Assembly (NCBI GenBank): GCA_963840855.1
Contig: CAWJBB010000033.1
Location: 10,256-74,255, forward strand
Origin: an uncultured delta proteobacterium
GTDB taxonomy: Bacteria > Desulfobacterota > Binatia > UBA9968
Direction of reading: 5' to 3'
Length of the DNA stretch: 64,000 nt
Below are positions 1 to 64,000 of this stretch, piece by piece (within the stretch, counting starts at the first letter, position 1; every line of letters begins with the position of its first letter). The translations under genes were made by a program, and so were the position numbers. A model generated the notes under the pieces. That model did not search any database. It worked only from the letters and a program-made list of their open reading frames with translations, and was not told the DNA's origin.

Positions 1-422
1 ACGAACTGGCACTCCTCATGTTCCGGCAGCTGCTTGATTCCACGAAATATGAAGTCGAAATTATGTCCGACGAGACGCTTACATCCGAGGTTGTCGCCCT
101 GGTTGGCGAGAAGAATCCAGCTATGATTTGTATCGCAGCCGTACCGCCCGGCGGACTGGCCCAGACACGCTACCTCTGCAAGCGGCTGCGGGCCCGGTTT
201 CCCAATCTCAAGATTGCGGTCGGGAGATGGGGCACAGGAAGCGAAGATAGTAACAGTATCCTGCTCGCGGGCGCTGATAAGGTCGGGACTACTATGATTG
301 AGACACGCGAGCAGATGATTCAATTGAGCCAAATTAGCCCTCATCCCGAAGCACAGTACGGGGCGACGGCAGCTCCTTTCTCTCTTCCTGACGAAAAGCT
401 TGCTGCTGAATTTCTCTCCTGA
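1..422 (+). CDS. 3' part of a gene entering from upstream of the window, with a C-terminal B12-binding-like (flavodoxin/Rossmann-like) domain
   Basis: The frame is open from base 3 to the TGA at 420-422. The segment ...MICIAAVPPGGLAQTRYLCKRLRARFPNLKIAVGRWG... resembles the alpha/beta cobalamin-binding-type module found at C-termini of larger proteins. Assigned by eye only. Confidence 0.4.
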   Translation, partial: ELALLMFRQLLDSTKYEVEIMSDETLTSEVVALVGEKNPAMICIAAVPPGGLAQTRYLCKRLRARFPNLKIAVGRWGTGSEDSNSILLAGADKVGTTMIETREQMIQLSQISPHPEAQYGATAAPFSLPDEKLAAEFLS

Positions 423-603
423 GTAAACACTATATCTGAAGAATCCATACACTATGCCCCGAATAACGTCATTGATGTCCTCAGCCCTAACTAACCTCGC
501 CCGAGATAAAAAACCTTATTCTTCCACTTTTATCTACAATGGAGCTATTGGAAGCGCTAGCCGGAGAAAAAGAGAAAATCTCCTGCAGAAGGAGGTGAAC
601 AAC

Positions 604-759
604 ATGAATCTGACAAAAAACCTGGGAATGCTCTTGCTGGGCATATGGCTCATCGTAACAGGCCTACTGCAAGTGGTCAGCATCCCAATTCCAACCATCG
701 GTATTATACTGGCTCTGCTTGCTATCACTGCCGGTGTTTTGATCCTGGTGGGTCGGTAA
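604..759 (+). CDS. small (51 aa) two-helix membrane protein, possibly DUF3096-like
   Basis: ATG at 604 follows AAGGAGG (589-595). The product MNLTKNLGMLLLGIWLIVTGLLQVVSIPIPTIGIILALLAITAGVLILVGR is two hydrophobic helices. The longer 454..759 ORF has no RBS. Confidence 0.5.
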   Translation: MNLTKNLGMLLLGIWLIVTGLLQVVSIPIPTIGIILALLAITAGVLILVGR

Positions 760-868
760 GCTTTTGGGGGTTGGAGAGGCAAGAAAATTGCGTACTCGGA
801 ACCCCTTCGTCTTGTTTGGTCCGGGTGCGGCACTTTTGTTCTTATTCTTCCGGCCCCTGATGTGGTGG

Positions 869-3283
869 TCAGGAAATAGCACGAGCCGCAAGTCTTTCGC
901 CGGGAGAAAAACCACCCGGGGCTTCGGGCTCTAGGGCGAGCCGCAACGCCTCGTCCGCGGTTTTCAAAAACTCAAAGCGGATGTCCACGCGGCCAGCGGA
1001 GGGAATCTCTTCAATGTCTCTTCGGTTCCACTCGGGAAGCAACACGCAAGAGATGCCCGCTCTTTTTGCGGCCAGCACCTTCTCCTTGATGCCTCCTACC
1101 GGCAGTACTAAGCCCCGCAGACTGATCTCGCCCGTCATGGCGACATCTTTGCTGATGCGCTGTCCCGTTAGAAGTGAAACGAGAGCGACGAAGAGCGTGA
1201 TCCCAGCACTGGGGCCGTCCTTTGGGATAGCGCCCGCAGGAATATGAATGTGCAAGTCGTTCTTCTTGAAAATATCGGGATCGATTCCCAGTGTCTCCGC
1301 GCGTGATTTGACCAGGCTCAAAGCGGCCTGTGCGCTTTCTTTCATGACATCGCCAAGCTGGCCGGTTAAAATTAACTTGCCGTCTCCCGGCATCTTGGTC
1401 GCTTCGACAAATAAGATATCCCCGCCGAAGGGTGTCCAGGCCAAGCCGGTAGCCACACCCGGCAAGCTGGTGCGCAGGGCGATCTCGTTGAAGAATTTTG
1501 GCGGCCCCAGGTAGGCAGGGATGGATTCCGGCTTGACCGCGATCGTTTCATTAAAACCATCCGCGACGCGCGTTGCCACACTGCGGCAGACAGCTCCCAA
1601 CTCGCGCTCGAGTTGACGAACGCCGGCTTCGCGCGTATAGGAGCGAATAATTTCCCGAATGGCATTGTCAGTAAAATTAATATCGCCGGGTTTGAGGCCA
1701 TTTTCGGAAATCTGTCGAGGGACTAGGTATCCTTTTGCAATCGCCAGCTTGTCTTCCTCGATGTATCCCGGCAATTCCAAGATTTCCATTCGGTCACGCA
1801 GCGGGCCCGGAACCGTATCGAGCACGTTCGCCGTGGCGATGAACAATACCTGAGTTAGATCGAAGGGCATAGCGAGGTAATGGTCCTGAAAGGTTGAATT
1901 TTGCGAGGGGTCGAGGACCTCCAGCAAAGCGGCGGACGGATTGCCCTGAAAACTCGCGCTAAGCTTGTCGACTTCATCCAGCATGAAGACAGGATTGCGA
2001 CTGCCGGCCTTTTTAATCCCTTGAATAATATTTCCCGGCAGCGCTCCGATATAGGTGCGCCGATGCCCGCGAATATCCGCCTCGTCATGGACGCCGCCGA
2101 GACTTTGGCGCACGAACTTACGATTCATCGCCCGAGCGACGCTTTGCCCGAGCGAGGTCTTGCCTACTCCCGGAGGACCGACTAAGCACAGGATAGGGCT
2201 TTTTCCTTCCGGCATGAGTTTACGAACGGCGAGAAATTCGATAATGCGCTTCTTCACTTTTTCGAGACCGTAGTGGTCGGCGTCGAGAATCTCACGCGCC
2301 TTCGGAAGGTCGATTTCTTCTTTGGTGACAATGCTCCAAGGAAGCTCTACCAACCAGTCGAAGTAGGTTCTCAACAACGAGTGTTCAGGCGCCATCTCAG
2401 GAATACGCTCTAAACGAGTTAGTTCTTTTAGCGCTTCCTTCTCGACCTCAGGCGGCATTTTTGCCTCGTAGAGTTTTTTTCTTAGCTCTTCAATTTCGCC
2501 ACCTTTGCCATCCTCCTCGCCGAGTTCCTTGTGAATCGCCTTTAATTGTTCACGCAGGAAATACTGGCGCTGGGTTTTGTCCAGGGATTCCTTGGTGTTA
2601 TCGCCAATTTTCTTGCTCAGCTCCAGCAATTCGATCTGCCGCGCTAACTTTTCTGAAACCCTTTGGGCGCGCACCTCCGGGTCGAGTATTCCGAGGATTT
2701 CTTGTTTTTCGGCGGTTGGAAGGTCCAAAGTGGAAGCGACCATATCGATGACGGATAACGGATCTTCAATTCTTTCAATCATCGCTCTCAACTCGTTCAT
2801 GGGCTCAGAGAATAGCGACAAGGCCCGGGCTGCCTCTTGACGCAGACGCAATATTCTCGCCTCGAATTCCTTGGTCTGCGGTATCTTTTCTTCCACCATC
2901 GTGACGCGCGCGATGAGAACCGGATCGGTCTCGAGGAATTCGCCAATCTCAAAGCGGCGGCGGCCTTGCACGAGGACCTGACGCTGACCGTCCGGCAGGG
3001 TAAACAGTCTTAGAATATCCGCGGCGGTGCCGACTTCGTAAAGGTCTTTGGGCTCCGGCATTTCTATTTTCGGATCGCGTTGGACAACAAATCCAACCGG
3101 CACTTGTTGGCGAACCGCCTCCTCGACAGCGTGGCGCCTGGCCGGGCTACGGACCGAAAGCGGCATTATCATGGACGGGAAGAGCACCCGGTTGCGCATC
3201 GGTAGGATGACCAACGCTCCCTCGGGGATATTGAGGCGCTGCTTGGATTTAACGGATTCCTTTTCTTCTTCTTCAGTGTTCAT
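869..3283 (-). CDS. lon: ATP-dependent Lon protease (LonA type)
   Basis: 804 aa with an N-terminal LON domain, Walker A GPPGVGKTSLGQSVA, Walker B FMLDEVDK, and a protease domain with PKDGPSAGITL and the catalytic Ser. Confidence 0.97.
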   Translation of the reverse strand: MNTEEEEKESVKSKQRLNIPEGALVILPMRNRVLFPSMIMPLSVRSPARRHAVEEAVRQQVPVGFVVQRDPKIEMPEPKDLYEVGTAADILRLFTLPDGQRQVLVQGRRRFEIGEFLETDPVLIARVTMVEEKIPQTKEFEARILRLRQEAARALSLFSEPMNELRAMIERIEDPLSVIDMVASTLDLPTAEKQEILGILDPEVRAQRVSEKLARQIELLELSKKIGDNTKESLDKTQRQYFLREQLKAIHKELGEEDGKGGEIEELRKKLYEAKMPPEVEKEALKELTRLERIPEMAPEHSLLRTYFDWLVELPWSIVTKEEIDLPKAREILDADHYGLEKVKKRIIEFLAVRKLMPEGKSPILCLVGPPGVGKTSLGQSVARAMNRKFVRQSLGGVHDEADIRGHRRTYIGALPGNIIQGIKKAGSRNPVFMLDEVDKLSASFQGNPSAALLEVLDPSQNSTFQDHYLAMPFDLTQVLFIATANVLDTVPGPLRDRMEILELPGYIEEDKLAIAKGYLVPRQISENGLKPGDINFTDNAIREIIRSYTREAGVRQLERELGAVCRSVATRVADGFNETIAVKPESIPAYLGPPKFFNEIALRTSLPGVATGLAWTPFGGDILFVEATKMPGDGKLILTGQLGDVMKESAQAALSLVKSRAETLGIDPDIFKKNDLHIHIPAGAIPKDGPSAGITLFVALVSLLTGQRISKDVAMTGEISLRGLVLPVGGIKEKVLAAKRAGISCVLLPEWNRRDIEEIPSAGRVDIRFEFLKTADEALRLALEPEAPGGFSPGERLAARAIS

Positions 3284-3729
3284 GCATGTTTCCTTAGCTC
3301 GATGATCAGCAGGCCGTCTCGAAAAGAAATTTCTCCCACCGATAGAGCTTGTTCGTTTGGCACGAGCCTGAGTCGCCGGTCAAAGCGACCGAGCGGAATT
3401 TCCCATAGCTTTAGTTCTCCGTCGTAGCAGCATTTCGGCAGCGGCCGTTCGCCGGCGATGACCAGGTCGCGTCCCTCTAGCCGTACGTCGACCCGGTCAA
3501 CTGCGACTCCAGCGAGGGCCGAAATCACCCACAGGCATTCGTCCGTCTCGACGACGTTAACCGGAGGTTCCCAGCTTGGCGTTCTCCCACGGGAAGACCG
3601 ATAGCGAGCCCCGGCGGCGACTTGTAGGAAATTCCTACGGATCCGCTCTGCCTGCTGGAGCAGATCGTTAGCTCGCTGCCAGATTATGAAATCCCAATCA
3701 TGCGCTGACATAAAATCCGGACGCCCCAC
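3280..3729 (-). CDS. Hsp20/alpha-crystallin family small heat-shock protein
   Basis: Alpha-crystallin core WEPPVNVVETDECLWVISALAGVAVDRVDVRLEGRDLVIAGERP...GRFDRRLRLVP...ISFRDGLLIIELRK. The stop TGA overlaps the lon ATG (ATGA). The start is uncertain: GTG at 3729 or ATG at 3711. Confidence 0.8.
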   Translation of the reverse strand: MGRPDFMSAHDWDFIIWQRANDLLQQAERIRRNFLQVAAGARYRSSRGRTPSWEPPVNVVETDECLWVISALAGVAVDRVDVRLEGRDLVIAGERPLPKCCYDGELKLWEIPLGRFDRRLRLVPNEQALSVGEISFRDGLLIIELRKHA

Positions 3730-3926
3730 CTAATGCGGTCGCACATGCTGGTATTAATACGCCATAATTGTTTTCAGAACCGTCCAATATTAGACAGCAA
3801 TTCAACACAGGTCAGTGTAAATTCATAAGGATTCACGGCATAGGGTCTCACTTCGCGGTTACCTGAAATTCTTCAAGTAACCCTGCCATCCTCAACCCTC
3901 TAACCGGTCCGACCAAGGAGATTAAA

Positions 3927-4247
3927 ATGTACAGTCGAAACGTGAGTTTCAAACTCAAGGCCAAAAGCACGGCGGAGTTCACGCGTATTCTTGAGGGAGA
4001 GGTTATCCCATTGCTCCGAAGACAAAGGGGATTCGAGGATGAGATCAGCTTCATCGCTCCAGAACGCAACGAGGCAGTCGCCATCAGTCTTTGGCATAAG
4101 AAAGATGACGCGGAGACTTATCACCAGAAGACTTATCCTGAGGTCTTGAAGGCCCTGTCGAAGGTGATTGAAGGCACTCCCAAAGTGGAGATCTTTGAGG
4201 TTGGAAACTCCACCTCTCACCAGATCGCTGCTAGCGCGGTCAACTGA
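3927..4247 (+). CDS. small ABM/Dabb-fold (antibiotic-biosynthesis-monooxygenase-like) protein
   Basis: 106 aa. ATG at 3927 follows AAGGAG. The beta-alpha-beta pattern (VSFKLKA...FEDEISFIAPERNEAVAISLW...) is typical of ABM-domain proteins. Weak, by eye. Confidence 0.5.
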   Translation: MYSRNVSFKLKAKSTAEFTRILEGEVIPLLRRQRGFEDEISFIAPERNEAVAISLWHKKDDAETYHQKTYPEVLKALSKVIEGTPKVEIFEVGNSTSHQIAASAVN

Positions 4248-4310
4248 CAGGGTTTGGAGAGAGGCAGCAATTCCTCTCTGGATCGTACTTTTGCAATGCC
4301 AGAGGTTTTT

Positions 4311-4589
4311 ATGAATCTCATAATCCAAATATTAGTGGGAGCACTTACCGGTTGGTTGACGGGAAAAGTGGTCGAGGTGGAGGCTCGCGTAAACGTTGTG
4401 AAAGAGGGACATGTTTTGGACACGTTCTATGGGATCATCGGTGCCTTGATCGGGAAGCATCTGTTTTTCTGGATCGTTATCGGCAAGGGTAGCACCATGA
4501 GCGATCTCTTAACTGCGATCCTTGGCTCAATCACCGTCGTGGGAGCAGCTCGGCTGCTAACCGACCGGTGGCGCCGCGTCCAATCTTGA
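4311..4589 (+). CDS. GlsB/YeaQ/YmgE family stress-response membrane protein
   Basis: ATG at 4311 follows AGAGG (4301-4305). The product MNLIIQILVGALTGWLTGKVV...FYGIIGALIGKHLF...ILGSITVVGAARLL has the Gly-rich three-helix pattern of this family. Confidence 0.7.
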   Translation: MNLIIQILVGALTGWLTGKVVEVEARVNVVKEGHVLDTFYGIIGALIGKHLFFWIVIGKGSTMSDLLTAILGSITVVGAARLLTDRWRRVQS

Positions 4590-4816
4590 GAGACGAATAT
4601 TATTCCCAAACCCCTCGGGACGTACCGCACTTTCGCATCATGGCGGATCCAACCGGAAGCAAAGCAGCCCCATCCTGCCTGGACAAAGCGCCGGTTAAGG
4701 GATAGTGTCATTCGCGGGCGTCAACCACCGAGGTTTCGCGCCCAACACTAAGTGACCGACCGAGCCCCACAGCCAGACGACCGTTGTAATCATCGTGGGC
4801 ATTGAAAGGAGACACG

Positions 4817-5498
4817 ATGACGATTCAACAAACTCCTCAAGCGGACGAGTTCAAGCGACAGTTACGCGATTCGTTGCAGCGCGAGACCTTCAGTAGCCAC
4901 GCGACCAGGATCGAGCGTCATTCGAACGTCTACACCTGCGGCGATCATGACGATATGGTCTATTTCATCGAGAGCGGTCAGATCAAGCTGTTGATGCTCT
5001 CCCGAAGGCAGAGAATGCCTTCTTGCCATCCATAGCGGCGGCGATATTTTCGGCGAGTTGTCTTTGTCCGGATTAGGCGCGCGCCTGGAAACGGCTACGG
5101 CGATGAAAGCGACGACCGTAAAACAAATACCCTGCGCTCAGTTTTTTGCGTATCTAAGCCGCGACTCGCTGTTCGAAGGCTTCGTGCGCTACCTGGCGGT
5201 GCGCATCGCCGACCAACAGCAGGTCATCGCCAACCTGGTGACGGTGGACAGCGAACAACGACTGGGGAAAACGCTGTTGCAGTTGGCTCGCACAATGGGC
5301 AAGAAAGACCCGCGCAGCATTCGTATCGAGCTGAAAATTTCACATGAAGAATTGTCCGAGATGGTGGGAACGACGCGGCCGCGGATCAGTTTGTTTATGC
5401 AAAGATTTCACAACCTTGGACTGATAGAGACGAATAAAGATCGCTTCCTCGTCATCAAAGAAAACAAGCTCACCGAATATCTGGCTCAGATCGCCTAA
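4817..5498 (+). pseudogene. Crp/Fnr family transcriptional regulator, frame broken once (as assembled)
   Basis: ATG at 4817 follows AAGGAG. The cNMP-binding part ...VYFIESGQIKLLMLS stops at 5035, and the continuation (P)EGRECLLAIHSGGDIFGELS... plus the C-terminal HTH (SHEELSEMVGTTRPRISLFMQRF) lie in the +1 frame. The shift maps to the C-run at 5001-5003. Confidence 0.8.
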
Positions 5499-5582
5499 CG
5501 TGTCCGTGCGGCTGCGCAAACCACATTCTCCATTCGTTCTAAAGTTGTTCAGCATTAGGCAGCTATTCCATTCGCGCTGGTC

Positions 5583-6206
5583 CTACCTGCCAGCCAAGCG
5601 CACAGTGCTCGCCTGGGGCCCTTTTTCTCCCGCTGCCTCGGCGAAATACACTTCCGTCCCCACCTCCAATTGGTCGAAGCCGGGTTGCAGCACGCTATTC
5701 TTGTGAAAATAGATCTCACGTCCATCTGGAGTTTCCAAAAATCCGTAATCCTCTTCGAGAAAAAGTTTTGTCACCCGCGCCAGCGGCGCAGGCTCATGAA
5801 CTTTGACCTTGCCGCGCCGCTTGCGCGCATAGTCTTGAAGTTTTCGCCCCGCCGAATTGAAGGCGTCGCGAATGGCGACGTAGACATCTTCGTGGGCGGC
5901 ATGTTTGCTCGGTTCGTGGCTTTCGGTCAGATCTTTGCCGGCGAGTTCCAGTTCGCGGAGCCTGACTGCGCTTAAGCGCTTGGGCGTGCGATTGACCACC
6001 AGCTCACCGCCGGGAACCGTGAGATCGATGCGAACCTGGTAGGCTTTCCCTTTATGGTGATGGCGGTGCGGCGCTTCGACCACCACGTGACAGCCCATGA
6101 TTCTGTCATAGTAAGAATCTAGCTTTGCGGCTTTTTCTCGGACAGTTTCTTCGATAGCGGGCGAGTGCGGCATATTGCGAAACGTGATCTGCAGGGGATT
6201 TACCAT
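5583..6206 (-). CDS. HPF/RaiA (S30EA) ribosome-associated domain fused to a C-terminal cold-shock-like (CSD/S1-like) domain
   Basis: N-terminus: LQITFRNMPHSPAIEETVREKAAKLDSYYDRIMGCHVVVEAP...YQVRIDLTVPG is the RaiA/HPF fold. C-terminus: GFLETPDGREIYFHKNSVLQPGFDQLEVGTEVYFAEAAGEKGPQASTV has the CSD pattern. GGAGGAG RBS. Confidence 0.7.
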   Translation of the reverse strand: MVNPLQITFRNMPHSPAIEETVREKAAKLDSYYDRIMGCHVVVEAPHRHHHKGKAYQVRIDLTVPGGELVVNRTPKRLSAVRLRELELAGKDLTESHEPSKHAAHEDVYVAIRDAFNSAGRKLQDYARKRRGKVKVHEPAPLARVTKLFLEEDYGFLETPDGREIYFHKNSVLQPGFDQLEVGTEVYFAEAAGEKGPQASTVRLAGR

Positions 6207-6572
6207 AGGTTAGTCTCCTCCGCGTGTTATGTTGGCTCGTCGGCTTCGCGTTCCCGACCGCCGATCGGAACGGCAAGAGATATGCCATCGACTGCCTCCC
6301 GCGCTGCGGTAATCCATTGATGCTCTGGCGCTCTCGCATACGCAGTCCCGGTCCCGGGGAGTTTCTTCCAAAGGCCGAGAAAACGCGACGGCGTTATTCT
6401 CAACCATGAATATGCATTCTCTCCGTTGAGGTTAGTCTCTCATCTTTATTAAGACAAATAAATAGGAAAATGCCACTGAGCGTTGATTCGGCAGCGGGCA
6501 TAATAATTGCGCGTGCTTAGTGGACGAGAACCTCCATTCGGGCCATCCCTACAACGACAATGCGGAGGGAGC

Positions 6573-6609
6573 GTTCAAAGTTCAAGGTACAACGTTCAAG
6601 GTTTCAAGC
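6573..6609. repeat. tandem GTTCAARG units overlapping the 3' end of the bpt-like gene
   Basis: gttcaaagttcaaggtacaacgttcaaggtttcaagc. On the minus strand it encodes the last 8 residues (..RLETLNVVP*) and the stop. Confidence 0.75.
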
Positions 6610-7277
6610 CGTGACTGTGAAGGCGAGACAAAAGGCTTCCATCCCGAGTCCCATTCCAGATACTCCAATCCGGCAAATCGCTTTTTGTAATCGTACGCGA
6701 ATGGTTCCCGGTAAGCGTAGCCTGGATAATAGTAGTGACACCCGCGCTCGCGGGAAAAGCGGATCGAATGAAGCATCATCAAAATGCCCAAGCTCCTCTT
6801 GGCCTGTGCTGGATCGAAGACAGCGTACACCGCCGAAGTCGCGGTTTCTCCCACATCCAGGAACGTGACCCCGACGAGTTTGTCGCCGACATAAACCGAT
6901 AATTCCAGATTCGGACAGGGCACGGCAGCGGGAACGGGCGACAAGAAGTCGTGGAGAGAGGAGGGGATGTTTTCCGTGAAGCGCAGCCTGTGTTTGGCGA
7001 AGAGATCCTCCTTCGCCTCGTCGATTGATGACGCGCCGATAACGAGCTGGGTATCGTGATTGTTCCTGAGCACGCGCTTTTGACCGCGGCTAAGGCTGAA
7101 CCGGTTGAGATCGATACGCAAGGGAAGAACATTAAACTCTACGTCGTCATGCATCGAGGTCCGGTACTGAAAGAAAAAGATACCGAAGTGGCGCCACCCC
7201 TCGGCCCAGAGACGATCCATCTCAGCCGGCGGTACACACAAACAAAGGAAGTTTTGCTGGCGGTTCGAGGTTCCCAT
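6582..7277 (-). CDS. bpt: arginyl/leucyl-tRNA--protein transferase family protein (Bpt/ATE-like)
   Basis: 231 aa from the ATG at 7277. Motifs GWRHFG..FFQY, RIDLNRFSLSRGQKRVLRNN, SAVYAVFDP...SLGILMMLHSI...YYYPGYAY...YDYKKRFAGLEYL match the ATE_N/ATE_C pattern. The track ORF extends to 7877 only as an overlap artefact. Confidence 0.7.
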   Translation of the reverse strand: MGTSNRQQNFLCLCVPPAEMDRLWAEGWRHFGIFFFQYRTSMHDDVEFNVLPLRIDLNRFSLSRGQKRVLRNNHDTQLVIGASSIDEAKEDLFAKHRLRFTENIPSSLHDFLSPVPAAVPCPNLELSVYVGDKLVGVTFLDVGETATSAVYAVFDPAQAKRSLGILMMLHSIRFSRERGCHYYYPGYAYREPFAYDYKKRFAGLEYLEWDSGWKPFVSPSQSRLETLNVVP

Positions 7278-8689
7278 CACGACGAAAAGAACCTTCCGTA
7301 TTTCTTTGCCACCTGCGCTTTCATTTTGGCGCTTGAGCCCGAGGCGAGCGGAAAATCTTTTATCCATTCGTAGGGCCGCGTCGCATCGATGATCGCGCGA
7401 GTGCTGAAGCCCTTTTTGTCTTTCGGTATCACCGGATCGAGGGGACCGCTCCAGGCGCGGCGGATAAAGTCGGTATCGTTGGCAGGGTCCGATCTGGTGC
7501 ACATGGCCCAGAGCACATCGTTCATATCGTAGGGATCGATATCGTCGTCCACGACAACGATGTAGCGTCCCAGGTACGCGCCGGCGCCGCACTGGGCCGC
7601 GATGACACCGGCTTGCTTGGCATGTCCTGGATAACGCTGCTTGATCGACACTGCGGTAAAAAAACGGCCTTGGAAACAAGCGACGCCGCGTATATCCGGC
7701 ACGCCGGCTTTCTCCAAATGATCCCATATAAACGCCGAGCGTACTAGGTTGTCGTCGGAACCGCCAGGAGGCCGCGACGATGGCGCGCCAGTGAGGATCG
7801 GATTGTTGCGGTGCATCAAACGTTTCACTTTGATAATCGGTTCGGTGCGCTCGCCGCTGGCGTAGTAACCAGTCCACTCGCCGTAGGGGCCTTCACGCCG
7901 TTGCTGATCGGATAAACATTCTCCTTCGATGGTGATTTCAGAATAGGCGGGAAACGGCAGACCCGCATGTTTGCCGAGGATGACATCGACCGCCTGGCCG
8001 CGGATTCCCCCAGCGTAATCGTACTCCGATTTACCCCACGGCAGACTATTGGCCGCGGCGGTCAGCAGCAGCGGATCGTCGCCGAAGCTTATCGCCACGG
8101 GGCAGGGGCGGCCTTGGTCGAAGTATTTCTGGCGGATAATCCGGCCCTGTTTTCCCGGCGAGATATAGAGCGCCAGCGTGTCACGATCGTGCACCATGAC
8201 GCGGTAGCAGCCGATGTTGACCCAGCCTTCGTCGATATCGCGGGTAATGACGAGGTGGGCCGTGCCGATATATCGGCCGCCGTCCTCTTCATGCCAGTGC
8301 GGCACCGGCAAAGAGAAGAGGTCGATGTCCTCGCCTTCGTAAACATTTTCCAGCACCGGTCCTGTCTCGACCACCCGCGGCGGGATGTACTGCGGGTTGT
8401 TCAAGCGTTTGCGCCACGCTTGAATAAACTGGTTACGATCATAATCGAGCGGCAGGTGGGTCGTCAGACATTGGCGTTTAAGCGACTGATGGTGGACGCC
8501 GACGAGCACCCGGTGACCCGCGGGATAGTCTTTGATCTTGTCGAAGAGAATCGCCGAATAGGGCGGATTGCGCGCGTATACTTCGGTGACCGCGCCCATT
8601 TCGTATTGCCAATCCACGCCGTCGACATGTCTCAGCTCACCGAACTCGTCAACTCTATCCATCCAGCCGCGTAAATCGTTATATAGCAT
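7277..8689 (-). CDS. UbiD family (prFMN-dependent) aromatic acid decarboxylase
   Basis: About 470 aa with UbiD-type sequence throughout (LRGWMDRVDEFGELRHV...GGRYIGT...DIDPYDMNDVLWAMCTRSDP). ATG at 8689 follows AAGGACAAAAGG. The stop TGA shares its A with the bpt ATG (TGATG). Confidence 0.9.
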   Translation of the reverse strand: MLYNDLRGWMDRVDEFGELRHVDGVDWQYEMGAVTEVYARNPPYSAILFDKIKDYPAGHRVLVGVHHQSLKRQCLTTHLPLDYDRNQFIQAWRKRLNNPQYIPPRVVETGPVLENVYEGEDIDLFSLPVPHWHEEDGGRYIGTAHLVITRDIDEGWVNIGCYRVMVHDRDTLALYISPGKQGRIIRQKYFDQGRPCPVAISFGDDPLLLTAAANSLPWGKSEYDYAGGIRGQAVDVILGKHAGLPFPAYSEITIEGECLSDQQRREGPYGEWTGYYASGERTEPIIKVKRLMHRNNPILTGAPSSRPPGGSDDNLVRSAFIWDHLEKAGVPDIRGVACFQGRFFTAVSIKQRYPGHAKQAGVIAAQCGAGAYLGRYIVVVDDDIDPYDMNDVLWAMCTRSDPANDTDFIRRAWSGPLDPVIPKDKKGFSTRAIIDATRPYEWIKDFPLASGSSAKMKAQVAKKYGRFFSS

Positions 8690-9026
8690 CCTTTTGTCCT
8701 TTCGGTTTGTTATCAAAAACCCGCATTTCCCTGAGTGAACTTAGTTGTCAGCAATTTTATAGAGTCTCGTGGCGGTTTTTCAACTATTTGCCGCCGGTCA
8801 TCATCGGTCATGCCTGTTAGACATTGGTTTACGAAATTCTTGAGAGTCCGCGCTGATAAGGCCGACGCGAATTTCCATATCAGTTCCTTGACTCCAAACT
8901 ATTTGTAGTCCACGGCTCACCCGCCTAATCGTACGGCGTCTCGTACCTAAGTTTGTAGTGCAAACAGTTAGGAGGAGCCAAATGTTCTAAGATTATGCAA
9001 ACAGGCGGGTTAAAAGCTCCAATATT

Positions 9027-9063
9027 GTTCAAGACCTTTTGAACGGCTTAAACGACTTGAACG
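9027..9063. repeat. GTTCAAG/CTTGAAC inverted repeat about 100 nt downstream of TctC paralog I
   Basis: gttcaagaccttttgaacggcttaaacgacttgaac. GTTCAAG at the left end pairs with CTTGAAC at the right end, and there is an inner GTTCAA/TTGAAC pair. Confidence 0.6.
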
Positions 9064-9165
9064 TCGCGAACCGCGTTTGATGGCCCGCCGAGGTTTACTT
9101 GGCCTTGGCTCCGTCGTGCTTTTGCATCGATGCACGAGTAATGCGGGCTGGAGGTTCGTTCCAGT

Positions 9166-10194
9166 TCATTTCTCCAGCAATCGTTTCATCCGTTCGACGA
9201 CGTCGGCGGGTTGCGCCATGACTTCGCGGGCCAGTTCTTCGAGCTCCTCGCCATGAACGGGGGCGATCTCCAATCTCCGATCTTTGGCACTGGCCTGAAA
9301 ATCCGGGTCGTTCAGAGTCTTCTTGAAAGCAGCCTGAAGAATTTTCGAGCGGTCGGGCGGTAGCCCCGGCGAACTGACGTAGGGACGGCCGAACGCCGCG
9401 ACAGCAAGGATGATCGTGGCGAGGCGTTTTCCCGCGTCTGGAGTTTTATTTTCGTTCATCAGTTCCCAAATGGTCGGAACATCGGGCAACCTCGGGTCGC
9501 GCTTTTTGCCCGTTTGCATCAATACGCGCACATAACCATTCTTGGACCAGCTGAGGAGCGGTTCGCGTCCGTATAAAGTTTCCACAGAGATACCGCGGCA
9601 AAGGACCTCTCCTCGCTCCACTGCCAGTTCGACTTCAGGACCATCCTTGTAGCCGGTGAGCGTATTGAATTTTGCGCCGAGGGTCTCCTCGAGCAGGTTT
9701 CCGAGATAGTAGCCCGTCGAAGAGGTCCCGGTGGCGCCGCATTTCGGCGGCACGGCTGCCTTACGCACGTCGTCGATCGACTTGTACGGACTGTCGGCGC
9801 GGATGTAAATGAGCTGTTCGACCTGTGTAGGACTGCCGAGCCAGGTGAACTTTGGCCAATCAAACTGAACTTGTTGCCTCTTCACCAGCTGATCGAAATA
9901 GAGCCCGCCTCGAATCCCGCCCAGGGTGAGTCCATCGGCCTTGGCGACTTTGTAAACGTAATTGGCCGCAATCATCGCCCCGGCGCCAGGCATGTTCTGG
10001 ACAATGATATTTGGATTGCCGGGAATATACTTGATCAGGTAGCGAGCGATCAAGCGCGTCCACGCGTCATCGACGCTGCCGGCGCCGTAGCCAGCGACGA
10101 TCCTGATTGTCTTCTCTTGATAGAACGGCGCTTGGGCTAGCGCGCTGAAGGGCGAAACAAAGACGAGAGCGAGAACGAAAAGGATTCTGTTCAT
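9166..10194 (-). CDS. TctC/Bug family periplasmic substrate-binding protein (paralog I, outside the array)
   Basis: Signal peptide MNRILFVLALVFVSPFSALA|QAPFYQEKT. Family motifs IVQNMPGAGAMIAANYVYKVAKADGLT, FDWPKFTWLGSP, PPKCG...GEVLCRG. GGGGAGGG RBS before the ATG at 10194. Confidence 0.85.
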   Translation of the reverse strand: MNRILFVLALVFVSPFSALAQAPFYQEKTIRIVAGYGAGSVDDAWTRLIARYLIKYIPGNPNIIVQNMPGAGAMIAANYVYKVAKADGLTLGGIRGGLYFDQLVKRQQVQFDWPKFTWLGSPTQVEQLIYIRADSPYKSIDDVRKAAVPPKCGATGTSSTGYYLGNLLEETLGAKFNTLTGYKDGPEVELAVERGEVLCRGISVETLYGREPLLSWSKNGYVRVLMQTGKKRDPRLPDVPTIWELMNENKTPDAGKRLATIILAVAAFGRPYVSSPGLPPDRSKILQAAFKKTLNDPDFQASAKDRRLEIAPVHGEELEELAREVMAQPADVVERMKRLLEK

Positions 10195-10315
10195 GGCGAC
10201 CCTCCCCTGTGCAGGTTTGTTCGGCGGGGATAATACCGGATTGCCGCGAAACATACAAGAAAGAGAGCGCGCCGTTAAAGCGAGTGAGGCGTTGGTTGTG
10301 CGGCGGAGTGGCGGG

Positions 10316-10585
10316 TTATTGGTGCCCGTTGTTGCCGTTGAGATGGGCTATGCCGAGAGGCGTAAGAGTGACTTCGGGATTGCGCAGTGTGTCGGTTCGG
10401 TGGACTTGGATAAGACCCTCAATGAGAGCATCCTCCCAAATTGTATGTCTGGGACATGTGCTTTGCCACGCGTTCATGGTTTCGTCATAGGTCCGACGGC
10501 GATCTGCGACCCAGGCAAGAAACTGCAGCATCAATAGATTAGCCGATTCAGACATACACGCCTCGCATAATCCATCTTTCGACAC
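10316..10585 (-). CDS. hypothetical protein (no domain recognised)
   Basis: 89-aa ORF, alone between two AT-rich spacers. Product ...LQFLAWVADRRRTYDETMNAWQSTCPRHTIWEDALIEGLI... The start is uncertain (M1 or M11). Confidence 0.35.
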   Translation of the reverse strand: MSKDGLCEACMSESANLLMLQFLAWVADRRRTYDETMNAWQSTCPRHTIWEDALIEGLIQVHRTDTLRNPEVTLTPLGIAHLNGNNGHQ

Positions 10586-10686
10586 TTTAACCGTGATGAA
10601 ATAATCTCAACAATTCCTATATCTTTATGTTCTATCAACTTAAGGATTAGCTTTACTTGTGGTGTAGTTGCGATAAGTTTTTGTTG

Positions 10687-11877
10687 TTAATCCCCATTCT
10701 GAGCCAGATGAAAAAACTCGATAGCATTGCCGCAGACCATCTTGTGCTTCTCGTCTTCCGGCACGCCGGCGAAGTTGCGCTCGATCACGCCCATTGAATC
10801 AGGCCAGTCCGATTCTTGGTGTGGAAAGTCGGAGCCCCACATCAAGCGTTCGACGCCGATCTTGTAGCGAAGCTCGACTCCGACCCGGTCGAATTGAAAG
10901 CCCCAGAGAAAATGCTCGCGGATGTATTCGCTGGGCGGACGGTTGAGCGGCTTGAAGCCTAGCAGGCGCTCGGCCCAGTGGTGATGTCGGTCGTAGCGCA
11001 CGTCGCAGCCCTGCAGAAAAAACGGAATCCAGCCGATCTGATTCTCGGCGAAAAAGATTTTCAGCTTCGGAAAGCGGTCGAAGAGCCCTGACAACACCCA
11101 CTGCACCGCGGGGATCGCACCGCAGCCGCGCTCCGGACCGAAGCGGCTTGCCTGGTAGACGAGGTCCTGGTTGAGTTTTTTCATGATCTCTTCGGGCTCA
11201 TGCGGGTATTTAAAGAGCGGGCCTTTGCGTTCGCCGCTGCGGTCGAGGTCCACATGCACGCTAACGGGTACATGCATGTCCAGCGCCGCCGACCAGAAGC
11301 GGTCGTCTTCCTCTGAAGGGTAGGCTTTCCCGCTTGGCAGGCCTTGAAGCAAGACGGTCTTGAATCCCGCCTTGGCGCAGAAATCCATTTCAGTGATGAC
11401 GTCGGCAAGCTCGCACCCCAGCGGCAGGATGCCGACGCCAATAAGCCGCTCCGGATCGACCGCGCAGTACTCTTCCGCGAGCCAGCTGTTGTAAGCCCGG
11501 ACGACCGCTTTGTAAGCGTCGTTGTCTTCAACGCGCCGCCAGAATTTAGGCCCGCCTTGCTGGGAGGGAAAGAGCACTTCGGCGTCGATACCGTCTCGGT
11601 CTTGTTCCTGAATCCGTTGTTGCGGGCTTCCTGTTCCCGGCGTGCCTTCGTATCTCCCGCCGAACGGCACGTAAGCATCACGGCCCCTGCCACCGTAGAG
11701 ATCAGCAGCGGCGGCCGGTCGAAAGATTTTGTCGCCGATCGTCCACTTGTCGCTGTCGTCGGGCTGGCGCACTAATCGCGGCGCCTGGTCGCGAAATTTC
11801 CCCGGGACGCGATTGATCCAATGCTTCGAGTCAATTTCCAGGTGCGAGTCGCCAGAAATGTAATGGTACTTCTTCAT
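10687..11877 (-). CDS. amidohydrolase_2 family metal-dependent hydrolase/decarboxylase (ACMSD/LigW-like)
   Basis: N-terminal metal motif ISGDSHLE and C-terminal MWGSDFPHQE. 396 aa, the typical TIM-barrel amidohydrolase_2 length. Confidence 0.85.
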   Translation of the reverse strand: MKKYHYISGDSHLEIDSKHWINRVPGKFRDQAPRLVRQPDDSDKWTIGDKIFRPAAAADLYGGRGRDAYVPFGGRYEGTPGTGSPQQRIQEQDRDGIDAEVLFPSQQGGPKFWRRVEDNDAYKAVVRAYNSWLAEEYCAVDPERLIGVGILPLGCELADVITEMDFCAKAGFKTVLLQGLPSGKAYPSEEDDRFWSAALDMHVPVSVHVDLDRSGERKGPLFKYPHEPEEIMKKLNQDLVYQASRFGPERGCGAIPAVQWVLSGLFDRFPKLKIFFAENQIGWIPFFLQGCDVRYDRHHHWAERLLGFKPLNRPPSEYIREHFLWGFQFDRVGVELRYKIGVERLMWGSDFPHQESDWPDSMGVIERNFAGVPEDEKHKMVCGNAIEFFHLAQNGD

Positions 11878-12477
11878 TACAATGCACTCTCCCGTATTGG
11901 CCTAATTGGAACTGTGAATAGTTCGAGCAGCTCCAAGCGTTCAAGCGCTTCATGCCGCTAATTTCGCTCAACTCGTAAGCCGAAATCATTTGTGGCGATC
12001 TTAACCAAATAAACCAGCCCTGCCAAGTGAGGAACCAGTAAACCTGTAGCGTATGGCTCCCGGTCGCAGGGCTTGCCCGGTAATCTTGCGCCCATCATCA
12101 CCAAGTTCGCCGAAAATAGGAAAATTAATGATCCGCGTCAACACAGGAAATCCGGTTGACATGATCGGCCGTTATTCACTACTCTCCGGTCAATCTGGCT
12201 AGGATGACAAATCGGTCGTCTCGGAGGGTGAACGATAGTATCGACGCGGCAACTTCATGGCCGATTTCACCAGCGTGCTGGATGGCCTGGTGCCGAGCGA
12301 GTCAATCATGGCACTGATCTGGCGCGGGCCGAATCGGGAGCTGGCGAACGGCTCCCCTCCGTTCGCTAGTCATTCAATGCCGCCGCGACTGTTGGAGATT
12401 TCCGAGAAATAGAAAACTGCATTGAACGAGGCTCGTGGAAGGATCTCGAAGCGAATTCAAAATAGCGAGGATTTGCC

Positions 12478-13593
12478 ATGCAAATACGAGCGGACAATGT
12501 GGGCAGTCTTTTGCGCCCGCCGGAGCTGTTGGAGGCGCGGGCGGCGCTGCGCGAAGGACGCATAGATCGTAATCAAGCGCGCGCAGTCGAGGACCGCGCG
12601 ATTCTTACGGCGCTCGAACTTCAGAAGTCGGTGGGCATTGATGTCCTCACTGACGGCGAGTACCGGCGAGATATTTTTACGGCGGACATTACACGGGCAG
12701 TGGAGGGACTCGTGCCGGGCAAGCCGACCGTGAGTTTTCAATGGCGTGGGGCCGGAAGCGAACTGGCGAAGGAATCGAAGGAGGGCAACCTGCAGCTTGT
12801 CGTTGGCGGCAAGCTTGCGAAGAAAGGCCGGCTCACTCCGGACGAGGCGCCGTTTCTCAAGCAGCATGCGCCGGGTCCGTTCAAAGTTTGTACGCCGGCG
12901 GCGATGCAGCACGCCATCAGCCGATACAAACCTGGAGTAACGGATAAATTTTATCCGACGATTCATGAGATGCTGCACGATGTCGCGGCGATCATGCGCG
13001 ACGAAGTGCAGGCGCTGATCGACGAAGGCGCTTCCTATGTGCAAATGGATGCGCCGTCTTATTCGACGTTCTTCGATCCGAACCGGCGGGAGACCCTCAA
13101 GCAGAGCGGCGTGGATACGGATGCGGCCTTCGATGCCGCCCTCGCGGCGGACAATGCCATGATCCAGGGCATCAAGCGCAGCCCTGAGGTGGTAACGGCG
13201 ATTCACTTCTGTCGCGGCAACAAACGCAGCTCGTGGGGCGCCGAGGGCGGCTACGAGCCTATTGCGGAGAAAGCTTTTGGCTCGCTCAAGATGGATCGAT
13301 TTCTCTTGGAATTTGATAGCGACCGCGCCGGTGGTTTCGAGCCGCTGCGCTTCGTGCCCAAAGGCAAGACCGTCGTGCTCGGGTTAGTCACGACCAAATT
13401 CCCGCAATTGGAGTCCGAAGATGAGTTGTTGCGGCGGATCGAACAGGCTGCGAAGTACGTGCCGACGGAAAATCTTGCCATCAGCACGCAGTGTGGTTTC
13501 GCCTCGGCCGCCTCTGGTAATCTCATCACATGGGACGACATGAAGCGGAAACTCGAACTGGTGGTGAAAATCGCGCGCCGGGTGTGGGGATGA
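12478..13593 (+). CDS. cobalamin-independent methionine synthase (MetE C-terminal-domain-like) family protein
   Basis: VGSLLRPPELLEAR...VLTDGEYRR..., Zn-ligand contexts AIHFCRGN and AISTQCGFAS. 371 aa. Confidence 0.85.
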   Translation: MQIRADNVGSLLRPPELLEARAALREGRIDRNQARAVEDRAILTALELQKSVGIDVLTDGEYRRDIFTADITRAVEGLVPGKPTVSFQWRGAGSELAKESKEGNLQLVVGGKLAKKGRLTPDEAPFLKQHAPGPFKVCTPAAMQHAISRYKPGVTDKFYPTIHEMLHDVAAIMRDEVQALIDEGASYVQMDAPSYSTFFDPNRRETLKQSGVDTDAAFDAALAADNAMIQGIKRSPEVVTAIHFCRGNKRSSWGAEGGYEPIAEKAFGSLKMDRFLLEFDSDRAGGFEPLRFVPKGKTVVLGLVTTKFPQLESEDELLRRIEQAAKYVPTENLAISTQCGFASAASGNLITWDDMKRKLELVVKIARRVWG

Positions 13594-13701
13594 ATGAATC
13601 GTTCAAACCATAAGCCCTGGACAATTTCCAGACTTCCGGTCTAAAAAAGGGTATCTCGAAGAAAACGAACCGACGAAGCGTGATTACATGGAGGAGGACA
13701 A

Positions 13702-15925
13702 ATGACGCAGGTTGTAGGCAAATCAACGCCGAGGGTCGAGGGCGAGTTAAAGGTTACGGGAAAGGCGCTTTATAGCGGCGATGTGCAACTGCCGGACAAC
13801 GCTTTGGGGAATGTGTCTCAGAAGCCCGATCCCATACGGGCGCATTAAGAAGATCGACTATCGCAAGGCGCTGCAACTACCGGGGGTGAAGGCCGTCATC
13901 ACCGGCGAAGACGTCACGGGACTCAGAATCGGCCGCTGCATATATGACACGCCGGTCATGGCGGATGGCGTTGTCCGGTTCATCGGCGAGAAGGTCGCCG
14001 CGGTGGCGGCGGAGACGAAGCAGGCCGCGGAACAGGCGCTGGACTTGATCGAGGTCGAATACGAGGAAATGGAACCGCTAGTCGATCCGGAACAAGCCAC
14101 CAAAGACGGTTCGCCGATTCTCCATCCCGATCTTCTGTCTTACCGAGGCTTGCCGGTGCCCGTGGAAAAACTCGGCAACGTGTTCGCCTACCTCAAGTGG
14201 GGCAAGGGCGATCTCGAAGAGGGGTTTAAGCGAGCCGATCTAGTCGTAGAGAATACTTTTACGACCCAGGTAACCCATCAATCCTATCTGGAACCCCACG
14301 CCTGCGTGGTCGATACGCATCCTGACGGCAGCGCGGATGTCTGGTCATGCAGCAAGACGCCGTTCGCGGTGCGCGGGCAGCTCTCCAACTGCATAGGCGT
14401 CGAGAAAGAAAAATTGATTTTCCATCCGATCCACATCGGCGGCGATTTTGGCGGCAAGGGCGGATTCATGGACGTGCCCGCCGCCTATTTTCTGTCGAAG
14501 AAGAGCGGCCAGCCGGTAAAGATGATCATGGACTACACCGAGGAGTTGACGGCGGGCAATCCGCGCCACCCGTCGATCATCAAAGTCAAAACCGGGGTGA
14601 AAAAGGATGGCACCATTACCGCGCACCACATGGATTTTCTCTTCGACAGCGGCGCCTACGGCTCGATGAAACCGGCGGGTTATCTGATCGGCGCTTCTAC
14701 CTGCGCCGGGCCGTACAAAATCGACAACTGTTTGATTGAAGAGAGAATGGTTTACACGAACAAGATTCCCTGCGGCCATATGCGCGCGCCGGGTGATCCC
14801 CAGGGCTTCTTCGCCAACGAAAGCCAGATGGATATCGTGGCGCGCAGGCTCGGCATGGACCCGGCGGCGTTCAAGCGCAAGAATATGCTGAAGGACGGCG
14901 ACGAGACGCCCATCGGCGGCCATGTTTCTCACATACGCGGCAATGAGGCTTTGGGAAAAGCGATCGAGCTGGCGGGCTATAATAATCCGAAGCCTAAGAA
15001 CGTCGGACGCGGTCTGGCGTTTTCCGAATGGAGCCCAAACGGCGGCGAGGGCAACGTCTTCGTCACCATCGATAAAAAAGGTCGCGTGAACGTCGAAACT
15101 CCGGTCGTGGACCAGGGCGCGGGCGTTCTTACGGTTATCGTCGAAGTTGTCGGCGAGGAGCTTAAAGTGCCCGCCGATCAAATCGGTATGACGCAGCTCG
15201 ACAGCACGTCGGTGCCCAGCGATGGCGGCGTGGGCGGCAGCCGCGCGACTCGAGTCTATGGCAACGCCTCTTATGAAGCCGGCGTTAAAGCGCGCGGCGA
15301 ACTTATCGCGGTGGCGGCGCGGACCCTTGGCGTGGACTCGGGCGAACTGGAGTTGGCGCAGGGCGCAGTGGTGCACAAGAGATCGAAACGCAAACTAAGT
15401 TTTGCCGACATCGTCAAAGCCTACGGATCGCCGCTCACGGTCAAAGGCTACTATAAGAGCTCGGAGAAATCCCACGACGCGTCGGTCTCCGCGCAGATCT
15501 GTGAAGTGCATGTCGATCCGGAGACCGGCCAGATTACGCTACGAAACATGATCTCCGCGCACACCACCGGCAAGGTCATCAATCCGCTAATGCACCAGGG
15601 GCAAATCGATGGCGGCGTGGTGTTCGGTCTGGGTTACGCTCTCACCGAAGAAATCAATTTTGACGGCGCCAAAATCACAACGACAAATTTCGGTGAATTC
15701 AAAATTCCCAACATCAAGGACATCCCGCCGCTGAAAACTCACGTCGCGGAAAACGTGCCGAGCGGACCGGGACCCTATAATAGTCTGGCGATCGGCGAGG
15801 TGGCGAATACACCGACGGCGGCGGCGGTGGCCAACGCGGTGGCGGATGCGTGCGGCGTACGGATTACCGACTTGCCGGTTACATCGGAGAAAGTTTATCA
15901 GGCGCTGAAAGCAAGGTACGCGTGA
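13702..15925 (+). CDS. xanthine dehydrogenase/aldehyde oxidase family molybdopterin-binding large subunit, with a 5' frame break (as assembled)
   Basis: GGAGGAGG, then the ATG at 13702 gives MTQVVGKSTPRVEGELKVTGKALYSGDVQLPD. The family sequence continues (T)LWGMCLRSPIPYGRIKKID... in the +1 frame (track ORF 13781..15925). The shift maps to about 13798 (AA run). Confidence 0.85.
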
Positions 15926-15950
15926 ACATTAAAACCTGTTTCGATTTTTG

Positions 15951-16010
15951 GGTTTCGCGTTTCGCGTTCAACTCGAAACTCGAGACGCGGAACTCGAAAC
16001 CGCGAAGCGA
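15951..16010. repeat. tandem/inverted heptamer repeat (TTTCGCG / CTCGAAA / CGCGAAG) in the spacer before the BNR gene
   Basis: ggtttcgcgtttcgcgttcaactcgaaactcgagacgcggaactcgaaaccgcgaagcga. GGTTTCG (15951-15957) pairs with CGAAACC (15995-16001), and several alternative pairings exist. Confidence 0.7.
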
Positions 16011-16021
16011 GGGAGGTATCT

Positions 16022-17098
16022 ATGGCTGAAACACTACGCTACTACATTGCCCATAACGGCGGGCTCAACGTCATGCGGCCGCAGGGGGATTCATTCAACA
16101 CCGTCGGTGAATTTTTTCACGGTAAGACTTTGGAGCATATCATCGGCGGCATCAACAGACCGGAACTGCTTTTTGCCGCGGTGGCGTTCGATGGCGGCTA
16201 TCGCTCCGAAGATGGCGGTAAAAATTGGACGAAGATCATGGCAGGGGATGTGCGCACGTTTACGGTGGACCCCCATGATGAGCGCGTCATCTACATGGGA
16301 ATCGGCCCTATTCGTCTTTTCCGGAGCGAAGACTCGGGAAAAACCTGGGAGCCGTTGGATGGCATGCTCGCCTTGTCCGACAACGTGAAGAAGAAATGGG
16401 ACGTGCCGGCACGGTTGCGCGGCGTTGAGTTTCCCCACGTGCGCCATATCTTCATTCACCCCGAAGATCAGAATCTCATTTGGGTCTTGCTTGAACACGG
16501 CGGCAATCTGCTGAGCCGTGATCGCGGCCAAAATTGGGAAGATCGCAGCGACGGCATCGACTACGTGGACATGCACTACATCGAAAATTACCCTGGCAGC
16601 AAAGAGCGCTTCTACGTCTCATCCGCTCGCGGTTTCTTCCGCACAGACGACGCCGGAAAGCAGTGGCGCCGCGCCGAGACCGGCATGCCCTGGGGGTATA
16701 CTGAGTTGCATAGTTATTCCCATGAATGGCACTTCATGCCGGGCGATACGCCGCGCATGGTTCTCTGCGGTGGCAAGGGTTCGCCGGGCGTGTGGTCACG
16801 AGAAAAAACGACGCCTCTAGGTCACATCCTCCTCAGCGACGACGGCGGGGAGAACTGGCGCATTTCCGCCAACGGGTTGGAAAAAGAAAATCCCTATATG
16901 CCCTGGGTGCTGCTGCATCATCCGCTCGATAGGAACGCGCTCTTTTGCGGCATGGGCGACGGCTCGCGCGGTTACGGCTTTGACGCGAGAATCAAAGGAA
17001 AAGGCGCATTCTACGTCAGTCGCGACCGCGGCGACTCCTGGGAGCCGGTACTCAAAGACGCGCCGTCGATTCTGACGGCGTGGGTTGCACCAAATTAA
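16022..17098 (+). CDS. BNR/Asp-box repeat beta-propeller protein (sialidase/Ycf48-like fold), no signal peptide
   Basis: Six SxDxGxxW-type Asp-boxes: SEDGGKNW, SEDSGKTW, SRDRGQNW, TDDAGKQW, SDDGGENW, SRDRGDSW. GGGAGG RBS. Confidence 0.8.
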   Translation: MAETLRYYIAHNGGLNVMRPQGDSFNTVGEFFHGKTLEHIIGGINRPELLFAAVAFDGGYRSEDGGKNWTKIMAGDVRTFTVDPHDERVIYMGIGPIRLFRSEDSGKTWEPLDGMLALSDNVKKKWDVPARLRGVEFPHVRHIFIHPEDQNLIWVLLEHGGNLLSRDRGQNWEDRSDGIDYVDMHYIENYPGSKERFYVSSARGFFRTDDAGKQWRRAETGMPWGYTELHSYSHEWHFMPGDTPRMVLCGGKGSPGVWSREKTTPLGHILLSDDGGENWRISANGLEKENPYMPWVLLHHPLDRNALFCGMGDGSRGYGFDARIKGKGAFYVSRDRGDSWEPVLKDAPSILTAWVAPN

Positions 17099-17106
17099 AA
17101 AAGGCG

Positions 17107-17141
17107 TAACGACAAAGAGCGCATTAATACGGCGCGCAGCC
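17107..17141. repeat. 35-nt dispersed repeat, copy 1 (partner at 21722-21756)
   Basis: taacgacaaagagcgcattaatacggcgcgcagcc versus taaccacaaaggacacatttatactgcgcgcagcc, 29/35 identical by hand alignment. Confidence 0.7.
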
Positions 17142-17214
17142 GGGACCTAAGATTTCGGACTTGGAACTGGGACTCCTCAGACAGGCATAACGGAATTTTC
17201 ACAAGTCATTTGAA

Positions 17215-17264
17215 GGAGTCTCTTCCGTTCGTCCGAAGGGTCGAAGGACTCCGGCGAAGTTTTT
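17215..17264 (+). terminator. possible intrinsic terminator between convergent genes
   Basis: GGAGTCTCTTC (17215-17225) pairs with GAAGGACTCC (17243-17252) with 1 mismatch. TTTTT follows at 17260-17264 after a 7-nt gap, so it is not a canonical layout. Confidence 0.3.
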
Positions 17265-17278
17265 CAGCAGCCTGCTAA

Positions 17279-18400
17279 CTAATACCCGAAGCCGTAGAGC
17301 CGGGCGCAGTTATCCCACAAATATTTCCTTTTTGTCTGTTCGCTGAATGGGAGTCTTAAGAAACTCTCTACGGCGTGGGGGTATTTCACGTCGAGATGCG
17401 GGTAATCGGTTGAGAAGACGATGTTGTCTTCCAGGCCGAAATCCGGAATATTCTTCGCCACGACTTCGTCGCATTCAACTGAACCCCAGCACTGGCGCTG
17501 GAAGTATTCCAGCGGTTCGAGCTTCATTTCCGGGTGTTCGGCCGCGCCGGTTAGCTCGGCGTATTCACCCATGCGCCAGAGGAGCCAGGGAATCCAGGCG
17601 CAGTTGCCTTCCAAAAACGCGACTTTCAATTTTGGAAAACGTTCCATGACACCGCCGTAGATCATGTCGGCGCAGGCAAACATGTTGGCCATCGGGAACG
17701 ACAGCGTGTTGAACATGGCGAAGCTTGGGATGAATTCAGAGATCGCCGGTTGCGGCAGGAAAACGCGCCCGGCTTCATGGAAGCCGACGGGAATTCCCAG
17801 CTTCTGGCATTCCTCCCACAGTGGATCGTAGTAGGGATCGCTCCACATTCTGCCGTTGACGTGATTGGGACGCACGAGAATGCTGCGAAAGCCAAGCTCC
17901 GTCACGACGCGGCGGGTTTCTTGCACGGCCGACGAGACATCATGCGGCGCGACTATCGCCGCGCCGAACATCCGGTCGGGAGCGGCTTTGCAAAAATCAT
18001 ACAGCCAGTCGTTATACCCCTTGGCGATGGCGGCGGCGAGTTCCGGGTCCAATCCGTCGACAGCGAGTACGAACAGCCCGCGGCTCGGATAGAGAATAGC
18101 GACGTCAAGTCCTTCTTTGTCCATTGCCTTCAGTTGTGCCACGTTGTCAAACCCGCGGGCTTCTTCCTCGGGATAACGTTCATTGAGTATCTTCTCGCGG
18201 ATCGGTCCGAGCGCCGGACTCGACTTTGGCGCTGGGCGCGGCATGATCTTGCCATCGACCTCCACGCCGAGGTCCCGTTTGTGCCGGTTGAGGCCGACAG
18301 GCGCGCGACCGAGGAATTTCTTGTCGATGTAGTTTTGCCATAGATCGCAGGGTTCCATGACATGCATGTCGGAATCCATCGCTTTGAAACCGTTTTTCAT
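17279..18400 (-). CDS. amidohydrolase_2 family metal-dependent hydrolase/decarboxylase
   Basis: AMDSDMHVMEP near the N-terminus and VFSTDYPHLD near the C-terminus. 373 aa. Confidence 0.85.
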   Translation of the reverse strand: MKNGFKAMDSDMHVMEPCDLWQNYIDKKFLGRAPVGLNRHKRDLGVEVDGKIMPRPAPKSSPALGPIREKILNERYPEEEARGFDNVAQLKAMDKEGLDVAILYPSRGLFVLAVDGLDPELAAAIAKGYNDWLYDFCKAAPDRMFGAAIVAPHDVSSAVQETRRVVTELGFRSILVRPNHVNGRMWSDPYYDPLWEECQKLGIPVGFHEAGRVFLPQPAISEFIPSFAMFNTLSFPMANMFACADMIYGGVMERFPKLKVAFLEGNCAWIPWLLWRMGEYAELTGAAEHPEMKLEPLEYFQRQCWGSVECDEVVAKNIPDFGLEDNIVFSTDYPHLDVKYPHAVESFLRLPFSEQTKRKYLWDNCARLYGFGY

Positions 18401-18583
18401 GGGAGTCTCCTGAACCTTGGTTCGATCTGCAACGATCCTATCAAAGCTGGCCGCCGGGGTTCAAACGGGCGATTTGGGACGAGGCGTGATGGCAATATGT
18501 AGGGATAGGTCCCGTTCCCCTCTTTTGGGCAACCACGGGGGTTGCGCCTACGATTTTTCGCCAAATTAAACCGCCGCTCCTAC

Positions 18584-20215
18584 TTATTTGGCGCCGCGGA
18601 TGTGGTCGATGATGTCAGAGGCGTCTCGTGGGACGGAGTCGCCGCGCCAGGCGACATGGCCGTCGGGGCGAATCAACACCAAGCCGCGCTCGTAGGTTTC
18701 TTTCACTTTCGGTTCGTTCAGCGGGATGATGTTTAGCGGCATGCCAACTTTGGCTGCCGCGGTGGCGAATGCCGGCGTGTCGCCTTGCTTTGCGGAAAGA
18801 TCCAATAACGTGAAGCCTCTGCCGAACAGGTCCAGCGTCGATCTGCCATCTCTAAGCCAGACATGGGGAGCCCGTACACCCGGCCAAGTAGAGGGCACAT
18901 AGATTCCGTGATCCAGTTCAGGCGGCGCCGTGCCGTCGGCAACGCAGACGGGCGAGTCTTCATAGCGGTAGCCCAATTCGATACCCGCTGAGTCGTGCTG
19001 AAATTCCTTGGCACGGGTGCGCATGATAGCGGCGCGGGCTTTCTCACGAAACTGTTTCCCCTCGTCGCTGTCATTCTCGATTTGTGGCGAGAAGGGAGTT
19101 TGATTGTCGAAGCTGGCGCGCATTTCAGCGGCTTCGTTGACGTTGATCATGGCGATCGGTTTGCGCTCCGAATTGTAACTGTCGAGCAGTTCCGCTCCGC
19201 CCCAGCCTTCGAGCACCGCGGCAAGTTTCCAGCCAATGTCGACGGCGTCGCCGACGCCGGTGTTCATGCCGAACCCTCCCGCCGGCCAGTTTAAATGCGC
19301 GGCATCGCCAGCGAGAAAGACCCGTCCTTCCCGGTATCGTTCCGCCACGACGCAATGGCCGGTCCACGGCCGCATCGCCAAAAGTTCGAAATCAATCGTT
19401 TCGCCGAGGGCGGCGCGGAGTTTCTCCGGCGCGTTCAAAACATCGAGCTGTTCTTGTTGTACGTTTCGGATGTTCAAGCGCCAGAGGTCCTTTCCGTCGA
19501 CCGCGGCGATGGCGCCGTTAATTTGCGAATTGATAATCTGGTATTGAACCGCGGCTCCGTGGTTGCCCATCGTCAACAATGGAGCACGAAACAATACCGC
19601 CACGTTCATGCCTTGAGAAAAGACGCCTTGGAACTGGATATCAAGTGCGCGCCGGATATTGCTTCGGCCGCCGTCGCAACCGACCAAATAATCCGCCTCG
19701 ATGGTTTCATGTCGGCCGGTTTTTTTGTCGACGATCTCGGCGAACACTTGTCCACCGTCTTGCCGGAACGATTCGAAGGAAGTCTCGTAACGAATCTCAA
19801 CCGTGGGAAGAGAGTTAGCATGCTGGTGCAGGACGGGATCAAAATAAGGCTTCGAAATCCACAGCCGGCCTTCCGGGCTATAGGGCGAACGCGCTGCCGG
19901 ATCGCCATTGGCCGGATGGTCGAAGCGGGCGATTTCATAACCGTCCATGCGCGTGACGAATAGGTAATTTCTCGGATAGTCGGTCGGGTAGCCCGACTCA
20001 AAACGCATGCGGTCGGCGATGCCCCAGCGGCGCAGATGCTCCACGGTGCGGGTGTTGGCAAGATTGGTCGTAGGAAATTCTACGCTACCGTCGGATTGCT
20101 CGACGACGAGACAACGGATGCCGCGATAGGCTAGTTCGATCGCCAGCGACAAACCGACGGGCCCGGCGCCGGCGATGAGCACGGGATAACGCTTCGACGC
20201 AGTCGCCTCACTCAT
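18584..20215 (-). CDS. FAD-dependent aromatic-ring monooxygenase (PheA/TfdB-type hydroxylase)
   Basis: Dinucleotide fold YPVLIAGAGPVGLSLAIELAYRGIRCLVVEQ, FLAGDAAHLNWPAGGFGMNTGVGDAVDIGWKL, and a C-terminal thioredoxin-like extension. 543 aa. Confidence 0.9.
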   Translation of the reverse strand: MSEATASKRYPVLIAGAGPVGLSLAIELAYRGIRCLVVEQSDGSVEFPTTNLANTRTVEHLRRWGIADRMRFESGYPTDYPRNYLFVTRMDGYEIARFDHPANGDPAARSPYSPEGRLWISKPYFDPVLHQHANSLPTVEIRYETSFESFRQDGGQVFAEIVDKKTGRHETIEADYLVGCDGGRSNIRRALDIQFQGVFSQGMNVAVLFRAPLLTMGNHGAAVQYQIINSQINGAIAAVDGKDLWRLNIRNVQQEQLDVLNAPEKLRAALGETIDFELLAMRPWTGHCVVAERYREGRVFLAGDAAHLNWPAGGFGMNTGVGDAVDIGWKLAAVLEGWGGAELLDSYNSERKPIAMINVNEAAEMRASFDNQTPFSPQIENDSDEGKQFREKARAAIMRTRAKEFQHDSAGIELGYRYEDSPVCVADGTAPPELDHGIYVPSTWPGVRAPHVWLRDGRSTLDLFGRGFTLLDLSAKQGDTPAFATAAAKVGMPLNIIPLNEPKVKETYERGLVLIRPDGHVAWRGDSVPRDASDIIDHIRGAK

Positions 20216-20365
20216 TGATTGTTACGCATTGCCCATCAACCCGGCCCCAGCGCTCATGGGATCACGGCCTCTTGGAAATTAACCGAAGTAAATCACAGTT
20301 GGCAGGCCGCGACAACGAGAAAACCAAGTCGGTGCAATAAGAGCTGGAGTGATGGCGGCTGAGAA

Positions 20366-21658
20366 CTATTGACGTTTAACAACAGCCAGCGCTTCCATGT
20401 GGAAGGTTTGCGGAAACAAATCGATGGGCTGAACCGTCTGCAGTTTGTAACCGCGCTGTGCCAGGGCGGCGAGATCGCGCGCCAGTGTCGCAGGGTCGCA
20501 CGAAATATAGAGTATGGTTTCGGCATTGAGAACCGCGAGGTCGCGCTCGATGCCTTTGGCGCCGGCGCGCGGCGGGTCGAGAACGATTTTGTTGAACCGT
20601 TCTTTGCGCCGCGCCAGTTGCGCCAACGCGCCGGGGACGGGCGCGACACGCCAGCGGATATTTTCGATGCCATTGCGCTGGGCATTGAGTTTGCCGCTAT
20701 CGACCGCATGGCGGTGGCCTTCGACGGCGACGACTTTTCCGGCGCGCCGGGCGATGGGCAGCGTGAAATTTCCCGCGCCGCAGTAAAGTTCGAGCACATA
20801 GTCACCGTTGGCGAATTCGCCGGCGCGCAGAAGATGATGCAAGATCGTGCGGTTGCCTTCCGGATTGATCTGAGTGAAAACGTCGGCCTCGACGGCCAGG
20901 CACATGTCCGTTTCGGTGGCGACGCTGATACGGGTATCGCCCCAGACGTGACGCCGGCCGTAGCCCGCTACGATAACTCCGCACACGCCCGCGCTGCCGT
21001 CCAGCAGTTTGCTGATCGTTGCGCTGTCCGAAGGAGCCAATGGTCCGGCGGCGATGGCGATGAGGACCAGCTCGTTTTCTCCGTCACCGGCGACGATCTC
21101 AATTTCCACGATATTTGTCGCCGCCTCTTTAACCCAACTCCGGACATGCTGCAATGCGCGGTTAATCGCCTCCGAGGCGACCTCGCAGCTGTCGATCTCA
21201 ACCAGATCGTGGGAGAATGAGCGCGAAAAACCGACTTGCCGGCCGTTGTTACAGCGCAGGCGAATGCGCCGGCGATAGTGAAATTCGCGCGGCGCGGCGA
21301 CTATAGGAAGGACTTCGAAATCCTTCAGTTTGCCGATGCGCCGCAGAGCGTCTTCGAGGCTTTGCTGTTTGGCCGTTAGCTGCGCGCCATAGTCGATCTG
21401 TTGCCACGGGCAGCCGCCGCAGGGGCCGACGTAGGGGCAAGGGGGCCGGCGCCTTTGGGCCGAAGCCTCGGTTATATTGATCAGCTCGGCGATGGCATAG
21501 CTGCCCTTCGATTCAATCAGGCGGGCGGTCACGCGATCGCCGGGGACAGTACCGGCGACCATGATCACCCGGCCATCGTGGCGACCGATGCCGTATGGGC
21601 CGTGGGAGAGCGAGCCGATCTCTAGCGTGAATGCGTTTTTCGCGTTACTCTCAGCCAT
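20366..21658 (-). CDS. rlmD: RumA/RlmD-type 23S rRNA (uracil-C5)-methyltransferase (TRAM + 4Fe-4S + SAM-MTase)
   Basis: N-terminal TRAM-like beta barrel, Cys cluster CPYVGPCGGCPWQQ, SAM motif VLELYCGAGNFTLPIA, and C-terminal ISCDPATLARDL. Confidence 0.8.
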   Translation of the reverse strand: MAESNAKNAFTLEIGSLSHGPYGIGRHDGRVIMVAGTVPGDRVTARLIESKGSYAIAELINITEASAQRRRPPCPYVGPCGGCPWQQIDYGAQLTAKQQSLEDALRRIGKLKDFEVLPIVAAPREFHYRRRIRLRCNNGRQVGFSRSFSHDLVEIDSCEVASEAINRALQHVRSWVKEAATNIVEIEIVAGDGENELVLIAIAAGPLAPSDSATISKLLDGSAGVCGVIVAGYGRRHVWGDTRISVATETDMCLAVEADVFTQINPEGNRTILHHLLRAGEFANGDYVLELYCGAGNFTLPIARRAGKVVAVEGHRHAVDSGKLNAQRNGIENIRWRVAPVPGALAQLARRKERFNKIVLDPPRAGAKGIERDLAVLNAETILYISCDPATLARDLAALAQRGYKLQTVQPIDLFPQTFHMEALAVVKRQ

Positions 21659-21667
21659 TGAGAGGAA

Positions 21668-21756
21668 TTAACCACAAAGAGCTCAGTGCGGCAAAGCCGC
21701 CACCAAAGGGAAGAAAAGACTTAACCACAAAGGACACATTTATACTGCGCGCAGCC
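21668..21756. repeat. CCACAAAG-type repeats in the divergent spacer, including copy 2 of the 35-nt repeat
   Basis: ttaaccacaaag occurs twice (21668-21679 and 21721-21732), with ccaccaaaggg between. 21722-21756 matches 17107-17141 at 29/35. A looser relative is at about 25429-25455. Confidence 0.65.
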
Positions 21757-21779
21757 AGTTCAATTAGTTTTTAGAATAT

Positions 21780-22151
21780 ATGAGTTACCAAGACGATCCG
21801 CGGTTTTTTAAGGGAATTGAAGAATTCAACCAGCAGTTGTTCTTCGAGTGTCACGAGACCCTTGAAGAGATCTGGCTTGAGGAACATGGCGAAGCACGGC
21901 CGTTTTTTCAGGGCATCATTCAAATCGCCGCCGGCTATTTCAAGTTGCAGCAAGGGGTGCCGGCGGGCGCGGTTAAACTCTGGCGCACCGGTCTGGAAAA
22001 GATCGCGGCCTATCAGCCGGTGTATTTGGGAATGAACGTGGAAGCCCTCATGCGCAGCGTCCAACGGAATTTAGCCGAGCTTGAGGACGCGCAACAACAC
22101 GGCGGCCCAACGCCCGCGCTGGAAATTCCTTCTATACATCTCATCTGCTGA
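21780..22151 (+). CDS. DUF309 domain protein
   Basis: FNQQLFFECHETLEEIWLEEHGEARPFFQGIIQIAAGYFKLQQG is the DUF309 signature helix pair. Confidence 0.7.
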   Translation: MSYQDDPRFFKGIEEFNQQLFFECHETLEEIWLEEHGEARPFFQGIIQIAAGYFKLQQGVPAGAVKLWRTGLEKIAAYQPVYLGMNVEALMRSVQRNLAELEDAQQHGGPTPALEIPSIHLIC

Positions 22152-22157
22152 CGCTCT

Positions 22158-22835
22158 TTGATGATCCGCTGTACTGACGTTCGTAAAGTCTACCGCCAGG
22201 GCGAAGCTGAAATCATCGCTCTGGGGGGTGTCTCTCTGGAAATACCTCGGGGCTCGTTTGCCGCCATCATGGGGCCGAGCGGTTCCGGGAAAAGCACGTT
22301 GCTGCATCTGATCGGCGGCTTGGATCGTCCCAGCGCTGGCGAGTTACTGGTGGACGGGCGGCTGATAGCGCAAATGGCCGATGATGAGATAACGCTTTTT
22401 CGGCGCAAGCGAGTGGGTTTTGTGTTCCAGTTTTTCAATCTGCTGCCGACATTGACGGCCTTTGAAAATACCGCGCTGCCCTTGGTTCTCGACGGGCGCT
22501 CGAAAACGCAAGCGGGTGAGCGCGCGCGCCAGCTCCTGGCCAAAGTCGGTCTGGAGAAACGCGAGCACCACCTACCCGAAGAAATGTCGGGAGGAGAGGT
22601 CCAGCGCGTTGCTATTGCCCGGGCGTTGGCTTTTGGTCCGCCGATCCTGTTGGCCGACGAACCGACCGGCAATCTGGACTCGAAAACGGGAGAGGCGATC
22701 TTGTCGCTCTTACGCCGGATCAACGAAGAAGACGGTTGTACCGTCGTGATGGTCACGCATAGCAATGAGGCGGCGAGATACGGCCACCGTACGATCTTTC
22801 TCCGCGACGGCAGAGTGGAGAAGGAAACGGCGTAA
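22158..22835 (+). CDS. ABC transporter ATP-binding protein (MacB/LolD/FtsE-like)
   Basis: Walker A GPSGSGKST, signature MSGGEVQRVAIARAL, Walker B ILLADEPTGNLD. The stop overlaps the permease ATG (TAATG). Confidence 0.92.
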   Translation: MMIRCTDVRKVYRQGEAEIIALGGVSLEIPRGSFAAIMGPSGSGKSTLLHLIGGLDRPSAGELLVDGRLIAQMADDEITLFRRKRVGFVFQFFNLLPTLTAFENTALPLVLDGRSKTQAGERARQLLAKVGLEKREHHLPEEMSGGEVQRVAIARALAFGPPILLADEPTGNLDSKTGEAILSLLRRINEEDGCTVVMVTHSNEAARYGHRTIFLRDGRVEKETA

Positions 22836-25417
22836 TGTTCGCGCTCCTCAGCACTATCTCTTGGCGCCATGTCCGGCGCCACCGGCTAAGAACACTGCTG
22901 ACTTTTGTGGGCATGGCCCTCGGTGTCGCGGTGATCGTGGCCATTGCGCTAGTCAATCGCTCGCTTAGCACTTCATTCCAGGCGACCATCGAGCAGATCG
23001 CGGGCAAAGCTGTCTTGCAGGTGTCCAACGCCGAAAGCGGGATGGCTGAGTCGATCTTTCCAACGATACGGGATACCGAGGGGGTTCAGCATGCCGCGGC
23101 GGCAGTCGAGGGCTTCTTGCCGGTGAGCGGTGTGGAGCGGGAGCGGCTCTATGTTCTCGGCGCGGATCTACTGACGGATTCCGCAGTGCGCGATCATCAG
23201 TTCACGGACTCCGGATTCGCTTTTGATCAGGCGCTGGACTTTATCGCCCAGCCGGATTCCATCGCGTTGACCGAGTCGTTCGCGCGCCGGTTCGGTCTTC
23301 GGATCGGCGCGCGCATTACGCTTAGCACCAGCGCTGGAAAGCAAAATTACACGGTGCGCGCGCTGCTCAAAGAACAGGGCACGGCGAGGGTCTTCGGCGG
23401 TAATTTCGCGCTGATGGACCTGCCGGCGGCGCAGCGAGCCTTCGGCAAGGAGGGAAAACTCGACGTCGTCGATCTGACCGTGGAAGAGGGCAACAGGATA
23501 GAAGCCGTGCAAGAGCGCCTGCGCCTGCGCCTCAGCGGAATGGCGGAGGTGGAGCGGCCGAAAAAGCGCGGCGAGCAGATCGAGTCGCTGCTGACCTCCT
23601 TTCGCGTTGGGCTTTTCTTTGTGAGCTTGATCGCGCTGTTCGTCGGGTTTTTTCTTATCTACAACACGGTCGCGGTTTCGGTCGTGCAACGCAAGCGGGA
23701 GATCGGTACGCTGCGTTGCCTGGGCATGCGGCGGGGCGAATTGCTCCGTCTCGTCTTGAGCGAAGCGGTGATCCTTGCGCTCGTGGGGGCCGTCGCGGGT
23801 TGTTTTCTCGGTTGGGCGTTGGCGCAGGCCGCGCTGCTGGCCGTCGGCGAAACCGTGCGCAATCTGTTTTCGTCCATCGCGCTCGCCGGCAGCAGCCTGT
23901 CCGTGAATGAGTTGGCGTTGGCGCTGGCGAGCGCCGTCGGCGTCGCCCTGTTTGCGGCTTTGCATCCGGCCGTGGAAGCTATACGAATCAGCCCGTTGGA
24001 AAACGCCCGGCAAGCCGCGTGGCGACCGGTCTTTCACGGCAGAAAATCTTGGGCGACTCGGCTCGGCTTTCTATGTCTCGTGGTTTCGCCGGCGCTGGTT
24101 TTCTTTGCGCCGTCTGTTGCCGGGGCGGTTCGGCAGTTCAGTGTAGGCATAGTCGGCATGTTGGTGTTTTTGCTCGGCCTTGCGTCCTTTAGTCCGCTGT
24201 TCATCAGTTTCGCGGCAAGGCAGTTCCAGCGTTGCGCGGCCGACATTCCTGGACTGTCTTGGGCCGAAACCAGACTCGCGTCGGATAGCGTAATGAGAAA
24301 TCCGTTGCGCTCGGGCATCACCGTTGCGACCATGATCATTAGCCTGGCGGCGATTTTTACCATCGCAGCCTTTATTAACAGCGTGCGCGGTTCACTGTTG
24401 GCGTGGGTGGATCAAATGGTCACCGCGGATATCATAGTAAGCTCGGGGGCAAGAACCGCCGGGCCGCGAAATGTGTCGCTGCGCGAAGATCCTTTGCCGG
24501 GTCTGAAAGCTCTGCCCGGCGTAACAATCGTTGATCTCTATCGTCTCGTTCGAGCGAACTATCAAGGGAGGACTATCGTCGTGGAATCTTTTTCCGCCGT
24601 GGAGTCGGCAAGCGTGCGCACTCTACCCATGGCCGAGGGCGACGGAACTAAAGCCTTGCGGGAAATGGCGGAAGGCAAGGGAGCGATCATCAGCGAAAGT
24701 TTTCAACGCAGGTTTGGCAAAGGCACCCATGACACCATCGAGCTTGCCACGCCATCCGGTCCGGTGGGCTTCAAGGTGCTGGGCATCTATGTCGACTATT
24801 CGTCAGACATCGGCAGCGTGCTGATGGACCGCGCACTCTACAAAAAATACTGGCGGGATGATCTCGTGGATGCGTTCGACTTGTGGTTGGAGCCGGGCGC
24901 GGACATGCAAGCGGTGATAGAAAAGATCAAAGCGGCCTATGGAGAAAAATACCAGCTGTTTGTGAGCACCCACCGGGAATTGCGAGACGCCGTGGTTAAA
25001 ATCATGGAACAATCGTTTGTCGTCAACTACGCGGTTGAAATCGTCGCCATCGTGGTCGCCATCTTCAGTGTCATCAACACACTGCTCGCGTCGGTGATGG
25101 ACCGGACACGAGAGATCGGCGTGCTGCGCGCCATCGGCGCAACCCGGGCGCAAATACGGCGCATGGTTCTTTTAGAAGCGGCCGCGATGGGACTCATGGG
25201 CGGCGTGCTCGGGTTGTTTGCCGGCACGATCATGGCTTACCATCATGTGGTCTATAACACAAAGGTGCTAACCGGCTGGACCTTTCAATTTCACTACCCC
25301 TACGACGTAGCGCTGGTCGCGCTTATAGCGGCGGTGCTGCTCTGCCTCGCTGCCGGCTACGGTCCGGCTAAGCAGGCCGCGGCGACCCCCATCGTGAGCG
25401 CCATCGGATACGAATGA
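22835..25417 (+). CDS. FtsX-family ABC transporter permease with duplicated FtsX/MacB-type domains
   Basis: 860 aa. There are two blocks of ...REIGTLRCLGMRRGEL... and ...REIGVLRAIGATRAQI..., each followed by 3 TM helices, with large extracytoplasmic loops after TM1 of each half. Confidence 0.85.
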   Translation: MFALLSTISWRHVRRHRLRTLLTFVGMALGVAVIVAIALVNRSLSTSFQATIEQIAGKAVLQVSNAESGMAESIFPTIRDTEGVQHAAAAVEGFLPVSGVERERLYVLGADLLTDSAVRDHQFTDSGFAFDQALDFIAQPDSIALTESFARRFGLRIGARITLSTSAGKQNYTVRALLKEQGTARVFGGNFALMDLPAAQRAFGKEGKLDVVDLTVEEGNRIEAVQERLRLRLSGMAEVERPKKRGEQIESLLTSFRVGLFFVSLIALFVGFFLIYNTVAVSVVQRKREIGTLRCLGMRRGELLRLVLSEAVILALVGAVAGCFLGWALAQAALLAVGETVRNLFSSIALAGSSLSVNELALALASAVGVALFAALHPAVEAIRISPLENARQAAWRPVFHGRKSWATRLGFLCLVVSPALVFFAPSVAGAVRQFSVGIVGMLVFLLGLASFSPLFISFAARQFQRCAADIPGLSWAETRLASDSVMRNPLRSGITVATMIISLAAIFTIAAFINSVRGSLLAWVDQMVTADIIVSSGARTAGPRNVSLREDPLPGLKALPGVTIVDLYRLVRANYQGRTIVVESFSAVESASVRTLPMAEGDGTKALREMAEGKGAIISESFQRRFGKGTHDTIELATPSGPVGFKVLGIYVDYSSDIGSVLMDRALYKKYWRDDLVDAFDLWLEPGADMQAVIEKIKAAYGEKYQLFVSTHRELRDAVVKIMEQSFVVNYAVEIVAIVVAIFSVINTLLASVMDRTREIGVLRAIGATRAQIRRMVLLEAAAMGLMGGVLGLFAGTIMAYHHVVYNTKVLTGWTFQFHYPYDVALVALIAAVLLCLAAGYGPAKQAAATPIVSAIGYE

Positions 25418-25445
25418 CGCAAAAGACCTAACCACGGGCACAAAA

Positions 25446-25706
25446 TTACCGCCACCGCAGGTTCAAATCGTTCCAGCCGTCCAATAATCCGGCGGTCGTT
25501 TTGAGCGGTCCTTGAATGGCGCCCTCAGCGCGCGCCAATGAAAAAACCAGAGAGGTAGCAGCGCGAGTCAAACCTAACTCTTGTGTCACCGGCAAAAAGA
25601 AGATGGTGAAGCCGTAAGCATGAAGCCCGCCGCCAAGAAGCCGGATGGCGCAACTGGCGCCGATCATGCGCCAGCCATAAAAGAGACTCGTGAACTTATT
25701 CAACAA
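25446..25706 (-). pseudogene. 5' fragment of a second MFS transporter gene (paralog of 25714..26994)
   Basis: MLNKFTSLFYGWRMIGASCAIRLLGGGLHAYGFTIFFLPVTQELGLTRAATSLVFSLARAEGAIQGPL aligns residue-for-residue with the N-terminus of the upstream MFS. Similarity then continues briefly in another frame and runs into the convergent permease stop. Confidence 0.65.
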
Positions 25707-25713
25707 GCAAATC

Positions 25714-26994
25714 CTAAGTTTGCGGTTTAGGTCTCGTCAACATAAAGTACAGCGCTCCGGAAACCAGCGAAAGCGCGATGAATCCAGACATCAATGGACT
25801 ATAGCTCTGATAGTGATCATAGACCGCGCCGGCAATGACCGGTCCGAAAGCCGGACCCCATAGATAGAAAAAGCTCATGGTGCCGCGGATCGTCGCGAAG
25901 GACTTGCGGCCGAAAAAATCGCCGACGGTGGCCCAGCCCACCGGAAAGATCGATTCCATGAACGTAAACAGCAGGGTAAAAACCCATAACGCCCATTCAC
26001 CATCACCGTAGGCGAGAAAAAAAATCGACGCCGCGCCGATGGTCATGCACAGACCCATCAGTCTGGGCTTGCTCACGTGGTCGGCAATCCAGCCGACGAG
26101 CAGATGAGACGGCAGGCTCATAAGGGCCATAGCCGCGAGCAAGGCGGCGGCGCGTTGCTCCGATACGCCGCGCCACACCATGATCGGAATAAAATGCACG
26201 GTGATGGCATTGAACACCGCGACGCGGGTGGTGGTGGCAAGTATGATCATCCAGAAGGCCGAGGTTCGCATCGCCTGGTTTAAAGTAAAGTCGGCTTCCG
26301 GGCTTTGGCTCGGCGAATCTTTTGTACCTGGCGCCTTGGAGTGATAATCGGGCTGGGTAGCCGACGGTGCGGCGCCATCGGGCAGCATGCCCAAGCTCTC
26401 CGGCGAACGCTTGACGAACAGCGCCACGGGGACCCCAACCAGAATCAAGCCAACGCCGGACAAGAATGCGCCCCAACGCCAGCCCCAGGTATGGACGGTG
26501 AAGGCGAGCAGCGGCGTGATCAGCGTGCCGCCAATGCCGATGGCGGAGCTGACCAGCGTCATGGCAAGAGCGCGCCGGCGGATAAACCAGGTGTTGGCCA
26601 AAACCATCGGCGAATGCATGAAGCCGGCGGAAAACGACAGCGAGATGACGCCGAGATAGACGACGAGAAAGCCATAGTAGGTTTCAATCGTCGCGAGCAG
26701 CATGTAACCGATGCCGGACAGGATAACTCCGGCCAGGATCATCGGGCGCGGACCGAGGCGGTCGATCAGATAGCCGGCCAGCGGACCTTCGATGGCCCCT
26801 TCGGCGCGGGCCAAGGAAAAGACGAGCGAGGTAGCCGCGCGACTCAGCCCCAGTTCCTGAGTGATGGGTAGGAAGAAGACAGTGAAGCCATAGAGATGGA
26901 ATCCGCCGCCAAGCATGCGAATGCCGCAGCCGACGGCAACCATCCACCAGCCGTAAAAAAGACCATTGAGTCGCGCGGTGAATTTTTCGATCAT
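25714..26994 (-). CDS. MFS transporter (oxalate/formate-antiporter-like)
   Basis: 12-TM pattern. The start is placed at MIEKFTARLNGLFYGWWMV (ATG 26994) by alignment with the paralog fragment. The ORF is open to a TTG at 27096. Confidence 0.8.
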   Translation of the reverse strand: MIEKFTARLNGLFYGWWMVAVGCGIRMLGGGFHLYGFTVFFLPITQELGLSRAATSLVFSLARAEGAIEGPLAGYLIDRLGPRPMILAGVILSGIGYMLLATIETYYGFLVVYLGVISLSFSAGFMHSPMVLANTWFIRRRALAMTLVSSAIGIGGTLITPLLAFTVHTWGWRWGAFLSGVGLILVGVPVALFVKRSPESLGMLPDGAAPSATQPDYHSKAPGTKDSPSQSPEADFTLNQAMRTSAFWMIILATTTRVAVFNAITVHFIPIMVWRGVSEQRAAALLAAMALMSLPSHLLVGWIADHVSKPRLMGLCMTIGAASIFFLAYGDGEWALWVFTLLFTFMESIFPVGWATVGDFFGRKSFATIRGTMSFFYLWGPAFGPVIAGAVYDHYQSYSPLMSGFIALSLVSGALYFMLTRPKPQT

Positions 26995-27212
26995 TAATCC
27001 GGTAAAAGGGACCCAGGCCCTTCGACTGCGCTCAGGGGCTGGCCGGACGGGCATAAAATCCGGAAGGCGTTGGCCGGGCGCGATGATTTCGTTCAAATTA
27101 TCCGACAGCCCGGCGCAATGTCAACGCTAGGTTAAGACCCCAACGCTGATGTTTGTTCTTCATTGGTGTATAAAAGTTTCTAACCGAGAGCGCAAAACGA
27201 AAGGAAGGCGCG

Positions 27213-28218
27213 GTGAAACACAGGATTACATTGATTCCGGGCGACGGCATCGGCCCCGAGGTGATGAAGCCGACGCTTAAAATTATCAAGGTGGCCGGCG
27301 TGAACGTCGAGTGGCACAGTCACCTGGCCGGAGCCACGGCGCTAAAAAAACATGGGACGACGATTCCGCAGAAACTCATGGACTCCTTTGAGCGCGACAA
27401 GGTTGCCCTCAAAGGACCGGTGACGACTCCGGTGGGGGAGGGCTTCGCGAGCGTTAATGTCGAACTGCGCCAGAGCTTCGACCTTTACGCTAACCTCCGG
27501 CCCATCAAGAATCTTCCGGGCGTCAAGGCGCGCTATGAAAACGTCGATCTCATCGTCGTGCGCGAAAATACCGAGGGGCTTTATTCTGGTATCGAACATG
27601 AAGTCGTACCGGGGGTGATGGAAAGCCTGAAAATCATCACTGAGAAGGCGTCCACGCGAATTGCCCGCTTCGCCTTCGACTACGCGCGCGCCCACGGGCG
27701 CAAGAAAGTCGCGGCGGTGCATAAAGCCAATATCATGAAACTCACCGACGGCTTGTTTCTTCAATGCGCGAGGAACATGGCGCCGCGCTACCATAAAGAT
27801 CGCCTTCAGCGATCTCATTGTGGACAACGCTTGCCTGCAGCTAGTTCTGGACCCGACGCGTTTCGATGTCTTGCTGCTAGAAAATCTTTACGGCGACATC
27901 GTCTCGGATTTGGCGGCGGGACTGGTGGGCGGTCTGGGCGTCGTCCCAGGCGCCAATTTGAGCAACACCCACGCGCTGTTCGAGAGCGTGCATGGCAGCG
28001 CGCCGGACATCCAGGGCAAGAATATCGCCAATCCAACGGCGCTGATCCTCGCCGCCGTGATGATGCTCGAACATATCGGGGAAAAAAAGGCGGCGACGCG
28101 CATCTCCGGCGCTCTCGAGGCGGTGTTGAGAAAAGGCGAGCACTTAACCCCCGATCTCGGCGGCAGCGCGACCACGACGAAATTTGCCGATGCGATCATG
28201 CGGGAGATTGAACGATAA
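27213..28218 (+). pseudogene. NAD-dependent isocitrate dehydrogenase-like (isocitrate/isopropylmalate dehydrogenase family), frame broken once (as assembled)
   Basis: ITLIPGDGIGPEV..., VRENTEGLYSG, HKANIMKLTDGLFL run up to ..APRYHK. The continuation IAFSDLIVDNACLQLV...NLYGDIVSDLAAGLVGGLG...HGSAPDI is in the +1 frame (track ORF 27820..28218). The shift maps to the A-run at 27795-27797. Confidence 0.85.
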
Positions 28219-28241
28219 GGAGGAAAACAATTTACTCGAGA

Positions 28242-29396
28242 TCAACCATCGCACACCACCCATTCCCTTGGAAAGGCGTTCAGACTCTCACAGCCGTTTT
28301 TTTTGACGACCAGTGTTTCGCCGAACTGCAGGCCCATTTTTTCGTCGTAAGTCATGAGATTCGGCTGAATTACGATGACCATGTTTTCGCGGAAAACCAA
28401 CTCCCGCGACTCATGGCGTTTGCGCGTCTTGGTCTGGAAGATCGGCGGGTATTGATTGACGCCATGCACGAGGTCGTCGTAGGTGCTATAGCCGCGCTCG
28501 TGAATGATCTCCGCCGCTTCTTCGGCTTCCGTGGTCGTCGCGCCGTCTTTGATGACCTTGGACAATACCTCGAAGGCTTCCATCGCCGCGTCATGCATTT
28601 TTCGCCATTCCGGCGTCGGCCCCTCGCCGATCGAAAAGGTCCGGTGAATCTGGCCGCTGTACCCTGAGTAAGCGCCGCTGATCTCGGTGATCAAACAGTC
28701 GCCTTTTTGCAGCTTGCGGTTGGACTGAAACTGCGACGGCACGGGAAAATCCGGCTCGCGCATCGCCATGCTGCTCATGAAGTGAATGCCCGCGTAACCG
28801 CCTTGCTTCAAATAGACCGGCTCGATGATTGCCGGAATCTCATCTTCGCGCATGCCGGCTTTCAATTCCTCGGCCAGCGCCTCTATGGACTGATCCGTCA
28901 GCTTCGAAGCCATGTGGATGCGTTCGACTTCTTCGGGGCTTTTTATCGTCCGCATCATGCGCAACTTGCCGCCCAAATCGACAAAAATCGCATTCGGATA
29001 TTTTTCCCGCAGGCTGTTGTAGAGCTGAAAGCCGATGGACCCAGCCAGCCCGATCTTTTTCGCTTCCAAGCCGCGCTCGCCAATCAATTCCATGACACTT
29101 CTGTTGGTATTGGCGCCGGCCCAGCGGACATCGTTGATCCACGACATGACTCTTGCCATCGGAAAATGATTGAAAAGCTGCATTAAAATCACCGGTTCTT
29201 TGCCGCTCTGCATGAGTAGATAGGCTTCGCGGCTGCTCGGCCAATCGCTGAGCCAGTAGATGTCCGACGCATAGCGGCCGCTGCCGTAGAGGAGTAGCGC
29301 GTCGACACCCTCCTGTTCCATCAAGCCGTAAACCGCCTGATGCCTTCCTTTGAGCTCTTGGTCGGAAAAAGTCGGATAGTCCTGTCTTTGCCGCAT
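28242..29396 (-). CDS. M24 family metallopeptidase (Xaa-Pro dipeptidase/creatinase-like)
   Basis: Creatinase-like N-domain (VDALLLYGSG...), then a pita-bread C-domain with GDCLITEISGAYSGYSGQIHRT and HGVNQ.. ligand contexts. GGAGGG RBS. Confidence 0.8.
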   Translation of the reverse strand: MRQRQDYPTFSDQELKGRHQAVYGLMEQEGVDALLLYGSGRYASDIYWLSDWPSSREAYLLMQSGKEPVILMQLFNHFPMARVMSWINDVRWAGANTNRSVMELIGERGLEAKKIGLAGSIGFQLYNSLREKYPNAIFVDLGGKLRMMRTIKSPEEVERIHMASKLTDQSIEALAEELKAGMREDEIPAIIEPVYLKQGGYAGIHFMSSMAMREPDFPVPSQFQSNRKLQKGDCLITEISGAYSGYSGQIHRTFSIGEGPTPEWRKMHDAAMEAFEVLSKVIKDGATTTEAEEAAEIIHERGYSTYDDLVHGVNQYPPIFQTKTRKRHESRELVFRENMVIVIQPNLMTYDEKMGLQFGETLVVKKNGCESLNAFPREWVVCDG

Positions 29397-29657
29397 CGTG
29401 AAGCCCTCCTGATCGTCATGCGTTTAGCTGTCATTTCTGTAGCACCGATGGGATTGGCGGCGCAACCAACGTTGCCTAGGTCGCCGTTACGCTGCTGCAA
29501 AGGTGGGGACGGCTATACCACGGAACCTCCGCCAGTCATCCGGATCGGCTGCTTTACTCCTTCACGCGCCTAAGGATTCCTCGGAATGGTTTAAGAAACT
29601 AACGATAATCCCGATATTTCATTTGACCTAACCCCAAGTTCCAGGCCCACGTCCCGC

Positions 29658-32357
29658 ATGGTGATTTCATTGGCGATGGATGCAAGTCGGGATTGCGGAC
29701 GGCGAGGCGGGTCATGTGTTATGAAGTGCAACTCCAAGAAACCGAAGCTAAGGTCGCAAACCAGCGTGCGCCGGCGCAGGCCGCACGCGAAAAAAACTCG
29801 CAGGACCGTTGGCAGTGAGAAGAAGCTCCAGCGTCTAACCAAGATGCTCAAGGAGCTTGTGAGCCGTTTATCAAAATCCATCGTAGCCAAAGATCACTTA
29901 AAGGCGGAAAAGGCCAAGTTAAAAAAAACCGCCGCTGAATTGGCGCGCGAGATCTCCGAGCGCAAACTGGCGGAGGAATGGACGCGGCGGCATGAAGCGC
30001 ATTTTCGCTCGATGATCGACAGTGTCAAGGAGCATGCGATTATTCTGCTGGATTACGACGGGCGCATCGTGAGCTGGAACCAAGGGGCGGAGCTGATTAC
30101 GGGATATGGAACCGAAGAGATTCTCGGTAAACACGTCATCTGTTTCAATCCAGCTGAAGACCTTGAGGGTAGTGCTGAAGAGATTTTAAAGACGGCGCTG
30201 GCCGCGGGCCAGTGGGTGGGCGAAGGCTGGCGGGTGCGTAAAGACGGCAGCCGGTTTTGGGCGAGCGTCGTCGTCACCGCGGTGCGCGACGGCACGGACA
30301 CCCTGCTTGGTTTTACTAATGTCATGGGCGATCTGACCCGACGCAAGCAAGCGGCGGGAGCAATTCAGCTTGCCAAAGAAGAGGCGGAGGCAGCCAACCA
30401 GGCCAAGTCAGATTTCCTGGCTAACGTCAGCCACGAAGTACGCACTCCCATGACCGGGATCATCGGCATGGCCGGCCTGCTTGCCGAGACTGAACTGTCC
30501 GCGAAACAGCGAGAATATTGTGAAATCATCCGGCACTCCAGCGAATCTCTGCTCACGGTGATCAACGAGATTTTGGATTTTTCCAAAGCCGAGGCCGGCA
30601 AAATGGAGCTTGAGATCATCGACTTCGATCTGCGCACCGCCGTAGAGGATGTTACGGGACTTTTTGGCTCACAGGCGGCGGACAAAGAGATCGAGCTGAT
30701 CAACTTCGTCCGTTATGACGTGCCGACGGCGCTCAAGGGGGACCCTGGAAGGCTACGACAGGTTCTCTCCAATCTGGTCAACAATGCTCTCAAGTTCACA
30801 GTCAAGGGCGAAGTGGTTTTGCGAGTCAAAGTTGTCGAGCAGAACGCCGCGGTGGCCAAGCTGCGATTCGAAGTGGCGGATACGGGTATCGGTATTCCCG
30901 AAGGCGACATCGATCATCTCTTCAATCCCTTTACCCAGGCGGATGCCTCCACCACTCGCAAATACGGCGGGACCGGGCTTGGGCTCGCCATCTGCAAGAA
31001 ATTCATCGCGCTCATGGGCGGCGAAATCGGCGTTGAGAGTGAGATCGGAAAGGGTAGTACTTTTTGGTTCACCCTGCCGTTGCTAAAGCAACGTAAGGCC
31101 ACACGGCAAGCTTCCAAGCCACGCCACAACCTCGCAGGTTTGAGTGCTCTCGTGGTTGAGAGCAGCGCGAGCAGCCGCGAGGTTTTGGACCATTACCTCG
31201 ACGCGTTAGGGATCAAATGCCGCTGCGCGGACAATTGCGCGGTCGCTTTGGAATTGCTGCGCCGCGCCGCCGCCCACGACGAGCCTTATGACTTGGTGAT
31301 CTTGGACTCAAAATTACTTGCGATGGATGGTTTAGTGCTGGCCCACACTATCCGCCAAGATGCAACGACCGGCGCGCCAAAGCTTATGCTCTTGACCGCG
31401 GTGGGAAAACGGGGCGACGCTAAACTTGCCGAGGAGGCCGGATTTGACGCCTATCTGACCAAGCCAGTCAGCTTCTCATGTCTAACCGACTGCCTTGCCT
31501 TTGTGGCCGGAGAAGCGCCAGCGGCCGGGGCATACGGGCCTCTGGTTACACGCCATATGGTGGCTGAGGTGAAAGGGCAAAATCGGGTTCGGGTTCTGGT
31601 CGCTGACGACAATCACATAAATCAGAAGGTAGTGGCAAGCTTGTTGGAAAACATGGGCCACCGAGCCGATGTGGTCGCCAGCGGCAGGGAGGCTTTGGAA
31701 GCATTTATCCTCGTACCCTACGACGTCGTGCTCATGGATGTGCAACTGGCGGAAATGGACGGCGTCGAGACTTGCCGCCGCATTCGCATTCTGGCCAATG
31801 AGACTGGGCGCCGCACGTTCGTCGTCGCCGTAACCGCCCACGCTATGAAAGGGGACCGGGAAAAGTATCTTGGGGCGGGCTTCGACGGTTACGTCTCCAA
31901 ACCGGTCAACCCTCAGGAGCTCAAAGCTGTTATTGACTCAAGGACCACCGGCGATTCGTCGATGGCGTCATCCAAGGTGGCAGCGGAGCCTCTGGCCGTT
32001 CTCAATCTCTCGGAGGCCTTGGCCCGGGTCGAGGGGAACCGCGAATTACTTGCCAAAGTTGCCCGCGTATTTCTTGAGATTTATCCGAAATTGCTCGAAG
32101 AGTCTCAGAAGGCCGTTGCAGGAGCGGACTGCGACCTGCTCGCACGAGCCGCCCGCACCATTGCCTCGTCGGCTGGGCAAATAGGGGCGGGCAGGGTCCG
32201 TGCGGCCGCTAAGAAACTGGAAGCACTGAGCCGCCAGGGTGATTTATCCGACGCCCCTGATGCCCTGAATAAACTCGATAGCGAAATTCGCTTGGTCGAG
32301 TCCGCCATTGTTGAACCGTCTAACCCGGATTATTCATGGCTTCGCAACGAGGCGTAA
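29658..32357 (+). CDS. cytoplasmic hybrid sensor histidine kinase: coiled coil-PAS-HisKA-HATPase-REC-REC-HPt-like
   Basis: PAS ([22 protein letters not shown]), H-box [13 protein letters not shown] boxes ([21 protein letters not shown]), REC1 (..[16 protein letters not shown]), REC2 ([21 protein letters not shown]), and a C-terminal HPt-like helix bundle. No TM segment. The start is uncertain (29658, 29675 or 29721). Confidence 0.93.
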
Positions 32358-32561
32358 GCCCCTGGTGCCATCACAGGACTTTTTCCACTCGGTTAACTGC
32401 TCTGCCGAATCCCCCAAACGGCAATTGTATCTCCCTTTGGCACGCTGCATCCGGCTAGCTTCTGGCACGTGCGCTGAAAAACTCTGTCGCCAGGCTGTTA
32501 GACATTTCTTCCCTACCGTGAGAACCTTTTGGTTACGAATTCCATTCCTGGGAGACTGTTT

Positions 32562-33389
32562 ATGAGCGTCCGGCAAATTTTACCTCGAATACTACTGGCT
32601 CTAATTTTGTCACTCGCCTTAACTGCTGTTACGCCCGCGGCGCAGTCCACGAAGCAGGAGTATGAACCGCAGGTGGGGCAGGAGGGAAAAGATGTCGAAT
32701 GGGTCCCGACTCCGCAGGTGTTGGTAGACAAGATGCTCGACATGGCGAAGGCTACGCCGAAGGATTATGTCATCGATCTGGGTTCGGGCGATGGCCGCAC
32801 GGTTATCACGGCGGCGAAGCGGGGGATCCGCGCCCACGGCATAGAATACAATCCGGACATGGTGGAGCTAGCCAAACGCAACGCCGCCAAGGAGGGCGTC
32901 AGTGATAAGGCCACGTTTGCAAAAGCCGATTTGTTTGTGAGTGATTTTTCCAAAGCGACTGTGTTGACGTTATTTCTTTTGCCGGAGATTAATTTAAAGC
33001 TGAGATCCAAGATCCTCAATCTCAAACCGGGTACGCGCATTGTTTCCAACACCTTCGATATGGAAGAGTGGGAGCCGGACGAGAGCGCTACTGTGGGCGA
33101 AGGGTGCGGCAGCTGGTGTACGGCGCATCTGTGGATCGTGCCCGCGAAAGCGCAAGGAACCTGGCGGCTCGCGCACGGCGAACTCAGGCTCACGCAGACT
33201 TTTCAAAAGATCTCCGGCACGTTCAGCGCCGGCGCTAAGACCATGCAAATCTCCGATGGCAAACTGAACGGCGACCGCATCACGTTTTCCGCCGCCGGCG
33301 CGCAATACAGCGGGCGGGTGAACGGAAACGTAATGGAGGGCAGTCTAAGTTCCGGCGGAACTTGGAAGGCGGTCCGCACCGCCAAGTAG
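32562..33389 (+). CDS. class I SAM-dependent methyltransferase with an N-terminal signal peptide or anchor and a C-terminal beta-rich domain
   Basis: GGGAG RBS, ATG at 32562. MSVRQILPRILLALILSLALTAVTPAAQS is signal-like, and motif I is VIDLGSGDGRTVITAA. The C-terminal roughly 90 aa (WRLAHGELRLTQTFQKISGTF...) form a separate small domain. Confidence 0.75.
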   Translation: MSVRQILPRILLALILSLALTAVTPAAQSTKQEYEPQVGQEGKDVEWVPTPQVLVDKMLDMAKATPKDYVIDLGSGDGRTVITAAKRGIRAHGIEYNPDMVELAKRNAAKEGVSDKATFAKADLFVSDFSKATVLTLFLLPEINLKLRSKILNLKPGTRIVSNTFDMEEWEPDESATVGEGCGSWCTAHLWIVPAKAQGTWRLAHGELRLTQTFQKISGTFSAGAKTMQISDGKLNGDRITFSAAGAQYSGRVNGNVMEGSLSSGGTWKAVRTAK

Positions 33390-33400
33390 GTGATTGCTTC

Positions 33401-34396
33401 TTAGATTCGCAAGAGGCGTTTGGCGTTTCCCTCAAGCAGAAGCAGCTTGTCGGTTTCCGAAATATCCAGCTGCTCGACCTTTTTGGCGGCGTCCCAGTCC
33501 CCTAAACCGTACGGATAATCGGTGCCAACCATGATGTGGTCGACGCCGCCGAGGCCGATCAGATACTTGATCGTGTCGAGGCGGTAGATCATGTTGTCGT
33601 AGTAAATGTTTTTTAGATACGCGCTGGGCGGCATCTTGGCTCCGGCGGCCCGCGCACCCGAGCGCACTTGCCATCCCCGGTCGAATCGACCCAGATGATA
33701 GGGAAAAAAGCCGCCACCGTGGAGAATGCAGAGCTTCAAGTTGGGGAACCGGTCGAACACGCCGCTGTAGGTCATGAAACCGAAGCAGAGCGCGCTGTCG
33801 GCGGGATTGCCGCATATGAGTTTCAAGCCATAAGGATTCATTTTGTCAGCGCCAGCGACGTCTTCCGGGTGCATAACCACCATGACATCCAGTTCTTGCG
33901 CTTTTGCCCAAAACGGATCGAACTCTTCGGTGCCATAGTAGTTGCCGTTGACGTTGGTGCCGATGTAGCCGCCGCGGAAATTAAGATCGCGGACGGCGCG
34001 CTCCAAGACCCTGGCGGCGCGCGCCGGGTCCTGCAGCGGTACGGAGGCCAAACCGACGAACTTGTCAGGATGGTGATTGATCAATTCGTAAATACCGTCG
34101 TTATAAACCTTGCACCAGTTTTCGCCCTGCTCGCCCGTGAGTCTGTAGCCGAGGGTGGCGGTGTGCGCTTCCAGCGCGGCCATGGCGAGCTTTGAGTCCT
34201 GCATCATCTTGAGCCGCTTGTCGATGGCCGGCAGCTCCGGATGAAGAACGAACGGCGGGCCGCCCGCGAAAGAAAGCGAGCGCTGTCCGTCTTTCTCGAT
34301 TAGCTCGACGCCAAGGTGTCTACCGCGGACTTTGGCTTCCTGCAAAAGACTTTCGGGAACGTAATGATGATGCACGTCGATGGCGCAAGTGTTCAT
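33401..34396 (-). CDS. amidohydrolase_2 family metal-dependent hydrolase/decarboxylase
   Basis: AIDVHHHYVP near the N-terminus and MVGTDYPYGLGD near the C-terminus. 331 aa. Confidence 0.85.
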   Translation of the reverse strand: MNTCAIDVHHHYVPESLLQEAKVRGRHLGVELIEKDGQRSLSFAGGPPFVLHPELPAIDKRLKMMQDSKLAMAALEAHTATLGYRLTGEQGENWCKVYNDGIYELINHHPDKFVGLASVPLQDPARAARVLERAVRDLNFRGGYIGTNVNGNYYGTEEFDPFWAKAQELDVMVVMHPEDVAGADKMNPYGLKLICGNPADSALCFGFMTYSGVFDRFPNLKLCILHGGGFFPYHLGRFDRGWQVRSGARAAGAKMPPSAYLKNIYYDNMIYRLDTIKYLIGLGGVDHIMVGTDYPYGLGDWDAAKKVEQLDISETDKLLLLEGNAKRLLRI

Positions 34397-34456
34397 TTTG
34401 GCCTAGATCCCTCTTTCGGAAATTTTAATTATCGATAATCGTCGCCCTCACCCTAA

Positions 34457-34477
34457 CCCTCTCCCCGCGGGAGAGGG
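34457..34477. repeat. REP-like GC hairpin between D-aminoacylase and amidohydrolase genes
   Basis: ccctctccc-cgc-gggagaggg (9-bp stem), embedded in ctcaccctaaccctctccccgcgggagagggaagg. Confidence 0.6.
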
Positions 34478-34539
34478 AAGGATGAGAGAAGAACTTTTAA
34501 CGAGCAGGAAACGAAGTGTTCGCCGAGCGGACCAGCTAG

Positions 34540-36201
34540 TTACACGCACAGTTGTTGGCGACGCACCTTGCCGGGGAAAACATCGTTGCAACTGCCGTCC
34601 TCGACTACAGTTTGGCCGTTGACGACCACGGCTTTCATCCCGGGCGGGTGCCGCTTGACTTCTTGAGCGTCAATGACGGCTGGCAGCTTCTCGCTGACTA
34701 AATCGTCGATCTTGTCGGCGTCAAAAATCGTCACGTCCGCGGGCATGCCTTCGCGCAGCAGACCGCGGTTGAGGCGAAGCTTCTCAGCCGGGAACCCGGT
34801 CACCTTGTGCACCGCTTTCTCCAGGCTCATCAGATGCTTCTCGCGACTCCAGTAGCCGAGCACTCTGACCGGGGCGCCATGCCAGAAGAAACGGTCGAGA
34901 TGCGCGCCCACGTCGGTGCCGATCAAACTGGTTTCCGACTGAATCATCTGCGCCAGAATATCCTGATGGGCATTGGCGAGGCCGTGATAGACGCACTGGG
35001 ATTTGAGATTGTCCTCCAGCCAGGTATCGAAGAACGCGTCCACCTCGGCCTTCTCGGTGAGCCGCGCGATTTCCGCGACGTTCTTGCCTTCGAGCTTTTT
35101 GAGTTCCGGTTTCTCGATATGTTCGAAAACCATGCGGTCCCAAGAATGCCATTCGGGAAATTCCGGTTTGCCGGCTCCCGCAATGCGTTCTTGTTCGAGT
35201 TTTTTTCTGATTTCTTTGTCCCCGAGCTTGCTGCTGAGGTCGCTCGAGTTCTTGATCGCTTCCCAGGTCGGCAGGCCGTTCAAGAAAAAGCAGTCGTTGA
35301 TGGTAAAGCGGCGGATGTGAGTGTAGGGGATGACGACGCCGAAGAGCTGTTGGCCGCGCTTCTGCGCTTCCTCCATGTAGGCGATGGCCTTCGGGGCGTC
35401 TGCCTTTTGTCCGGGACGCTGGCGAAATTCGTTGCCGATCTGCAAGCCGCGAATGCGTTTTAGCATGTCGGGAACGCCACTCTCGGGCTGGAGCATCATC
35501 TGAAAGCCGTTGAATTGAAAGCAGCCGTTGTATTCCGCCGCTACGTTGGCCAGCTCGACGATCTCGTTATGATTGGCGAAGGTGCTCGGCGTGCCGGCGT
35601 GAATCGCGGGTCCGCCGCGCGGACTGGTGGAAAATCCGATGGCGCCCAGCTCCATCCCTTCGCGCACCATTTTTTTCATCGCATCGAGTTCCTCCGGTTT
35701 TGCTTCGCGCTCATAGGCGGCTTCGCCCATGACCGTAAGCCGAACCGGGGAATGGGGCATGAGAGGAAGGCAGTTCACGGCGATATGGCCTTCAATATAA
35801 TTGAGATATTCGGCGTAGGTGTTCCACTTCCAGTCCTTGTCGTCGACATACTTATCCAGCACGCGGCGCAGATACTCGACCAGCACCTTGCGTGGCTCGG
35901 GCTTGGCTGGCACCGGCGCGCAGGAGGCGCCGCAATCGCCGATGACGATGCTGGTGACGCCGTAATTGACCACCGGATTGCCGTTTGGATACTGGACGAT
36001 GAAGGCGTCCATGTGGGTGTGGGAGTCGATGAATCCGGGCGCCACTACATGTCCTTTGGCGTCGATCTCTTTCTTTCCCGAGCCAAGGTTTTTGCCGATG
36101 GCAGTGACTTTTTCGCCGTCGATGGCGACATCGGCTTCGAAGCCTGGGCTTCCACTGCCGTCAATAACGGTGCCGTTTTTAATTACCAAATCGTGAGCCA
36201 T
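34540..36201 (-). CDS. N-acyl-D-amino-acid deacylase (D-aminoacylase) family amidohydrolase
   Basis: DLVIKNGTVIDGSG...VAPGFIDSHTHMD..., 553 aa, with the typical composite beta-sandwich plus TIM-barrel architecture. Confidence 0.85.
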   Translation of the reverse strand: MAHDLVIKNGTVIDGSGSPGFEADVAIDGEKVTAIGKNLGSGKKEIDAKGHVVAPGFIDSHTHMDAFIVQYPNGNPVVNYGVTSIVIGDCGASCAPVPAKPEPRKVLVEYLRRVLDKYVDDKDWKWNTYAEYLNYIEGHIAVNCLPLMPHSPVRLTVMGEAAYEREAKPEELDAMKKMVREGMELGAIGFSTSPRGGPAIHAGTPSTFANHNEIVELANVAAEYNGCFQFNGFQMMLQPESGVPDMLKRIRGLQIGNEFRQRPGQKADAPKAIAYMEEAQKRGQQLFGVVIPYTHIRRFTINDCFFLNGLPTWEAIKNSSDLSSKLGDKEIRKKLEQERIAGAGKPEFPEWHSWDRMVFEHIEKPELKKLEGKNVAEIARLTEKAEVDAFFDTWLEDNLKSQCVYHGLANAHQDILAQMIQSETSLIGTDVGAHLDRFFWHGAPVRVLGYWSREKHLMSLEKAVHKVTGFPAEKLRLNRGLLREGMPADVTIFDADKIDDLVSEKLPAVIDAQEVKRHPPGMKAVVVNGQTVVEDGSCNDVFPGKVRRQQLCV

Positions 36202-36278
36202 TAGGAGCGCCTCCTTATGCAGGTAAGATTAATTTGCTTATCCCACCGAATGGGTTCGGCTGTCAACTGCTTGATATC

Positions 36279-36477
36279 CAGTTCCTAGTTTCGAGTTTCT
36301 GGTTTCAGGTTAATCGGATCGCGGACGTATATCCGTCCGCGTAAATCGTCGTGTTACGAATCTCAGTAGTTGAGACTGTTATAGGAGTGGTCTCTAAAGT
36401 GGGCTGATTTGAAACTAGAAAGTCTCGAGCTCCGAGACTTGGCTGGACAGAAACTAGAAACCAGAGACTAGAAACTT
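36279..36477. repeat. CTAGAAAC-type inverted-repeat element in the tctA/D-aminoacylase spacer (related copy at 56513-56620)
   Basis: Left arm ccagttcctagtttcgagtttctggtttcagg. Roughly 100-nt core containing the hairpin gcggacg-tatatc-cgtccgc (36321-36340). Right arm gaaactagaaag...cagaaactagaaaccagagactagaaact. Confidence 0.8.
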
Positions 36478-36485
36478 CCCCTGGT

Positions 36486-37988
36486 CTACACCGCGTCTGC
36501 AGGCCGCTCGTATTTGGCTTTGCCCATGCGCTCTTTGATCGTAGGATAAGCGATGGTAAAAATCGTGATCGCGATGAGCGACAAGCACGCTGGGAAACAA
36601 GCAGCCACTTGGCGCCATAGGCCGCGGTGGATATCCATAAATAATTTTCCGCGATCTTACCCAGGGTAAGCCCCAGTATCAGCGGCGGCCGCGGCCAGCC
36701 AAATTTGACCATGAAATAGCCGATCACTCCGAAAAGAATTGTCGTTATGTTATCGTTGATATCGTTATTCGCGGTGAAAGAGCCGATGAAAACGAGGAAC
36801 ATCAAAAAGGGTATCAGTATCGAACCACGAACGAATGTGAGAGCAGCGAGATGATTCAAAAACATAAAGCAAATACCGGCGACGATGATATTGGCGATAA
36901 TCAGCACCCAAACCATGGCGAAGGTGACGTCGAGCTTGGATTTGAGCATTTCCGGTCCAGGGTTGAGTCCGACGATCAACATGGCCCCGAGGAGCAGAGC
37001 CATGGCGCCGCTGCCCGGAATACCGAAGGCAATCGTTGGTATCAAATCGCCGCCCCGTGTTGAGTTGTTTGCACACGCGGGGCCGAGCAGGCCTTCGATG
37101 GCGCCCTTGCCGGCTCTCGATTTGTCTTTTAATCCCTGCACCGCGTGGGCGTAGGAAATCCACTGGGCCACGTTGGCGCCCAAAACCGGTAGAACCCCAA
37201 AGTACACGCCGATCAAACTGCAACGCATGACCAGCCAGAAGTGGCGGAAGGTGTCTTTGACCCCTTCCATGACGCCGGTTATTTTTCCGGTCTGGCCGCC
37301 CGCAATGCTCGTGCCGCGCACCGCGAGATCGACGATTTCCGGTATGGCGAACAACCCCACGACAACCGGTATTAGATCGAGCCGGTCCCATAAATAAAGC
37401 GATCCGAAGGTGTAGCGCAAAGATCCCGTTTGCGGGTCTACGCCGATGGCGGCGAGCATAAGTCCGAGGCCGCCGGCAAGAAGCCCTTTGATCAACGACG
37501 GTCCGGCAAGCGTTCCGATAAACGTAATGCCCATGATCGCGATAATGAACAATTCCGGGTGAGCCGAACAGCAATACGAGGGGACGCATAATAGGAATGG
37601 AGAGGGCTAGTGAGAATGCTCCGATCAGGGATCCCAGCACGGAGCTTGTTATCGCCGCGCCCAAGGCGCGGCCGGCCTCGCCATTTTTAGACATGGGGTA
37701 GCCATCTAATATGAGCGCGGCGGAGGATCCCTCCCCTGGAATCCCGAAAAGAATCGACGTCAGGTCGCCGGTGGTGCCGGTGACGGCGAGCATGCCGAGC
37801 AGAAAGCAGAAGGCTTCGATGGGAGTTTTGATCGTATATGAGAACGGCAACATCAACGCGAGGGTTGACAGGCCGCCGATGCCGGGAAGCAGGCCGACCC
37901 AAAAACCGATGAAGATCCCCAGCAGCATATATCCGAAAGCCGGCCAGGCGAGAACTTTCCAAAACCCGATAACGAAGGCTTCAAGCAT
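36486..37988 (-). pseudogene. tctA: tripartite tricarboxylate transporter permease TctA, two frame breaks (as assembled)
   Basis: AGGAG RBS, ATG at 37988. TctA-type sequence reads through three frames: MLEAFVIGFW...LLFGSP | ELFIIAIMGITFIG...YGAKWLL | ..ACLSLIAITIFTIAYPTIKERMGKAKYERPADAV*. The shifts are at about 37555 (CC/GGG run) and about 36591-36603. The true stop is TAG at 36486-36488. Confidence 0.9.
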
Positions 37989-38138
37989 ATGAAACTCCTA
38001 ACGCTCTATTCGACCTGTGGACCATGCTCCATATCGCATCTTGAACCGTGGGTCAACCGATTCAGGCCAGGGAGTAATGGAGTTATGCACTTAAAATCAA
38101 TGGCGTCTTGATTGAGGCCGACGTTCCACGACAATATG

Positions 38139-39233
38139 CTACTTGCTCAAGATCCGCTTGAGCGCGGCGGTCACGTCGGGCGGCTGATTGACGATTTCCT
38201 TTGCCAGCGATTCAAGCTCCTCGCCCGCGACCGGCCCGGCCTCCCAGCCGCGCTTCTTTAGCTCATCGTTAAATGCAGGGTCCTTAAACATTTTCGTCCA
38301 GGCCTGGCGCAGAATGTTGACTCGTTCTGCGGGTACGCCCGGTGTCGAAACAATGGGCCGCGAACCAAAGCCCCACAGACCCAGATAGGTCGTGATCAAA
38401 CGCCGCTTGGAGTCGGAAATTTTGTATCGCTCCATCAATTCGAAAACAGTCGGTACGTCGGGAATTTTGGGGTGACGTTTCTCTTCGGTCTGGAGGAGAA
38501 TCCGGACGAAGCCCTTCTTGTGCCAGGTCAAGAATGGTTCGCGGCCGAAGAACCCTTCTATCGTGATGGCGCGGCAGTTAACTTCGCCGCGTTCCATGGC
38601 GAGATCTTGTTCGGAGCCGCCGGGATAGCCGCTTACGACGTTGAATTTCAGCCCAAGAGCGTCTTGCAGCAGACGTGGCAGGTCGTAGCCGGTGCTACCC
38701 ACGCCCGTGGCCGAGCACTTCGGCGGATCGTTGGTGTCGCGCAAATCATCCAAGGACTTAAACGGCGCGTCAGAGCGGATATACAGGAGATGTCCGCCGC
38801 GGTCAGGCGTGCCGATCCAGCTGAATTTCGGCCAGTCGAACTGGACTTCCTTGCTCCCGGTTATTTGCGCAATGATCAGTGCGCCGCCGATCGCGCCCAG
38901 GGTAAGCCCATCGGGCTTGGTGACGTTATAAACATGATTCGCCGCAATCATCGCGCCGGCGCCGGGCATGTTCTGGACGACGAACTCCGGATTTCCCGGA
39001 ATGTGTTTTCCGAGAAAACGGGCATAGGTGCGTGCCCATTGATCGTGGTTGTCGCCGGGCTGGTAGCCGACGATCACGCGCAGCGTCTTACCTTGGTAAA
39101 AATTCGCTTGCGCGAATGCTGGTTCAAGGTTCAAGGGGTTCAAAAGTCCAAAAGTTAGAAATCCGAAAACAGAAAGAACCTTGAACAGGTGAACCTTTGA
39201 ACATTTGAACGAATCGTTGAGCGGATAGTTCAT
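38139..39233 (-). CDS. TctC/Bug family substrate-binding protein (array paralog A)
   Basis: Signal peptide MNYPLNDSFKCSKVHLFKVLSVFGFLTFGLLNPLNLEPAFA|QANFYQGKT. Motifs VVQNMPGAGAMIAANHVYNVTKPDGLT, FDWPKFSWIGTP, PPKCS...GEVNCRA. Confidence 0.85.
   Translation of the reverse strand: MNYPLNDSFKCSKVHLFKVLSVFGFLTFGLLNPLNLEPAFAQANFYQGKTLRVIVGYQPGDNHDQWARTYARFLGKHIPGNPEFVVQNMPGAGAMIAANHVYNVTKPDGLTLGAIGGALIIAQITGSKEVQFDWPKFSWIGTPDRGGHLLYIRSDAPFKSLDDLRDTNDPPKCSATGVGSTGYDLPRLLQDALGLKFNVVSGYPGGSEQDLAMERGEVNCRAITIEGFFGREPFLTWHKKGFVRILLQTEEKRHPKIPDVPTVFELMERYKISDSKRRLITTYLGLWGFGSRPIVSTPGVPAERVNILRQAWTKMFKDPAFNDELKKRGWEAGPVAGEELESLAKEIVNQPPDVTAALKRILSK
39121..39210. repeat. GTTCAAGG-type inverted repeat inside the signal-peptide coding region of paralog A
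   Basis: Arms ggttcaaggttcaaggggttcaaaagtccaaaag (39121-39154) and accttgaacaggtgaacctttgaacatttgaac (39178-39210), with a 23-nt loop. Confidence 0.85.
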
Positions 39234-39254
39234 AACGGCCTCACTTTTGTCAAA

Positions 39255-39652
39255 TTTATTTGCTCAAGAGTTTTTTCAGCCATTCGATCACTTCCGGTGG
39301 TTGATCGATCACTTCCTTGGCGTGGATTTGGCCATCGAACGAGGCGAGGCGCAATGCCCGCCATCACTATTGCGGCGTTTTTGGCGACGTTGTAGACATG
39401 GCATTGGACGCGATTCGTGGCCGGATTGCCAGGAATATGTTTCCCCATGCTGCGGGAATAGGCGCGCGCAAAAAGATCGTGCGTATCGCCGGGTAGATTG
39501 CCAACGACGATGCGAATGGTTTTGCCATGGTAAAAATGCTTGCGCGAATACTCGTTCAAGGTTCAAGGGTTCAAGAGTTCAAGGGTCAGAACGGAGAAGA
39601 GTCCGAGAACCTTGAACCCTTGAACTTTTGAACTCTTGAACTGGTTTGCCAT
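39255..39652 (-). pseudogene. internally deleted, frame-broken remnant of a TctC/Bug paralog (A-like)
   Basis: ATG at 39652 (4 nt after the stop of paralog B) gives MANQFKSSKVQGFKVLGLFSVLTLELLNP. Then ..HFYHGKTIRIVVGNLPGDTHDLFARAYSRSMGKHIPGNPA, a short HVYNVAK piece, and a C-terminal ..ASFDGQIHAKEVIDQPPEVIEWLKKLLSK* in another frame. About 690 nt of a roughly 1.09-kb gene are missing. Confidence 0.7.
39554..39642. repeat. GTTCAAGG-type inverted repeat at the 5' end of the TctC remnant
   Basis: gttcaaggttcaagggttcaagagttcaagggt (39554-39586) / accttgaacccttgaacttttgaactcttgaac (39609-39642). Confidence 0.85.
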
Positions 39653-39655
39653 TTC

Positions 39656-40738
39656 TCATTCGCGCCCGAGCACCCACTTCATACGCTCGATGATTTCACG
39701 GGGCTGGGTCATGACCTCCTTGGACAGGCTCTGCAGCTCTTCGCCTTTTGTTGGATCGACCTCCCATCCCTGTTTGGCGGCTTCGCCCAGCAGATCTGGA
39801 TCGGCGATGGCTTTTGCATAGGCGTCGCGAAGAATCTTAACGCGGTCGGCGGGGGTGCCGGGAGCGGCGCCAATGGGGCGGCCAAGGGTGGCGGCGGTCA
39901 AAATAACTTTGGCGAGACGGCGGCCGGCCTCGGAAGTCTTGTACTGCTGCATCAGCTCGATCAACGTGGCAGTGTCCTTCAGCCGTGGATCGCGCTTTGC
40001 GCCGGTTTGCAGCATGACGCGCACATAGCCGGATTTATGCCAGCGTCTGTACGGCTCGCGGCCAAAATAGGTTGCGAGCAGCGGCGACCAGCAGATGACT
40101 TCATTGCGCTCAATGGCCAATTCAATATCCGGAGCCCCCGGGTAGCCGCTGACGATCTGAGTTTTGATGCCGAGAGTTTCTTCCAGGAGTCTGGGAATAT
40201 AGTGGCCAGTGCTGCCCGTACCCGTGCTGCCGCATTTGGCCGGCTCTTTCGCGTTACGTAAATCGTCGATGGTTTTGAATGGCGCGTCGGCGCGAATGTA
40301 ATGGACGATGTCGTTCTTTTCCGGCGAGCCGATCCAGTTAAATTTTGTCCAATCGAATTTCACTTCGGGTCTGCCCACCAGTTGATCGAAATAGAGCGCA
40401 GGGTTGACAGCCCCAAGGGTCAACCCGTCGGGTTTGGCAACGCCATACACGTAATTGGCGCCGATGATGTTCCCGGCTCCAGGCATGTTCTGCACCACGA
40501 TCGACGGGTGTCCCGGGATGTACTTGACGATGTGACGCGCCGTGAGACGCGCCCAGAGATCGTAACCGCCGCCGGTGGTCGAAGCGACGACCAGCGTGAG
40601 GGTTTTGCCCTGATAGAAGGGTGTCTGGGCAGACGCCCGTTCAATGTTCAAGGGGTTCAAGAGTCCAAGCGCCAGGACAAAGAAGAGTCCGATAACATTG
40701 AACGCTTGAACCCTTGAACTTTTGAACGCCTTAGGCAT
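39656..40738 (-). CDS. TctC/Bug family substrate-binding protein (array paralog B)
   Basis: MPKAFKSSRVQAFNVIGLFFVLALGLLNPLNIERASA|QTPFYQGKT. Motifs VVQNMPGAGNIIGANYVYGVAKPDGLT, FDWTKFNWIGSP, PAKCG...NEVICWS. Confidence 0.88.
   Translation of the reverse strand: MPKAFKSSRVQAFNVIGLFFVLALGLLNPLNIERASAQTPFYQGKTLTLVVASTTGGGYDLWARLTARHIVKYIPGHPSIVVQNMPGAGNIIGANYVYGVAKPDGLTLGAVNPALYFDQLVGRPEVKFDWTKFNWIGSPEKNDIVHYIRADAPFKTIDDLRNAKEPAKCGSTGTGSTGHYIPRLLEETLGIKTQIVSGYPGAPDIELAIERNEVICWSPLLATYFGREPYRRWHKSGYVRVMLQTGAKRDPRLKDTATLIELMQQYKTSEAGRRLAKVILTAATLGRPIGAAPGTPADRVKILRDAYAKAIADPDLLGEAAKQGWEVDPTKGEELQSLSKEVMTQPREIIERMKWVLGRE
40639..40727. repeat. GTTCAAGG-type inverted repeat inside the signal-peptide coding region of paralog B
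   Basis: gttcaatgttcaaggggttcaagagtccaag (40639-40669) / acattgaacgcttgaacccttgaacttttgaac (40695-40727). About 26 of roughly 31 positions pair by hand alignment. Confidence 0.85.
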
Positions 40739-40745
40739 CCTTTAC

Positions 40746-41840
40746 TTACTCCCGTCCGATAACCCATTTCATTCGATCGATCACATTTTGCGGCTGACTC
40801 ACGACCTCTTTGGCCATGCCATCGAGCTCGTCGCCGGTGAGCGGGGCCAGTTCCCAGCGCCGTTTCTTCACCTCGGCCAAAAGCTCCGGATCATTCATGG
40901 TAGCGACGTAGGCCTGCCGCAAAAGCTTCACACGCTCCGCCGGCAGCGCGGGCGGCGCGACGATGGGACGGCCCAGGGTGGCGGCTGTTAAGACCACCCG
41001 CGCGAGGCGCTTGCCCGCCTCCGGGGTTTTATACTGGTCCATCAACTCGTAAATGGTTGGCACGCTTTCCAGCCGCGGGTCACGCTTTCTGCCCATTTGA
41101 ACTAGCACGCGTACGAAGCCTTTCTTGTACCAACTCATGTAAGGTTCGCGTCCGAAGAAGGTTGCGATGAGCGGCGACCAACAGATGACTTCCCCTCGTT
41201 CCACGGCCAGATCGATTTCCGTTCCGCCCTGGTAACCACCGACGATGGTGTGCTTCAGTCCGAGTGTTTCTTCGAGAAGTCGCGGTATGTAATGGCCGGT
41301 GGTTCCCGTTCCTGAACTACCGCACCGAGGTGGTTCCTTGGCCGTCCGAATATCTTCCACGGTTTTATACTGTGAGTCGGCGCGCATGTAATGGAGCGGT
41401 TCGTTCTGTTCGGGAGAACCAATCCAGGTAAACTTAACCCAGTCGAATTTGATTTCTGATCGGCCCACCAACTGATCGAAATAGAGCGCGGGAAGAATTG
41501 CGCCAAGCGTAAGTCCGTCGGGTTTGGCTAAGTTATAAATCTGGTTCGCGGCAACGACGGAGCCCGCGCCTGGCACGTTCTGGACGACAATCTCCGGATT
41601 GCCGGGAATATGCTTGCCGTAATAGCGAGCGAGCAAGCGCGCCCATAGATCATATCCACCGCCGGTTGAGGAGCCGACGACGAGCTTGATGGTCTTGCCT
41701 TGGTAAAAAGGCGTCTGGGCAGACGCCAGTTCAAGGTTCAAGAGGCTCAAGAGTTCAACGACAGAAAAGGCAAGGACTCCGAATACCTTGAACCTTTGAA
41801 CTTTTGAACTCTTGAACCCGTGGAGCGGTGACCTTTCCAT
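40746..41840 (-). CDS. TctC/Bug family substrate-binding protein (array paralog C)
   Basis: MERSPLHGFKSSKVQRFKVFGVLAFSVVELLSLLNLELASA|QTPFYQGKT. Motifs VVQNVPGAGSVVAANQIYNLAKPDGLT, PPRCG...GEVICWS. Closest to B. Confidence 0.88.
   Translation of the reverse strand: MERSPLHGFKSSKVQRFKVFGVLAFSVVELLSLLNLELASAQTPFYQGKTIKLVVGSSTGGGYDLWARLLARYYGKHIPGNPEIVVQNVPGAGSVVAANQIYNLAKPDGLTLGAILPALYFDQLVGRSEIKFDWVKFTWIGSPEQNEPLHYMRADSQYKTVEDIRTAKEPPRCGSSGTGTTGHYIPRLLEETLGLKHTIVGGYQGGTEIDLAVERGEVICWSPLIATFFGREPYMSWYKKGFVRVLVQMGRKRDPRLESVPTIYELMDQYKTPEAGKRLARVVLTAATLGRPIVAPPALPAERVKLLRQAYVATMNDPELLAEVKKRRWELAPLTGDELDGMAKEVVSQPQNVIDRMKWVIGRE
41729..41817. repeat. GTTCAAGG-type inverted repeat inside the signal-peptide coding region of paralog C
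   Basis: gttcaaggttcaagaggctcaagagttcaa (41729-41758) / ccttgaacctttgaacttttgaactcttgaac (41786-41817). Confidence 0.85.
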
Positions 41841-41886
41841 GAATAGTATCAGCCTCCGTGCTCCGATCTAATCACCATTGCCGGTT

Positions 41887-42919
41887 CTACATCCCGATCA
41901 GTTTTTTTACTTTCTCCACGATGTCCGGCGGGGTGGTCATGACTTCTTTGGCAAGCTTGTCGAGTTCCTCGCCGGCGGCCGGGTCGATATCGAGCCGGCG
42001 CCTTTCCGCCTCAGCCAAGAAGGCCGGATCACTGATCGTCTTGTTAAACGCGTCGCGCATGATCTTCACTCGGTCCGCCGGTACGCCCGGAGGGAAAACC
42101 ATGGGCCGGCCAAACTCGTCGGACGCCACCACGACCTTTACGAGGCGCCGAACATTTTCGGAGGTCTTATACTTGTTCATCAGCTCGTCGAACAACGGCA
42201 CGTCTTTAAGCCTTGGGTCGGGGCTGCCGCCCGTCTGGTAAAGCACGCGAACGAAGTTTTTCTTGCGCCAGGTAATAAACGGCTCACGCGAAAAAAAGGC
42301 ATTGATGGTAAAAGCCCGGCAAACGACTTCGCCGCGCTCCACGGCGAGGTCGATGTCCGATCCCGCGACATACCCCGAGACGATGTCGAACTTGGTGCCA
42401 AACGCATCTTCCATGAGCTTTGGCATATAATACGCCGACGAGGTGACTCCGGTTGCGCCGCACTTGGGCGGACTGGACGCAGTTCGAATATCTTCGATCG
42501 TCTTATAGGGCGCGTCGGCGCGCATGTACATGAGACTCTTCGAGCTTACCGGACTGCCAATCCAGATAAACTTACTCCAGTCGAATTTGGCCTCCGGCCG
42601 CTTGGCGAGTTGCTCGAAGTAGAGCGCGGGATAAATCGCGCCGAGGGTTAGACCGTCAGGTTTGGCGATATTGTAAACCTGATTGGTGCCGATCAATCCC
42701 GCCGCGCCGGCCACGTTTTGAATGATGATGTTTGGGTTTCCCGGAATGTGCTTGGGCATGAATTCCGCGACCAGGCGCGGGTAAAGGTCATAGACGTCGC
42801 CCGGCTTGGCGGCCGCTATTATCGTGACAGTCTTACCCTGATAGTAGGGAGTCTGGGCGGATACACTTGGAGACCCACGCGACGAACAAAAGCAGAAAGT
42901 AGATGACGCTCCGATGCAT
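41887..42919 (-). CDS. TctC/Bug family substrate-binding protein (array paralog D), frame break within the signal-peptide codons (as assembled)
   Basis: GAGGAG RBS plus the ATG at 42919 gives MHRSVIYFLLLFVAW.. in one frame. The mature part ..SVSAQTPYYQGKTVTIIAAAKPGDVYDLYPR... is in the +1 frame (track ORF 41887..42942). Removing one G/C at about 42874-42876 restores MHRSVIYFLLLFVAWSPSVSA|QTPYY. Confidence 0.8.
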
Positions 42920-42963
42920 AAAATCTCCTCTTGATGATTCACTCGACGAGCCCGTTTAATTCT

Positions 42964-43992
42964 CTATGTCCCTAATAATTTTTTCATTCGTTCAATGACT
43001 TCCGGCGGTTGTGCGACAATCTCTTTTGCCAAAGCTTCCAGTTCTTCGCCGGGAACCGGATCCAGGTCCAATCGTTTCTTCTTGGCGTCGTCCAAAAGGT
43101 CCGGATCGCGCACGGACCTCATGAAGGCCTCACGGAGAATTTTCACCCGGTCCGCTGGGATACCCGGAGTCGCGACGATGGGACGGCCAATCTCGTTGGC
43201 GGCCAAGATCACCGCAGCCAAGCGGCGCGCGGAATCGGCGGTTTTGTGTTGGTCCATGAGTTCATGGAGAGTTGGAACCTCAGGCAAATTAGCGTCCCGT
43301 TTCTTGCCGGTTTGAATGATTACACGAACAAAACCTTTCTTACGCCAGGTGTGGAAAGGCTCGCGGGCAAAGAAGGCGGCGATCGTGAAGGCGCGGCATT
43401 GTACCTCGCCTCGCTCTACGGCCAGGTCGACATCCGTGCCGGAGTTGTAACCGGTAACGATGTTGAATTTCGCCCCGATGGTCTCTTCCAAGAGCTTGGG
43501 CAGGTAGTAGGCAGATGAAGCCGTGCCTTCGGCGCCGCACTTGGGCGGCGTGGAAGCTTTGCGGATATCCTCGACGGTTTTATAGGGAGTGTCGCTCCTC
43601 ATGTAGAGCAGATGATGCGACACGGTGGTGTTGCCGATCCAGGTAAACTTTTGCCAGTCGAACTGGACCTCCTTCCGTCCGACGAGCTGATCGAAGTAGA
43701 GCGCGGGTTGGATTGACCCGATGGTGAGGCCATCAGGCTTGGCTACCCCGTAGATGTAATTGGCCGCAACCATGGAGGCCACGCCCGGCATGTTTTGCAC
43801 GATGACATTCGGAGTGCCGGGAATATGTTTTGGGATGAACTGGGCAACCAGGCGCGCATAGAGATCATACACACTGCCCGCTGGGGTACCGGCCACAAGC
43901 CGAATGGTTTTACCCTGGTAGAAGGGGGCCTGCGCGTGAAGGCTAAAGGGCCACAGTAACACGACGAGAAAAATGAAAAAGCTCGAAAACAT
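42964..43992 (-). CDS. TctC/Bug family substrate-binding protein (array paralog E)
   Basis: MFSSFFIFLVVLLWPFSLHA|QAPFYQGKT. Motifs IVQNMPGVASMVAANYIYGVAKPDGLT, PPKCG...GEVQCRA. GAAGGTGG RBS. Confidence 0.9.
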   Translation of the reverse strand: MFSSFFIFLVVLLWPFSLHAQAPFYQGKTIRLVAGTPAGSVYDLYARLVAQFIPKHIPGTPNVIVQNMPGVASMVAANYIYGVAKPDGLTIGSIQPALYFDQLVGRKEVQFDWQKFTWIGNTTVSHHLLYMRSDTPYKTVEDIRKASTPPKCGAEGTASSAYYLPKLLEETIGAKFNIVTGYNSGTDVDLAVERGEVQCRAFTIAAFFAREPFHTWRKKGFVRVIIQTGKKRDANLPEVPTLHELMDQHKTADSARRLAAVILAANEIGRPIVATPGIPADRVKILREAFMRSVRDPDLLDDAKKKRLDLDPVPGEELEALAKEIVAQPPEVIERMKKLLGT

Positions 43993-44195
43993 GAAACGGC
44001 CACCTTCTTTCCATACGCAACCGCAGGCTGGTTACCCTCAGTTGTGCCGTGACGTCACTGGGTCGGCGTCTCGACAGGGTAGTCAACGGCTCGTCAATCA
44101 CCCAAAAGTTTGCGCCTCCGCCGGAAATTTGGCCGGAGCATATCCCTCAAGGCTGCCAGGTTGCAACAACCCCGAGGGATTGCCGGTGAAATTTC

Positions 44196-45234
44196 CTATT
44201 TTCCGCCCAGTAACTTCTCCATACGCTGTACGACGTCAGGGGTTGCCGCCATGACCTCTTTTGCCAAGGCCTCGATCTCCGCGCCGGTCGCCGGATCCAT
44301 TTCCAGGCGGCGCTTTTCGGCCGTCGCCAAAAGCGCCGGATCGCTCACCGACTTGTCGAACGCGTCACGCAGTATTTTCAGCCGGTCCGCCGGAACTCCG
44401 GGAGCGGTAACCAGGGGGCGGCCAAACTCGCCGGCGGACAAAACGACTTTTGCCAGGCTTCTTCCGGCGGCCGTCGTTTTATACCGGTCCATCAATTCGT
44501 AGATTGTCGGCGCTTCCTTGAGACGGGCGTCGCGTTTGGCGCCGCTCTGCATCAGAGTGTTGACGAAACCGCGCTTGCGCCAGGAAATGAACGGCTCCCG
44601 GGCGAAATAGGCGGTGATCGTAAAGGCGCGGCAAACCACCTCGCCGCGCTCGACGGCGAGATCCACATCTTGACCGGACTGATAGCCTAACACGATGTCG
44701 AATTTCGTTCCGAGGGTTTCTTCCATGAGTTTGGGCAGGTAATAGCCGGTGGAAGTAATACCGTTGGAGCCGCACTTGGGCGCCGCCGAGGCATTACGGA
44801 TATCATCCATCGATTTATAAGGAGCGTCCGACCGCATATATAATAAGTGGTTCGAGGTGACCGGATTGCCGACCCAGCCGAACTTGGTCCAGTCGAATTT
44901 GGCTTCGGGCTTTTTCGTGAGCTGCTCGAAATAGAGCGCCGGGTAGATGGCGCCGATGGTCAAGCCATCCGGTTTGGCGACGTTGTAGACCTGATTGGCC
45001 GCGATCATCGACGCGGCGCCCGGCACGTTCTGGATAATGATATTCGGATTGCCGGGAATGTATTTCGGCATGAACTCAGCGAGCATGCGCGGGTACAAGT
45101 CATAGGCGTCGCCGGCTTTGGTGCCAACAATAATTGTTATCGTTTTTCCTTGATAAAATGGGGTCTGAGCCTGGGCATGGCCGGCCACGGCAGCTTGCCA
45201 TCAGGATTATTAGAGCGACCAACAAACAATGCAT
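44196..45234 (-). CDS. TctC/Bug family substrate-binding protein (array paralog F), frame break within the signal-peptide codons (as assembled)
   Basis: AAGGAGG RBS plus the ATG at 45234 gives MHCLLVALIILMAS.. in one frame. ..VAGHAQAQTPFYQGKT... is in the +1 frame (track ORF 44196..45188). Removing one base at about 45195 restores MHCLLVALIILMAAAVAGHAQA|QTPFYQ. Confidence 0.8.
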
Positions 45235-45288
45235 TTCGATACTTCCTCCTTAAAAGATTTTCGACCGAACTTTAACATGTTAAAAAAT

Positions 45289-46296
45289 TTATAACCCACT
45301 AATTAATTCGAGTATTTTTTTCACCCGTGCCAGGACATCCGGCGGTTGCTGCAAAATTTGCTGAGCGAGTTTTTCCAAATGCGCGCCGCTCGTAGGATCG
45401 ACATCCATTCTTTGCTTCCGCGTCTCGGCGAGCAGTTCGGGATCTTTCATGGACTGATCGAAGGCCCGCCGCAGCATTTCGACGCGCTCCGCCGGCGTCC
45501 CCGGACCGGAAATAATCGGCCGTCCGAAGGACTCGGCCGCGAGGATCACCTGGGCAACGCGGCGACTGTTCTCGGGCACGTTTTCTTTGTCGAAGATCTC
45601 CGCGATGGTCGGTACATCAGGGATTCTTTCATCACGCTTGGCGCCGGTATAGAGCAGGATTCGAACAAAGTTTTTCTTTTGCCAACTCAAGAACGGCTCG
45701 CGTCCGAAGAAGGGCGACGCGGTCATGCCACGGCACATGACTTCGCCTTTTTCGACCGCGATGTCGATCTCGGACCCGCCGGGATATCCTAAAACAGTAT
45801 TGATTTTTAGAGGCGGCAAGGTGTCCTCCAACATGCGCGCCAGGATGAAATCGGTGCTGACTGTTCCTGTAGAGCCGCATTTGGGCGGCTCTTTGGCGTT
45901 TTTCACGTCCGAGATGGTCTTGTAAGGACTGTCGGCGCGCATATAAAGAATCATCGGTTCCATGACCGGAGAGCCTATCCAGGCGAACTTGCGCAGGTCG
46001 AACTTCACTTCAGGCCGGCCGACGAGTTGGTCGAGATAGAGGCCGCTGCTTGGAAAACCGATGGTCAAACCGTCGGGTTTGGCGACGTTGTAGACGTAAT
46101 TGGTCGCTACGACGGAACCCGCGCCGGGCATATTCTGCACGATGAAACTCGGATTGCCTGGGATATACTTCGGCATGAAGCGCGACAGCAGGCGCGCCCA
46201 ACGATCGTAAAACCCTCCGGTGGTAAAGCCGACCACAACCCTGACCTGTTTGCCTTGGTAAAAGGGAGCGGCTGGGCGTGAACGTGGAAGAGCCAA
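45289..46296 (-). CDS. TctC/Bug family substrate-binding protein (array paralog G), N-terminus without an in-frame signal peptide
   Basis: The mature sequence AAPFYQGKQVRVVVGFTTGGFYDRWAR... is intact. Upstream, an RBS plus ATG (MNRSIWAS.., about 46321) and a ..LWLFHVHAQ piece lie in the two other frames. At least one frame break or a degraded leader. Confidence 0.7.
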   Translation of the reverse strand: MALPRSRPAAPFYQGKQVRVVVGFTTGGFYDRWARLLSRFMPKYIPGNPSFIVQNMPGAGSVVATNYVYNVAKPDGLTIGFPSSGLYLDQLVGRPEVKFDLRKFAWIGSPVMEPMILYMRADSPYKTISDVKNAKEPPKCGSTGTVSTDFILARMLEDTLPPLKINTVLGYPGGSEIDIAVEKGEVMCRGMTASPFFGREPFLSWQKKNFVRILLYTGAKRDERIPDVPTIAEIFDKENVPENSRRVAQVILAAESFGRPIISGPGTPAERVEMLRRAFDQSMKDPELLAETRKQRMDVDPTSGAHLEKLAQQILQQPPDVLARVKKILELISGL

Positions 46297-46510
46297 AGCT
46301 CGCCCAAATAGACCGGTTCATTTGTGCTCCCTGCTCGCATGGGTGCTCGGCCTGGTCGAGATGATTCGGATTGGATCTCGACGGCCGGCGGGTACGAGTG
46401 CGATTGACGTAAGCCTCGCGGAGGGTGACGCCAAGATGAACTGCTGATTAGACTAAGAGATCGCCATGTCGATGCAACTCCATTTCATTCGTCTGGTTTT
46501 CGTCACGACC

Positions 46511-47542
46511 TTATTCGGCGAGAACTTTTTTGACCCGCTCCATGACATCGCTCGGCTGGTTCATGAGTTCTTTCATCAGAACTTGTAGCTCTTCGCCGGG
46601 CGTATACTCCATATCCATCTGGCCCTTTTTCGCTTCTTCGATAAGGCCGGGATCTCTCATGGCTTTGGCATAGGCATCCCGCAGCATCTTCACTCGATCC
46701 GGCGGGTTGCCCGGGCCAGCCACCATCGGCCGGCCAAATTCTCCGCCCGCCAAAACGATGCGCGTTACGCCGCGCATAACTTCTGGAGTCTTATATTGGT
46801 CCATGAGTTCGAAGAGCGTCGGTGCATCGCCCATGCGCGGATCGCGCTTCGGTCCGCCTTGGAGTAGGTGACGGTCGAAGCCCTTCTTGTGCCAGGTCTC
46901 GAACGGCTCGCGGCCAAAGTGAGGAGGGATGTCCATGCCCCGGCAGACGATTTCACCGCGCTCCACCGCGACGTCGATCTCGCTGCCGCCCTGATATCCC
47001 GTCACCGTGTTGAGCTTTGCCTTGAAAGCTTCGTCCATGAGTCGCGCGATAAGATAGCCCGTACTGGCTGTCCCCGTCGAGCCGCATTTGGGCGGTTCGC
47101 TGGCTTTAATGATATCCGCAACGGTCTTGAACGGACTATCGGCGCGGAAATAGAGCATCGTCGGCGCCTTTTCCTGGGTGCCGATAAATTCAAATTTGCG
47201 CATGTCGAACTTGACTTCTTTACGGCCGACGATTTGATCGAGGTACAAGCTATTGATCGGCACCAACAAGGTCAGACCGTCGCTTTTGGCCAGGTTGTAA
47301 ACATAGTTGGCCGCGATCACCGAACTCGCCCCAGGCATGTTTTGCACGACGAAGTTGGGGTTTCCGGGTATGTATTTTGGCATATAGCGCGACAGCAGTC
47401 TCGCCCAGCGGTCGTAGAAGCCTCCGGGCGTAAAACCGACGATAACTCTAACGGTCTTATCCTGGTAGAACGGCGTGGCTTGAGCCCGAAGGAACGAGGC
47501 GGAGGAAACGATCAAAAAGACGACGAGGATTAGAGTGCCCAT
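46511..47542 (-). CDS. TctC/Bug family substrate-binding protein (array paralog H)
   Basis: MGTLILVVFLIVSSASFLRA|QATPFYQDKT. Motifs VVQNMPGASSVIAANYVYNLAKSDGLT, PPKCG...GEIVCRG. AGGAGGG RBS. Closest to G. Confidence 0.9.
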   Translation of the reverse strand: MGTLILVVFLIVSSASFLRAQATPFYQDKTVRVIVGFTPGGFYDRWARLLSRYMPKYIPGNPNFVVQNMPGASSVIAANYVYNLAKSDGLTLLVPINSLYLDQIVGRKEVKFDMRKFEFIGTQEKAPTMLYFRADSPFKTVADIIKASEPPKCGSTGTASTGYLIARLMDEAFKAKLNTVTGYQGGSEIDVAVERGEIVCRGMDIPPHFGREPFETWHKKGFDRHLLQGGPKRDPRMGDAPTLFELMDQYKTPEVMRGVTRIVLAGGEFGRPMVAGPGNPPDRVKMLRDAYAKAMRDPGLIEEAKKGQMDMEYTPGEELQVLMKELMNQPSDVMERVKKVLAE

Positions 47543-47725
47543 TAGCCCTCCTGACTTTTCCTATCTAGCATGCTCCCGGCAGTCCTATTCATCGGTCACC
47601 CGCGTTGAGGCGGGAAGAACTTCTGGATTAAGCCGGTGAATGCTTGTGGCAAAATGAGTTGACAAAGGGGAATTGCCGGATCGCGTGTGATGCGAGTTAA
47701 CGCCGTTTGCACGCTGCTATGAATT

Positions 47726-48214
47726 TTATTCCCATCCAAGCCAGGCAAAGATGCGCCCCTCGGGAAAGGGCAGTGTAAGGAGCTTTACGAACAGCAACCA
47801 AAAAACGCCATAGGCAAGCGCCGTCAAACCGATGGACAGGCCCCATGACTCCTTCGATTGAATTTTGAGGTACGTAAACATCATTACGACAATGCTGATA
47901 GGGAATCCCACAAGCCAAACCCCGAGCAAAAAGCAAAAAAACCAGGTAAACATGACAATAGCCCGCTTTTTTGCCAGCGCCGGATCAATGTCTTTGGTAA
48001 ATTGAAAATCCATCGGCGTGCCGTCGGATGTTTGCTTGGGCTTATATCCTCTTAAATCCAGAACGACCTGGATAACGGCCAAGATCACCATCGGGAAGCC
48101 GATGGCCCAAGGGTAAAGCCTGGCCTGGAGTCGCCAATCCTGGGCGACGTAAACCCAAACGATAAAAAATATTAGTGCGCAAATACTAAAAATCGCCGGC
48201 CCTCTGATTTTCAC
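47726..48214 (-). CDS. tctB: tripartite tricarboxylate transporter small membrane subunit TctB
   Basis: 162 aa, 4 TM helices, with TctB-like features (..RLYPWAIGFPMVILAVIQV.., ..GFPISIVVMMFTYL.., ..LPFPEGRIF). GTG start 13 nt after the amidohydrolase stop, preceded by AGGAAGGA. Confidence 0.75.
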   Translation of the reverse strand: MKIRGPAIFSICALIFFIVWVYVAQDWRLQARLYPWAIGFPMVILAVIQVVLDLRGYKPKQTSDGTPMDFQFTKDIDPALAKKRAIVMFTWFFCFLLGVWLVGFPISIVVMMFTYLKIQSKESWGLSIGLTALAYGVFWLLFVKLLTLPFPEGRIFAWLGWE

Positions 48215-48227
48215 GATGTTATCCTTC

Positions 48228-49259
48228 CTATACGGCCCAGCCGTAGAGTTTCATGGCGTTGGCGCGCGTGATCTTAGCTTTCTGCTGGTCTGATATATCC
48301 GTTCTGCCGCGCACTGTCGATACCATATAGGGAAAATTACCGTCCCAGTGGGGATAGTCGGAGGCGAACAGTATCACATCTTCGCCGGCCTTTTCCAGAA
48401 CATACGGGAGCGTGTTTTCTTCCGGCTCGGTGGCGTAGAACCAGTTGCCAGCGGTCATATACGCGCTCGGCTTTTTCTTCAATAGCGGCGCCTCGGATTG
48501 GCGCTTCTCCCATTCTTCATCCATCCGGTCCATCCAGTAGGGCACCCAGCCGCAACCGCATTCCAAAAAGGCGATGCGCAGGTTGGGAAACTTTTCCGGC
48601 ACTCCGCCATAAACCAGCGCCGCGCAGTCGATAAAGGTTTCGAAGGGACGCCCAATGGTGTGGCGGAATAAAAAAGTGTCGAAGCGGATTTCCCCCGCGG
48701 GCCCCTGGCGCGAGTTGTGAATCAACAGCGGCGCGTTGAGCTTCTGTAACTCTTCATAGATCGGCCAGAACAGGGGCTGGCCGATATGTTCTTTCAGCCC
48801 AAAGGTGCCGACCGCGATGCCCACAAGGCCGAGCTTGGTTATCGCCCGCTGGGCTTCTTTGCACGCGGCATCGACATCTTGAAAGGGGACGAGGCCCACG
48901 GCTTTTAGGCGCGGGCTTTCGGCGCAGACTGACGCAACCCAATCGTTGTAACCGCGGCAGTAAGCGGCGGCATAGTCTCTCTCCGGTGTTTGCGTGATGC
49001 CAAAACCGCTGGTTGGAAACAAGACTGAAATGTCGATGCCCTCTTTGTCCATATCGCGCAGCCGGGTCGGCACGTCGTCAACTTGCAAGCCGAGCTTGCC
49101 AAACATGCTGGAGTCCCAGACATCGTTTGGCAAAAGTCCGCCCTGGCGGCGGCAATAGGGCTCAGCCATAAACTTGCGAATATCCGAGTCACGGTCGCGC
49201 ACATGACCGTCGGCGTCGATAACTCTCACGTCTGCCAAATTTGGGACTGCCATGACCAT
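48228..49259 (-). CDS. amidohydrolase_2 family metal-dependent hydrolase/decarboxylase (first gene of the TTT operon-like block)
   Basis: VIDADGHVRD near the N-terminus and LFASDYPHWDG near the C-terminus. 343 aa. Confidence 0.85.
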   Translation of the reverse strand: MVMAVPNLADVRVIDADGHVRDRDSDIRKFMAEPYCRRQGGLLPNDVWDSSMFGKLGLQVDDVPTRLRDMDKEGIDISVLFPTSGFGITQTPERDYAAAYCRGYNDWVASVCAESPRLKAVGLVPFQDVDAACKEAQRAITKLGLVGIAVGTFGLKEHIGQPLFWPIYEELQKLNAPLLIHNSRQGPAGEIRFDTFLFRHTIGRPFETFIDCAALVYGGVPEKFPNLRIAFLECGCGWVPYWMDRMDEEWEKRQSEAPLLKKKPSAYMTAGNWFYATEPEENTLPYVLEKAGEDVILFASDYPHWDGNFPYMVSTVRGRTDISDQQKAKITRANAMKLYGWAV

Positions 49260-49412
49260 CTCCTTCGAATACTATCGGATTTACCCAGGCTCCACAGGTT
49301 TCGCTATACCGCGCCACCGATTACCATACGACACGATTGAAGGTCAATGGCGATTTACCCTTTTTCACTGGATGCAACTGTGGTAAATGGGCTCCAAGCA
49401 TCGAGAGTCATC

Positions 49413-50609
49413 ATGGATTTTCGCCTGACCGAGGAAGAAGAAAAACTGCGCAGAAGCGTAGAAGACTTCGTGCGCGACGAATTGATCCCGCTGGAGCCGG
49501 AGTTTGCCAACGCGCCGGACATTTTTGAAGGCACGCGGTGGAAAAGCCGCGCGACCTTGAGCCGCGATCCGGAAATCAAGCGCTACATCGCGCTCATGGA
49601 CGGCTTGGAAAAAAAGGCTGAAGCGAAGGGGCTCTGGTATCTCGACGTGCCGCAGCAATATGGCGGCATGGCGGTGAGCAATGTCGCCATGATCGCCACC
49701 ACCGAGGAGCTGGAGAAAAGCTCGATTCCTTTTGAATTGGGCAACCATGTCTCGAATATTCTCTATAATTGCACGGGCGATCAGGTCGAACGGTTTTTGC
49801 TACCCTGCATCCGCGGCGAAAAAACATCCGCCTTCGCTTTGAGCGAGCCGGCGTCGGGCGCCGATCCGTCGATGTTGCAAACCACGGCGACGCCCAAGGG
49901 CGACGACTTCATCATCAACGGCACAAAAATGTTTCCTACCTTCGCCGATGTCGCGGACTTCGTACAGCTCTTCGCCCGCCTGCCGGGCACCAAGGGGCGC
50001 GAAGGCGTTACCTGCTTTCTGATCGACACCGGGGCGCCCGGCTACCGCGTCGTGCGCAGCATCGAGACCATCGCGGGAAGCGAGCCCTGCGAGCTGGTCT
50101 TCGAAGATTGCCGGGTGCATAAATCGCAGGTGCTGGGCGAAGTGGGCAACGGCTGGGCGCTCAATCAGGCATGGCTGGGCGCGCGCCGCTTTCAAGTGGG
50201 CATGCGGGCGCACGGCATGGCGCGCCGCGTGCTGCGCACCGTGGCCGACTTGTTGCGTGGCGATGCCAAAGAGGCGGAAAAGTACAGCGGCGCCATCGGC
50301 CACTTTCTCGGCGAGCTAGAGGCGCTGAGAACGATCACCTATTACGGCGCATGGAAAGCGGATCAAAAACTCGATGTCCGCACCGAAGCTGCCAACGTGA
50401 AACTGTTCGGCACCGAGCTATTGCACAAGGTGATCGATTTTGCACTGGAAGCGGCCGGTCCGGCCGCGTTTCGCAAACGGCACGCTATCGCGCGGTCGTT
50501 CCGTCACGCCCGGGCGCGCCGGATCATCGAAGGGCCGTCGGAAATCCAGCGCCATATCATACAACGCGCGCTCTTCAGAGAGGGCGTCGCGCTGTGCGAG
50601 TTGATTTGA
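49413..50609 (+). CDS. acyl-CoA dehydrogenase
   Basis: MDFRLTEEEEKLRRSVEDFV..., FALSEPASGADPS, DDFIINGTKMF, and a C-terminal ..RIIEGPSEIQRHIIQRAL carrying the catalytic-Glu context. Confidence 0.88.
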   Translation: MDFRLTEEEEKLRRSVEDFVRDELIPLEPEFANAPDIFEGTRWKSRATLSRDPEIKRYIALMDGLEKKAEAKGLWYLDVPQQYGGMAVSNVAMIATTEELEKSSIPFELGNHVSNILYNCTGDQVERFLLPCIRGEKTSAFALSEPASGADPSMLQTTATPKGDDFIINGTKMFPTFADVADFVQLFARLPGTKGREGVTCFLIDTGAPGYRVVRSIETIAGSEPCELVFEDCRVHKSQVLGEVGNGWALNQAWLGARRFQVGMRAHGMARRVLRTVADLLRGDAKEAEKYSGAIGHFLGELEALRTITYYGAWKADQKLDVRTEAANVKLFGTELLHKVIDFALEAAGPAAFRKRHAIARSFRHARARRIIEGPSEIQRHIIQRALFREGVALCELI

Positions 50610-50702
50610 ATAGGCGAGAGGCGAAAGGCGGTAGGCGTGAGAGTCGACGGAAAAGCGTGCGTTGCCCTAGAACTCATGCCTGTTGCCTCTCGCCTCACGC
50701 GC
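50610..50702. repeat. GGCGTGAGG-type inverted repeat filling the ACAD1/ACAD2 spacer
   Basis: aggcgagaggcgaaaggcggtaggcgtgagag (left, 7-nt period GGCGNNA) / ctcatgcctgttgcctctcgcctcacgc (right). Confidence 0.8.
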
Positions 50703-50713
50703 TGAATTCTTTT

Positions 50714-51819
50714 ATGGATTTTAGACTTAGCGAAGAAGAAAAACTGATTCGCGAAACCGCGGCGCAGTTCGTGCGCCGCGAAATGATGACGCGGGAGCGG
50801 GACTATCTCAGGCAGGAAGAGCTGTTTTTGCCGCCCGGTGATCCGCCGCGGCGCGAGCTCGACCCCGAGGCGTACGATTCTCTGCGCGAAAATCGCCCGG
50901 CGTATCGGGCTTTGGGCGCCGGAGCTGCAAACGTCCGGCGAAGGCGAACCGATGAGCACCGTAGCACGGGTGTTGGTTCATCGGGAGTTCGGCCGGACCA
51001 TTCTGCCCTTTGAGCCGGCTTTCAATTCCGGCCTTAGTGGCCGGGACGCCCTACGCCAAGGATCTAATGGCCGGCAAGCTATCGCTGTCCCTGGCCTTCG
51101 ATCAGGTTCACGGCACCGGGACCCTCGAGGGCGTCACAACCAGCTATCGGCAAGCCGCCGACAGCTTCGCGCTCAGCGTTTCGCGCATGGATATATTAAA
51201 TCCAGAGGCTGACCTCTTCTTGCTGCCGGCTCGACACGAAGCATCGGAACAAGTCGGACTATTTCTGATTGCGTCGGATGCGCCGGGACTTTGCATCGAT
51301 GCCAGCGAGGATTTGACCACGGATGCGATCATCGCCTCGCTTTCGCTCGACCAGTGCATCGTCAGCAAGGATCAGCTGTTGGGCCATGAATCCGAGATTG
51401 CGACGATCGTCGCGTCGGAGCAGTTGCGCATCGCGGCGCGCTGTCTCGGCATCGCCATGCGTTGCCTCGCCGACACCATCGAGCACGCGCGCAACCGCGT
51501 GACCTTCGGCAGGCCGCTTGCGCAGCGCCAGGCGGTTCAATGGATGCTGGCCGATTTATCGACCGATATCGCGACGTCGACCTGGCTCACGCTGGAGGCC
51601 GCGTGGCGTGCCGATAATGATATGCCGTACTTTCAGGAGGCGGCGCTGGCGAAGAAACGCGCGGCGAAAATGGCTTTCCAGGCCGCCGATACGGCGATCC
51701 AGATACATGGCGGATATGGCGTGTGCAAAGAGTTTCCCTTCGAGGGCTTCTATCGCGAAGCCCGGCTGATGCGCCTGCTCTATGGACGGGAAGCGGAGAT
51801 GGATCGGGCGCGCGGGTGA
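50714..51819 (+). pseudogene. acyl-CoA dehydrogenase family protein (second, divergent subunit-like), two frame breaks (as assembled)
   Basis: MDFRLSEEEKLIRETAAQFVRREM...AYDSLRE | KIARRIGLWAPELQTSGEGEPMSTVARVLVHREFGRTILPFEP | ..IPALVAGTPYAKDLMAGK...RNRVTFGRPLAQRQAVQWMLADL...IQIHGGYGV...LLYGREAEMDRARG*. The shifts are at about 50885-50892 and about 51005-51030. Confidence 0.8.
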
Positions 51820-51830
51820 AAAATTTTTAA

Positions 51831-51914
51831 GGCAAGAGGCATGAGGCACTGAGGCGCGAGCAGGGCGAGACGAATTTCGTCTTCCTCTACTGTAGCCTCG
51901 CGCCTCACGCCTGC
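51831..51914. repeat. GGCGTGAGG-type inverted repeat filling the ACAD2/thiolase spacer
   Basis: ggcaagaggcatgaggcactgaggcgcgag ... inner hairpin agacga-aat-tcgtct ... ctcgcgcctcacgcctgc. Confidence 0.8.
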
Positions 51915-51931
51915 GACTGAAAGGAGCTAAG

Positions 51932-53084
51932 ATGCGACGAAAAAAAGTTTGTTTTGTCGGCTACGGTTCGACGGAGTATTCGCGCAAATCGGAGGAGTCG
52001 CAATTGGGCCATTATGCGACGGCGATTCGCGCGGCGTTGAATCAGACCGGGCTCAAGAAGAACGACATTCACGGGCTGTCGATCACGACGCAGGCGAGTC
52101 CCGACACCGCGCCGCATGTGGCGGAGCAGCTGGGTTTTGAATTGGATTGGGTATTGAACGGCGATTACGGCGGCGCGGGCGGAGTCGGCGCGGTGCGTCG
52201 GGCGGCCGATGCCATCGAGTGCGGCCATCTCGACGTCGCCCTGTTGGTGGGCGGCAACTCTTTCGATCGAAGCGTGGCGCATCAGCGTCCGCTGGAATAC
52301 CAGCGCGGCAATTTCGTCGATGTTTACGGCTACGGCGGGCCCAATAGCTTGATGGCGTTGATCCAAAGGCTGCACATGGAAAACTTCGGCACGACTTTGG
52401 AACAAATTGGCAAGATCGCCGTGGCGCAGCGCTTCAATGCGATCAATAATCCGCAGGCGCTGTTTCGCGAGCCGATGTCGATGCAGGACTATCTCAACTC
52501 GCGCATGATCTCCGATCCGATCCGGCTGTTCGACTGTGTTATGCCGTGCTCCGGAGCCGAATGCTTGATTGTCGCTTCAGAGGAAAAAGCCAAACAGATT
52601 ACCGACAAGCTGGTTTATCTGGTTACAGACGCCGAGAAGGTGCACTACCAGGTCGCCAACATGTTGCCGGAGAAGACCACCTTTGGCATGAAAGCGGTGG
52701 GCGAGAAAATATTCGCGGAAGTGAAGCGCGAAGACATCGACTTGTTTGAAATTTACGACGACTATCCGATCGCGGTGATGATCCAGATCGAAGACTTCGG
52801 TTACTGCAAAAAAGGCGACGGCGGAAAATTCGTCGACGCTCACGATTTGACTTACAACGGCGATTTTCCCGTCAACACCGGCGGCGGCGAGTTGTCCGTC
52901 GGCCAAGCCGGCCTTGCAGGCGGTTTTTTGCACGTCGTCGAAGCTCTGCGGCAACTCAGAGGGCGAAGCCGAAGGCCATCAGGTGAAGAAGGCTGAGCGT
53001 GCTTTGGTCACCGGCATCGGCTGGCTCAACTATGGGCGCAATCTCGGCACCACCGCCGCGCTGGTCATGGAAAGGAGAAAGTAA
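51932..53084 (+). pseudogene. thiolase-like (SCP-x/DUF35-partnered type) protein, one frame break near the 3' end (as assembled)
   Basis: AAGGAG RBS. KVCFVGYGSTEYSRKS..., CVMPCSGAECLIV, NTGGGELSVGQAGLAGGFLHVVEALRQLRG, then EAEGHQVKKAERALVTGIGWLNYGRNLGTTAALVMERRK* in the +1 frame. The shift is at the GGG at 52961-52963. TAATG overlap with the next gene. Confidence 0.78.
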
Positions 53085-53501
53085 TGGCTGAAGCAAGGAC
53101 TCCGCAAAAAAGCTTGCCCAAGATCAATCCCGTCGACGCGCCGTTTTGGCAAGGCGCCGCAAACGATAAGTTTCTTCTGCAGAAGTGCAAGAGCTGCGGC
53201 AAGGTGCAATTCTTCCCGCGCGTCGCCTGTGTCGACTGCTTCGGCGAGATGGCCTGGATCGAAGTCGAAGGGCACCGGCAAGATTCATACTTTCACGCTA
53301 GTGCGCGTGCCGCGCAACCCGGCTTTCAAGGAAGAGGTGCCGATCTATTATATCAACGTGATCTTGGATGAAGGTGTAATCATTGAAAGCCGATTGGTCG
53401 GCGATTCCAAAGAAAAAGTGAAAATGGGCGACCGGGTCAAAGTCGTTTATCAGGCGACCCACGATCCGACGATAAAGCTGCCGTGCTTTGAGCTGGCATA
53501 G
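53084..53501 (+). pseudogene. DUF35 Zn-ribbon/OB-fold protein (thiolase partner), one frame break (as assembled)
   Basis: PFWQGAANDKFLLQKCKSCGKVQFFPRVACVDCFGEMAWIEVEG, then TGKIHTFTLVRVPRNPAFKEEVPIYYINVILDEGVIIESRLVG... in the +1 frame. The shift is at the GGG at 53270-53272. Confidence 0.78.
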
Positions 53502-53623
53502 GGGAATTTTGGATTTTCGATTTTGCGATTGTTTTCCGAAAATTCCCTCCCCGCGAAAGTGGTGGGGGCAGAGTGAGGGAAACCTCTGTGCATAAAAAAA
53601 TCATAGGCAAAAGGCGTGAGTGG
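53501..53623. repeat. hairpin of GATTTTN tandem units plus a GGCGTGAG unit in the DUF35/SBP spacer
   Basis: gggaattttgga (53502-53513) pairs with tccgaaaattccc (53535-53547) around ttttcgattttgcgattgtt. ataggcaaaaggcgtgagtgg is at 53604-53623. Confidence 0.7.
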
Positions 53624-53729
53624 AAAAATGAATAGGAAAGTCGTGTGGCGGTGCGATATTCAGTTCAGGCACGACGGTGACTTAGTTTGCTTGTGAGGCT
53701 ACAGCAAAGCTGACTTCGAGGAAGGTAAA

Positions 53730-54722
53730 ATGATTAAAGCCCGATTGCTGCTAATGGTAGTTTGCTGTCTCTCACTCTTTGCTACCGCTTCAATTTTTGC
53801 CCAGTCCAAACCGTTGCGGGAAATGAAAGTCGGCTATCCTTTGGGCGGGTCCACGGGCTTTTTCTGGGTGGCGCATCGCTCCGGCTCCTTCGAAAAACAC
53901 GGCATCAAAGTCGAGCCGATCTACATCAGAGGCGGGTTGATGGGCATCCAAGCGGCGCTTTCCGGCGATCTTAATCTTCAGCTCCAAGGTGCGTCCACCG
54001 TGGTCAACGCCTGGGCTCAGGGCGCGAAAGAGCTGCAATTCATCGGCGCCGTGGGCAATCGACTCGACTATATTTTGGCCGCGCATCCGTCGATCCGCCG
54101 CCCCGAGGATCTCAAGGGCAAGAGAATCGGCGTCAGCCAGATCGGCTCGAGCACTGACTTTATCGCGCGGCTTGCTGCCCGGCGGGTGGGCTTGATTCCC
54201 GACAAGGACGTGCAGATCGCCGGCACCGGCGGGCAGGGAGATCGCTGGATTGCGCTCACGGCCGGGCATATTCACGCCACTGTGCTCCAATCGCCTTTTA
54301 CTCTGAGGGCGCGCAAAGCCAATTATCCGATCCTCTTCGACTTTTCGAAGGAAGATTTTGAGTACACCATCGCCGGCCCACTGACCACCCGATCCTTCAT
54401 CAAGTCCGACCGCGAAACCGTGATGAATTTCATGCGCGGTCTTGCCGACGGGATGGATTTTTACCGGGACGAGAAGAATAAGGACCGTGTCATCAAGTTT
54501 CTCGGCGAATATTACCGATCCAACATCGTTGAAGAGCTGGAGGAAACACGCAGAGTCTATAGTCAAGTCACCCCGGGGCTGCCGATCATCACCGTTAAAG
54601 CGATGGAAAATGTCGTCGCCAACGATAAAAACCTCGCCGGCATGAATCTGAACTTTGCGGAGATTTTGGATTTATCGTTTCTTGAAAGACTGGCGCAGGA
54701 AAGAAAGGCGAAGGGGCGATAG
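53730..54722 (+). CDS. NMT1/THI5-like (NitT/TauT-type) ABC substrate-binding protein, orphan
   Basis: Signal peptide MIKARLLLMVVCCLSLFATASIFA|QS. ..KVGYPLGGSTGFFWVAH..GIKVEPIYIRGG...LKGKRIGVSQIGSSTDF... No cognate permease or ATPase is nearby. Confidence 0.7.
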   Translation: MIKARLLLMVVCCLSLFATASIFAQSKPLREMKVGYPLGGSTGFFWVAHRSGSFEKHGIKVEPIYIRGGLMGIQAALSGDLNLQLQGASTVVNAWAQGAKELQFIGAVGNRLDYILAAHPSIRRPEDLKGKRIGVSQIGSSTDFIARLAARRVGLIPDKDVQIAGTGGQGDRWIALTAGHIHATVLQSPFTLRARKANYPILFDFSKEDFEYTIAGPLTTRSFIKSDRETVMNFMRGLADGMDFYRDEKNKDRVIKFLGEYYRSNIVEELEETRRVYSQVTPGLPIITVKAMENVVANDKNLAGMNLNFAEILDLSFLERLAQERKAKGR

Positions 54723-54757
54723 GCGTCATATTTGGCGTGAGGAATAGGAATGAGAGG
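54705..54757. repeat. GGCGNNA tandem units overlapping the SBP stop and the ECH1 upstream spacer
   Basis: aaaggcgaaggggcgataggcgtcatatttggcgtgaggaataggaatgagagg (single orientation). Confidence 0.65.
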
Positions 54758-54791
54758 ATTGTTACGCTGCTGAATTTACAAAGGTGGGAAG

Positions 54792-55585
54792 ATGGATTTG
54801 AAACGATACTATTTGAAGTGCGCGATCAGATCGCGCTGGTGACATTTAACCGGCCGGAGTCGATGAATGCCATCAACCGGCAAATGGCGCGCGAGCTGGT
54901 CGACGCCTGTAAACAGATCGAAGACGATAGCGCTTTTCGCGTCGCAATTTTTACCGGTGCCGGGGAACGAGCATTTTCCGCCGGCATGGATCTGAAAGAG
55001 CGCGCCGAGACGGCGTTTTCACCCATCGACCGGCGCAATCAAAAAATATCGCAGACCATTCATACCCAGTCGCGCGCCATCGCTGCGATGACGAAGCCGA
55101 CCATCGCGGCGATCCGCGGTTACTGCGTGGGCGGCGGCCTCGAAATGGCGCTGGCGTGCGACATGCGCGTGGCCGCCGAGGATGCCAAACTTGGGCTAAC
55201 GGAGGTGCGTCGTGGGTTGATCCCCGGCGCAGGCGGTACGCAGCGGTTGCCGCGCGCGGTCGGCGTCGCCAAGGCGCTGGAGATCTGTTTGACCGGAGAC
55301 AATGTCACAGGTAGCGAAGCGCTGCGATTGGGTTTGGTGAATATCGCCGTGCCGGCGGCCGACGTGATCAAAGCTGCCGAGGATTTGGCGAGCAGAATTC
55401 TAAAAGGCGCGCCCATGTCGGTGGCTTTCATAAAGGAAGCGATCAAGAAGGGAATGGAGTTGCCGTTGGACGAAGGGTTGCGTTTGGAAGCCGATCTTTC
55501 CGCCATGATCGCGACCACCGAAGACAGCAAGGAAGGTCCGCGCGCCTTTGCCGAAAAACGCGCGCCCGTGTGGAAAGGGAAATAG
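54792..55585 (+). CDS. enoyl-CoA hydratase/isomerase (crotonase) 1, probable 1-nt frame break right after the start (as assembled)
   Basis: AAGGTGGGAAG plus the ATG at 54792 gives MD.., and adding one T to the T-run at 54797-54799 gives MDFETILFEVRDQIALVTFNRPE... Otherwise only a GTG at 54737 inside the repeat is available. Motifs FSAGMDLKE and GYCVGGGLEMALACD. Confidence 0.8.
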
Positions 55586-55610
55586 GCACGAGGCATGAGG
55601 CGCGCGGTAA
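55583..55610. repeat. GGCGTGAGG-type units in the ECH1/ECH2 spacer
   Basis: ataggcacgaggcatgaggcgcgcggta. It shares the 12-mer gaggcatgaggc with 51836-51847. Confidence 0.65.
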
Positions 55611-55687
55611 TCGAGGGGCGAGTACATGTTTGCGCCGTCTGGAACTCGCTGTTACCATTCGCCAACGCCTCTAGAAAGGAGGAACGA

Positions 55688-56506
55688 ATGGCAGACGAAA
55701 AAGTACTTTACGAAGTGAAGGATAAAATCGCGTGGATCACGCTGAACCGACCTGAATCCTTGAATGCGGTAAACCGCGACATGGTGCGGGCCATCGTCGG
55801 TTACTGCAAGCAGGCGAACGAGGATCGAAATGTTCAGATCGTGATCTTTAAAGCCAACGGCGAGAAAGCCTTCTCTGTCGGCGGCGATATTAAAGACCGT
55901 GTGCGCGCAAGCGAGGCGGCCCAGGCGGTTGAACCGGAGTCGCCGCTGGTGCTGCGTCAGGCGAGATATTCGACGATTCCAGGCACGCCGGCGCCGGCCA
56001 TCGCGGCAATCGACAAAATCACCATGGCGCTAGTTCACGGTTACACCGTGGGCACGGGACTGTTGATGAGTCTTGCCTGCGACATTCGCATTGCAGCGGA
56101 AGGCGCTCGCTTGGGACTTAGCGAAATTCGGCTTGGGTTCATGGCCGGTTCCGGCGGTACGCAGCGCATGGCGCGGCTCGTTGGGATTCCTAAAGCGCTG
56201 GAGATCTGTCTGTCCGGTGAGCTTTATGATGCCCAAGAGTGTTACCGCATCGGTCTTGTGAATCAGCTCGTTCCCTACGACCAATTGATTCCAGCCGGCG
56301 AGAAAATGGCCGCGTCATTCTTGAAAGGTGCGCCGCTGGCGCTGCGCTATATCAAGGAAGCGATTTACAAGGGCAGCGAGATGACGCTGGAGCAGGGATT
56401 ACGGTTTGAGTCCGACCTTCAGAGCATGGTGATGCAGACCGAAGACGCCAAAGAAGGGCCGAAGGCGTTCGTCGAGAAACGGCCGGCGGCGTGGAAAGGA
56501 AGATGA
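55688..56506 (+). CDS. enoyl-CoA hydratase/isomerase (crotonase) 2
   Basis: AAAGGAGGAACGA plus the ATG at 55688. KIAWITLNRPESLNAVN, FSVGGDIKD, GYTVGTGLLMSLACD. Confidence 0.88.
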   Translation: MADEKVLYEVKDKIAWITLNRPESLNAVNRDMVRAIVGYCKQANEDRNVQIVIFKANGEKAFSVGGDIKDRVRASEAAQAVEPESPLVLRQARYSTIPGTPAPAIAAIDKITMALVHGYTVGTGLLMSLACDIRIAAEGARLGLSEIRLGFMAGSGGTQRMARLVGIPKALEICLSGELYDAQECYRIGLVNQLVPYDQLIPAGEKMAASFLKGAPLALRYIKEAIYKGSEMTLEQGLRFESDLQSMVMQTEDAKEGPKAFVEKRPAAWKGR

Positions 56507-56512
56507 CTGAGA

Positions 56513-56620
56513 GAGTTTCTAGTCTCTGGTTTTTAGTTTAGCAGCGGGAGAGCAACACGAAGCGATTAGCTGCCCCTGTATTTTGACGACCAGAAACTAG
56601 GAACTAGAAACTAGAAACTC
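56513..56620. repeat. CTAGAAAC-type inverted-repeat element in the ECH2/ACS spacer (inverted copy of the 36279-36477 element arms)
   Basis: gagtttctagtctctggtttttagttt ... 50-nt core ... ccagaaactaggaactagaaactagaaactc. The reverse complement of 56514-56539 matches 36451-36476 at 25/26. Confidence 0.85.
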
Positions 56621-56622
56621 TT

Positions 56623-58299
56623 ATGAATTCTACCCCGATGTTAATGGGCGACGGTTTGCGCCGTAACGCCTGGAAGTTTCCGGTTAAAATTGCCGCGAAG
56701 GACCGCTTTCGTGAAATCAATTACGCCGATCTCAATGCGCGCGTTAATCAGCTCGCCCATGGCCTTTTGTCCTAGGCGTGCGCCGGGGCGATGCCGTCGC
56801 GCTGTCGGTTGGCAATCGCATCGAGCATCTGGAAATCGTGTTCGCCACGGCGAAGATCGGTGCCCTGGCGATCCCCCTCGACGTCAAGTGGAAAGCGCTG
56901 GAACTCGCCGCCGTCATAGCGGCTCTCGAACCAGGATTCATCATCCTTCAGGAAGATTGTGCGCAAGAATTTGAGAAAGCGAAAGAACTCAGGGATCTGA
57001 GCGCTCGTCAAGGCTGTTTCGTTATCGCCGGATTACACTTATAGCGGATTGCTCCGCGGGCAAAGCCCGGAGGAACCCGATATTCACGTCCATGAAGACG
57101 ATCCATTCGCGGTCATGCTCACCTCGGGCACGACCGGATTTCCCAAGGGCTGTCTGGCGACGCAGCGGACATTTGTTTTCCATGTATAAACAATGCCATC
57201 GAGAAGGGGCTGGGCGCGGACGACAAAGCGATACTTTCGTCACCGATCTATTTCAATGCCGGACGCTCGTTCACGCTTGGAATTATCTACTTCGGCGGTA
57301 CCATGATCCTGCATGAACGGTTCGATGCCGAAGAAGTGCTGAAAACCATTGAAGCGTGAGAAAGTTACTTACGTCGGCGCCGTGCCGATCATGTGCGAGC
57401 GCATGCTCCATGTATTGGAAACAACGCCGTACAACACCAGCTCGCTGCGTTGCCTGGCGATAACCGGCGGCAAAGTGCATCCGGCGGTGCTGGAAGCATT
57501 GAAGAAAAATCTTACGCCTAACATCTTCCGGACTTACGCTTCGACGGACTCCGGACAGATGGCGATATCGAAGCCGGACGATATGGCGGCGAAGGCACAC
57601 GCCGCCGGCCGGCCCGTTTGGTGCGTAGATCTGCGCATCGTCGATGAAAACGATAAACCCGTGAGGGTTGGCGAGGTGGGTGAAATTATTTGTAAGAGCC
57701 CGCTGGCTACCCATGGCTATTACAAAAACCCCGAAGCGACCAACGCGTCGTTCCGCGATGGCTGGTTTTACACGGGCGATCTCGGTTATTTCGACGAGGA
57801 AGGTTATCTCTTCGTCGCCGGGCGCAAGAAGGACATGGTGAAGAGCGGCGGCATCAGTATCTATCCGTTGGAGATCGAAAGCGTCATCTATAGCCATCCC
57901 GATATTTTGGAAGCCGCCGTGATCGGAGTGCCCGATCGACAATGGGGCGAGGCATTGAAGGCTGTTATTGTTCTCAAACAGGGTGCGAAAATCACCGGGG
58001 AGGAATTGCAGCGGTTTTGTAAGGAACGCCTCTCCTCGTACAAAGTTCCGAAGTCGGTGGACTTTGTTTCTTCGTTGCCGCACACCGAAGTGGGGAAGGT
58101 GAACAAGGTCAAGGTGAGGGAAATGATTCTCGACCGAGGCGAAGCGGTAAGGTGTGGCGAGATAATTTTTTCTCGGATCATAGCTTTTCCATCACTTCAC
58201 GCGCAAAGCTTTCTAGCGTCGCTTGTTTTGATACTCCACATGGAACGATGGTCAGCTCGTCGATGCCGGCGGCGATATATCGCTTCACTTTCTCCCTGA
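56623..58299 (+). pseudogene. AMP-dependent acyl-CoA synthetase/ligase, four frame breaks in the first about 740 nt (as assembled)
   Basis: The segments read MNSTPMLMGDGLRRNAWKFP...AHGLLS | LGVRRGDAVALSVGNRIEHL... | DYTYSGLL...AVMLTSGTTGFPKGCLATQ.. | INNAIEKGLGADDKAILSSPIYFNAGRS... | (R)EKVTYVGAVP...FYTGDLGYFDEEGYLFVAGRKKDMVKSGG...LPHTEVGKVNK. The junctions are at about 56771, 57030, 57185 and 57342-57357. The 3' end is uncertain (about 58150 to 58299). Confidence 0.8.
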
Positions 58300-58657
58300 C
58301 TTCATCCGGCGTGCCGGCGAGAGCGAACCGGTCCACCCATTCCTGCCGCACCAGGTAATCATGCTCCGGCCCCATATGATGGTAGGAGTCGTAGTGTTGG
58401 CGCAACCGCTCCACCGCTTGGCGGTCGGCTTGGTCGTCGAGTTCGCCGCGATTATACGACCTTCCCAGATGCGTGAACGCGGCACGGGCGACGATGCCTT
58501 TGACACTTTCCCGTGCTCGCTGTCCGTCGGCGCTGATGGCGCAAGGCATTCGATAGATGAACTGCACGGCCGTTGATGGTCTGTTGGCCTCTGCCGTGAA
58601 GGCGCGAATGTTTTCGATCAACGGCTTAGCGGATTCTCCGCATTTGGCTACCCCCAT
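58178..58657 (-). pseudogene. 3' half of a luciferase-like (LLM class) flavin/F420-dependent oxidoreductase gene
   Basis: 159 aa ending ...FALAGTPDEVREKVKRYIAAGIDELTIVPCG... (the typical LLM C-terminus). No N-terminal TIM-barrel half is present in any frame of the AT-rich 58658-58900 region. Confidence 0.55.
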
Positions 58658-58940
58658 GACCGTTTATTCTGTCCGCCAATAAAAGACGAGGCAAATAAAA
58701 AGACAACAAAGGTCCGTCAACAATAAACATCAAAACTTGCTTGACGGCAAAATGCTTCCCGATGTACTCCTTTACAGGCCGTCGATTGGCGCCGTCCCAA
58801 GCCCTGGGGCCGGCGCTAAGTCCGCAGAAACACGTTGACCAGAACGATGTTAAAGAGACCACGAAAGAGTTAGGATCGCATTAGCAGGAGTAACGCCAAG
58901 CGAACAATTGATTGCGGTATTTAAGGAAGGAGCGTGTATT

Positions 58941-60023
58941 ATGAAACTTGCCATCCCCACCGCCGTATTGTTACTCTGGAGCTTGCCGCTGTTCGCACCT
59001 GCGGTCCAAGCCGCGGAACGGCCCTATTACCAGGGCAAGAACATAACGTTCCTGATCAACTACGCCGCCGGCGGGCCCACCGACATCGAAGGCCGCATCG
59101 TGGCGCGCCATCTGGCCAGATATATTCCGGGAAATCCGGCTGTCATCGTGCAAAATATGCCCGGCGCGGGCGGCGTAACCGGAATCAATTTTCTTGGCGA
59201 AGTGGCCAAACGCGACGGTCTGACCCTGGGCTATTTTACCGGGCCCTATAATCACCAGATGATGAAGAATCCGTCGTTAAGGATCGATCTGATGCAGGTG
59301 CCGTTCATCGCTTCGGTGGGCAGCGTGACCGTCTGCTACATCCGTTCCGATGTCCCGCCGGGGATCAAAAAGCCCACGGACATCGCCAAAGCGGAGCGTT
59401 TCAGAGCCGGCGGCCTGTCTTTCGACAGCAACAAGGATCTGCGCTTTAGGCTCGCCTTCGACGTTCTGGGGCTCAAGTACGATTACGTGACCGGTTACAA
59501 CAGCAGCGCGGACGCGCGCCTGGCGGTGCAGCGCAACGAGATCCAGTATCATGACGAAAATATTCCGGGATACCGCGGCGTCGTCGAGCCGCAAATGGTG
59601 AAAACCGGCATGGTCACCCCGCTCTACTATCACGATGTCATCAAACCCGACGGGACGATGGGGAAGAGCCCCGATTACCCCGAGCTCAATTCTTTTACCG
59701 AGGTCTACACGCAAATTCATGGCAAGGCGCCGACCGGAATCAAATACGAAGTGCTCAAAGCGGCAAATATGGCCAGCCAGAATCTCAGCCGCGTGGCTTT
59801 GTTGCCGCCGAATTCGCCCAAAGAAGCAGTCCTTGCCGTGCGCCAGGCTTTTACAGCGCTATCCAGGGACGAAGAATTCATCGGTGAGGCAATGAAAGTC
59901 ATGCGCTTCCATCCGCGTTTCGATGTTGGGGAAGATGGCGAACGGCTGCGGGAAAAAGTGCTGCGGGCGCCGACGGAGATCATCGACTTCGTCCGCCAGT
60001 ACGTCGAGCAGGCAAGGAAGTAG
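58941..60023 (+). CDS. TctC/Bug family substrate-binding protein (paralog J, divergent)
   Basis: AAGGAAGGAG plus the ATG at 58941. MKLAIPTAVLLLWSLPLFAPAVQA|AERPYYQGKN, IVQNMPGAGGVTGINFLGEVAKRDGLT. It lacks the Cys pair of the other nine paralogs. Confidence 0.82.
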   Translation: MKLAIPTAVLLLWSLPLFAPAVQAAERPYYQGKNITFLINYAAGGPTDIEGRIVARHLARYIPGNPAVIVQNMPGAGGVTGINFLGEVAKRDGLTLGYFTGPYNHQMMKNPSLRIDLMQVPFIASVGSVTVCYIRSDVPPGIKKPTDIAKAERFRAGGLSFDSNKDLRFRLAFDVLGLKYDYVTGYNSSADARLAVQRNEIQYHDENIPGYRGVVEPQMVKTGMVTPLYYHDVIKPDGTMGKSPDYPELNSFTEVYTQIHGKAPTGIKYEVLKAANMASQNLSRVALLPPNSPKEAVLAVRQAFTALSRDEEFIGEAMKVMRFHPRFDVGEDGERLREKVLRAPTEIIDFVRQYVEQARK

Positions 60024-60103
60024 TCCCGATATCAAGTGCTAGAATCCTGTTGGATTGGAGAACCGAGTATAAACGATCAGAGAGAGGTGGTCGCAAGCAA
60101 TTT

Positions 60104-60971
60104 ATGAATTTGGAACCGAAACAGCGTCATTTCGTGCACGACGGTTTACGCATGCATTATTGGGAGTGGGGCGATCCCAATGAAGACACTTATGTTTTCG
60201 TCCACGGCATCCGCGATCAAGGGCGAAGTTGGGATCAGTTTCTTGAGGCATTGCTCGCGCGCGGGGTGCCAATTAAACATGCCGTCGCCATCGATCTGCG
60301 CGGTCACGGCGATAGCGAATGGCCCAACCACGGTCGCGGCTACCAGCATGAAGACTTCCTCACCGATCTTGCCGGGCTGCTCAAGCATCTCGACAAGGAG
60401 TCGTCAACCATCATCGGCCATTCCCTCGGCGGCAGCATGTGTTTGCTATACGCCGGGACGTTTCCCGAGAAGGTGAAGAAATTGGTGTTGCTCGAATCCC
60501 TCGGCCCTTTCGCGCGTGCCGATGACGAGGTGCCCAATATTCTCGCGGAACGGTTAAAAGGGAGAGATTATGTCGAGATCCCTTTTCCACATGAATCATT
60601 GGAAGCGGCGGCTCGAGGCGATTCAAAAAACTTTTCCCTTGATACCGGACGACGCGGCGTTGCACATGGCGCTATACGGAACCAACTACAAGGGTGGCAG
60701 ATACCGTTGGAAGCATGATCCGATTCTTCGTTACCGGACGACGACGGCGATGTCGGAAGGGCAGATCGAGGCGTTCATTCGCCGCCTCAAATGTCCGATC
60801 CTGTTCGTCCACGGCACCGAGAGCGATTTCATGAAATCCGTGCGCGGCCATCGCGCGAATCTCTTCCCGAACGCTAAAATCGTTCCCATCGAAGGCGCCG
60901 GCCATCACATTCCGCACGAGAAACCGGAGGAGCTGGCGGATGTCGTCGTCCCATTTTTACTCTCCGGGTAA
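60104..60971 (+). pseudogene. alpha/beta-fold hydrolase, one frame break (as assembled)
   Basis: VFVHGIRDQGRSW, nucleophile elbow IIGHSLGGS, ..SLEAAAR, then AIQKTFPLIPDDAALHMALYGT...ILFVHGTESDF...GAGHHIPHEKPEE in the +1 frame. The shift is at GG 60617-60618. Confidence 0.8.
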
Positions 60972-60984
60972 AAATGGGCGTTCT

Positions 60985-61215
60985 AACCGTTCAAGACGTT
61001 CAAACCGTTTGGGATTACGCTCAAGATGGTCAGAAATTCAAAATCCCGATTCCCATTGGGTCATTCTGAACGAAGCGTAGCGGAGTGAAGAATCTCGGCC
61101 GAGATCCTTCGCGTTGCTCAGGATGACGGATAGACTGGCGTGATGATAGATCGATACCAGACTGCCGGTTAACGGCTTGAACGTATTGAACGGCCGGAAC
61201 GGTTTGAACCAAACG
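60985..61215. repeat. nested inverted-repeat (MITE/REP-like) element in the hydrolase/cupin spacer
   Basis: Outer arms accgttcaagacgttcaaaccgtttg (60985-61010) and ggttaacggcttgaacgtattgaacggccggaacggtttgaaccaaacgtt (61166-61215). Inner 68-nt imperfect palindrome gtcattctgaacgaagcg...ctcggccgag...cgcgttgctcaggatgac (61059-61126). Confidence 0.8.
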
Positions 61216-61228
61216 TTACGAGGTGTTT

Positions 61229-61681
61229 ATGCATCTTTCCGCTAAAGTCATAGAGGCCATGGAAGGCGAACGACGGGTTCACTTCGTTAACCCCAAGGCG
61301 GTGCGCATCAACAAATCGCTCGGCGACGCGGCCGGCCTCAAAAACCTTGGCGTTCACATGATGACCGTTGCGCCGGGTGACCGCTCCTCGGAGTATCACT
61401 GTCATCGTTACGAAGACGAGGCGATCTATGTGTTATCCGGTCACGGCACGGCGGTCATTGGCGAGCAATCCTATCGGATCGGACCGGGAGATTTCTTGGG
61501 TTTTCCGGGTGGCGGACCTGCGCATGAAACGATCAACGACAGCGTGGAACCGCTGGTTTGCCTCGTCATCGGCCAACGGCTTGCGCAAGACGTGGTCGAT
61601 TATCCCCGCGCCGGGAAACGGCTATATCGCAACAGCGGGCAGCGGGACATGGTTGACGTGGTAAATGTGCAGAAGCGGTAA
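61229..61681 (+). CDS. cupin domain protein
   Basis: Cupin motifs SEYHCHRYEDEAIYVLSG and GPGDFLGFPGGGPAHETIN. ATG at 61229 lies 6 nt after GAGG. Confidence 0.8.
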   Translation: MHLSAKVIEAMEGERRVHFVNPKAVRINKSLGDAAGLKNLGVHMMTVAPGDRSSEYHCHRYEDEAIYVLSGHGTAVIGEQSYRIGPGDFLGFPGGGPAHETINDSVEPLVCLVIGQRLAQDVVDYPRAGKRLYRNSGQRDMVDVVNVQKR

Positions 61682-61747
61682 CGAGTCGGCTTAACCCGGT
61701 TGAACGATTTCAACCATCAAACTGTTTTGCTCGGAGGTAGTTTATTT

Positions 61748-62569
61748 ATGGTCGAGATGAAAACGATTATTCCTAAAATCGATGAAGAATCTGGAGTCGC
61801 GTGGTTGACTTTTAACCGCCCGGAGAAAAAGAACGCCCTCAGCCGAATCCTGATGGCCGAGCTGATCGCGATTCTCAAAGAACTGCATGACAATGAAAAG
61901 ATCAAGGTTATCGTAACCACTGGGTCGAGCAACGCCTACTCGTCCGGCCTCGATCTTTACGATCTGCGTGATAGTTGGAAACGCAAGCGGCGCTGGGACG
62001 ACGGCGGCACGACCCAAGAGATCATCCGGCTCATGCGCGGCGCGCCGCAAGTTACCATCGCGGCGGTGAACGGTTGGTGCCTTGGCGGCGGCCTGGCGCT
62101 TATCAATGGCCACGATCTCGCTGTCGCCGGCGAGTCGGCGATTTTCGGCATGCCGGAAGTGATTCGCGGCAGCTACGGGGCGGTGGCGACGCCCTCTCTG
62201 TTTCACGGCGGTATCCCGTTCAAGAAAGCCTTTTACATTCAGTTGACGGGGAGAAATCTTACGGCAGCGGAAGCGGAGCGGGTCGGGTTGATTACCCAGG
62301 TCGTGCCGGACAAAGAGCTGATTCCCTACGTCGAGCAAATGGCCAATGAGCTGGGCTCGCGCAACGCGGCGACTTTGGACAGCGCGAAGATCGCGGCTTA
62401 TTTGCAAAAGGATCTGGATTTCGACACCGCGCTGCGCATCGACGATCTGGTTTCCCATCGCATGCGCTATTACACCAATCCGTTGAACGACGTTGAGGGT
62501 TACCTCCACTCGCAAAAAGGCGGCGGCAGTACGCGCTACGTGAAGCCGGAGGATCGGAAAAAATCGTGA
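61748..62569 (+). CDS. enoyl-CoA hydratase/isomerase (crotonase) 3
   Basis: GGAGG RBS, ATG at 61748. VAWLTFNRPEKKNALS, YSSGLDLYD, GWCLGGGLALINGHD. Confidence 0.85.
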   Translation: MVEMKTIIPKIDEESGVAWLTFNRPEKKNALSRILMAELIAILKELHDNEKIKVIVTTGSSNAYSSGLDLYDLRDSWKRKRRWDDGGTTQEIIRLMRGAPQVTIAAVNGWCLGGGLALINGHDLAVAGESAIFGMPEVIRGSYGAVATPSLFHGGIPFKKAFYIQLTGRNLTAAEAERVGLITQVVPDKELIPYVEQMANELGSRNAATLDSAKIAAYLQKDLDFDTALRIDDLVSHRMRYYTNPLNDVEGYLHSQKGGGSTRYVKPEDRKKS

Positions 62570-62640
62570 TCGTGGCTCGTGTTGGGTACATTGCAGGCTG
62601 CGCTCTTACAGCCGATGAGCGATGTTGAACGGGAGTTAAT

Positions 62641-63771
62641 ATGAAACTACGCACGCCTTTGTGTGATCTGTTGGGCATCGAAGTTCCGATTATTCAGGCC
62701 GGCATGGGGTGGGATAAGGAAGGGATGACGACACCGCCGGCGCTGGTGGCGGCGGTGTCGAACGCGGGTGGATTGGGATGTATCGGCGGCAGCTCGATCC
62801 GTCCGGAAGTGATTCGCGAGCGGATTCGCGCCGTGCGCCAATTGACGGACAGGCCGTTCGGCGTCGATATCACCTTGCCGAAGATGGAAGACGTGAGAAT
62901 CCCCGACCCGGACGAAGTGCGCAAGGAGATCGAAGAAAAATATCCCAAGCACGCCAAATTTACCGACGAGCTGCTGCCCAAGCTGGGATTACAGCCGCAA
63001 CCGCCGGACCGAAAGAGCTGGGTAAAAACCCCGGCGGCGACGCGGGAACAATTAAAAGTGATACTTGAAGAAAAGGCGCCGATTCTGATCATCGGCCTGG
63101 GCGATACAGCGGAAGTCGTGCCGCTGGCCCACGAGAGAGGTATCAAGGTCATGGCGCTGGCGGGCGCGGTAAAGCACGCGCTCAGCCACGCGCGTAAGGG
63201 CGCCGATGTCATCATCGCCCAGGGCTATGAAGCAGGCGGTCACACGGGAACGATCGCTAATTTTCCGTTGATTCCCCAGATTGTCGACGCCGTGAAACCG
63301 AAACCGGTGGTCGCCGCCGGCGGCATATCCGACGGCCGGGGCGTTGCTGCGGCGCTGGCGCTGGGGGCGGTGGGTGTTTGGTGCGGCACGACCTTCCTGG
63401 TGAGCAACGAATGCGGCATCCATCCCGCCTACAAAAGGCAAATTCTCAAAGGGACCTCGGAAGATTTCGTCCGCACGGCCTATACCAGCGGCCATTATGC
63501 CCGGCATTACCGGAGTGAGGTAATCCAAGCGTGGATGAATTCTGGACTGGAAGCGATGCCGACGCCGTATCAGGGCAACTCCATGGACGAAATTCGCCGC
63601 GCCGCGGAGGCGGCTGATCGGGTGGATTTATTGCATGTGCCCGGCGGCCAAGTGGCGGGCATGTTGAGCGAAGAAAAAAGTGCCCGGCCAGCCAGGGAAA
63701 TCGTCGCGCGGATGGTTGAAGAGGCGGCGACGATCCTGAATAACATCCGCAGTTCATATGTGGGAGCATAG
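62641..63771 (+). CDS. nitronate monooxygenase / 2-nitropropane dioxygenase family FMN oxidoreductase (FabK-like)
   Basis: LLGIEVPIIQAGMG..., VIIAQGYEAGGHTG, AAGGISDGRGVAAALALGAVGVWCGT. Confidence 0.85.
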   Translation: MKLRTPLCDLLGIEVPIIQAGMGWDKEGMTTPPALVAAVSNAGGLGCIGGSSIRPEVIRERIRAVRQLTDRPFGVDITLPKMEDVRIPDPDEVRKEIEEKYPKHAKFTDELLPKLGLQPQPPDRKSWVKTPAATREQLKVILEEKAPILIIGLGDTAEVVPLAHERGIKVMALAGAVKHALSHARKGADVIIAQGYEAGGHTGTIANFPLIPQIVDAVKPKPVVAAGGISDGRGVAAALALGAVGVWCGTTFLVSNECGIHPAYKRQILKGTSEDFVRTAYTSGHYARHYRSEVIQAWMNSGLEAMPTPYQGNSMDEIRRAAEAADRVDLLHVPGGQVAGMLSEEKSARPAREIVARMVEEAATILNNIRSSYVGA

Positions 63772-63781
63772 TGGCAATAAG

Positions 63782-64000
63782 ATGGATACACCCGTAGCAT
63801 TCCTCAAAGGTTTCAGAGCGCTGGATTTAACCGGCTTGAGCGGCCAGCTATGCGGCCGCATCCTCGGCGACTTAGGCATGGAAGTGATCAAGATCGAGCC
63901 GCCGGGGGGCGACCCGGTGCGGAATCTTGCGCCGTTCGTAACATCTCCCGATGGCAAAACATTGAGCACGGTGTTCGCCCATCTGAACGCCGGCAAGTCG
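63782..64000 (+). CDS. family III CoA-transferase (CaiB/BaiF-like), 5' part, continues beyond the window
   Basis: Translated by hand (not in the ORF track): MDTPVAFLKGFRALDLTGLSGQLCGRILGDLGMEVIKIEPPGGDPVRNLAPF...VFAHLNAGKS, the canonical N-terminus of the family. Confidence 0.8.
   Translation, partial: MDTPVAFLKGFRALDLTGLSGQLCGRILGDLGMEVIKIEPPGGDPVRNLAPFVTSPDGKTLSTVFAHLNAGKS

Follow-up and report, generated by a model that had tools for sequence, protein, structure and literature searches.

A tctB-(tctC)n-tctA gene block encoding one TctBA core and eight binding-protein paralogs in a Binatia-type bacterium

How TTT membrane cores handle many binding proteins is poorly understood. Several binding proteins per translocator are familiar from ABC importers, in which HisJ and ArgT work with HisQMP and multiple OppA genes stand before oppBCDF. 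In TTT transporters, the core used by extra Bug/TctC genes is hard to tell because most of these genes are scattered orphans. The tctCBA (bctCBA) citrate operons of Salmonella, Bordetella and Corynebacterium have the order C-B-A with one binding-protein gene. In Bordetella, Cupriavidus and Rhodoplanes, many diverged Bug/TctC paralogs, sometimes in tandem, accompany few tctAB cores (PMC5812351, PMC5994714). The genes for TphC and IphC of Comamonas sp. E6 are separate from tpiBA, which encodes the membrane proteins (PMC13040137), and according to a review, TTT membrane proteins can pair with more than one kind of binding protein (PMC13040137, citing Hosaka 2013). Tandem arrays of TTT binding-protein genes are nothing new, nor is the sharing of TctAB-type cores. 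A preliminary description of the DNA analysed here had taken the extra Bug genes for mostly scattered orphans and the sharing of cores for something only hypothesised. The former holds, but Rhodoplanes has as many as nine TTT binding-protein genes in tandem (PMC5994714); the latter understates the case, given TphC and IphC with tpiBA in Comamonas sp. E6 (PMC13040137).

We analysed a 64,000-nucleotide stretch of DNA (the window) in which eight TctC genes lie between tctB and tctA. Like the tctCBA (bctCBA) operons, this locus combines TctA (PF01970), TctB (PF07331) and TctC (PF03401) in one orientation and presumably serves binding-protein-dependent secondary transport. Unlike them, it has the order B-C...C-A, its tctB and tctA are 9.7 kb apart, there are no adjacent tctDE-type two-component genes, and its proteins are very divergent. 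The extra genes of Bordetella, Cupriavidus and Rhodoplanes are mostly unlinked to tctAB, whereas those of the window are nested in the putative operon and colinear between genomes; no position between tctB and tctA is described for the nine-gene array of Rhodoplanes, and the closest relatives of its members are often elsewhere in the genome. TpiBA with TphC and IphC, one TctBA-type core with binding proteins that differ in specificity (PMC13040137, PMC8556258), is the functional model that we propose for the locus, although the Comamonas binding-protein genes belong to separate catabolic operons away from tpiBA and those of the window stand inside the core operon. ABC importers likewise join one translocator to many receptors, sometimes with tandem genes in an operon, but they belong to another superfamily with another energy source, and their binding-protein genes precede the membrane genes instead of separating them. 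We found no paper describing the tctB-(tctC)n-tctA order, in line with the preliminary description, which had supposed it to be undescribed.

Layout of the tctB-tctA block

Every gene of the block is on the minus strand. From 49259 down to 33401, an Amidohydro_2 gene is followed by tctB, the TctC genes (paralogs H to A, with the remnant of a ninth between B and A), tctA, a D-aminoacylase-like Amidohydro_3 gene and an ACMSD-like Amidohydro_2 gene. The features of the block and those of the remaining window that bear on it are as follows.

48228..49259, minus strand: Amidohydro_2 gene, 343 aa, first of the co-oriented block (Pfam PF04909, 104 bits)
47726..48214, minus strand: tctB, small membrane subunit, 162 aa (Pfam PF07331, 45.7 bits, positions 2-137 of 137)
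46511..47542, minus strand: TctC paralog H, 343 aa, signal peptide intact, ending FLRAQA before TPFYQDK (Pfam PF03401, 56.9 bits)
45289..46296, minus strand: TctC paralog G, mature part intact (Pfam PF03401, 65 bits; dN/dS 0.07-0.08)
44196..45188, minus strand: TctC paralog F, mature part intact (Pfam PF03401, 44.9 bits; dN/dS 0.03)
42964..43992, minus strand: TctC paralog E, 342 aa (Pfam PF03401, 49.3 bits; dN/dS 0.07-0.09)
41887..42942, minus strand: TctC paralog D, 351 aa (Pfam PF03401, 38.7 bits; dN/dS 0.05-0.10)
40746..41840, minus strand: TctC paralog C, 364 aa, long signal peptide (Pfam PF03401, 57.2 bits)
39656..40738, minus strand: TctC paralog B, 360 aa, long signal peptide (Pfam PF03401, 55.4 bits)
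39230..39655, minus strand: remnant of a ninth TctC, a hairpin-type signal peptide and the N-terminal ~115 aa, fused to the last ~25 aa
38139..39233, minus strand: TctC paralog A, 364 aa, last in the array (Pfam PF03401, 48.8 bits; dN/dS 0.07-0.09)
36486..37988, minus strand: tctA, large membrane subunit, 1503 nt with three 1-nt insertions (Pfam TctA PF01970 in two frames)
36420..36440, minus strand: terminator-like hairpin with a weak T tract, 46 nt past the tctA stop (consensus scan; candidate only)
34540..36201, minus strand: Amidohydro_3 gene, D-aminoacylase-like, 553 aa (Pfam PF07969)
33401..34396, minus strand: Amidohydro_2 gene, ACMSD-like, 331 aa (Pfam PF04909, 116 bits)
49347..58131, plus strand: CoA-dependent catabolic cluster, divergent and syntenic (Pfam, tblastn and HMM mapping from relatives)
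58965..60002, plus strand: distant TctC-like binding protein, encoded where the catabolic cluster ends (custom TctC HMM, 170 bits)
9166..10254, minus strand: orphan TctC of the same subfamily (Pfam TctC, 49.4 bits; custom TctC HMM, 521 bits)

The gene order, family assignments and coordinates previously proposed for the block were borne out by Pfam, as was the array itself: eight TctC paralogs and a deleted remnant (the latter by tblastn) do lie between tctB and tctA. The tctB product belongs to the TctB family of TTT transporters (TC 2.A.80), its score exceeding the PF07331 cut-off of 29.1 bits; it has 680 homologues, and those with names are Candidatus Binatia TctB. All eight array ORFs matched PF03401 at 38.7-65 bits, above the cut-off of 27 bits. 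In a profile search of the 64-kb window, tctA and tctB were each single-copy. With tctB and tctA at its two ends, the array of eight does not consist of orphan Bug genes of the Bordetella type.

Pfam matches to TctA were split over two frames within 36305-37988. Comparison with two relatives revealed single-base insertions at positions 37556, 36601 and 36579; the tctA DNA was 89% identical to that of locus L003 and 82% to that of L001, these three gaps being the only ones. Removal of the inserted bases gave a 499-aa ORF that matched PF01970 at positions 2-423 of 423 (391 bits) and was 95% identical in amino acids to the L003 TctA. A full-length TctA, and with it the third family of the transporter, was therefore recovered after correction.

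Intergenic spacers in the block range from -4 to 284 nt. Four of them measure 150-214 nt, and by eye the alignment of the three closest relatives seems conserved over the ~115 nt that follow tctB, so an internal promoter is possible. In the region scanned, promoter-like and terminator-like sites were as numerous as in shuffled sequences, and the scan is uninformative for this phylum; the hairpin at 36420..36440 is accordingly a candidate only. The single Rfam match within 33000-50000, mir-335 (E 0.68), was at chance level. An assembly artefact, with a collapsed or expanded repeat, was ruled out because the DNA of the paralogs is only ~60-70% identical and the same layout occurs in independent assemblies.

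The binding-protein paralogs and the remnant

The eight paralogs of the window are 47-66% identical to one another (classes F/D and C/B being the most similar, at 65-66%), compared with 73-96% to the orthologues at the same positions in other genomes. Orthologues of H are 86-95% identical (dN/dS 0.07-0.12), those of F up to 95%, those of E 81-89% (in L012, L029, L033 and others) and those of D 80-88%; C has a 96% orthologue in L010, B one of 92% in L064, and A orthologues of 89% (L003) and 76% (L007). Values of dN/dS of 0.03-0.12 across all paralogs indicated purifying selection. By these comparisons the paralogs are old, and all eight look functional and differentiated, which the 'one translocator, many receptors' hub of the preliminary description would require.

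The array TctCs are ~20% identical to solved Bug proteins; PDB matches of paralog H are BugE and 4X9T. Paralog H was modelled with AF2 (pLDDT 88), and its top 17 Foldseek matches in the PDB were TTT binding proteins throughout (target-normalised TM-scores 0.69-0.81). In the model, paralog H has the two-lobed Bug/TctC fold of a TTT binding protein. In a Bug-type site, two pincer loops hold the ligand carboxylate through waters. The corresponding loops of the paralogs (beta1-alpha1 and beta7-alpha6) align with PFAPGGSTD and GSSGT of BugE. They keep the G..D and CG..G..S/T cores but vary by class (FTPGGFYD, TKAGDAYD, TPAGSVYD, SSTGGGYD, YQPGDNHD), with most positions at least 90% conserved inside each orthogroup. 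At the level of sequence, the loops are thus class-specific.

Inspected by eye, paralogs H, E, C, B and A begin with a hydrophobic segment ending in AxA or AQ directly before a conserved PFYQGK; the segment of D is less typical. The signal-peptide region of G lies upstream (~46297-46400), out of frame and split over frames in a three-frame reading, and that of F (MHCLLVALIILM..., ~45189-45245) is one frame off. As the sequence stands, F and G have no in-frame signal peptide. The long signal peptides of C and B are encoded across hairpins (41717-41829 and 40634-40739); in A the hairpin of this region is degraded. Palindromes containing a GTTCAA-octamer sit inside the 5' coding ends of some TctC genes. 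Covariation analysis of the signal-peptide hairpin covered 23 pairs and gave zero compensatory changes because the hexamers are invariant, a result neither for nor against an RNA structure. When metagenomes were scanned for the octamer repeat, most of the hits were unrelated tandem repeats or short palindromes in intergenic DNA. Of 120 loci, only 2-3 lay at the 5' end of a TctC gene; the element is therefore not TctC-specific.

The N-terminal part of the remnant is 59% identical to residues 1-115 of L007_TctC6 (tblastn), and its C-terminal peptide, ...AKEVIDQPPEVIEWLKKLLSK* in another frame, matches the last ~25 aa of TctC. The remnant had no Pfam match; the custom-built TctC HMM gave a match at positions 20-91. 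Because both ends of a TctC are present, it is explained by an internal deletion in which about 230 aa were lost.

An integron-like cassette array was also considered and rejected: the genes examined around the array included no integrase, the palindromes are inside 5' coding ends, not placed as attC at the 3' ends of cassettes, and the paralog order is colinear between genomes, not shuffled.

Relatives, flanking enzymes and origin of the array

The survey covered 80 genome loci whose TctB falls in one clade with that of the window, mostly from Candidatus Binatia MAGs; an exact match to the window's own TctB was absent from the public assemblies searched. Nearly all loci showing both tctB and tctA had the tctB-(tctC)n-tctA order: 34 of 34 closed arrays in the tctB-anchored scan (window included) and four more tctA-anchored loci. 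The number of tctC genes was 0-8 in closed arrays and at least 9 in seven arrays that are open-ended on long 'MFD' contigs and give lower bounds, so the eight-gene array of the window is not the largest case. The locus is thus not singular but has the standard layout of the whole TctB clade. Many relatives have plain tctB-tctC-tctA with a single tctC. Relatives without any tctC (L019, L023 and L092) retain tctB and tctA, which shows that the core persists without a binding protein co-encoded in the operon. We regard tctB-(tctC)n-tctA as a real, lineage-wide and apparently undescribed variant of a known transporter family.

The colinearity of paralog classes between genomes points to an old array with differential loss. 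A rooted NJ tree placed the one TctC found in each n=1 locus with class H, not outside all classes, so reduction from a larger array is as possible as expansion from one copy. The locus had also been described as 9.7 kb of binding-protein genes inserted between the membrane genes. The distance is correct, but given the relatives with tctB-tctC-tctA, the 'insertion' may be only tandem duplication of a tctC already there. We infer that a tctC between tctB and tctA in this lineage underwent old tandem duplications and divergence, which would have produced an array of at least nine classes, and that lineage-specific deletions later trimmed the array, leaving the remnant in the window and 0 to at least 9 copies in relatives.

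The same flanking enzymes recur beside these loci in relatives, and their earlier assignment as decarboxylase/hydrolase-type agrees with the best PDB matches. The Amidohydro_2 gene at 48228..49259, 13 nt upstream of tctB, has the same position in many relatives; its product matched an AibH-type amidohydrolase (6M1W, 2e-30), DitZ and gamma-resorcylate decarboxylase. The Amidohydro_3 gene, found downstream of tctA in many relatives, encodes a product whose top match was D-aminoacylase 1M7J (E 4.6e-42), and that of the second Amidohydro_2 gene was ACMSD (E 5e-48). The catabolic cluster adjoins tctB in most related loci. It includes two acyl-CoA dehydrogenases, an SCP-x-type thiolase, a DUF35/OB-fold protein, an NMT1-type binding protein, two enoyl-CoA hydratases and an AMP-forming CoA ligase, and several of its genes are frame-broken. 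With NCBIfam, the six neighbouring enzymes that had any match were all below the curated cut-offs and gave no substrate call; both Amidohydro_2 genes, the OB-fold protein and paralog H had zero matches.

Proposed working, alternatives and outlying TctC-like genes

We favour, with a probability of about 0.6, the reading that the block is a TTT operon in which one TctB + TctA translocator is co-encoded with eight specialised periplasmic binding proteins. Each TctC would be exported via its signal peptide, capture its own carboxylate ligand between its two lobes and dock, once loaded, on the common TctBA core, which would draw on the ion gradient across the membrane to import the ligand. Once inside, the acids would pass to the adjacent amidohydrolase-type enzymes and the divergent CoA-ligase/beta-oxidation-like cluster. 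Co-transcription of the block is presumed, use of this TctBA by all eight binding proteins is plausible, and the substrates are probably related aromatic or other organic acids. Receptors and core are here co-encoded in a single co-oriented block, with natural variants of 0 to at least 9 receptors in clear orthogroups. Such a protein set is suited to testing one-core/many-receptor docking, surface residues common to all receptors, and divergence of specificity. The locus further suggests that Binatia, an abundant uncultured soil lineage, scavenge organic acids broadly.

Some or most of the arrayed TctCs might instead be ligand sensors acting via a membrane kinase, or work with other membrane systems, and would then stand where they do by a mere accident of tandem duplication. 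A hybrid PAS histidine kinase/response-regulator gene (29658-32357) does stand 1 kb past the end of the block, with synteny in L001, but its PAS domains are of the cytoplasmic type and Pfam detected no periplasmic sensor domain. Many Rhodoplanes TTT binding-protein genes adjoin TRAP or ABC transporter genes, not tctAB (PMC5994714), and the n=0 relatives imply that the core needs no local binding proteins; against this, the arrays are always strictly between tctB and tctA, co-oriented and free of interleaved transporter genes in dozens of genomes. We consider such a role unlikely. That the locus is decaying in this genome, a dying transporter island, appears quite unlikely. If real, the three tctA insertions would leave the translocator dead; the signal peptides of F and G are out of frame, the remnant carries a true internal deletion, and some relatives have lost the array partly or wholly. 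Yet, the 1-nt insertions aside, each frame segment of tctA retains 95% aa identity and is free of stops and other damage, and the mature parts of F and G are at dN/dS 0.03-0.08. Equivalent 1-nt breaks occur in the neighbouring, unrelated but conserved ACAD2, thiolase and OB-fold genes, which makes assembly error a likely cause, and the pattern, typical of long-read consensus errors, recurs in 'MFD' MAGs with very long contigs, whose related loci are fragmented in the same way. The breaks in the tctA frame, which had been named as a threat to the interpretation, and those in the F and G signal peptides are thus most likely assembly errors, not signs of gene death.

Amplification for high capture capacity, with several binding proteins sharing the same or nearly the same ligand, is very unlikely. 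Binding proteins are generally known to be required in excess of membrane subunits, and the 65-66% identity of F/D and C/B would fit such redundancy. The paralogs, however, are only 47-66% identical overall and are kept as distinct orthogroups across genomes, and their ligand-binding loops differ between classes while being conserved within them. The co-encoded transporter with specialised receptors remains our preferred reading. More tentatively, and as a doubtful extension, the Binatia tctB-(tctC)n-tctA locus could be a dedicated, evolvable receptor bay with one TctBA and up to a dozen co-transcribed, ligand-specialised binding proteins, their number tuned to habitat; the GTTCAA-octamer palindromes would either act on RNA processing or translation to set relative receptor expression or, through recombination, promote the gain and loss of cassettes.

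Outside the block, the only orphan TctC-like genes of the window are those at 58965-60002 and 9166-10254. The product of the former, which had no Pfam match at E<=0.001, is 29% identical to paralog H and has an 86% orthologue in L022. The latter has a UbiD decarboxylase gene on one side and a further Amidohydro_2 gene on the other, and its product is 49% identical to H.

Gene order of the block and integrity of its genes

The preliminary description placed eight TctC paralogs (A-H) and one remnant between tctB and tctA, with decarboxylase/hydrolase-type enzymes on either side. ORF listing and Pfam scans bore out this minus-strand gene map, with spacers of -4 to 284 nt, while the interpretation attached to it was supported only in part.

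Genes of the block in window coordinates (assignments other than that of the remnant are from ORF listing and Pfam)
48228-49259, minus, Amidohydro_2
47726-48214, minus, tctB
46511-47542, minus, TctC H
45289-46296, minus, TctC G
44196-45188, minus, TctC F
42964-43992, minus, TctC E
41887-42942, minus, TctC D
40746-41840, minus, TctC C
39656-40738, minus, TctC B
39230-39655, minus, TctC remnant
38139-39233, minus, TctC A
36486-37988, minus, tctA
34540-36201, minus, Amidohydro_3
33401-34396, minus, Amidohydro_2

All eight TctC ORFs passed the Pfam cut-off with low scores (39-65 bits) and are therefore divergent family members. Paralog H matched BugE, 4X9T, Bug27, AdpC and TphC in sequence (E 3e-11 to 1e-6), and the best 17 PDB matches of its AlphaFold model (pLDDT 88) were all TTT binding proteins, at ~20% identity. 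In the remnant, ~115 aa from the N terminus of a ninth TctC class are followed by the final ~25 aa (best match, 59%, to L007_TctC6 of the related locus L007); judged by this alignment, it is a genuine internal deletion. By eye, the first ~115 nt 3' of the tctB stop appear better kept than the remaining spacer in the three closest relatives (window 47600-47725, minus; L003 2170-2290; L010 3173-3290), e.g. TTGTTAACTCATTTTGCCACA. This stretch may be an internal promoter, or a regulatory element of another kind, preceding the first tctC.

Compared with the DNA of two relatives, tctA of the window carries exactly three 1-nt insertions, at 37556, 36601 and 36579, and is otherwise 89% (L003) and 82% (L001) identical. 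Without the three bases the gene encodes a 499-aa protein that matches the full length of the Pfam TctA model and shares 95% identity with its L003 counterpart. Paralogs F and G have similar frame breaks in the regions coding for their signal peptides; their mature parts are under strong purifying selection. Next to the block, at least two breaks in the second acyl-CoA dehydrogenase gene and one each in the thiolase and OB-fold/DUF35 genes lie among window positions 50714-51834, 52956-52969 and 53262-53305 (sites given jointly for the three genes); the CoA-ligase gene (56629-58131) falls into five ORF pieces and so may be frame-broken too. These catabolic genes are otherwise 57-100% identical to intact relatives (amino acids, by segment), pointing to an indel about every 2-3 kb in this part of the window. 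The same fragmentation was seen in related loci on very long contigs of 'MFD' MAGs and was missing from most short-read loci. Because the tctA insertions are isolated, neighbouring genes show like breaks, F and G remain under purifying selection and the 'MFD' loci share the pattern, we read the frame breaks as probable assembly consensus errors.

Distribution and history of the tctB-(tctC)n-tctA order

The window TctB had 680 homologues (best match, 98% identical), and almost all of the named ones were from Candidatus Binatia MAGs. Exact protein look-up gave three contexts with the same synteny, in which tctB and tctA enclose 2, 5 and 7 tctC genes. A TctB-alignment scan limited to one genome per species yielded 80 loci, which were annotated with HMMs built from proteins in hand. 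Most were labelled Binatia or, under the older label, 'Deltaproteobacteria'; the few MAGs assigned to other phyla could reflect mis-binning or gene transfer. Every annotated locus showing both genes on one strand had the order tctB-(tctC)n-tctA, save two distant loci (38-45% TctB identity) with the order C-A-B.

In closed tctB-anchored arrays, n was 0 in 2 loci, 1 in 16, 2 in 5, 3 in 5, 4 in 1, 5 in 2, 6 in 1, 7 in 1 and 8 in the window itself. In seven more loci, the 10-kb flank contained nine tctC genes and no tctA (n at least 9), and four further tctA-anchored loci had n = 0, 2, 5 and 7. The layout is thus lineage-wide, and the window is a large but not extreme case.

Foreign genes can lie inside such arrays: in L007 a sulfotransferase gene read from the other strand separates the last tctC from tctA (13161-14057), and in L083/L090 an Amidohydro_3 gene splits the fifth tctC from the sixth (L090 5876-7405). 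In another related locus, L093 (GCA_040961595.1, JBFOND010000141.1; 7352-11494), a tctB-tctC-tctC-tctA unit is flanked by RecA_N-domain and IMS-domain (imuA/imuB-like) genes and an intein-containing DNA polymerase III alpha (dnaE2-like) gene, inside an apparent mutagenesis cassette and beside an integrase gene.

Among themselves the eight paralogs share 47-66% identity, and each has positional orthologues in other genomes at 73-96% identity, in the same order. Larger arrays contain extra classes, missing from the window, adjoining H, G and F; the class of the remnant is intact in L007, and TctC fragments also occur in L001 and L003. This pattern fits an ancient array with no fewer than nine classes, and probably some twelve, from which different lineages later lost different members. 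The nested position may be a by-product of duplication, because in single-tctC loci that gene already sits between tctB and tctA. Reduction from a larger array is equally possible, since an NJ tree placed the TctC of single-tctC loci with class H.

TTT systems characterised so far either are tctCBA-type operons with a single binding protein or use orphan binding proteins encoded at a distance from tctAB (PMC5812351), whereas the window has eight tctC genes between tctB and tctA. Rhodoplanes also has tandem TTT binding-protein genes, up to nine, but its tctAB occur only within 'standard operons' (PMC5994714), while the array of the window lies between tctB and tctA. The TphC and IphC genes of Comamonas sp. 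E6 lie away from tpiBA, and the membrane proteins of TTT systems are stated to function with different binding proteins (PMC13040137). Our literature search found no paper joining Binatia with TctC and no description of tctC genes between tctB and tctA, in agreement with the novelty proposed in the preliminary description. The locus therefore uses familiar parts, presumably by the known mechanism, in a lineage-typical and apparently undescribed order.

Binding proteins and neighbouring enzymes

All eight paralogs showed dN/dS of 0.03-0.12 against their orthologues. The two Bug ligand-carboxylate loops aligned clearly; they differ from class to class, with most positions at least 90% conserved inside each orthogroup, as would be expected if the receptors bound different ligands. 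Visual inspection showed, in five paralogs, a hydrophobic segment at the N terminus that is in frame and ends in AxA or AQ immediately ahead of the conserved PFYQGK; that of D is less typical, and those of F and G are out of frame.

The three bracketing enzymes are D-aminoacylase-like (1M7J, E 5e-42), ACMSD-like (E 5e-48) and, for the third, most similar to proteins of the AibH, DitZ and gamma-resorcylate-decarboxylase type. A conserved divergent cluster encodes two acyl-CoA dehydrogenases, an SCP-x-type thiolase with its DUF35 partner, two enoyl-CoA hydratases and a CoA ligase. A second organic-acid gene group (7277-8716, 9166-10254, 10687-11877, 17279-18400 and 18584-20215) comprises a UbiD-family decarboxylase, an orphan TctC of the same subfamily, two further Amidohydro_2 genes and an FAD aromatic-ring hydroxylase, and hints at aromatic acids among the substrates of this genome region. 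Elsewhere in the window are genes for a molybdenum hydroxylase and one distant TctC-like protein. The most sensible reading is that a set of related, perhaps aromatic, organic acids is taken up, decarboxylated or hydrolysed and then broken down through CoA-dependent steps; an NCBIfam search of the neighbouring enzymes gave no match above cut-offs that would name a specific substrate.

A palindrome in signal-peptide coding regions

In paralogs C and B and in the remnant, the sequence coding for the signal peptide contains a ~100-nt palindrome of GTTCAARR octamers, of which A has a degraded copy; the signal peptides of H, G, F, E and D are ordinary.

Palindromes in the window
41717-41829, minus
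40634-40739, minus
39542-39653, minus
39110-39214, minus

Each is built of 3-4 direct octamers, a ~25-nt loop and 3-4 inverted octamers, the arms encoding FKSSKVQxFKV and LLNPLNLE. The pattern matched 17 times in the window (0.06 expected), and the 150-160-nt 5' regions gave folding energies of -58 to -66 kcal/mol for C, B and the remnant and -35 for A. Certain tctC genes in 21 of the related loci examined for it, some of them duplicate contigs, also have the element at their 5' ends; it was noted in L007, L010, L017, L029, L040, L049, L064 and L084-L086. Because the hexamers are almost invariant over 27 copies, drawn from several genomes and paralog classes, though read in three codon phases, the constraint on them acts at the nucleotide level. 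No covariation or compensatory change was found in the stem, and an Rfam search returned no family matching the palindrome. The element could serve in RNA processing or translation control, be a recombination substrate, or represent a domesticated REP-like element. The TctC hairpins may derive from a REP-like repeat family, since octamer palindromes and arrays occur on other metagenome contigs. Shorter GTTCAA-octamer palindromes were seen in L104, L113, L115, L117, L126, L133, L196-L198, L202 and L206, with no long ORF across the element, in apparently non-coding or intergenic DNA; simple tandem arrays of GTTCAARR are present on many additional contigs.

Follow-up and report, generated by a model that had tools for sequence, protein, structure and literature searches.

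Tandem-core hairpins translated within the putative signal-peptide codons of TctC genes in Binatia-like bacteria

A palindrome that usually lies between genes in a soil bacterial lineage now doubles as the putative code for an export signal at the start of TctC genes. The element is one of the intergenic palindromes typical of this lineage, here called 'tandem-core hairpins': three to five tandem units, each made of an exact core of 5-6 nt and some 2 free bases, are followed by a loop that varies and by the inverted array. In the TctC genes the element segment is translated, and its hexamer cores are under purifying selection at the nucleotide level, for which the protein is no sufficient explanation. 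The interpretation that we favour, and consider moderately probable, is that a start-proximal mRNA hairpin has been exapted as the TctC signal peptide.

Hairpins in Adjacent TctC Genes

The window, which is the whole stretch of 64,000 nucleotides analysed, carries its TctC genes on the minus strand throughout. The element is found in paralog A (38139-39233, 364 aa), paralog B (39656-40738, 360 aa, PF03401), paralog C (40746-41840, 364 aa) and a remnant, R, which is a TctC gene with a broken frame (39230-39652, start at 39652); paralog B starts 7 nt past the stop of paralog C. On the mRNA strand, the layout in all four is (GTTCAANN)x4, a loop of about 30 nt and (TTGAAC)x4, beginning 11-23 nt past the start codon. 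The minus-strand hairpin of B occupies 40639-40727, with the (GTTCAANN)x4 array of the 5′ arm at 40698-40727 and the 3′ arm at 40639-40668; that of C lies at 41729-41817 (5′ arm 41788-41817, 3′ arm 41729-41758), that of A at 39121-39210 (5′ arm 39181-39210, 3′ arm 39121-39143) and that of R, the most regular of the copies, at 39554-39642.

When GTTCAARRGTTCAA was searched with at most two mismatches, 17 matches were obtained versus 1.4 expected, a number reached in none of 100 shuffles. Inverted-repeat detection gave arms of 26-31 nt with 74-92% complementarity, the highest value being that of R. Folding of the 95-nt elements as RNA, with z calculated against dinucleotide shuffles, yielded -45.5 kcal/mol for B (z -7.4), -46.9 kcal/mol for R (z -7.4), -34.6 kcal/mol for C (z -3.7) and -28.5 kcal/mol for A (z -4.4). 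Repeat detection and folding thus bear out the hairpins that the initial annotation had placed within the signal-peptide codons of these four genes, with corrections of detail: the loops given as 22-27 nt correspond to inter-arm gaps of 27-46 nt by exact-unit detection, and an ungapped count for B finds 23 rather than 26 of 31 positions paired.

As a further control, the region from -30 to +135 of each gene was recoded synonymously. Compared with the recodings, B was clearly more stable (z -3.8, matched by 0 of 400), followed by C (z -2.0) and A (z -0.9), and the repeat-free paralogs E and H gave z values of about 0. In the wider collection of TctC genes, 66 distinct element-bearing leaders averaged -30.8 versus -19.5 kcal/mol for their recodings (z -2.8) and 152 ordinary TctC leaders -20.3 versus -22.1 kcal/mol (z +0.5). 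The start codons lie upstream of the repeat, the stems are more stable than synonymous recodings and the potential for pairing is retained in relatives, so that none of the findings that would have overturned the account of these hairpins was obtained.

A second, short and G+C-rich hairpin in C (41710-41727, minus strand) covers the cleavage-site codons (GGCGTCTGCCCAGACGCC = ASAQTP) and is followed by TTTTTAC. B has a counterpart at about 40619-40638, and A has one at 39102-39117 (ATTCGCGCAAGCGAAT = FAQAN). This hairpin reaches -9.0 versus -4.9 kcal/mol for synonymous recoding in element-bearing genes, and the same region of other TctC genes -4.1 versus -3.6 kcal/mol.

Decay and Stability of the Arrays

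Relative to a sister strain, A, B and C of the window have one decayed unit each: a 5′-arm unit of A reads GTTCAC, the innermost 3′-arm unit of B reads TTGGAC and one hairpin unit of C reads TTGAGC. In L201, the syntenic contig, the B ortholog keeps all four units, and the counterpart of R is an intact 360-aa gene. Loss of a single nucleotide from the 3′ arm breaks the frame of R, which has also suffered a large internal deletion. An arm indel that inactivates a gene, together with a unit length that is no multiple of three, might suggest a contingency locus in which slippage of 8-nt units toggles each TctC gene. This is highly improbable, for leaders from many samples show practically no departure from 4+4 units, and the orthologs of the two strains differ by point changes with unit number equal.

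Translation of the Element

The 5′ arm codes for FKSSxVQxFKV, the loop for a hydrophobic core (VIGLFFVLALG in B) and the 3′ arm for LLNPLNLE, followed by AxA|Q. This is the layout that the initial annotation had described, and inspection of the n-, h- and c-regions suggests that the leader is a plausible Sec-type signal peptide, so that a single element would provide both this peptide and the strong stem seen on folding. The same leader occurs at about 100 of 241 TctC gene starts on Binatia-like metagenome contigs, with the start codon 11-35 nt upstream of the element in this TctC subfamily. About 90 distinct leaders keep an open frame across the element and encode a conserved peptide made up of FKSSKVQxFKV, a hydrophobic stretch and ELLNPLNLE. 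Loop codons have T at position 2 with a frequency of 0.75, versus 0.24 at position 1 and 0.30 at position 3. Element-free paralogs have an ordinary signal peptide in the same location.

The coding version is further distinguished by the spacing of its 3′ arm, which is 8-9-7. Among intergenic copies 8-8-8 predominates, one spacing of 7 nt occurs in a few and 8-9-7 in none. Since regular 8-8-8 spacing gives a TGA in every one of the three frames, the 8-9-7 spacing avoids the in-frame TGA; in R, where the spacing is 8-8-7, an in-frame TGA is present (MANQFKSSKVQGFKVLGLFSVLTLELLNP*). The coding arrangement is a derived form of the intergenic one, in agreement with the earlier proposal that the repeat was recruited into the reading frame. 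The companion proposal of an invasion of reading frames, taken as a general habit, is not supported: when 1.84 billion representatives were searched with the leader alone, the coding version was found in TctC-type proteins only.

Intergenic Relatives

That the repeat is an independent kind, as first supposed, is supported by copies outside reading frames whose loops (15-170 nt) are unrelated. Three such sites in the window had been listed as the same octamer. The first is indeed a related intergenic repeat, but a 9-mer variant with core CGTTCAA, (CGTTCAANN)n ... 161 nt ... (TTGAACGNN)n, located at 60979-61209 (plus strand; previously 60985-61215) and flanked by a stop codon and by the SD/ATG at 61229. 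The second, at 9027-9063, is non-coding as stated, but is a partial 9-mer array of TTGAACGNN type. The third (6573-6608; previously 6573-6609) is an array, but a direct-only one, in which GTTCAAG is repeated about five times; the ORF at 6582-7877 takes its TGA stop from one of these units, read as TTGAAC on the minus strand.

The same architecture occurs with the cores GTTTC, GAGGC and TGGAGT, also between TctC genes outside the window. One such element, (AGTTTCT)n ... (AGAAACT)n, lies at 56512-56621 (plus strand) right after a stop at 56506, further GTTTC-core copies lie at 15950-16008 and 36277-36476, and GAGGC-core copies at 50612-50695 and 51830-51912. Elsewhere, MAGs of Binatia and of 'delta proteobacterium' have intergenic copies upstream of trpA, CoA-transferase, UbiD, ABC permease, dioxygenase and other genes, and copies are also present in Planctomycetes, one cyanobacterium and one Ferruginibacter. 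The usual order is stop, hairpin, SD, start. The GTTCAA-then-TTGAAC order outnumbers the reverse by 15:1, direct-only arrays adjoin starts at some loci, and outside arrays the hexamer occurs at chance frequency.

Constraint on the Hexamer Cores

Synonymous sites within the hexamers are 93-100% fixed, versus 47-65% in the 2-nt spacers and a mean of 63% in the mature protein, among paralogs with just 45-90% identity in the mature protein. Counted by codon, positions with their third base in a hexamer show one codon in 95-100% of cases (TTC, AGT, TCA, GTT, CAA, GAA, TTG, AAC and CTT) and positions with it in a spacer in 52-63%, beside a mature-region mean of 0.63 (Mann-Whitney p = 2e-8). Several of the near-invariant codons are rare in mature regions (GTT 11%, TCA 7%, AGT 7%, CTT 10%), and fixation persists when sequences are chosen by the opposite arm only. 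It could be supposed that only the signal peptide matters and that the palindrome is left over from the origin of the leader, neutral and without a present nucleic-acid role. Copies do erode, gains, losses or decay of the element recur across the TctC tree (26 Fitch changes), and many close paralogs function with ordinary leaders. This reading is nevertheless improbable and already disfavoured, because the hexamer sites are frozen beside variable spacer and mature-region sites and rare codons are often among the fixed ones. The reading might be rescued by gene conversion that had recently spread entire leaders, but the varied spacers and loops argue against this.

Hairpin or Binding Site

According to the explanation that we prefer, a GTTCAA-type copy would have been absorbed into the reading frame of one TctC (Bug) subfamily in Binatia-like bacteria, its 5′ arm becoming the basic n-region, its loop the hydrophobic core and, with its spacing changed from 8-8-8 to 8-9-7, its 3′ arm the LLNPLNLE segment before AxA|Q. 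As a nucleic acid, it would serve as an mRNA hairpin opening each cistron, stable yet deliberately imperfect, its 6-bp helices interrupted by small mismatched loops. Because most genes start 0-7 nt past the upstream stop (an upstream ORF ends within -22 to +7 nt of the start in 42 of 68 leaders), we propose that the hairpin hinders independent 30S initiation, sets processing or stability, or does both. Expression of each TctC copy would then be tied to translation of the preceding gene.

The signature of RNA pairing is absent from these leaders, which counts against the preferred explanation and leaves the initiation throttling and processing suggested at the outset unsupported. No compensatory changes were found in 24 hexamer pairs, whose covariation score matches shuffled controls; there is no excess of G·U among pairing deviations (A·C 22, G·U 24); and folding shows no strand asymmetry (sense -33.9 versus antisense -34.2 kcal/mol), with sense:antisense counts of 35:31 in TctC leaders and 8:7 in intergenic copies. 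Nor is pairing the full account: the spacers are mainly unpaired, some 20 leaders have a degraded 5′ arm or none but keep the hexamers and synonymous sites of the 3′ arm, and some arrays next to starts are direct-only.

The main rival to the mRNA hairpin is a core-binding factor. The arrays (UUGAACNN)4 would be candidate sites at which a multimer reads exact GTTCAA/TTGAAC cores in single-stranded RNA or DNA or in duplex DNA; hairpin potential would be secondary, and a regulatory array would overlap the signal-peptide codons of TctC. Such a factor, which we regard as possible but doubtful, would agree with the missing RNA-pairing signature, exact cores beside free spacers, a single core at unrelated loci with unrelated loops, conservation of a 3′ arm without its partner, direct-only arrays and the favoured order of the cores, and a post-transcriptional regulator has been proposed for TAACTGA repeats (MacGregor, 2015; PMC4679880). 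However, at least four cores (GTTCAA, GTTTC, GAGGC, TGGAGT) share one architecture and position in one lineage, so that several factors would be needed, periods of 7, 8 and 9 nt are ill-suited to same-face binding on B-DNA, a protein that might be the factor did not emerge, and the non-array hexamer is at chance frequency.

Comparison with Known Elements

A mobile or recombinational element (MITE, REPIN, attC-like or crossover substrate) that moves or amplifies TctC genes is quite improbable. One element per gene boundary in tandem co-oriented arrays, the internal deletion in R and an arm-to-arm deletion in one leader (L132) would suit it. A shared core with unrelated loops and loci nevertheless argues against copies of one mobile sequence, spacers also differ among copies and target-site duplications are not visible; frozen hexamer synonymous sites beside free spacers are unnecessary for recombination and are left unexplained by the earlier idea that recombination substrates built the array. 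Integron attC sites are similar in being imperfect hairpins with unpaired bases, one per boundary of a co-oriented array, with a core beginning GTT. However, the GTTCAAG core does not fit the R-box consensus GTTRRRY, the genes are paralogs, unlike unrelated cassettes, the element lies inside the downstream ORF, and copies are present in ordinary operons such as trp.

REP/BIME and REPIN elements are likewise abundant, imperfect intercistronic palindromes with proposed roles in mRNA stability. Here, in contrast, the arms are tandem short-core arrays with free spacers, the GTAG/CGTC head is absent and loops are unrelated among copies. A parallel in translation is provided by the Rickettsia palindromic elements (RPEs), reportedly described by Ogata and colleagues in Science in 2000, a palindromic family that is both intergenic and translated in frame. 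RPEs are copies of one 100-150-bp sequence inserted at many genes that are unrelated to one another, where they mostly form internal surface segments, whereas the copies described here share tandem cores only and are translated in a single protein family, as an N-terminal signal peptide (putatively) with 8-9-7 re-spacing and frozen synonymous sites.

The cyanobacterial STRR and TAACTGA repeats, the latter heptamers located just upstream of start codons in Beggiatoaceae, Cyanobacteria and Bacteroidetes (MacGregor, 2015; PMC4679880), also have 7-9-nt tandem units in 2-6 copies a few nt upstream of starts, a patchy cross-phylum distribution and possibly a post-transcriptional function. They comprise 169 direct sets and one indirect (PMC4679880), whereas the elements described here are typically foldable inverted pairs, of which one type is translated. 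Finally, the enterobacterial fusions of RU-1/RU-2 (ERIC/MITE-like) elements with ORFs (Delihas, 2007; PMC2759123) were predicted in silico at a single locus without evidence of continued nucleotide-level selection, whereas the TctC leaders comprise about 100 diverged gene copies in which a dual constraint is measurable.

Hairpins in the leaders of the TctC genes

The TctC (Bug-family, PF03401) genes of the window form a tandem, co-oriented series on the minus strand, consisting of copy A (38139-39233), a remnant termed R (about 39230-39652), copy B (39656-40738), copy C (40746-41840) and five additional paralogs, D-H. PF03401 is present in 120/120 of the best homologs of B, and TctC and Bug family are among the source names. 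In the mRNA sense, each of the leaders of A, R, B and C has a run of four GTTCAA units spaced 8 nt apart, which three or four TTGAAC units follow after a gap of 27-46 nt; these hexamers are referred to here as cores and the 2-nt gaps between them as spacers. The motif has 17 matches in the window against 1.4 expected, which is far beyond chance. The leader hairpins reported in the initial annotation are real repeats, and the observation can now be extended to the wider TctC family.

The elements exceed their synonymous and shuffled controls in stability. The 95-nt segments have folding energies of -28.5 to -46.9 kcal/mol, with z-scores of -3.7 to -7.4 relative to dinucleotide-shuffled sequences, and in the comparison with synonymous recodings B lies beyond 400/400 and C reaches z -2.0, but A only z -0.9; the ordinary leaders of E and H score about 0.

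R corresponds to an intact 360-aa TctC gene in the syntenic contig of a related strain (L201, 11087-12169), whose gene B shares 96% identity with that of the window. One hexamer is eroded in each of A, B and C of the window, and the same hexamer is intact in the L201 strain. Separately, a proper signal peptide in frame with the mature protein is missing from three paralogs, D (41887-42990), F (44196-45188) and G (45289-46296). In D the string MHRSVIYFLLLFVAWVS lies just upstream in a different frame, which reflects either a frameshift (decay) or a sequence error.

Probable translation of the element as a signal peptide

The coding layout is as originally described: the 5' arm encodes FKSSxVQxFKV of the n-region, the loop encodes the hydrophobic core and the 3' arm encodes LLNPLNLE, next to which the AxA|Q site follows. 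The n-, h- and c-regions of B read MPKAFKSSRVQAFN / VIGLFFVLALGLL / NPLNIERASA|Q, and those of A and C are similar on inspection. By the same inspection, the leaders of A, B and C appear to be of the Sec type, the pattern of which is an n-region with basic residues, about 10-15 hydrophobic residues as h-region and a c-region with small residues at -3/-1. At 37-41 aa the leaders are long, with c-regions of 10-13 residues, and the AxA|Q(T/A)(P/N)FYQGK junction is also found in paralogs with ordinary leaders.

The reading frame is open across the whole element. Three consecutive TTGAAC units at a period of 8 nt inevitably put TGA in frame; intergenic copies mainly have distances of 8-8-8 between successive units of the 3' arm, with one 7-nt spacing in a few and 8-9-7 in none. 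The TctC copies are arranged as TTGAAC-nn-TTGAAC-nnn-TTGAAC-n-TTGAAC, and this 8-9-7 spacing keeps the TTGAAC units outside the TGA phase. R has 8-8-7 spacing and reads ...LELLNP*; its ortholog in the sister strain has the normal spacing and is intact. In the loop codons, T has a mean frequency of 0.75 at position 2, compared with 0.24 and 0.30 at positions 1 and 3, and reaches 0.96-1.00 at position 2 in five of the nine codons, a bias that marks selection for hydrophobic residues. Judged by the open frame, the 8-9-7 spacing and the period-3 signal of the loop, the element segment is most probably translated. Its first unit begins 11-35 nt downstream of the start codon, and in 42 of the 68 leaders the end of an ORF located upstream falls in the interval -22..+7 nt relative to the start.

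Constraint on the cores as nucleic acid

The share of the commonest codon is 0.95-1.00 where the third base falls within a hexamer, as compared with 0.52-0.63 where it falls in a spacer of the same arms and an average of 0.63 at the conserved residues of the first 75 mature codons. The hexamer-embedded codons (TTC, AGT, TCA, GTT, CAA, TTC, CTT, GAA, TTG, AAC, TTG, AAC, CTT, GAA) differ from those of the mature region with a Mann-Whitney p of 2e-8, and several of the fixed codons are seldom used in these genes, where GTT makes up 11% of the Val codons, CTT 10% of the Leu codons, and TCA and AGT 7% each of the Ser codons. The first leader set had been chosen by exact hexamers, and ascertainment might inflate hexamer conservation; this explanation is countered by a repetition of the test with selection on the opposite arm only, which gave 0.93-1.00 for hexamer-embedded and 0.47-0.65 for spacer-embedded sites. 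Youth cannot explain the frozen sites, because the mature proteins of element-bearing genes have pairwise identities of 45-97% (mean 63%), and whole-leader gene conversion is argued against by the varied spacers and loops. Codon usage indicates that the hexamer cores are also constrained as nucleic acid. The element represents a clean natural case of overlapping codes, in which the period-3 constraint of the protein and the period-8 constraint of the nucleic acid can be separated column by column within 90 nt, and the 2-nt spacers provide an internal control for the dual constraint.

Spread in the TctC family

The best 120 homologs of B are from metagenomes of soil and groundwater, and some carry the label 'Deltaproteobacteria bacterium' or 'Candidatus Binatia'. 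The leader M..FKSSKVQAFKV-hydrophobic-ELLNPLNLE(R/P)xxAQ is common to most of them, and others, including P0078, which is 87% identical to B, have an ordinary signal peptide on the same QxxFYQGKT start. Of the 241 TctC 5' ends in 200 fetched loci, exact hexamers number 2+2 or more in 75, and the element profile detects 100. When the 38-residue leader alone was compared with 1.84 billion cluster representatives, 15 proteins were found, and because 15/15 run on into FYQGKT, the coding version is confined to TctC. The exapted leader has spread across a large solute-binding protein family of uncultured soil and groundwater Binatia.

On the tree of mature proteins, which is a rough neighbor-joining tree with leader classes assigned by nhmmer (exact hexamer counts miss decayed copies), leader type is clustered yet labile, with 26 changes compared with 63 after shuffling. 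These 26 state changes, with the element class intermixed with ordinary leaders, rule out a single capture. In one metagenome locus (L132; FYQGK at locus position 1253, leader about 170 nt upstream), the 5' arm of a TctC gene runs straight into the two final units of the 3' arm, and the loop and hydrophobic core are absent; this fusion looks like a palindrome-mediated deletion.

Intergenic relatives and other cores

When one genome per species was scanned for runs of three GTTCAA units 8 nt apart, at least 120 loci were obtained. Among the matches listed, an inverted partner is present at 16 loci, 11 of which belong to Binatia or 'delta proteobacterium' MAGs, and the order is GTTCAA...TTGAAC at 15 of the 16. 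The intergenic copies have loops of 15-170 nt that are unrelated in sequence, and are located between divergent starts or after a stop codon and ahead of the SD/start of cytoplasmic genes of unrelated kinds, including trpA and genes for a CoA-transferase, a UbiD-type decarboxylase and an ABC permease. Copies of (GTTCAANN)4-loop-(TTGAACNN)4 also occur in distant phyla, namely in Tepidisphaeraceae (L106, 4663-4740), Phycisphaerales (L066), a cyanobacterium (L028, 3239-3375) and Ferruginibacter (L081), and those of L028, L081 and L106 lie between divergent gene starts; the sampling of these copies is subject to ascertainment, as their core was the one searched for.

Inverted arrays with other cores were censused by core-spacing scans, a TRF-based census being too insensitive. 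In the window, (GTTTCNN)n..(GAAACNN)n hairpins are located directly after a stop codon at 15950-16008, 36277-36476 and 56512-56621, and (GAGGCNN)n..(GCCTCNN)n hairpins occupy the same position after a stop codon at 50612-50695 and 51830-51912; most of the five, for example those at 15950-16008, 36277-36476 and 51830-51912, also precede the next SD/start. A CGTTCAA 9-mer hairpin at 60979-61209 has the same stop-hairpin-(SD)-start architecture. Nested in its loop (about 61060-61135) is a second, unrelated imperfect palindrome, gtcattctgaacgaagcgtagcggagtgaagaatctcgg / ccgagatccttcgcgttgctcaggatgac, which looks like a separate REP-type repeat.

Regular arrays contain stops in all three frames, and the ORF at 6582-7877 on the minus strand, named bpt in the initial annotation, takes its TGA stop from one of the TTGAAC units in the direct array at 6573-6608. 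Hairpins of the form (TGGAGTNN)n..(ACTCCANN)n, whose units include an SD-like GGAG, are found between TctC genes with ordinary signal peptides in six loci (oriented position of FYQGK in brackets, with the leader about 170 nt upstream): L135 (10012), L137 (1864), L160 (10321), L161 (272), L174 (11139) and L184 (376). In L135 the hairpin is followed by an ordinary signal peptide, and in L137 the protein begins with MTPTLQHSISP, residues encoded by its 3' arm. The natural reading of these arrangements is that a normal intercistronic hairpin was absorbed into the following ORF. Recruitment of the repeat into ORFs, one of the two origins suggested at the outset, is supported, and a concrete route from non-coding palindrome to signal peptide is available, in which the lysines and LLNPLN come from the arms and the hydrophobic core from the U-rich loop.

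Such arrays cause gene callers to mis-start ORFs, with N-termini such as MNFGFWIFDFGL or MECWSTGVME, and the leaders will mislead signal-peptide predictors and codon-based selection tests. Eight homologs (P0042, P0059, P0072, P0075, P0082, P0093, P0106 and P0117) have predicted N-termini such as MNFGFWIFDFGLSD or LNDLNGLDVLN, which are translated short tandem repeats of other kinds upstream of ordinary signal peptides and are probably gene-caller over-extensions into arrays.

Comparison with known repeat classes

Several known classes were considered and rejected. The copies do not share their loops (15-170 nt), and target-site duplications were not seen at the flanks on inspection, which excludes a MITE; the arms start with GTTCAA and the GTAG/CGTC head of REP/REPIN sequences is absent. 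Integron attC sites do not fit, because GTTCAAG has C at position 4 (compared with the R''/R' boxes RYYYAAC / GTTRRRY) and the array consists of paralogs, not unrelated cassettes. Directly downstream of the long hairpin comes GGGCGTC or CAGCATTC, and the T-run of an intrinsic terminator is absent. A phase-variable repeat or contingency locus is contradicted by the constant number of about 4+4 units and by the L201 orthologs, which differ by substitutions only. As uptake or Chi-like words, the hexamers are not enriched outside arrays in the window (17 and 16 observed, about 17 and 14 expected). TTGAAC resembles a sigma-70 -35 box, and promoter-like sites were not found at the elements; the spacing to CGTC is, by eye, incompatible with ECF-type -35/-10 elements.

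In Rfam, no match to the window reached the gathering score, the only hits being chance matches to miRNA precursors (E-values 0.1-0.7), and literature searches on the motif or peptide strings, Binatia repeats and STRR hairpins gave nothing specific. Start-proximal direct repeats of heptamers (TAACTGA, STRR) are known and resemble the non-coding relatives of the element, but are not inverted (PMC4679880). The leader element is a palindromic repeat that coding sequence has exapted, and its dual-code signature is unusually clear. It differs from known cases in that the copies have only tandem cores in common, that about 100 diverged copies occur in one protein family, that the repeat is re-spaced so that the frame stays open, and that the dual constraint is measurable. 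Because the motif strings gave no literature hits and Rfam gives no match, this appears to be a previously undescribed kind of start-proximal repeat with several cores.

Possible role of the nucleic acid

The pairing proposed initially is not borne out by compensatory change: with a hand-built structure for 67 leaders, 0/24 hexamer pairs showed a double change and the covariation score was 0.050 compared with 0.051 after shuffling, which is weak evidence because the paired columns barely vary. Deviations from pairing show no preference for G·U over A·C (24 vs 22). In the TctC leaders, sense and antisense strands fold alike (-33.9 vs -34.2 kcal/mol), and strand-dependent folding is also absent in 15 intergenic copies of known orientation. 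The spacers are largely unpaired, about 20 leaders have a decayed or missing 5' arm with the 3' arm intact, and direct-only arrays adjoin some starts; unpaired spacers, lone 3' arms and direct-only arrays are awkward for a pure pairing model.

A factor that recognises the cores themselves is a serious rival. The architecture and position are the same for several unrelated cores, however, and several unknown binding factors would then be needed; a structural role is simpler. For this reason we favour a hairpin in which periodic mismatches would be part of the design, the 6-bp helices being interrupted by small loops so that no long perfect dsRNA or palindromic DNA would form. Translational control by such leader hairpins is plausible and unproven. 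The underlying tandem-core hairpins themselves stand a fair chance of being an undescribed class of element. A more far-reaching proposal is tentative and, taken as a whole, rather unlikely: that they are an undescribed class of bacterial cis-element found in several phyla, built in situ from exact 5-6-nt cores and free 2-nt spacers and read by one or more factors, possibly as RNA, and that the TctC leaders are a true dual code, with a signal peptide and a live array of regulatory sites co-evolved on the same 90 nt (8-9-7 re-spacing, hydrophobic loop, frozen cores).

A small hairpin at the cleavage site

In element-bearing genes, the codons of the cleavage site fold into a short G+C-rich hairpin, for which there are three different sequence solutions: GGCGTCTGCCCAGACGCC, encoding ASAQTP; ATTCGCGCAAGCGAAT, encoding FAQAN; and GGCGGCGGCGCAGACGCCGCC, encoding AAAQTPP. 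In the window it is located at 41710-41727 in C, about 40619-40638 in B and 39102-39117 in A, and it is also present in related loci. A terminator reading was rejected, since a T-run follows in just 13% of element leaders and in the window the arrangement is terminator-like in C only. The small hairpin is restricted to genes with the long hairpin, in which its mean energy is -9.0 kcal/mol compared with -4.9 for synonymous recodings, the corresponding values for other TctC genes being -4.1 and -3.6.
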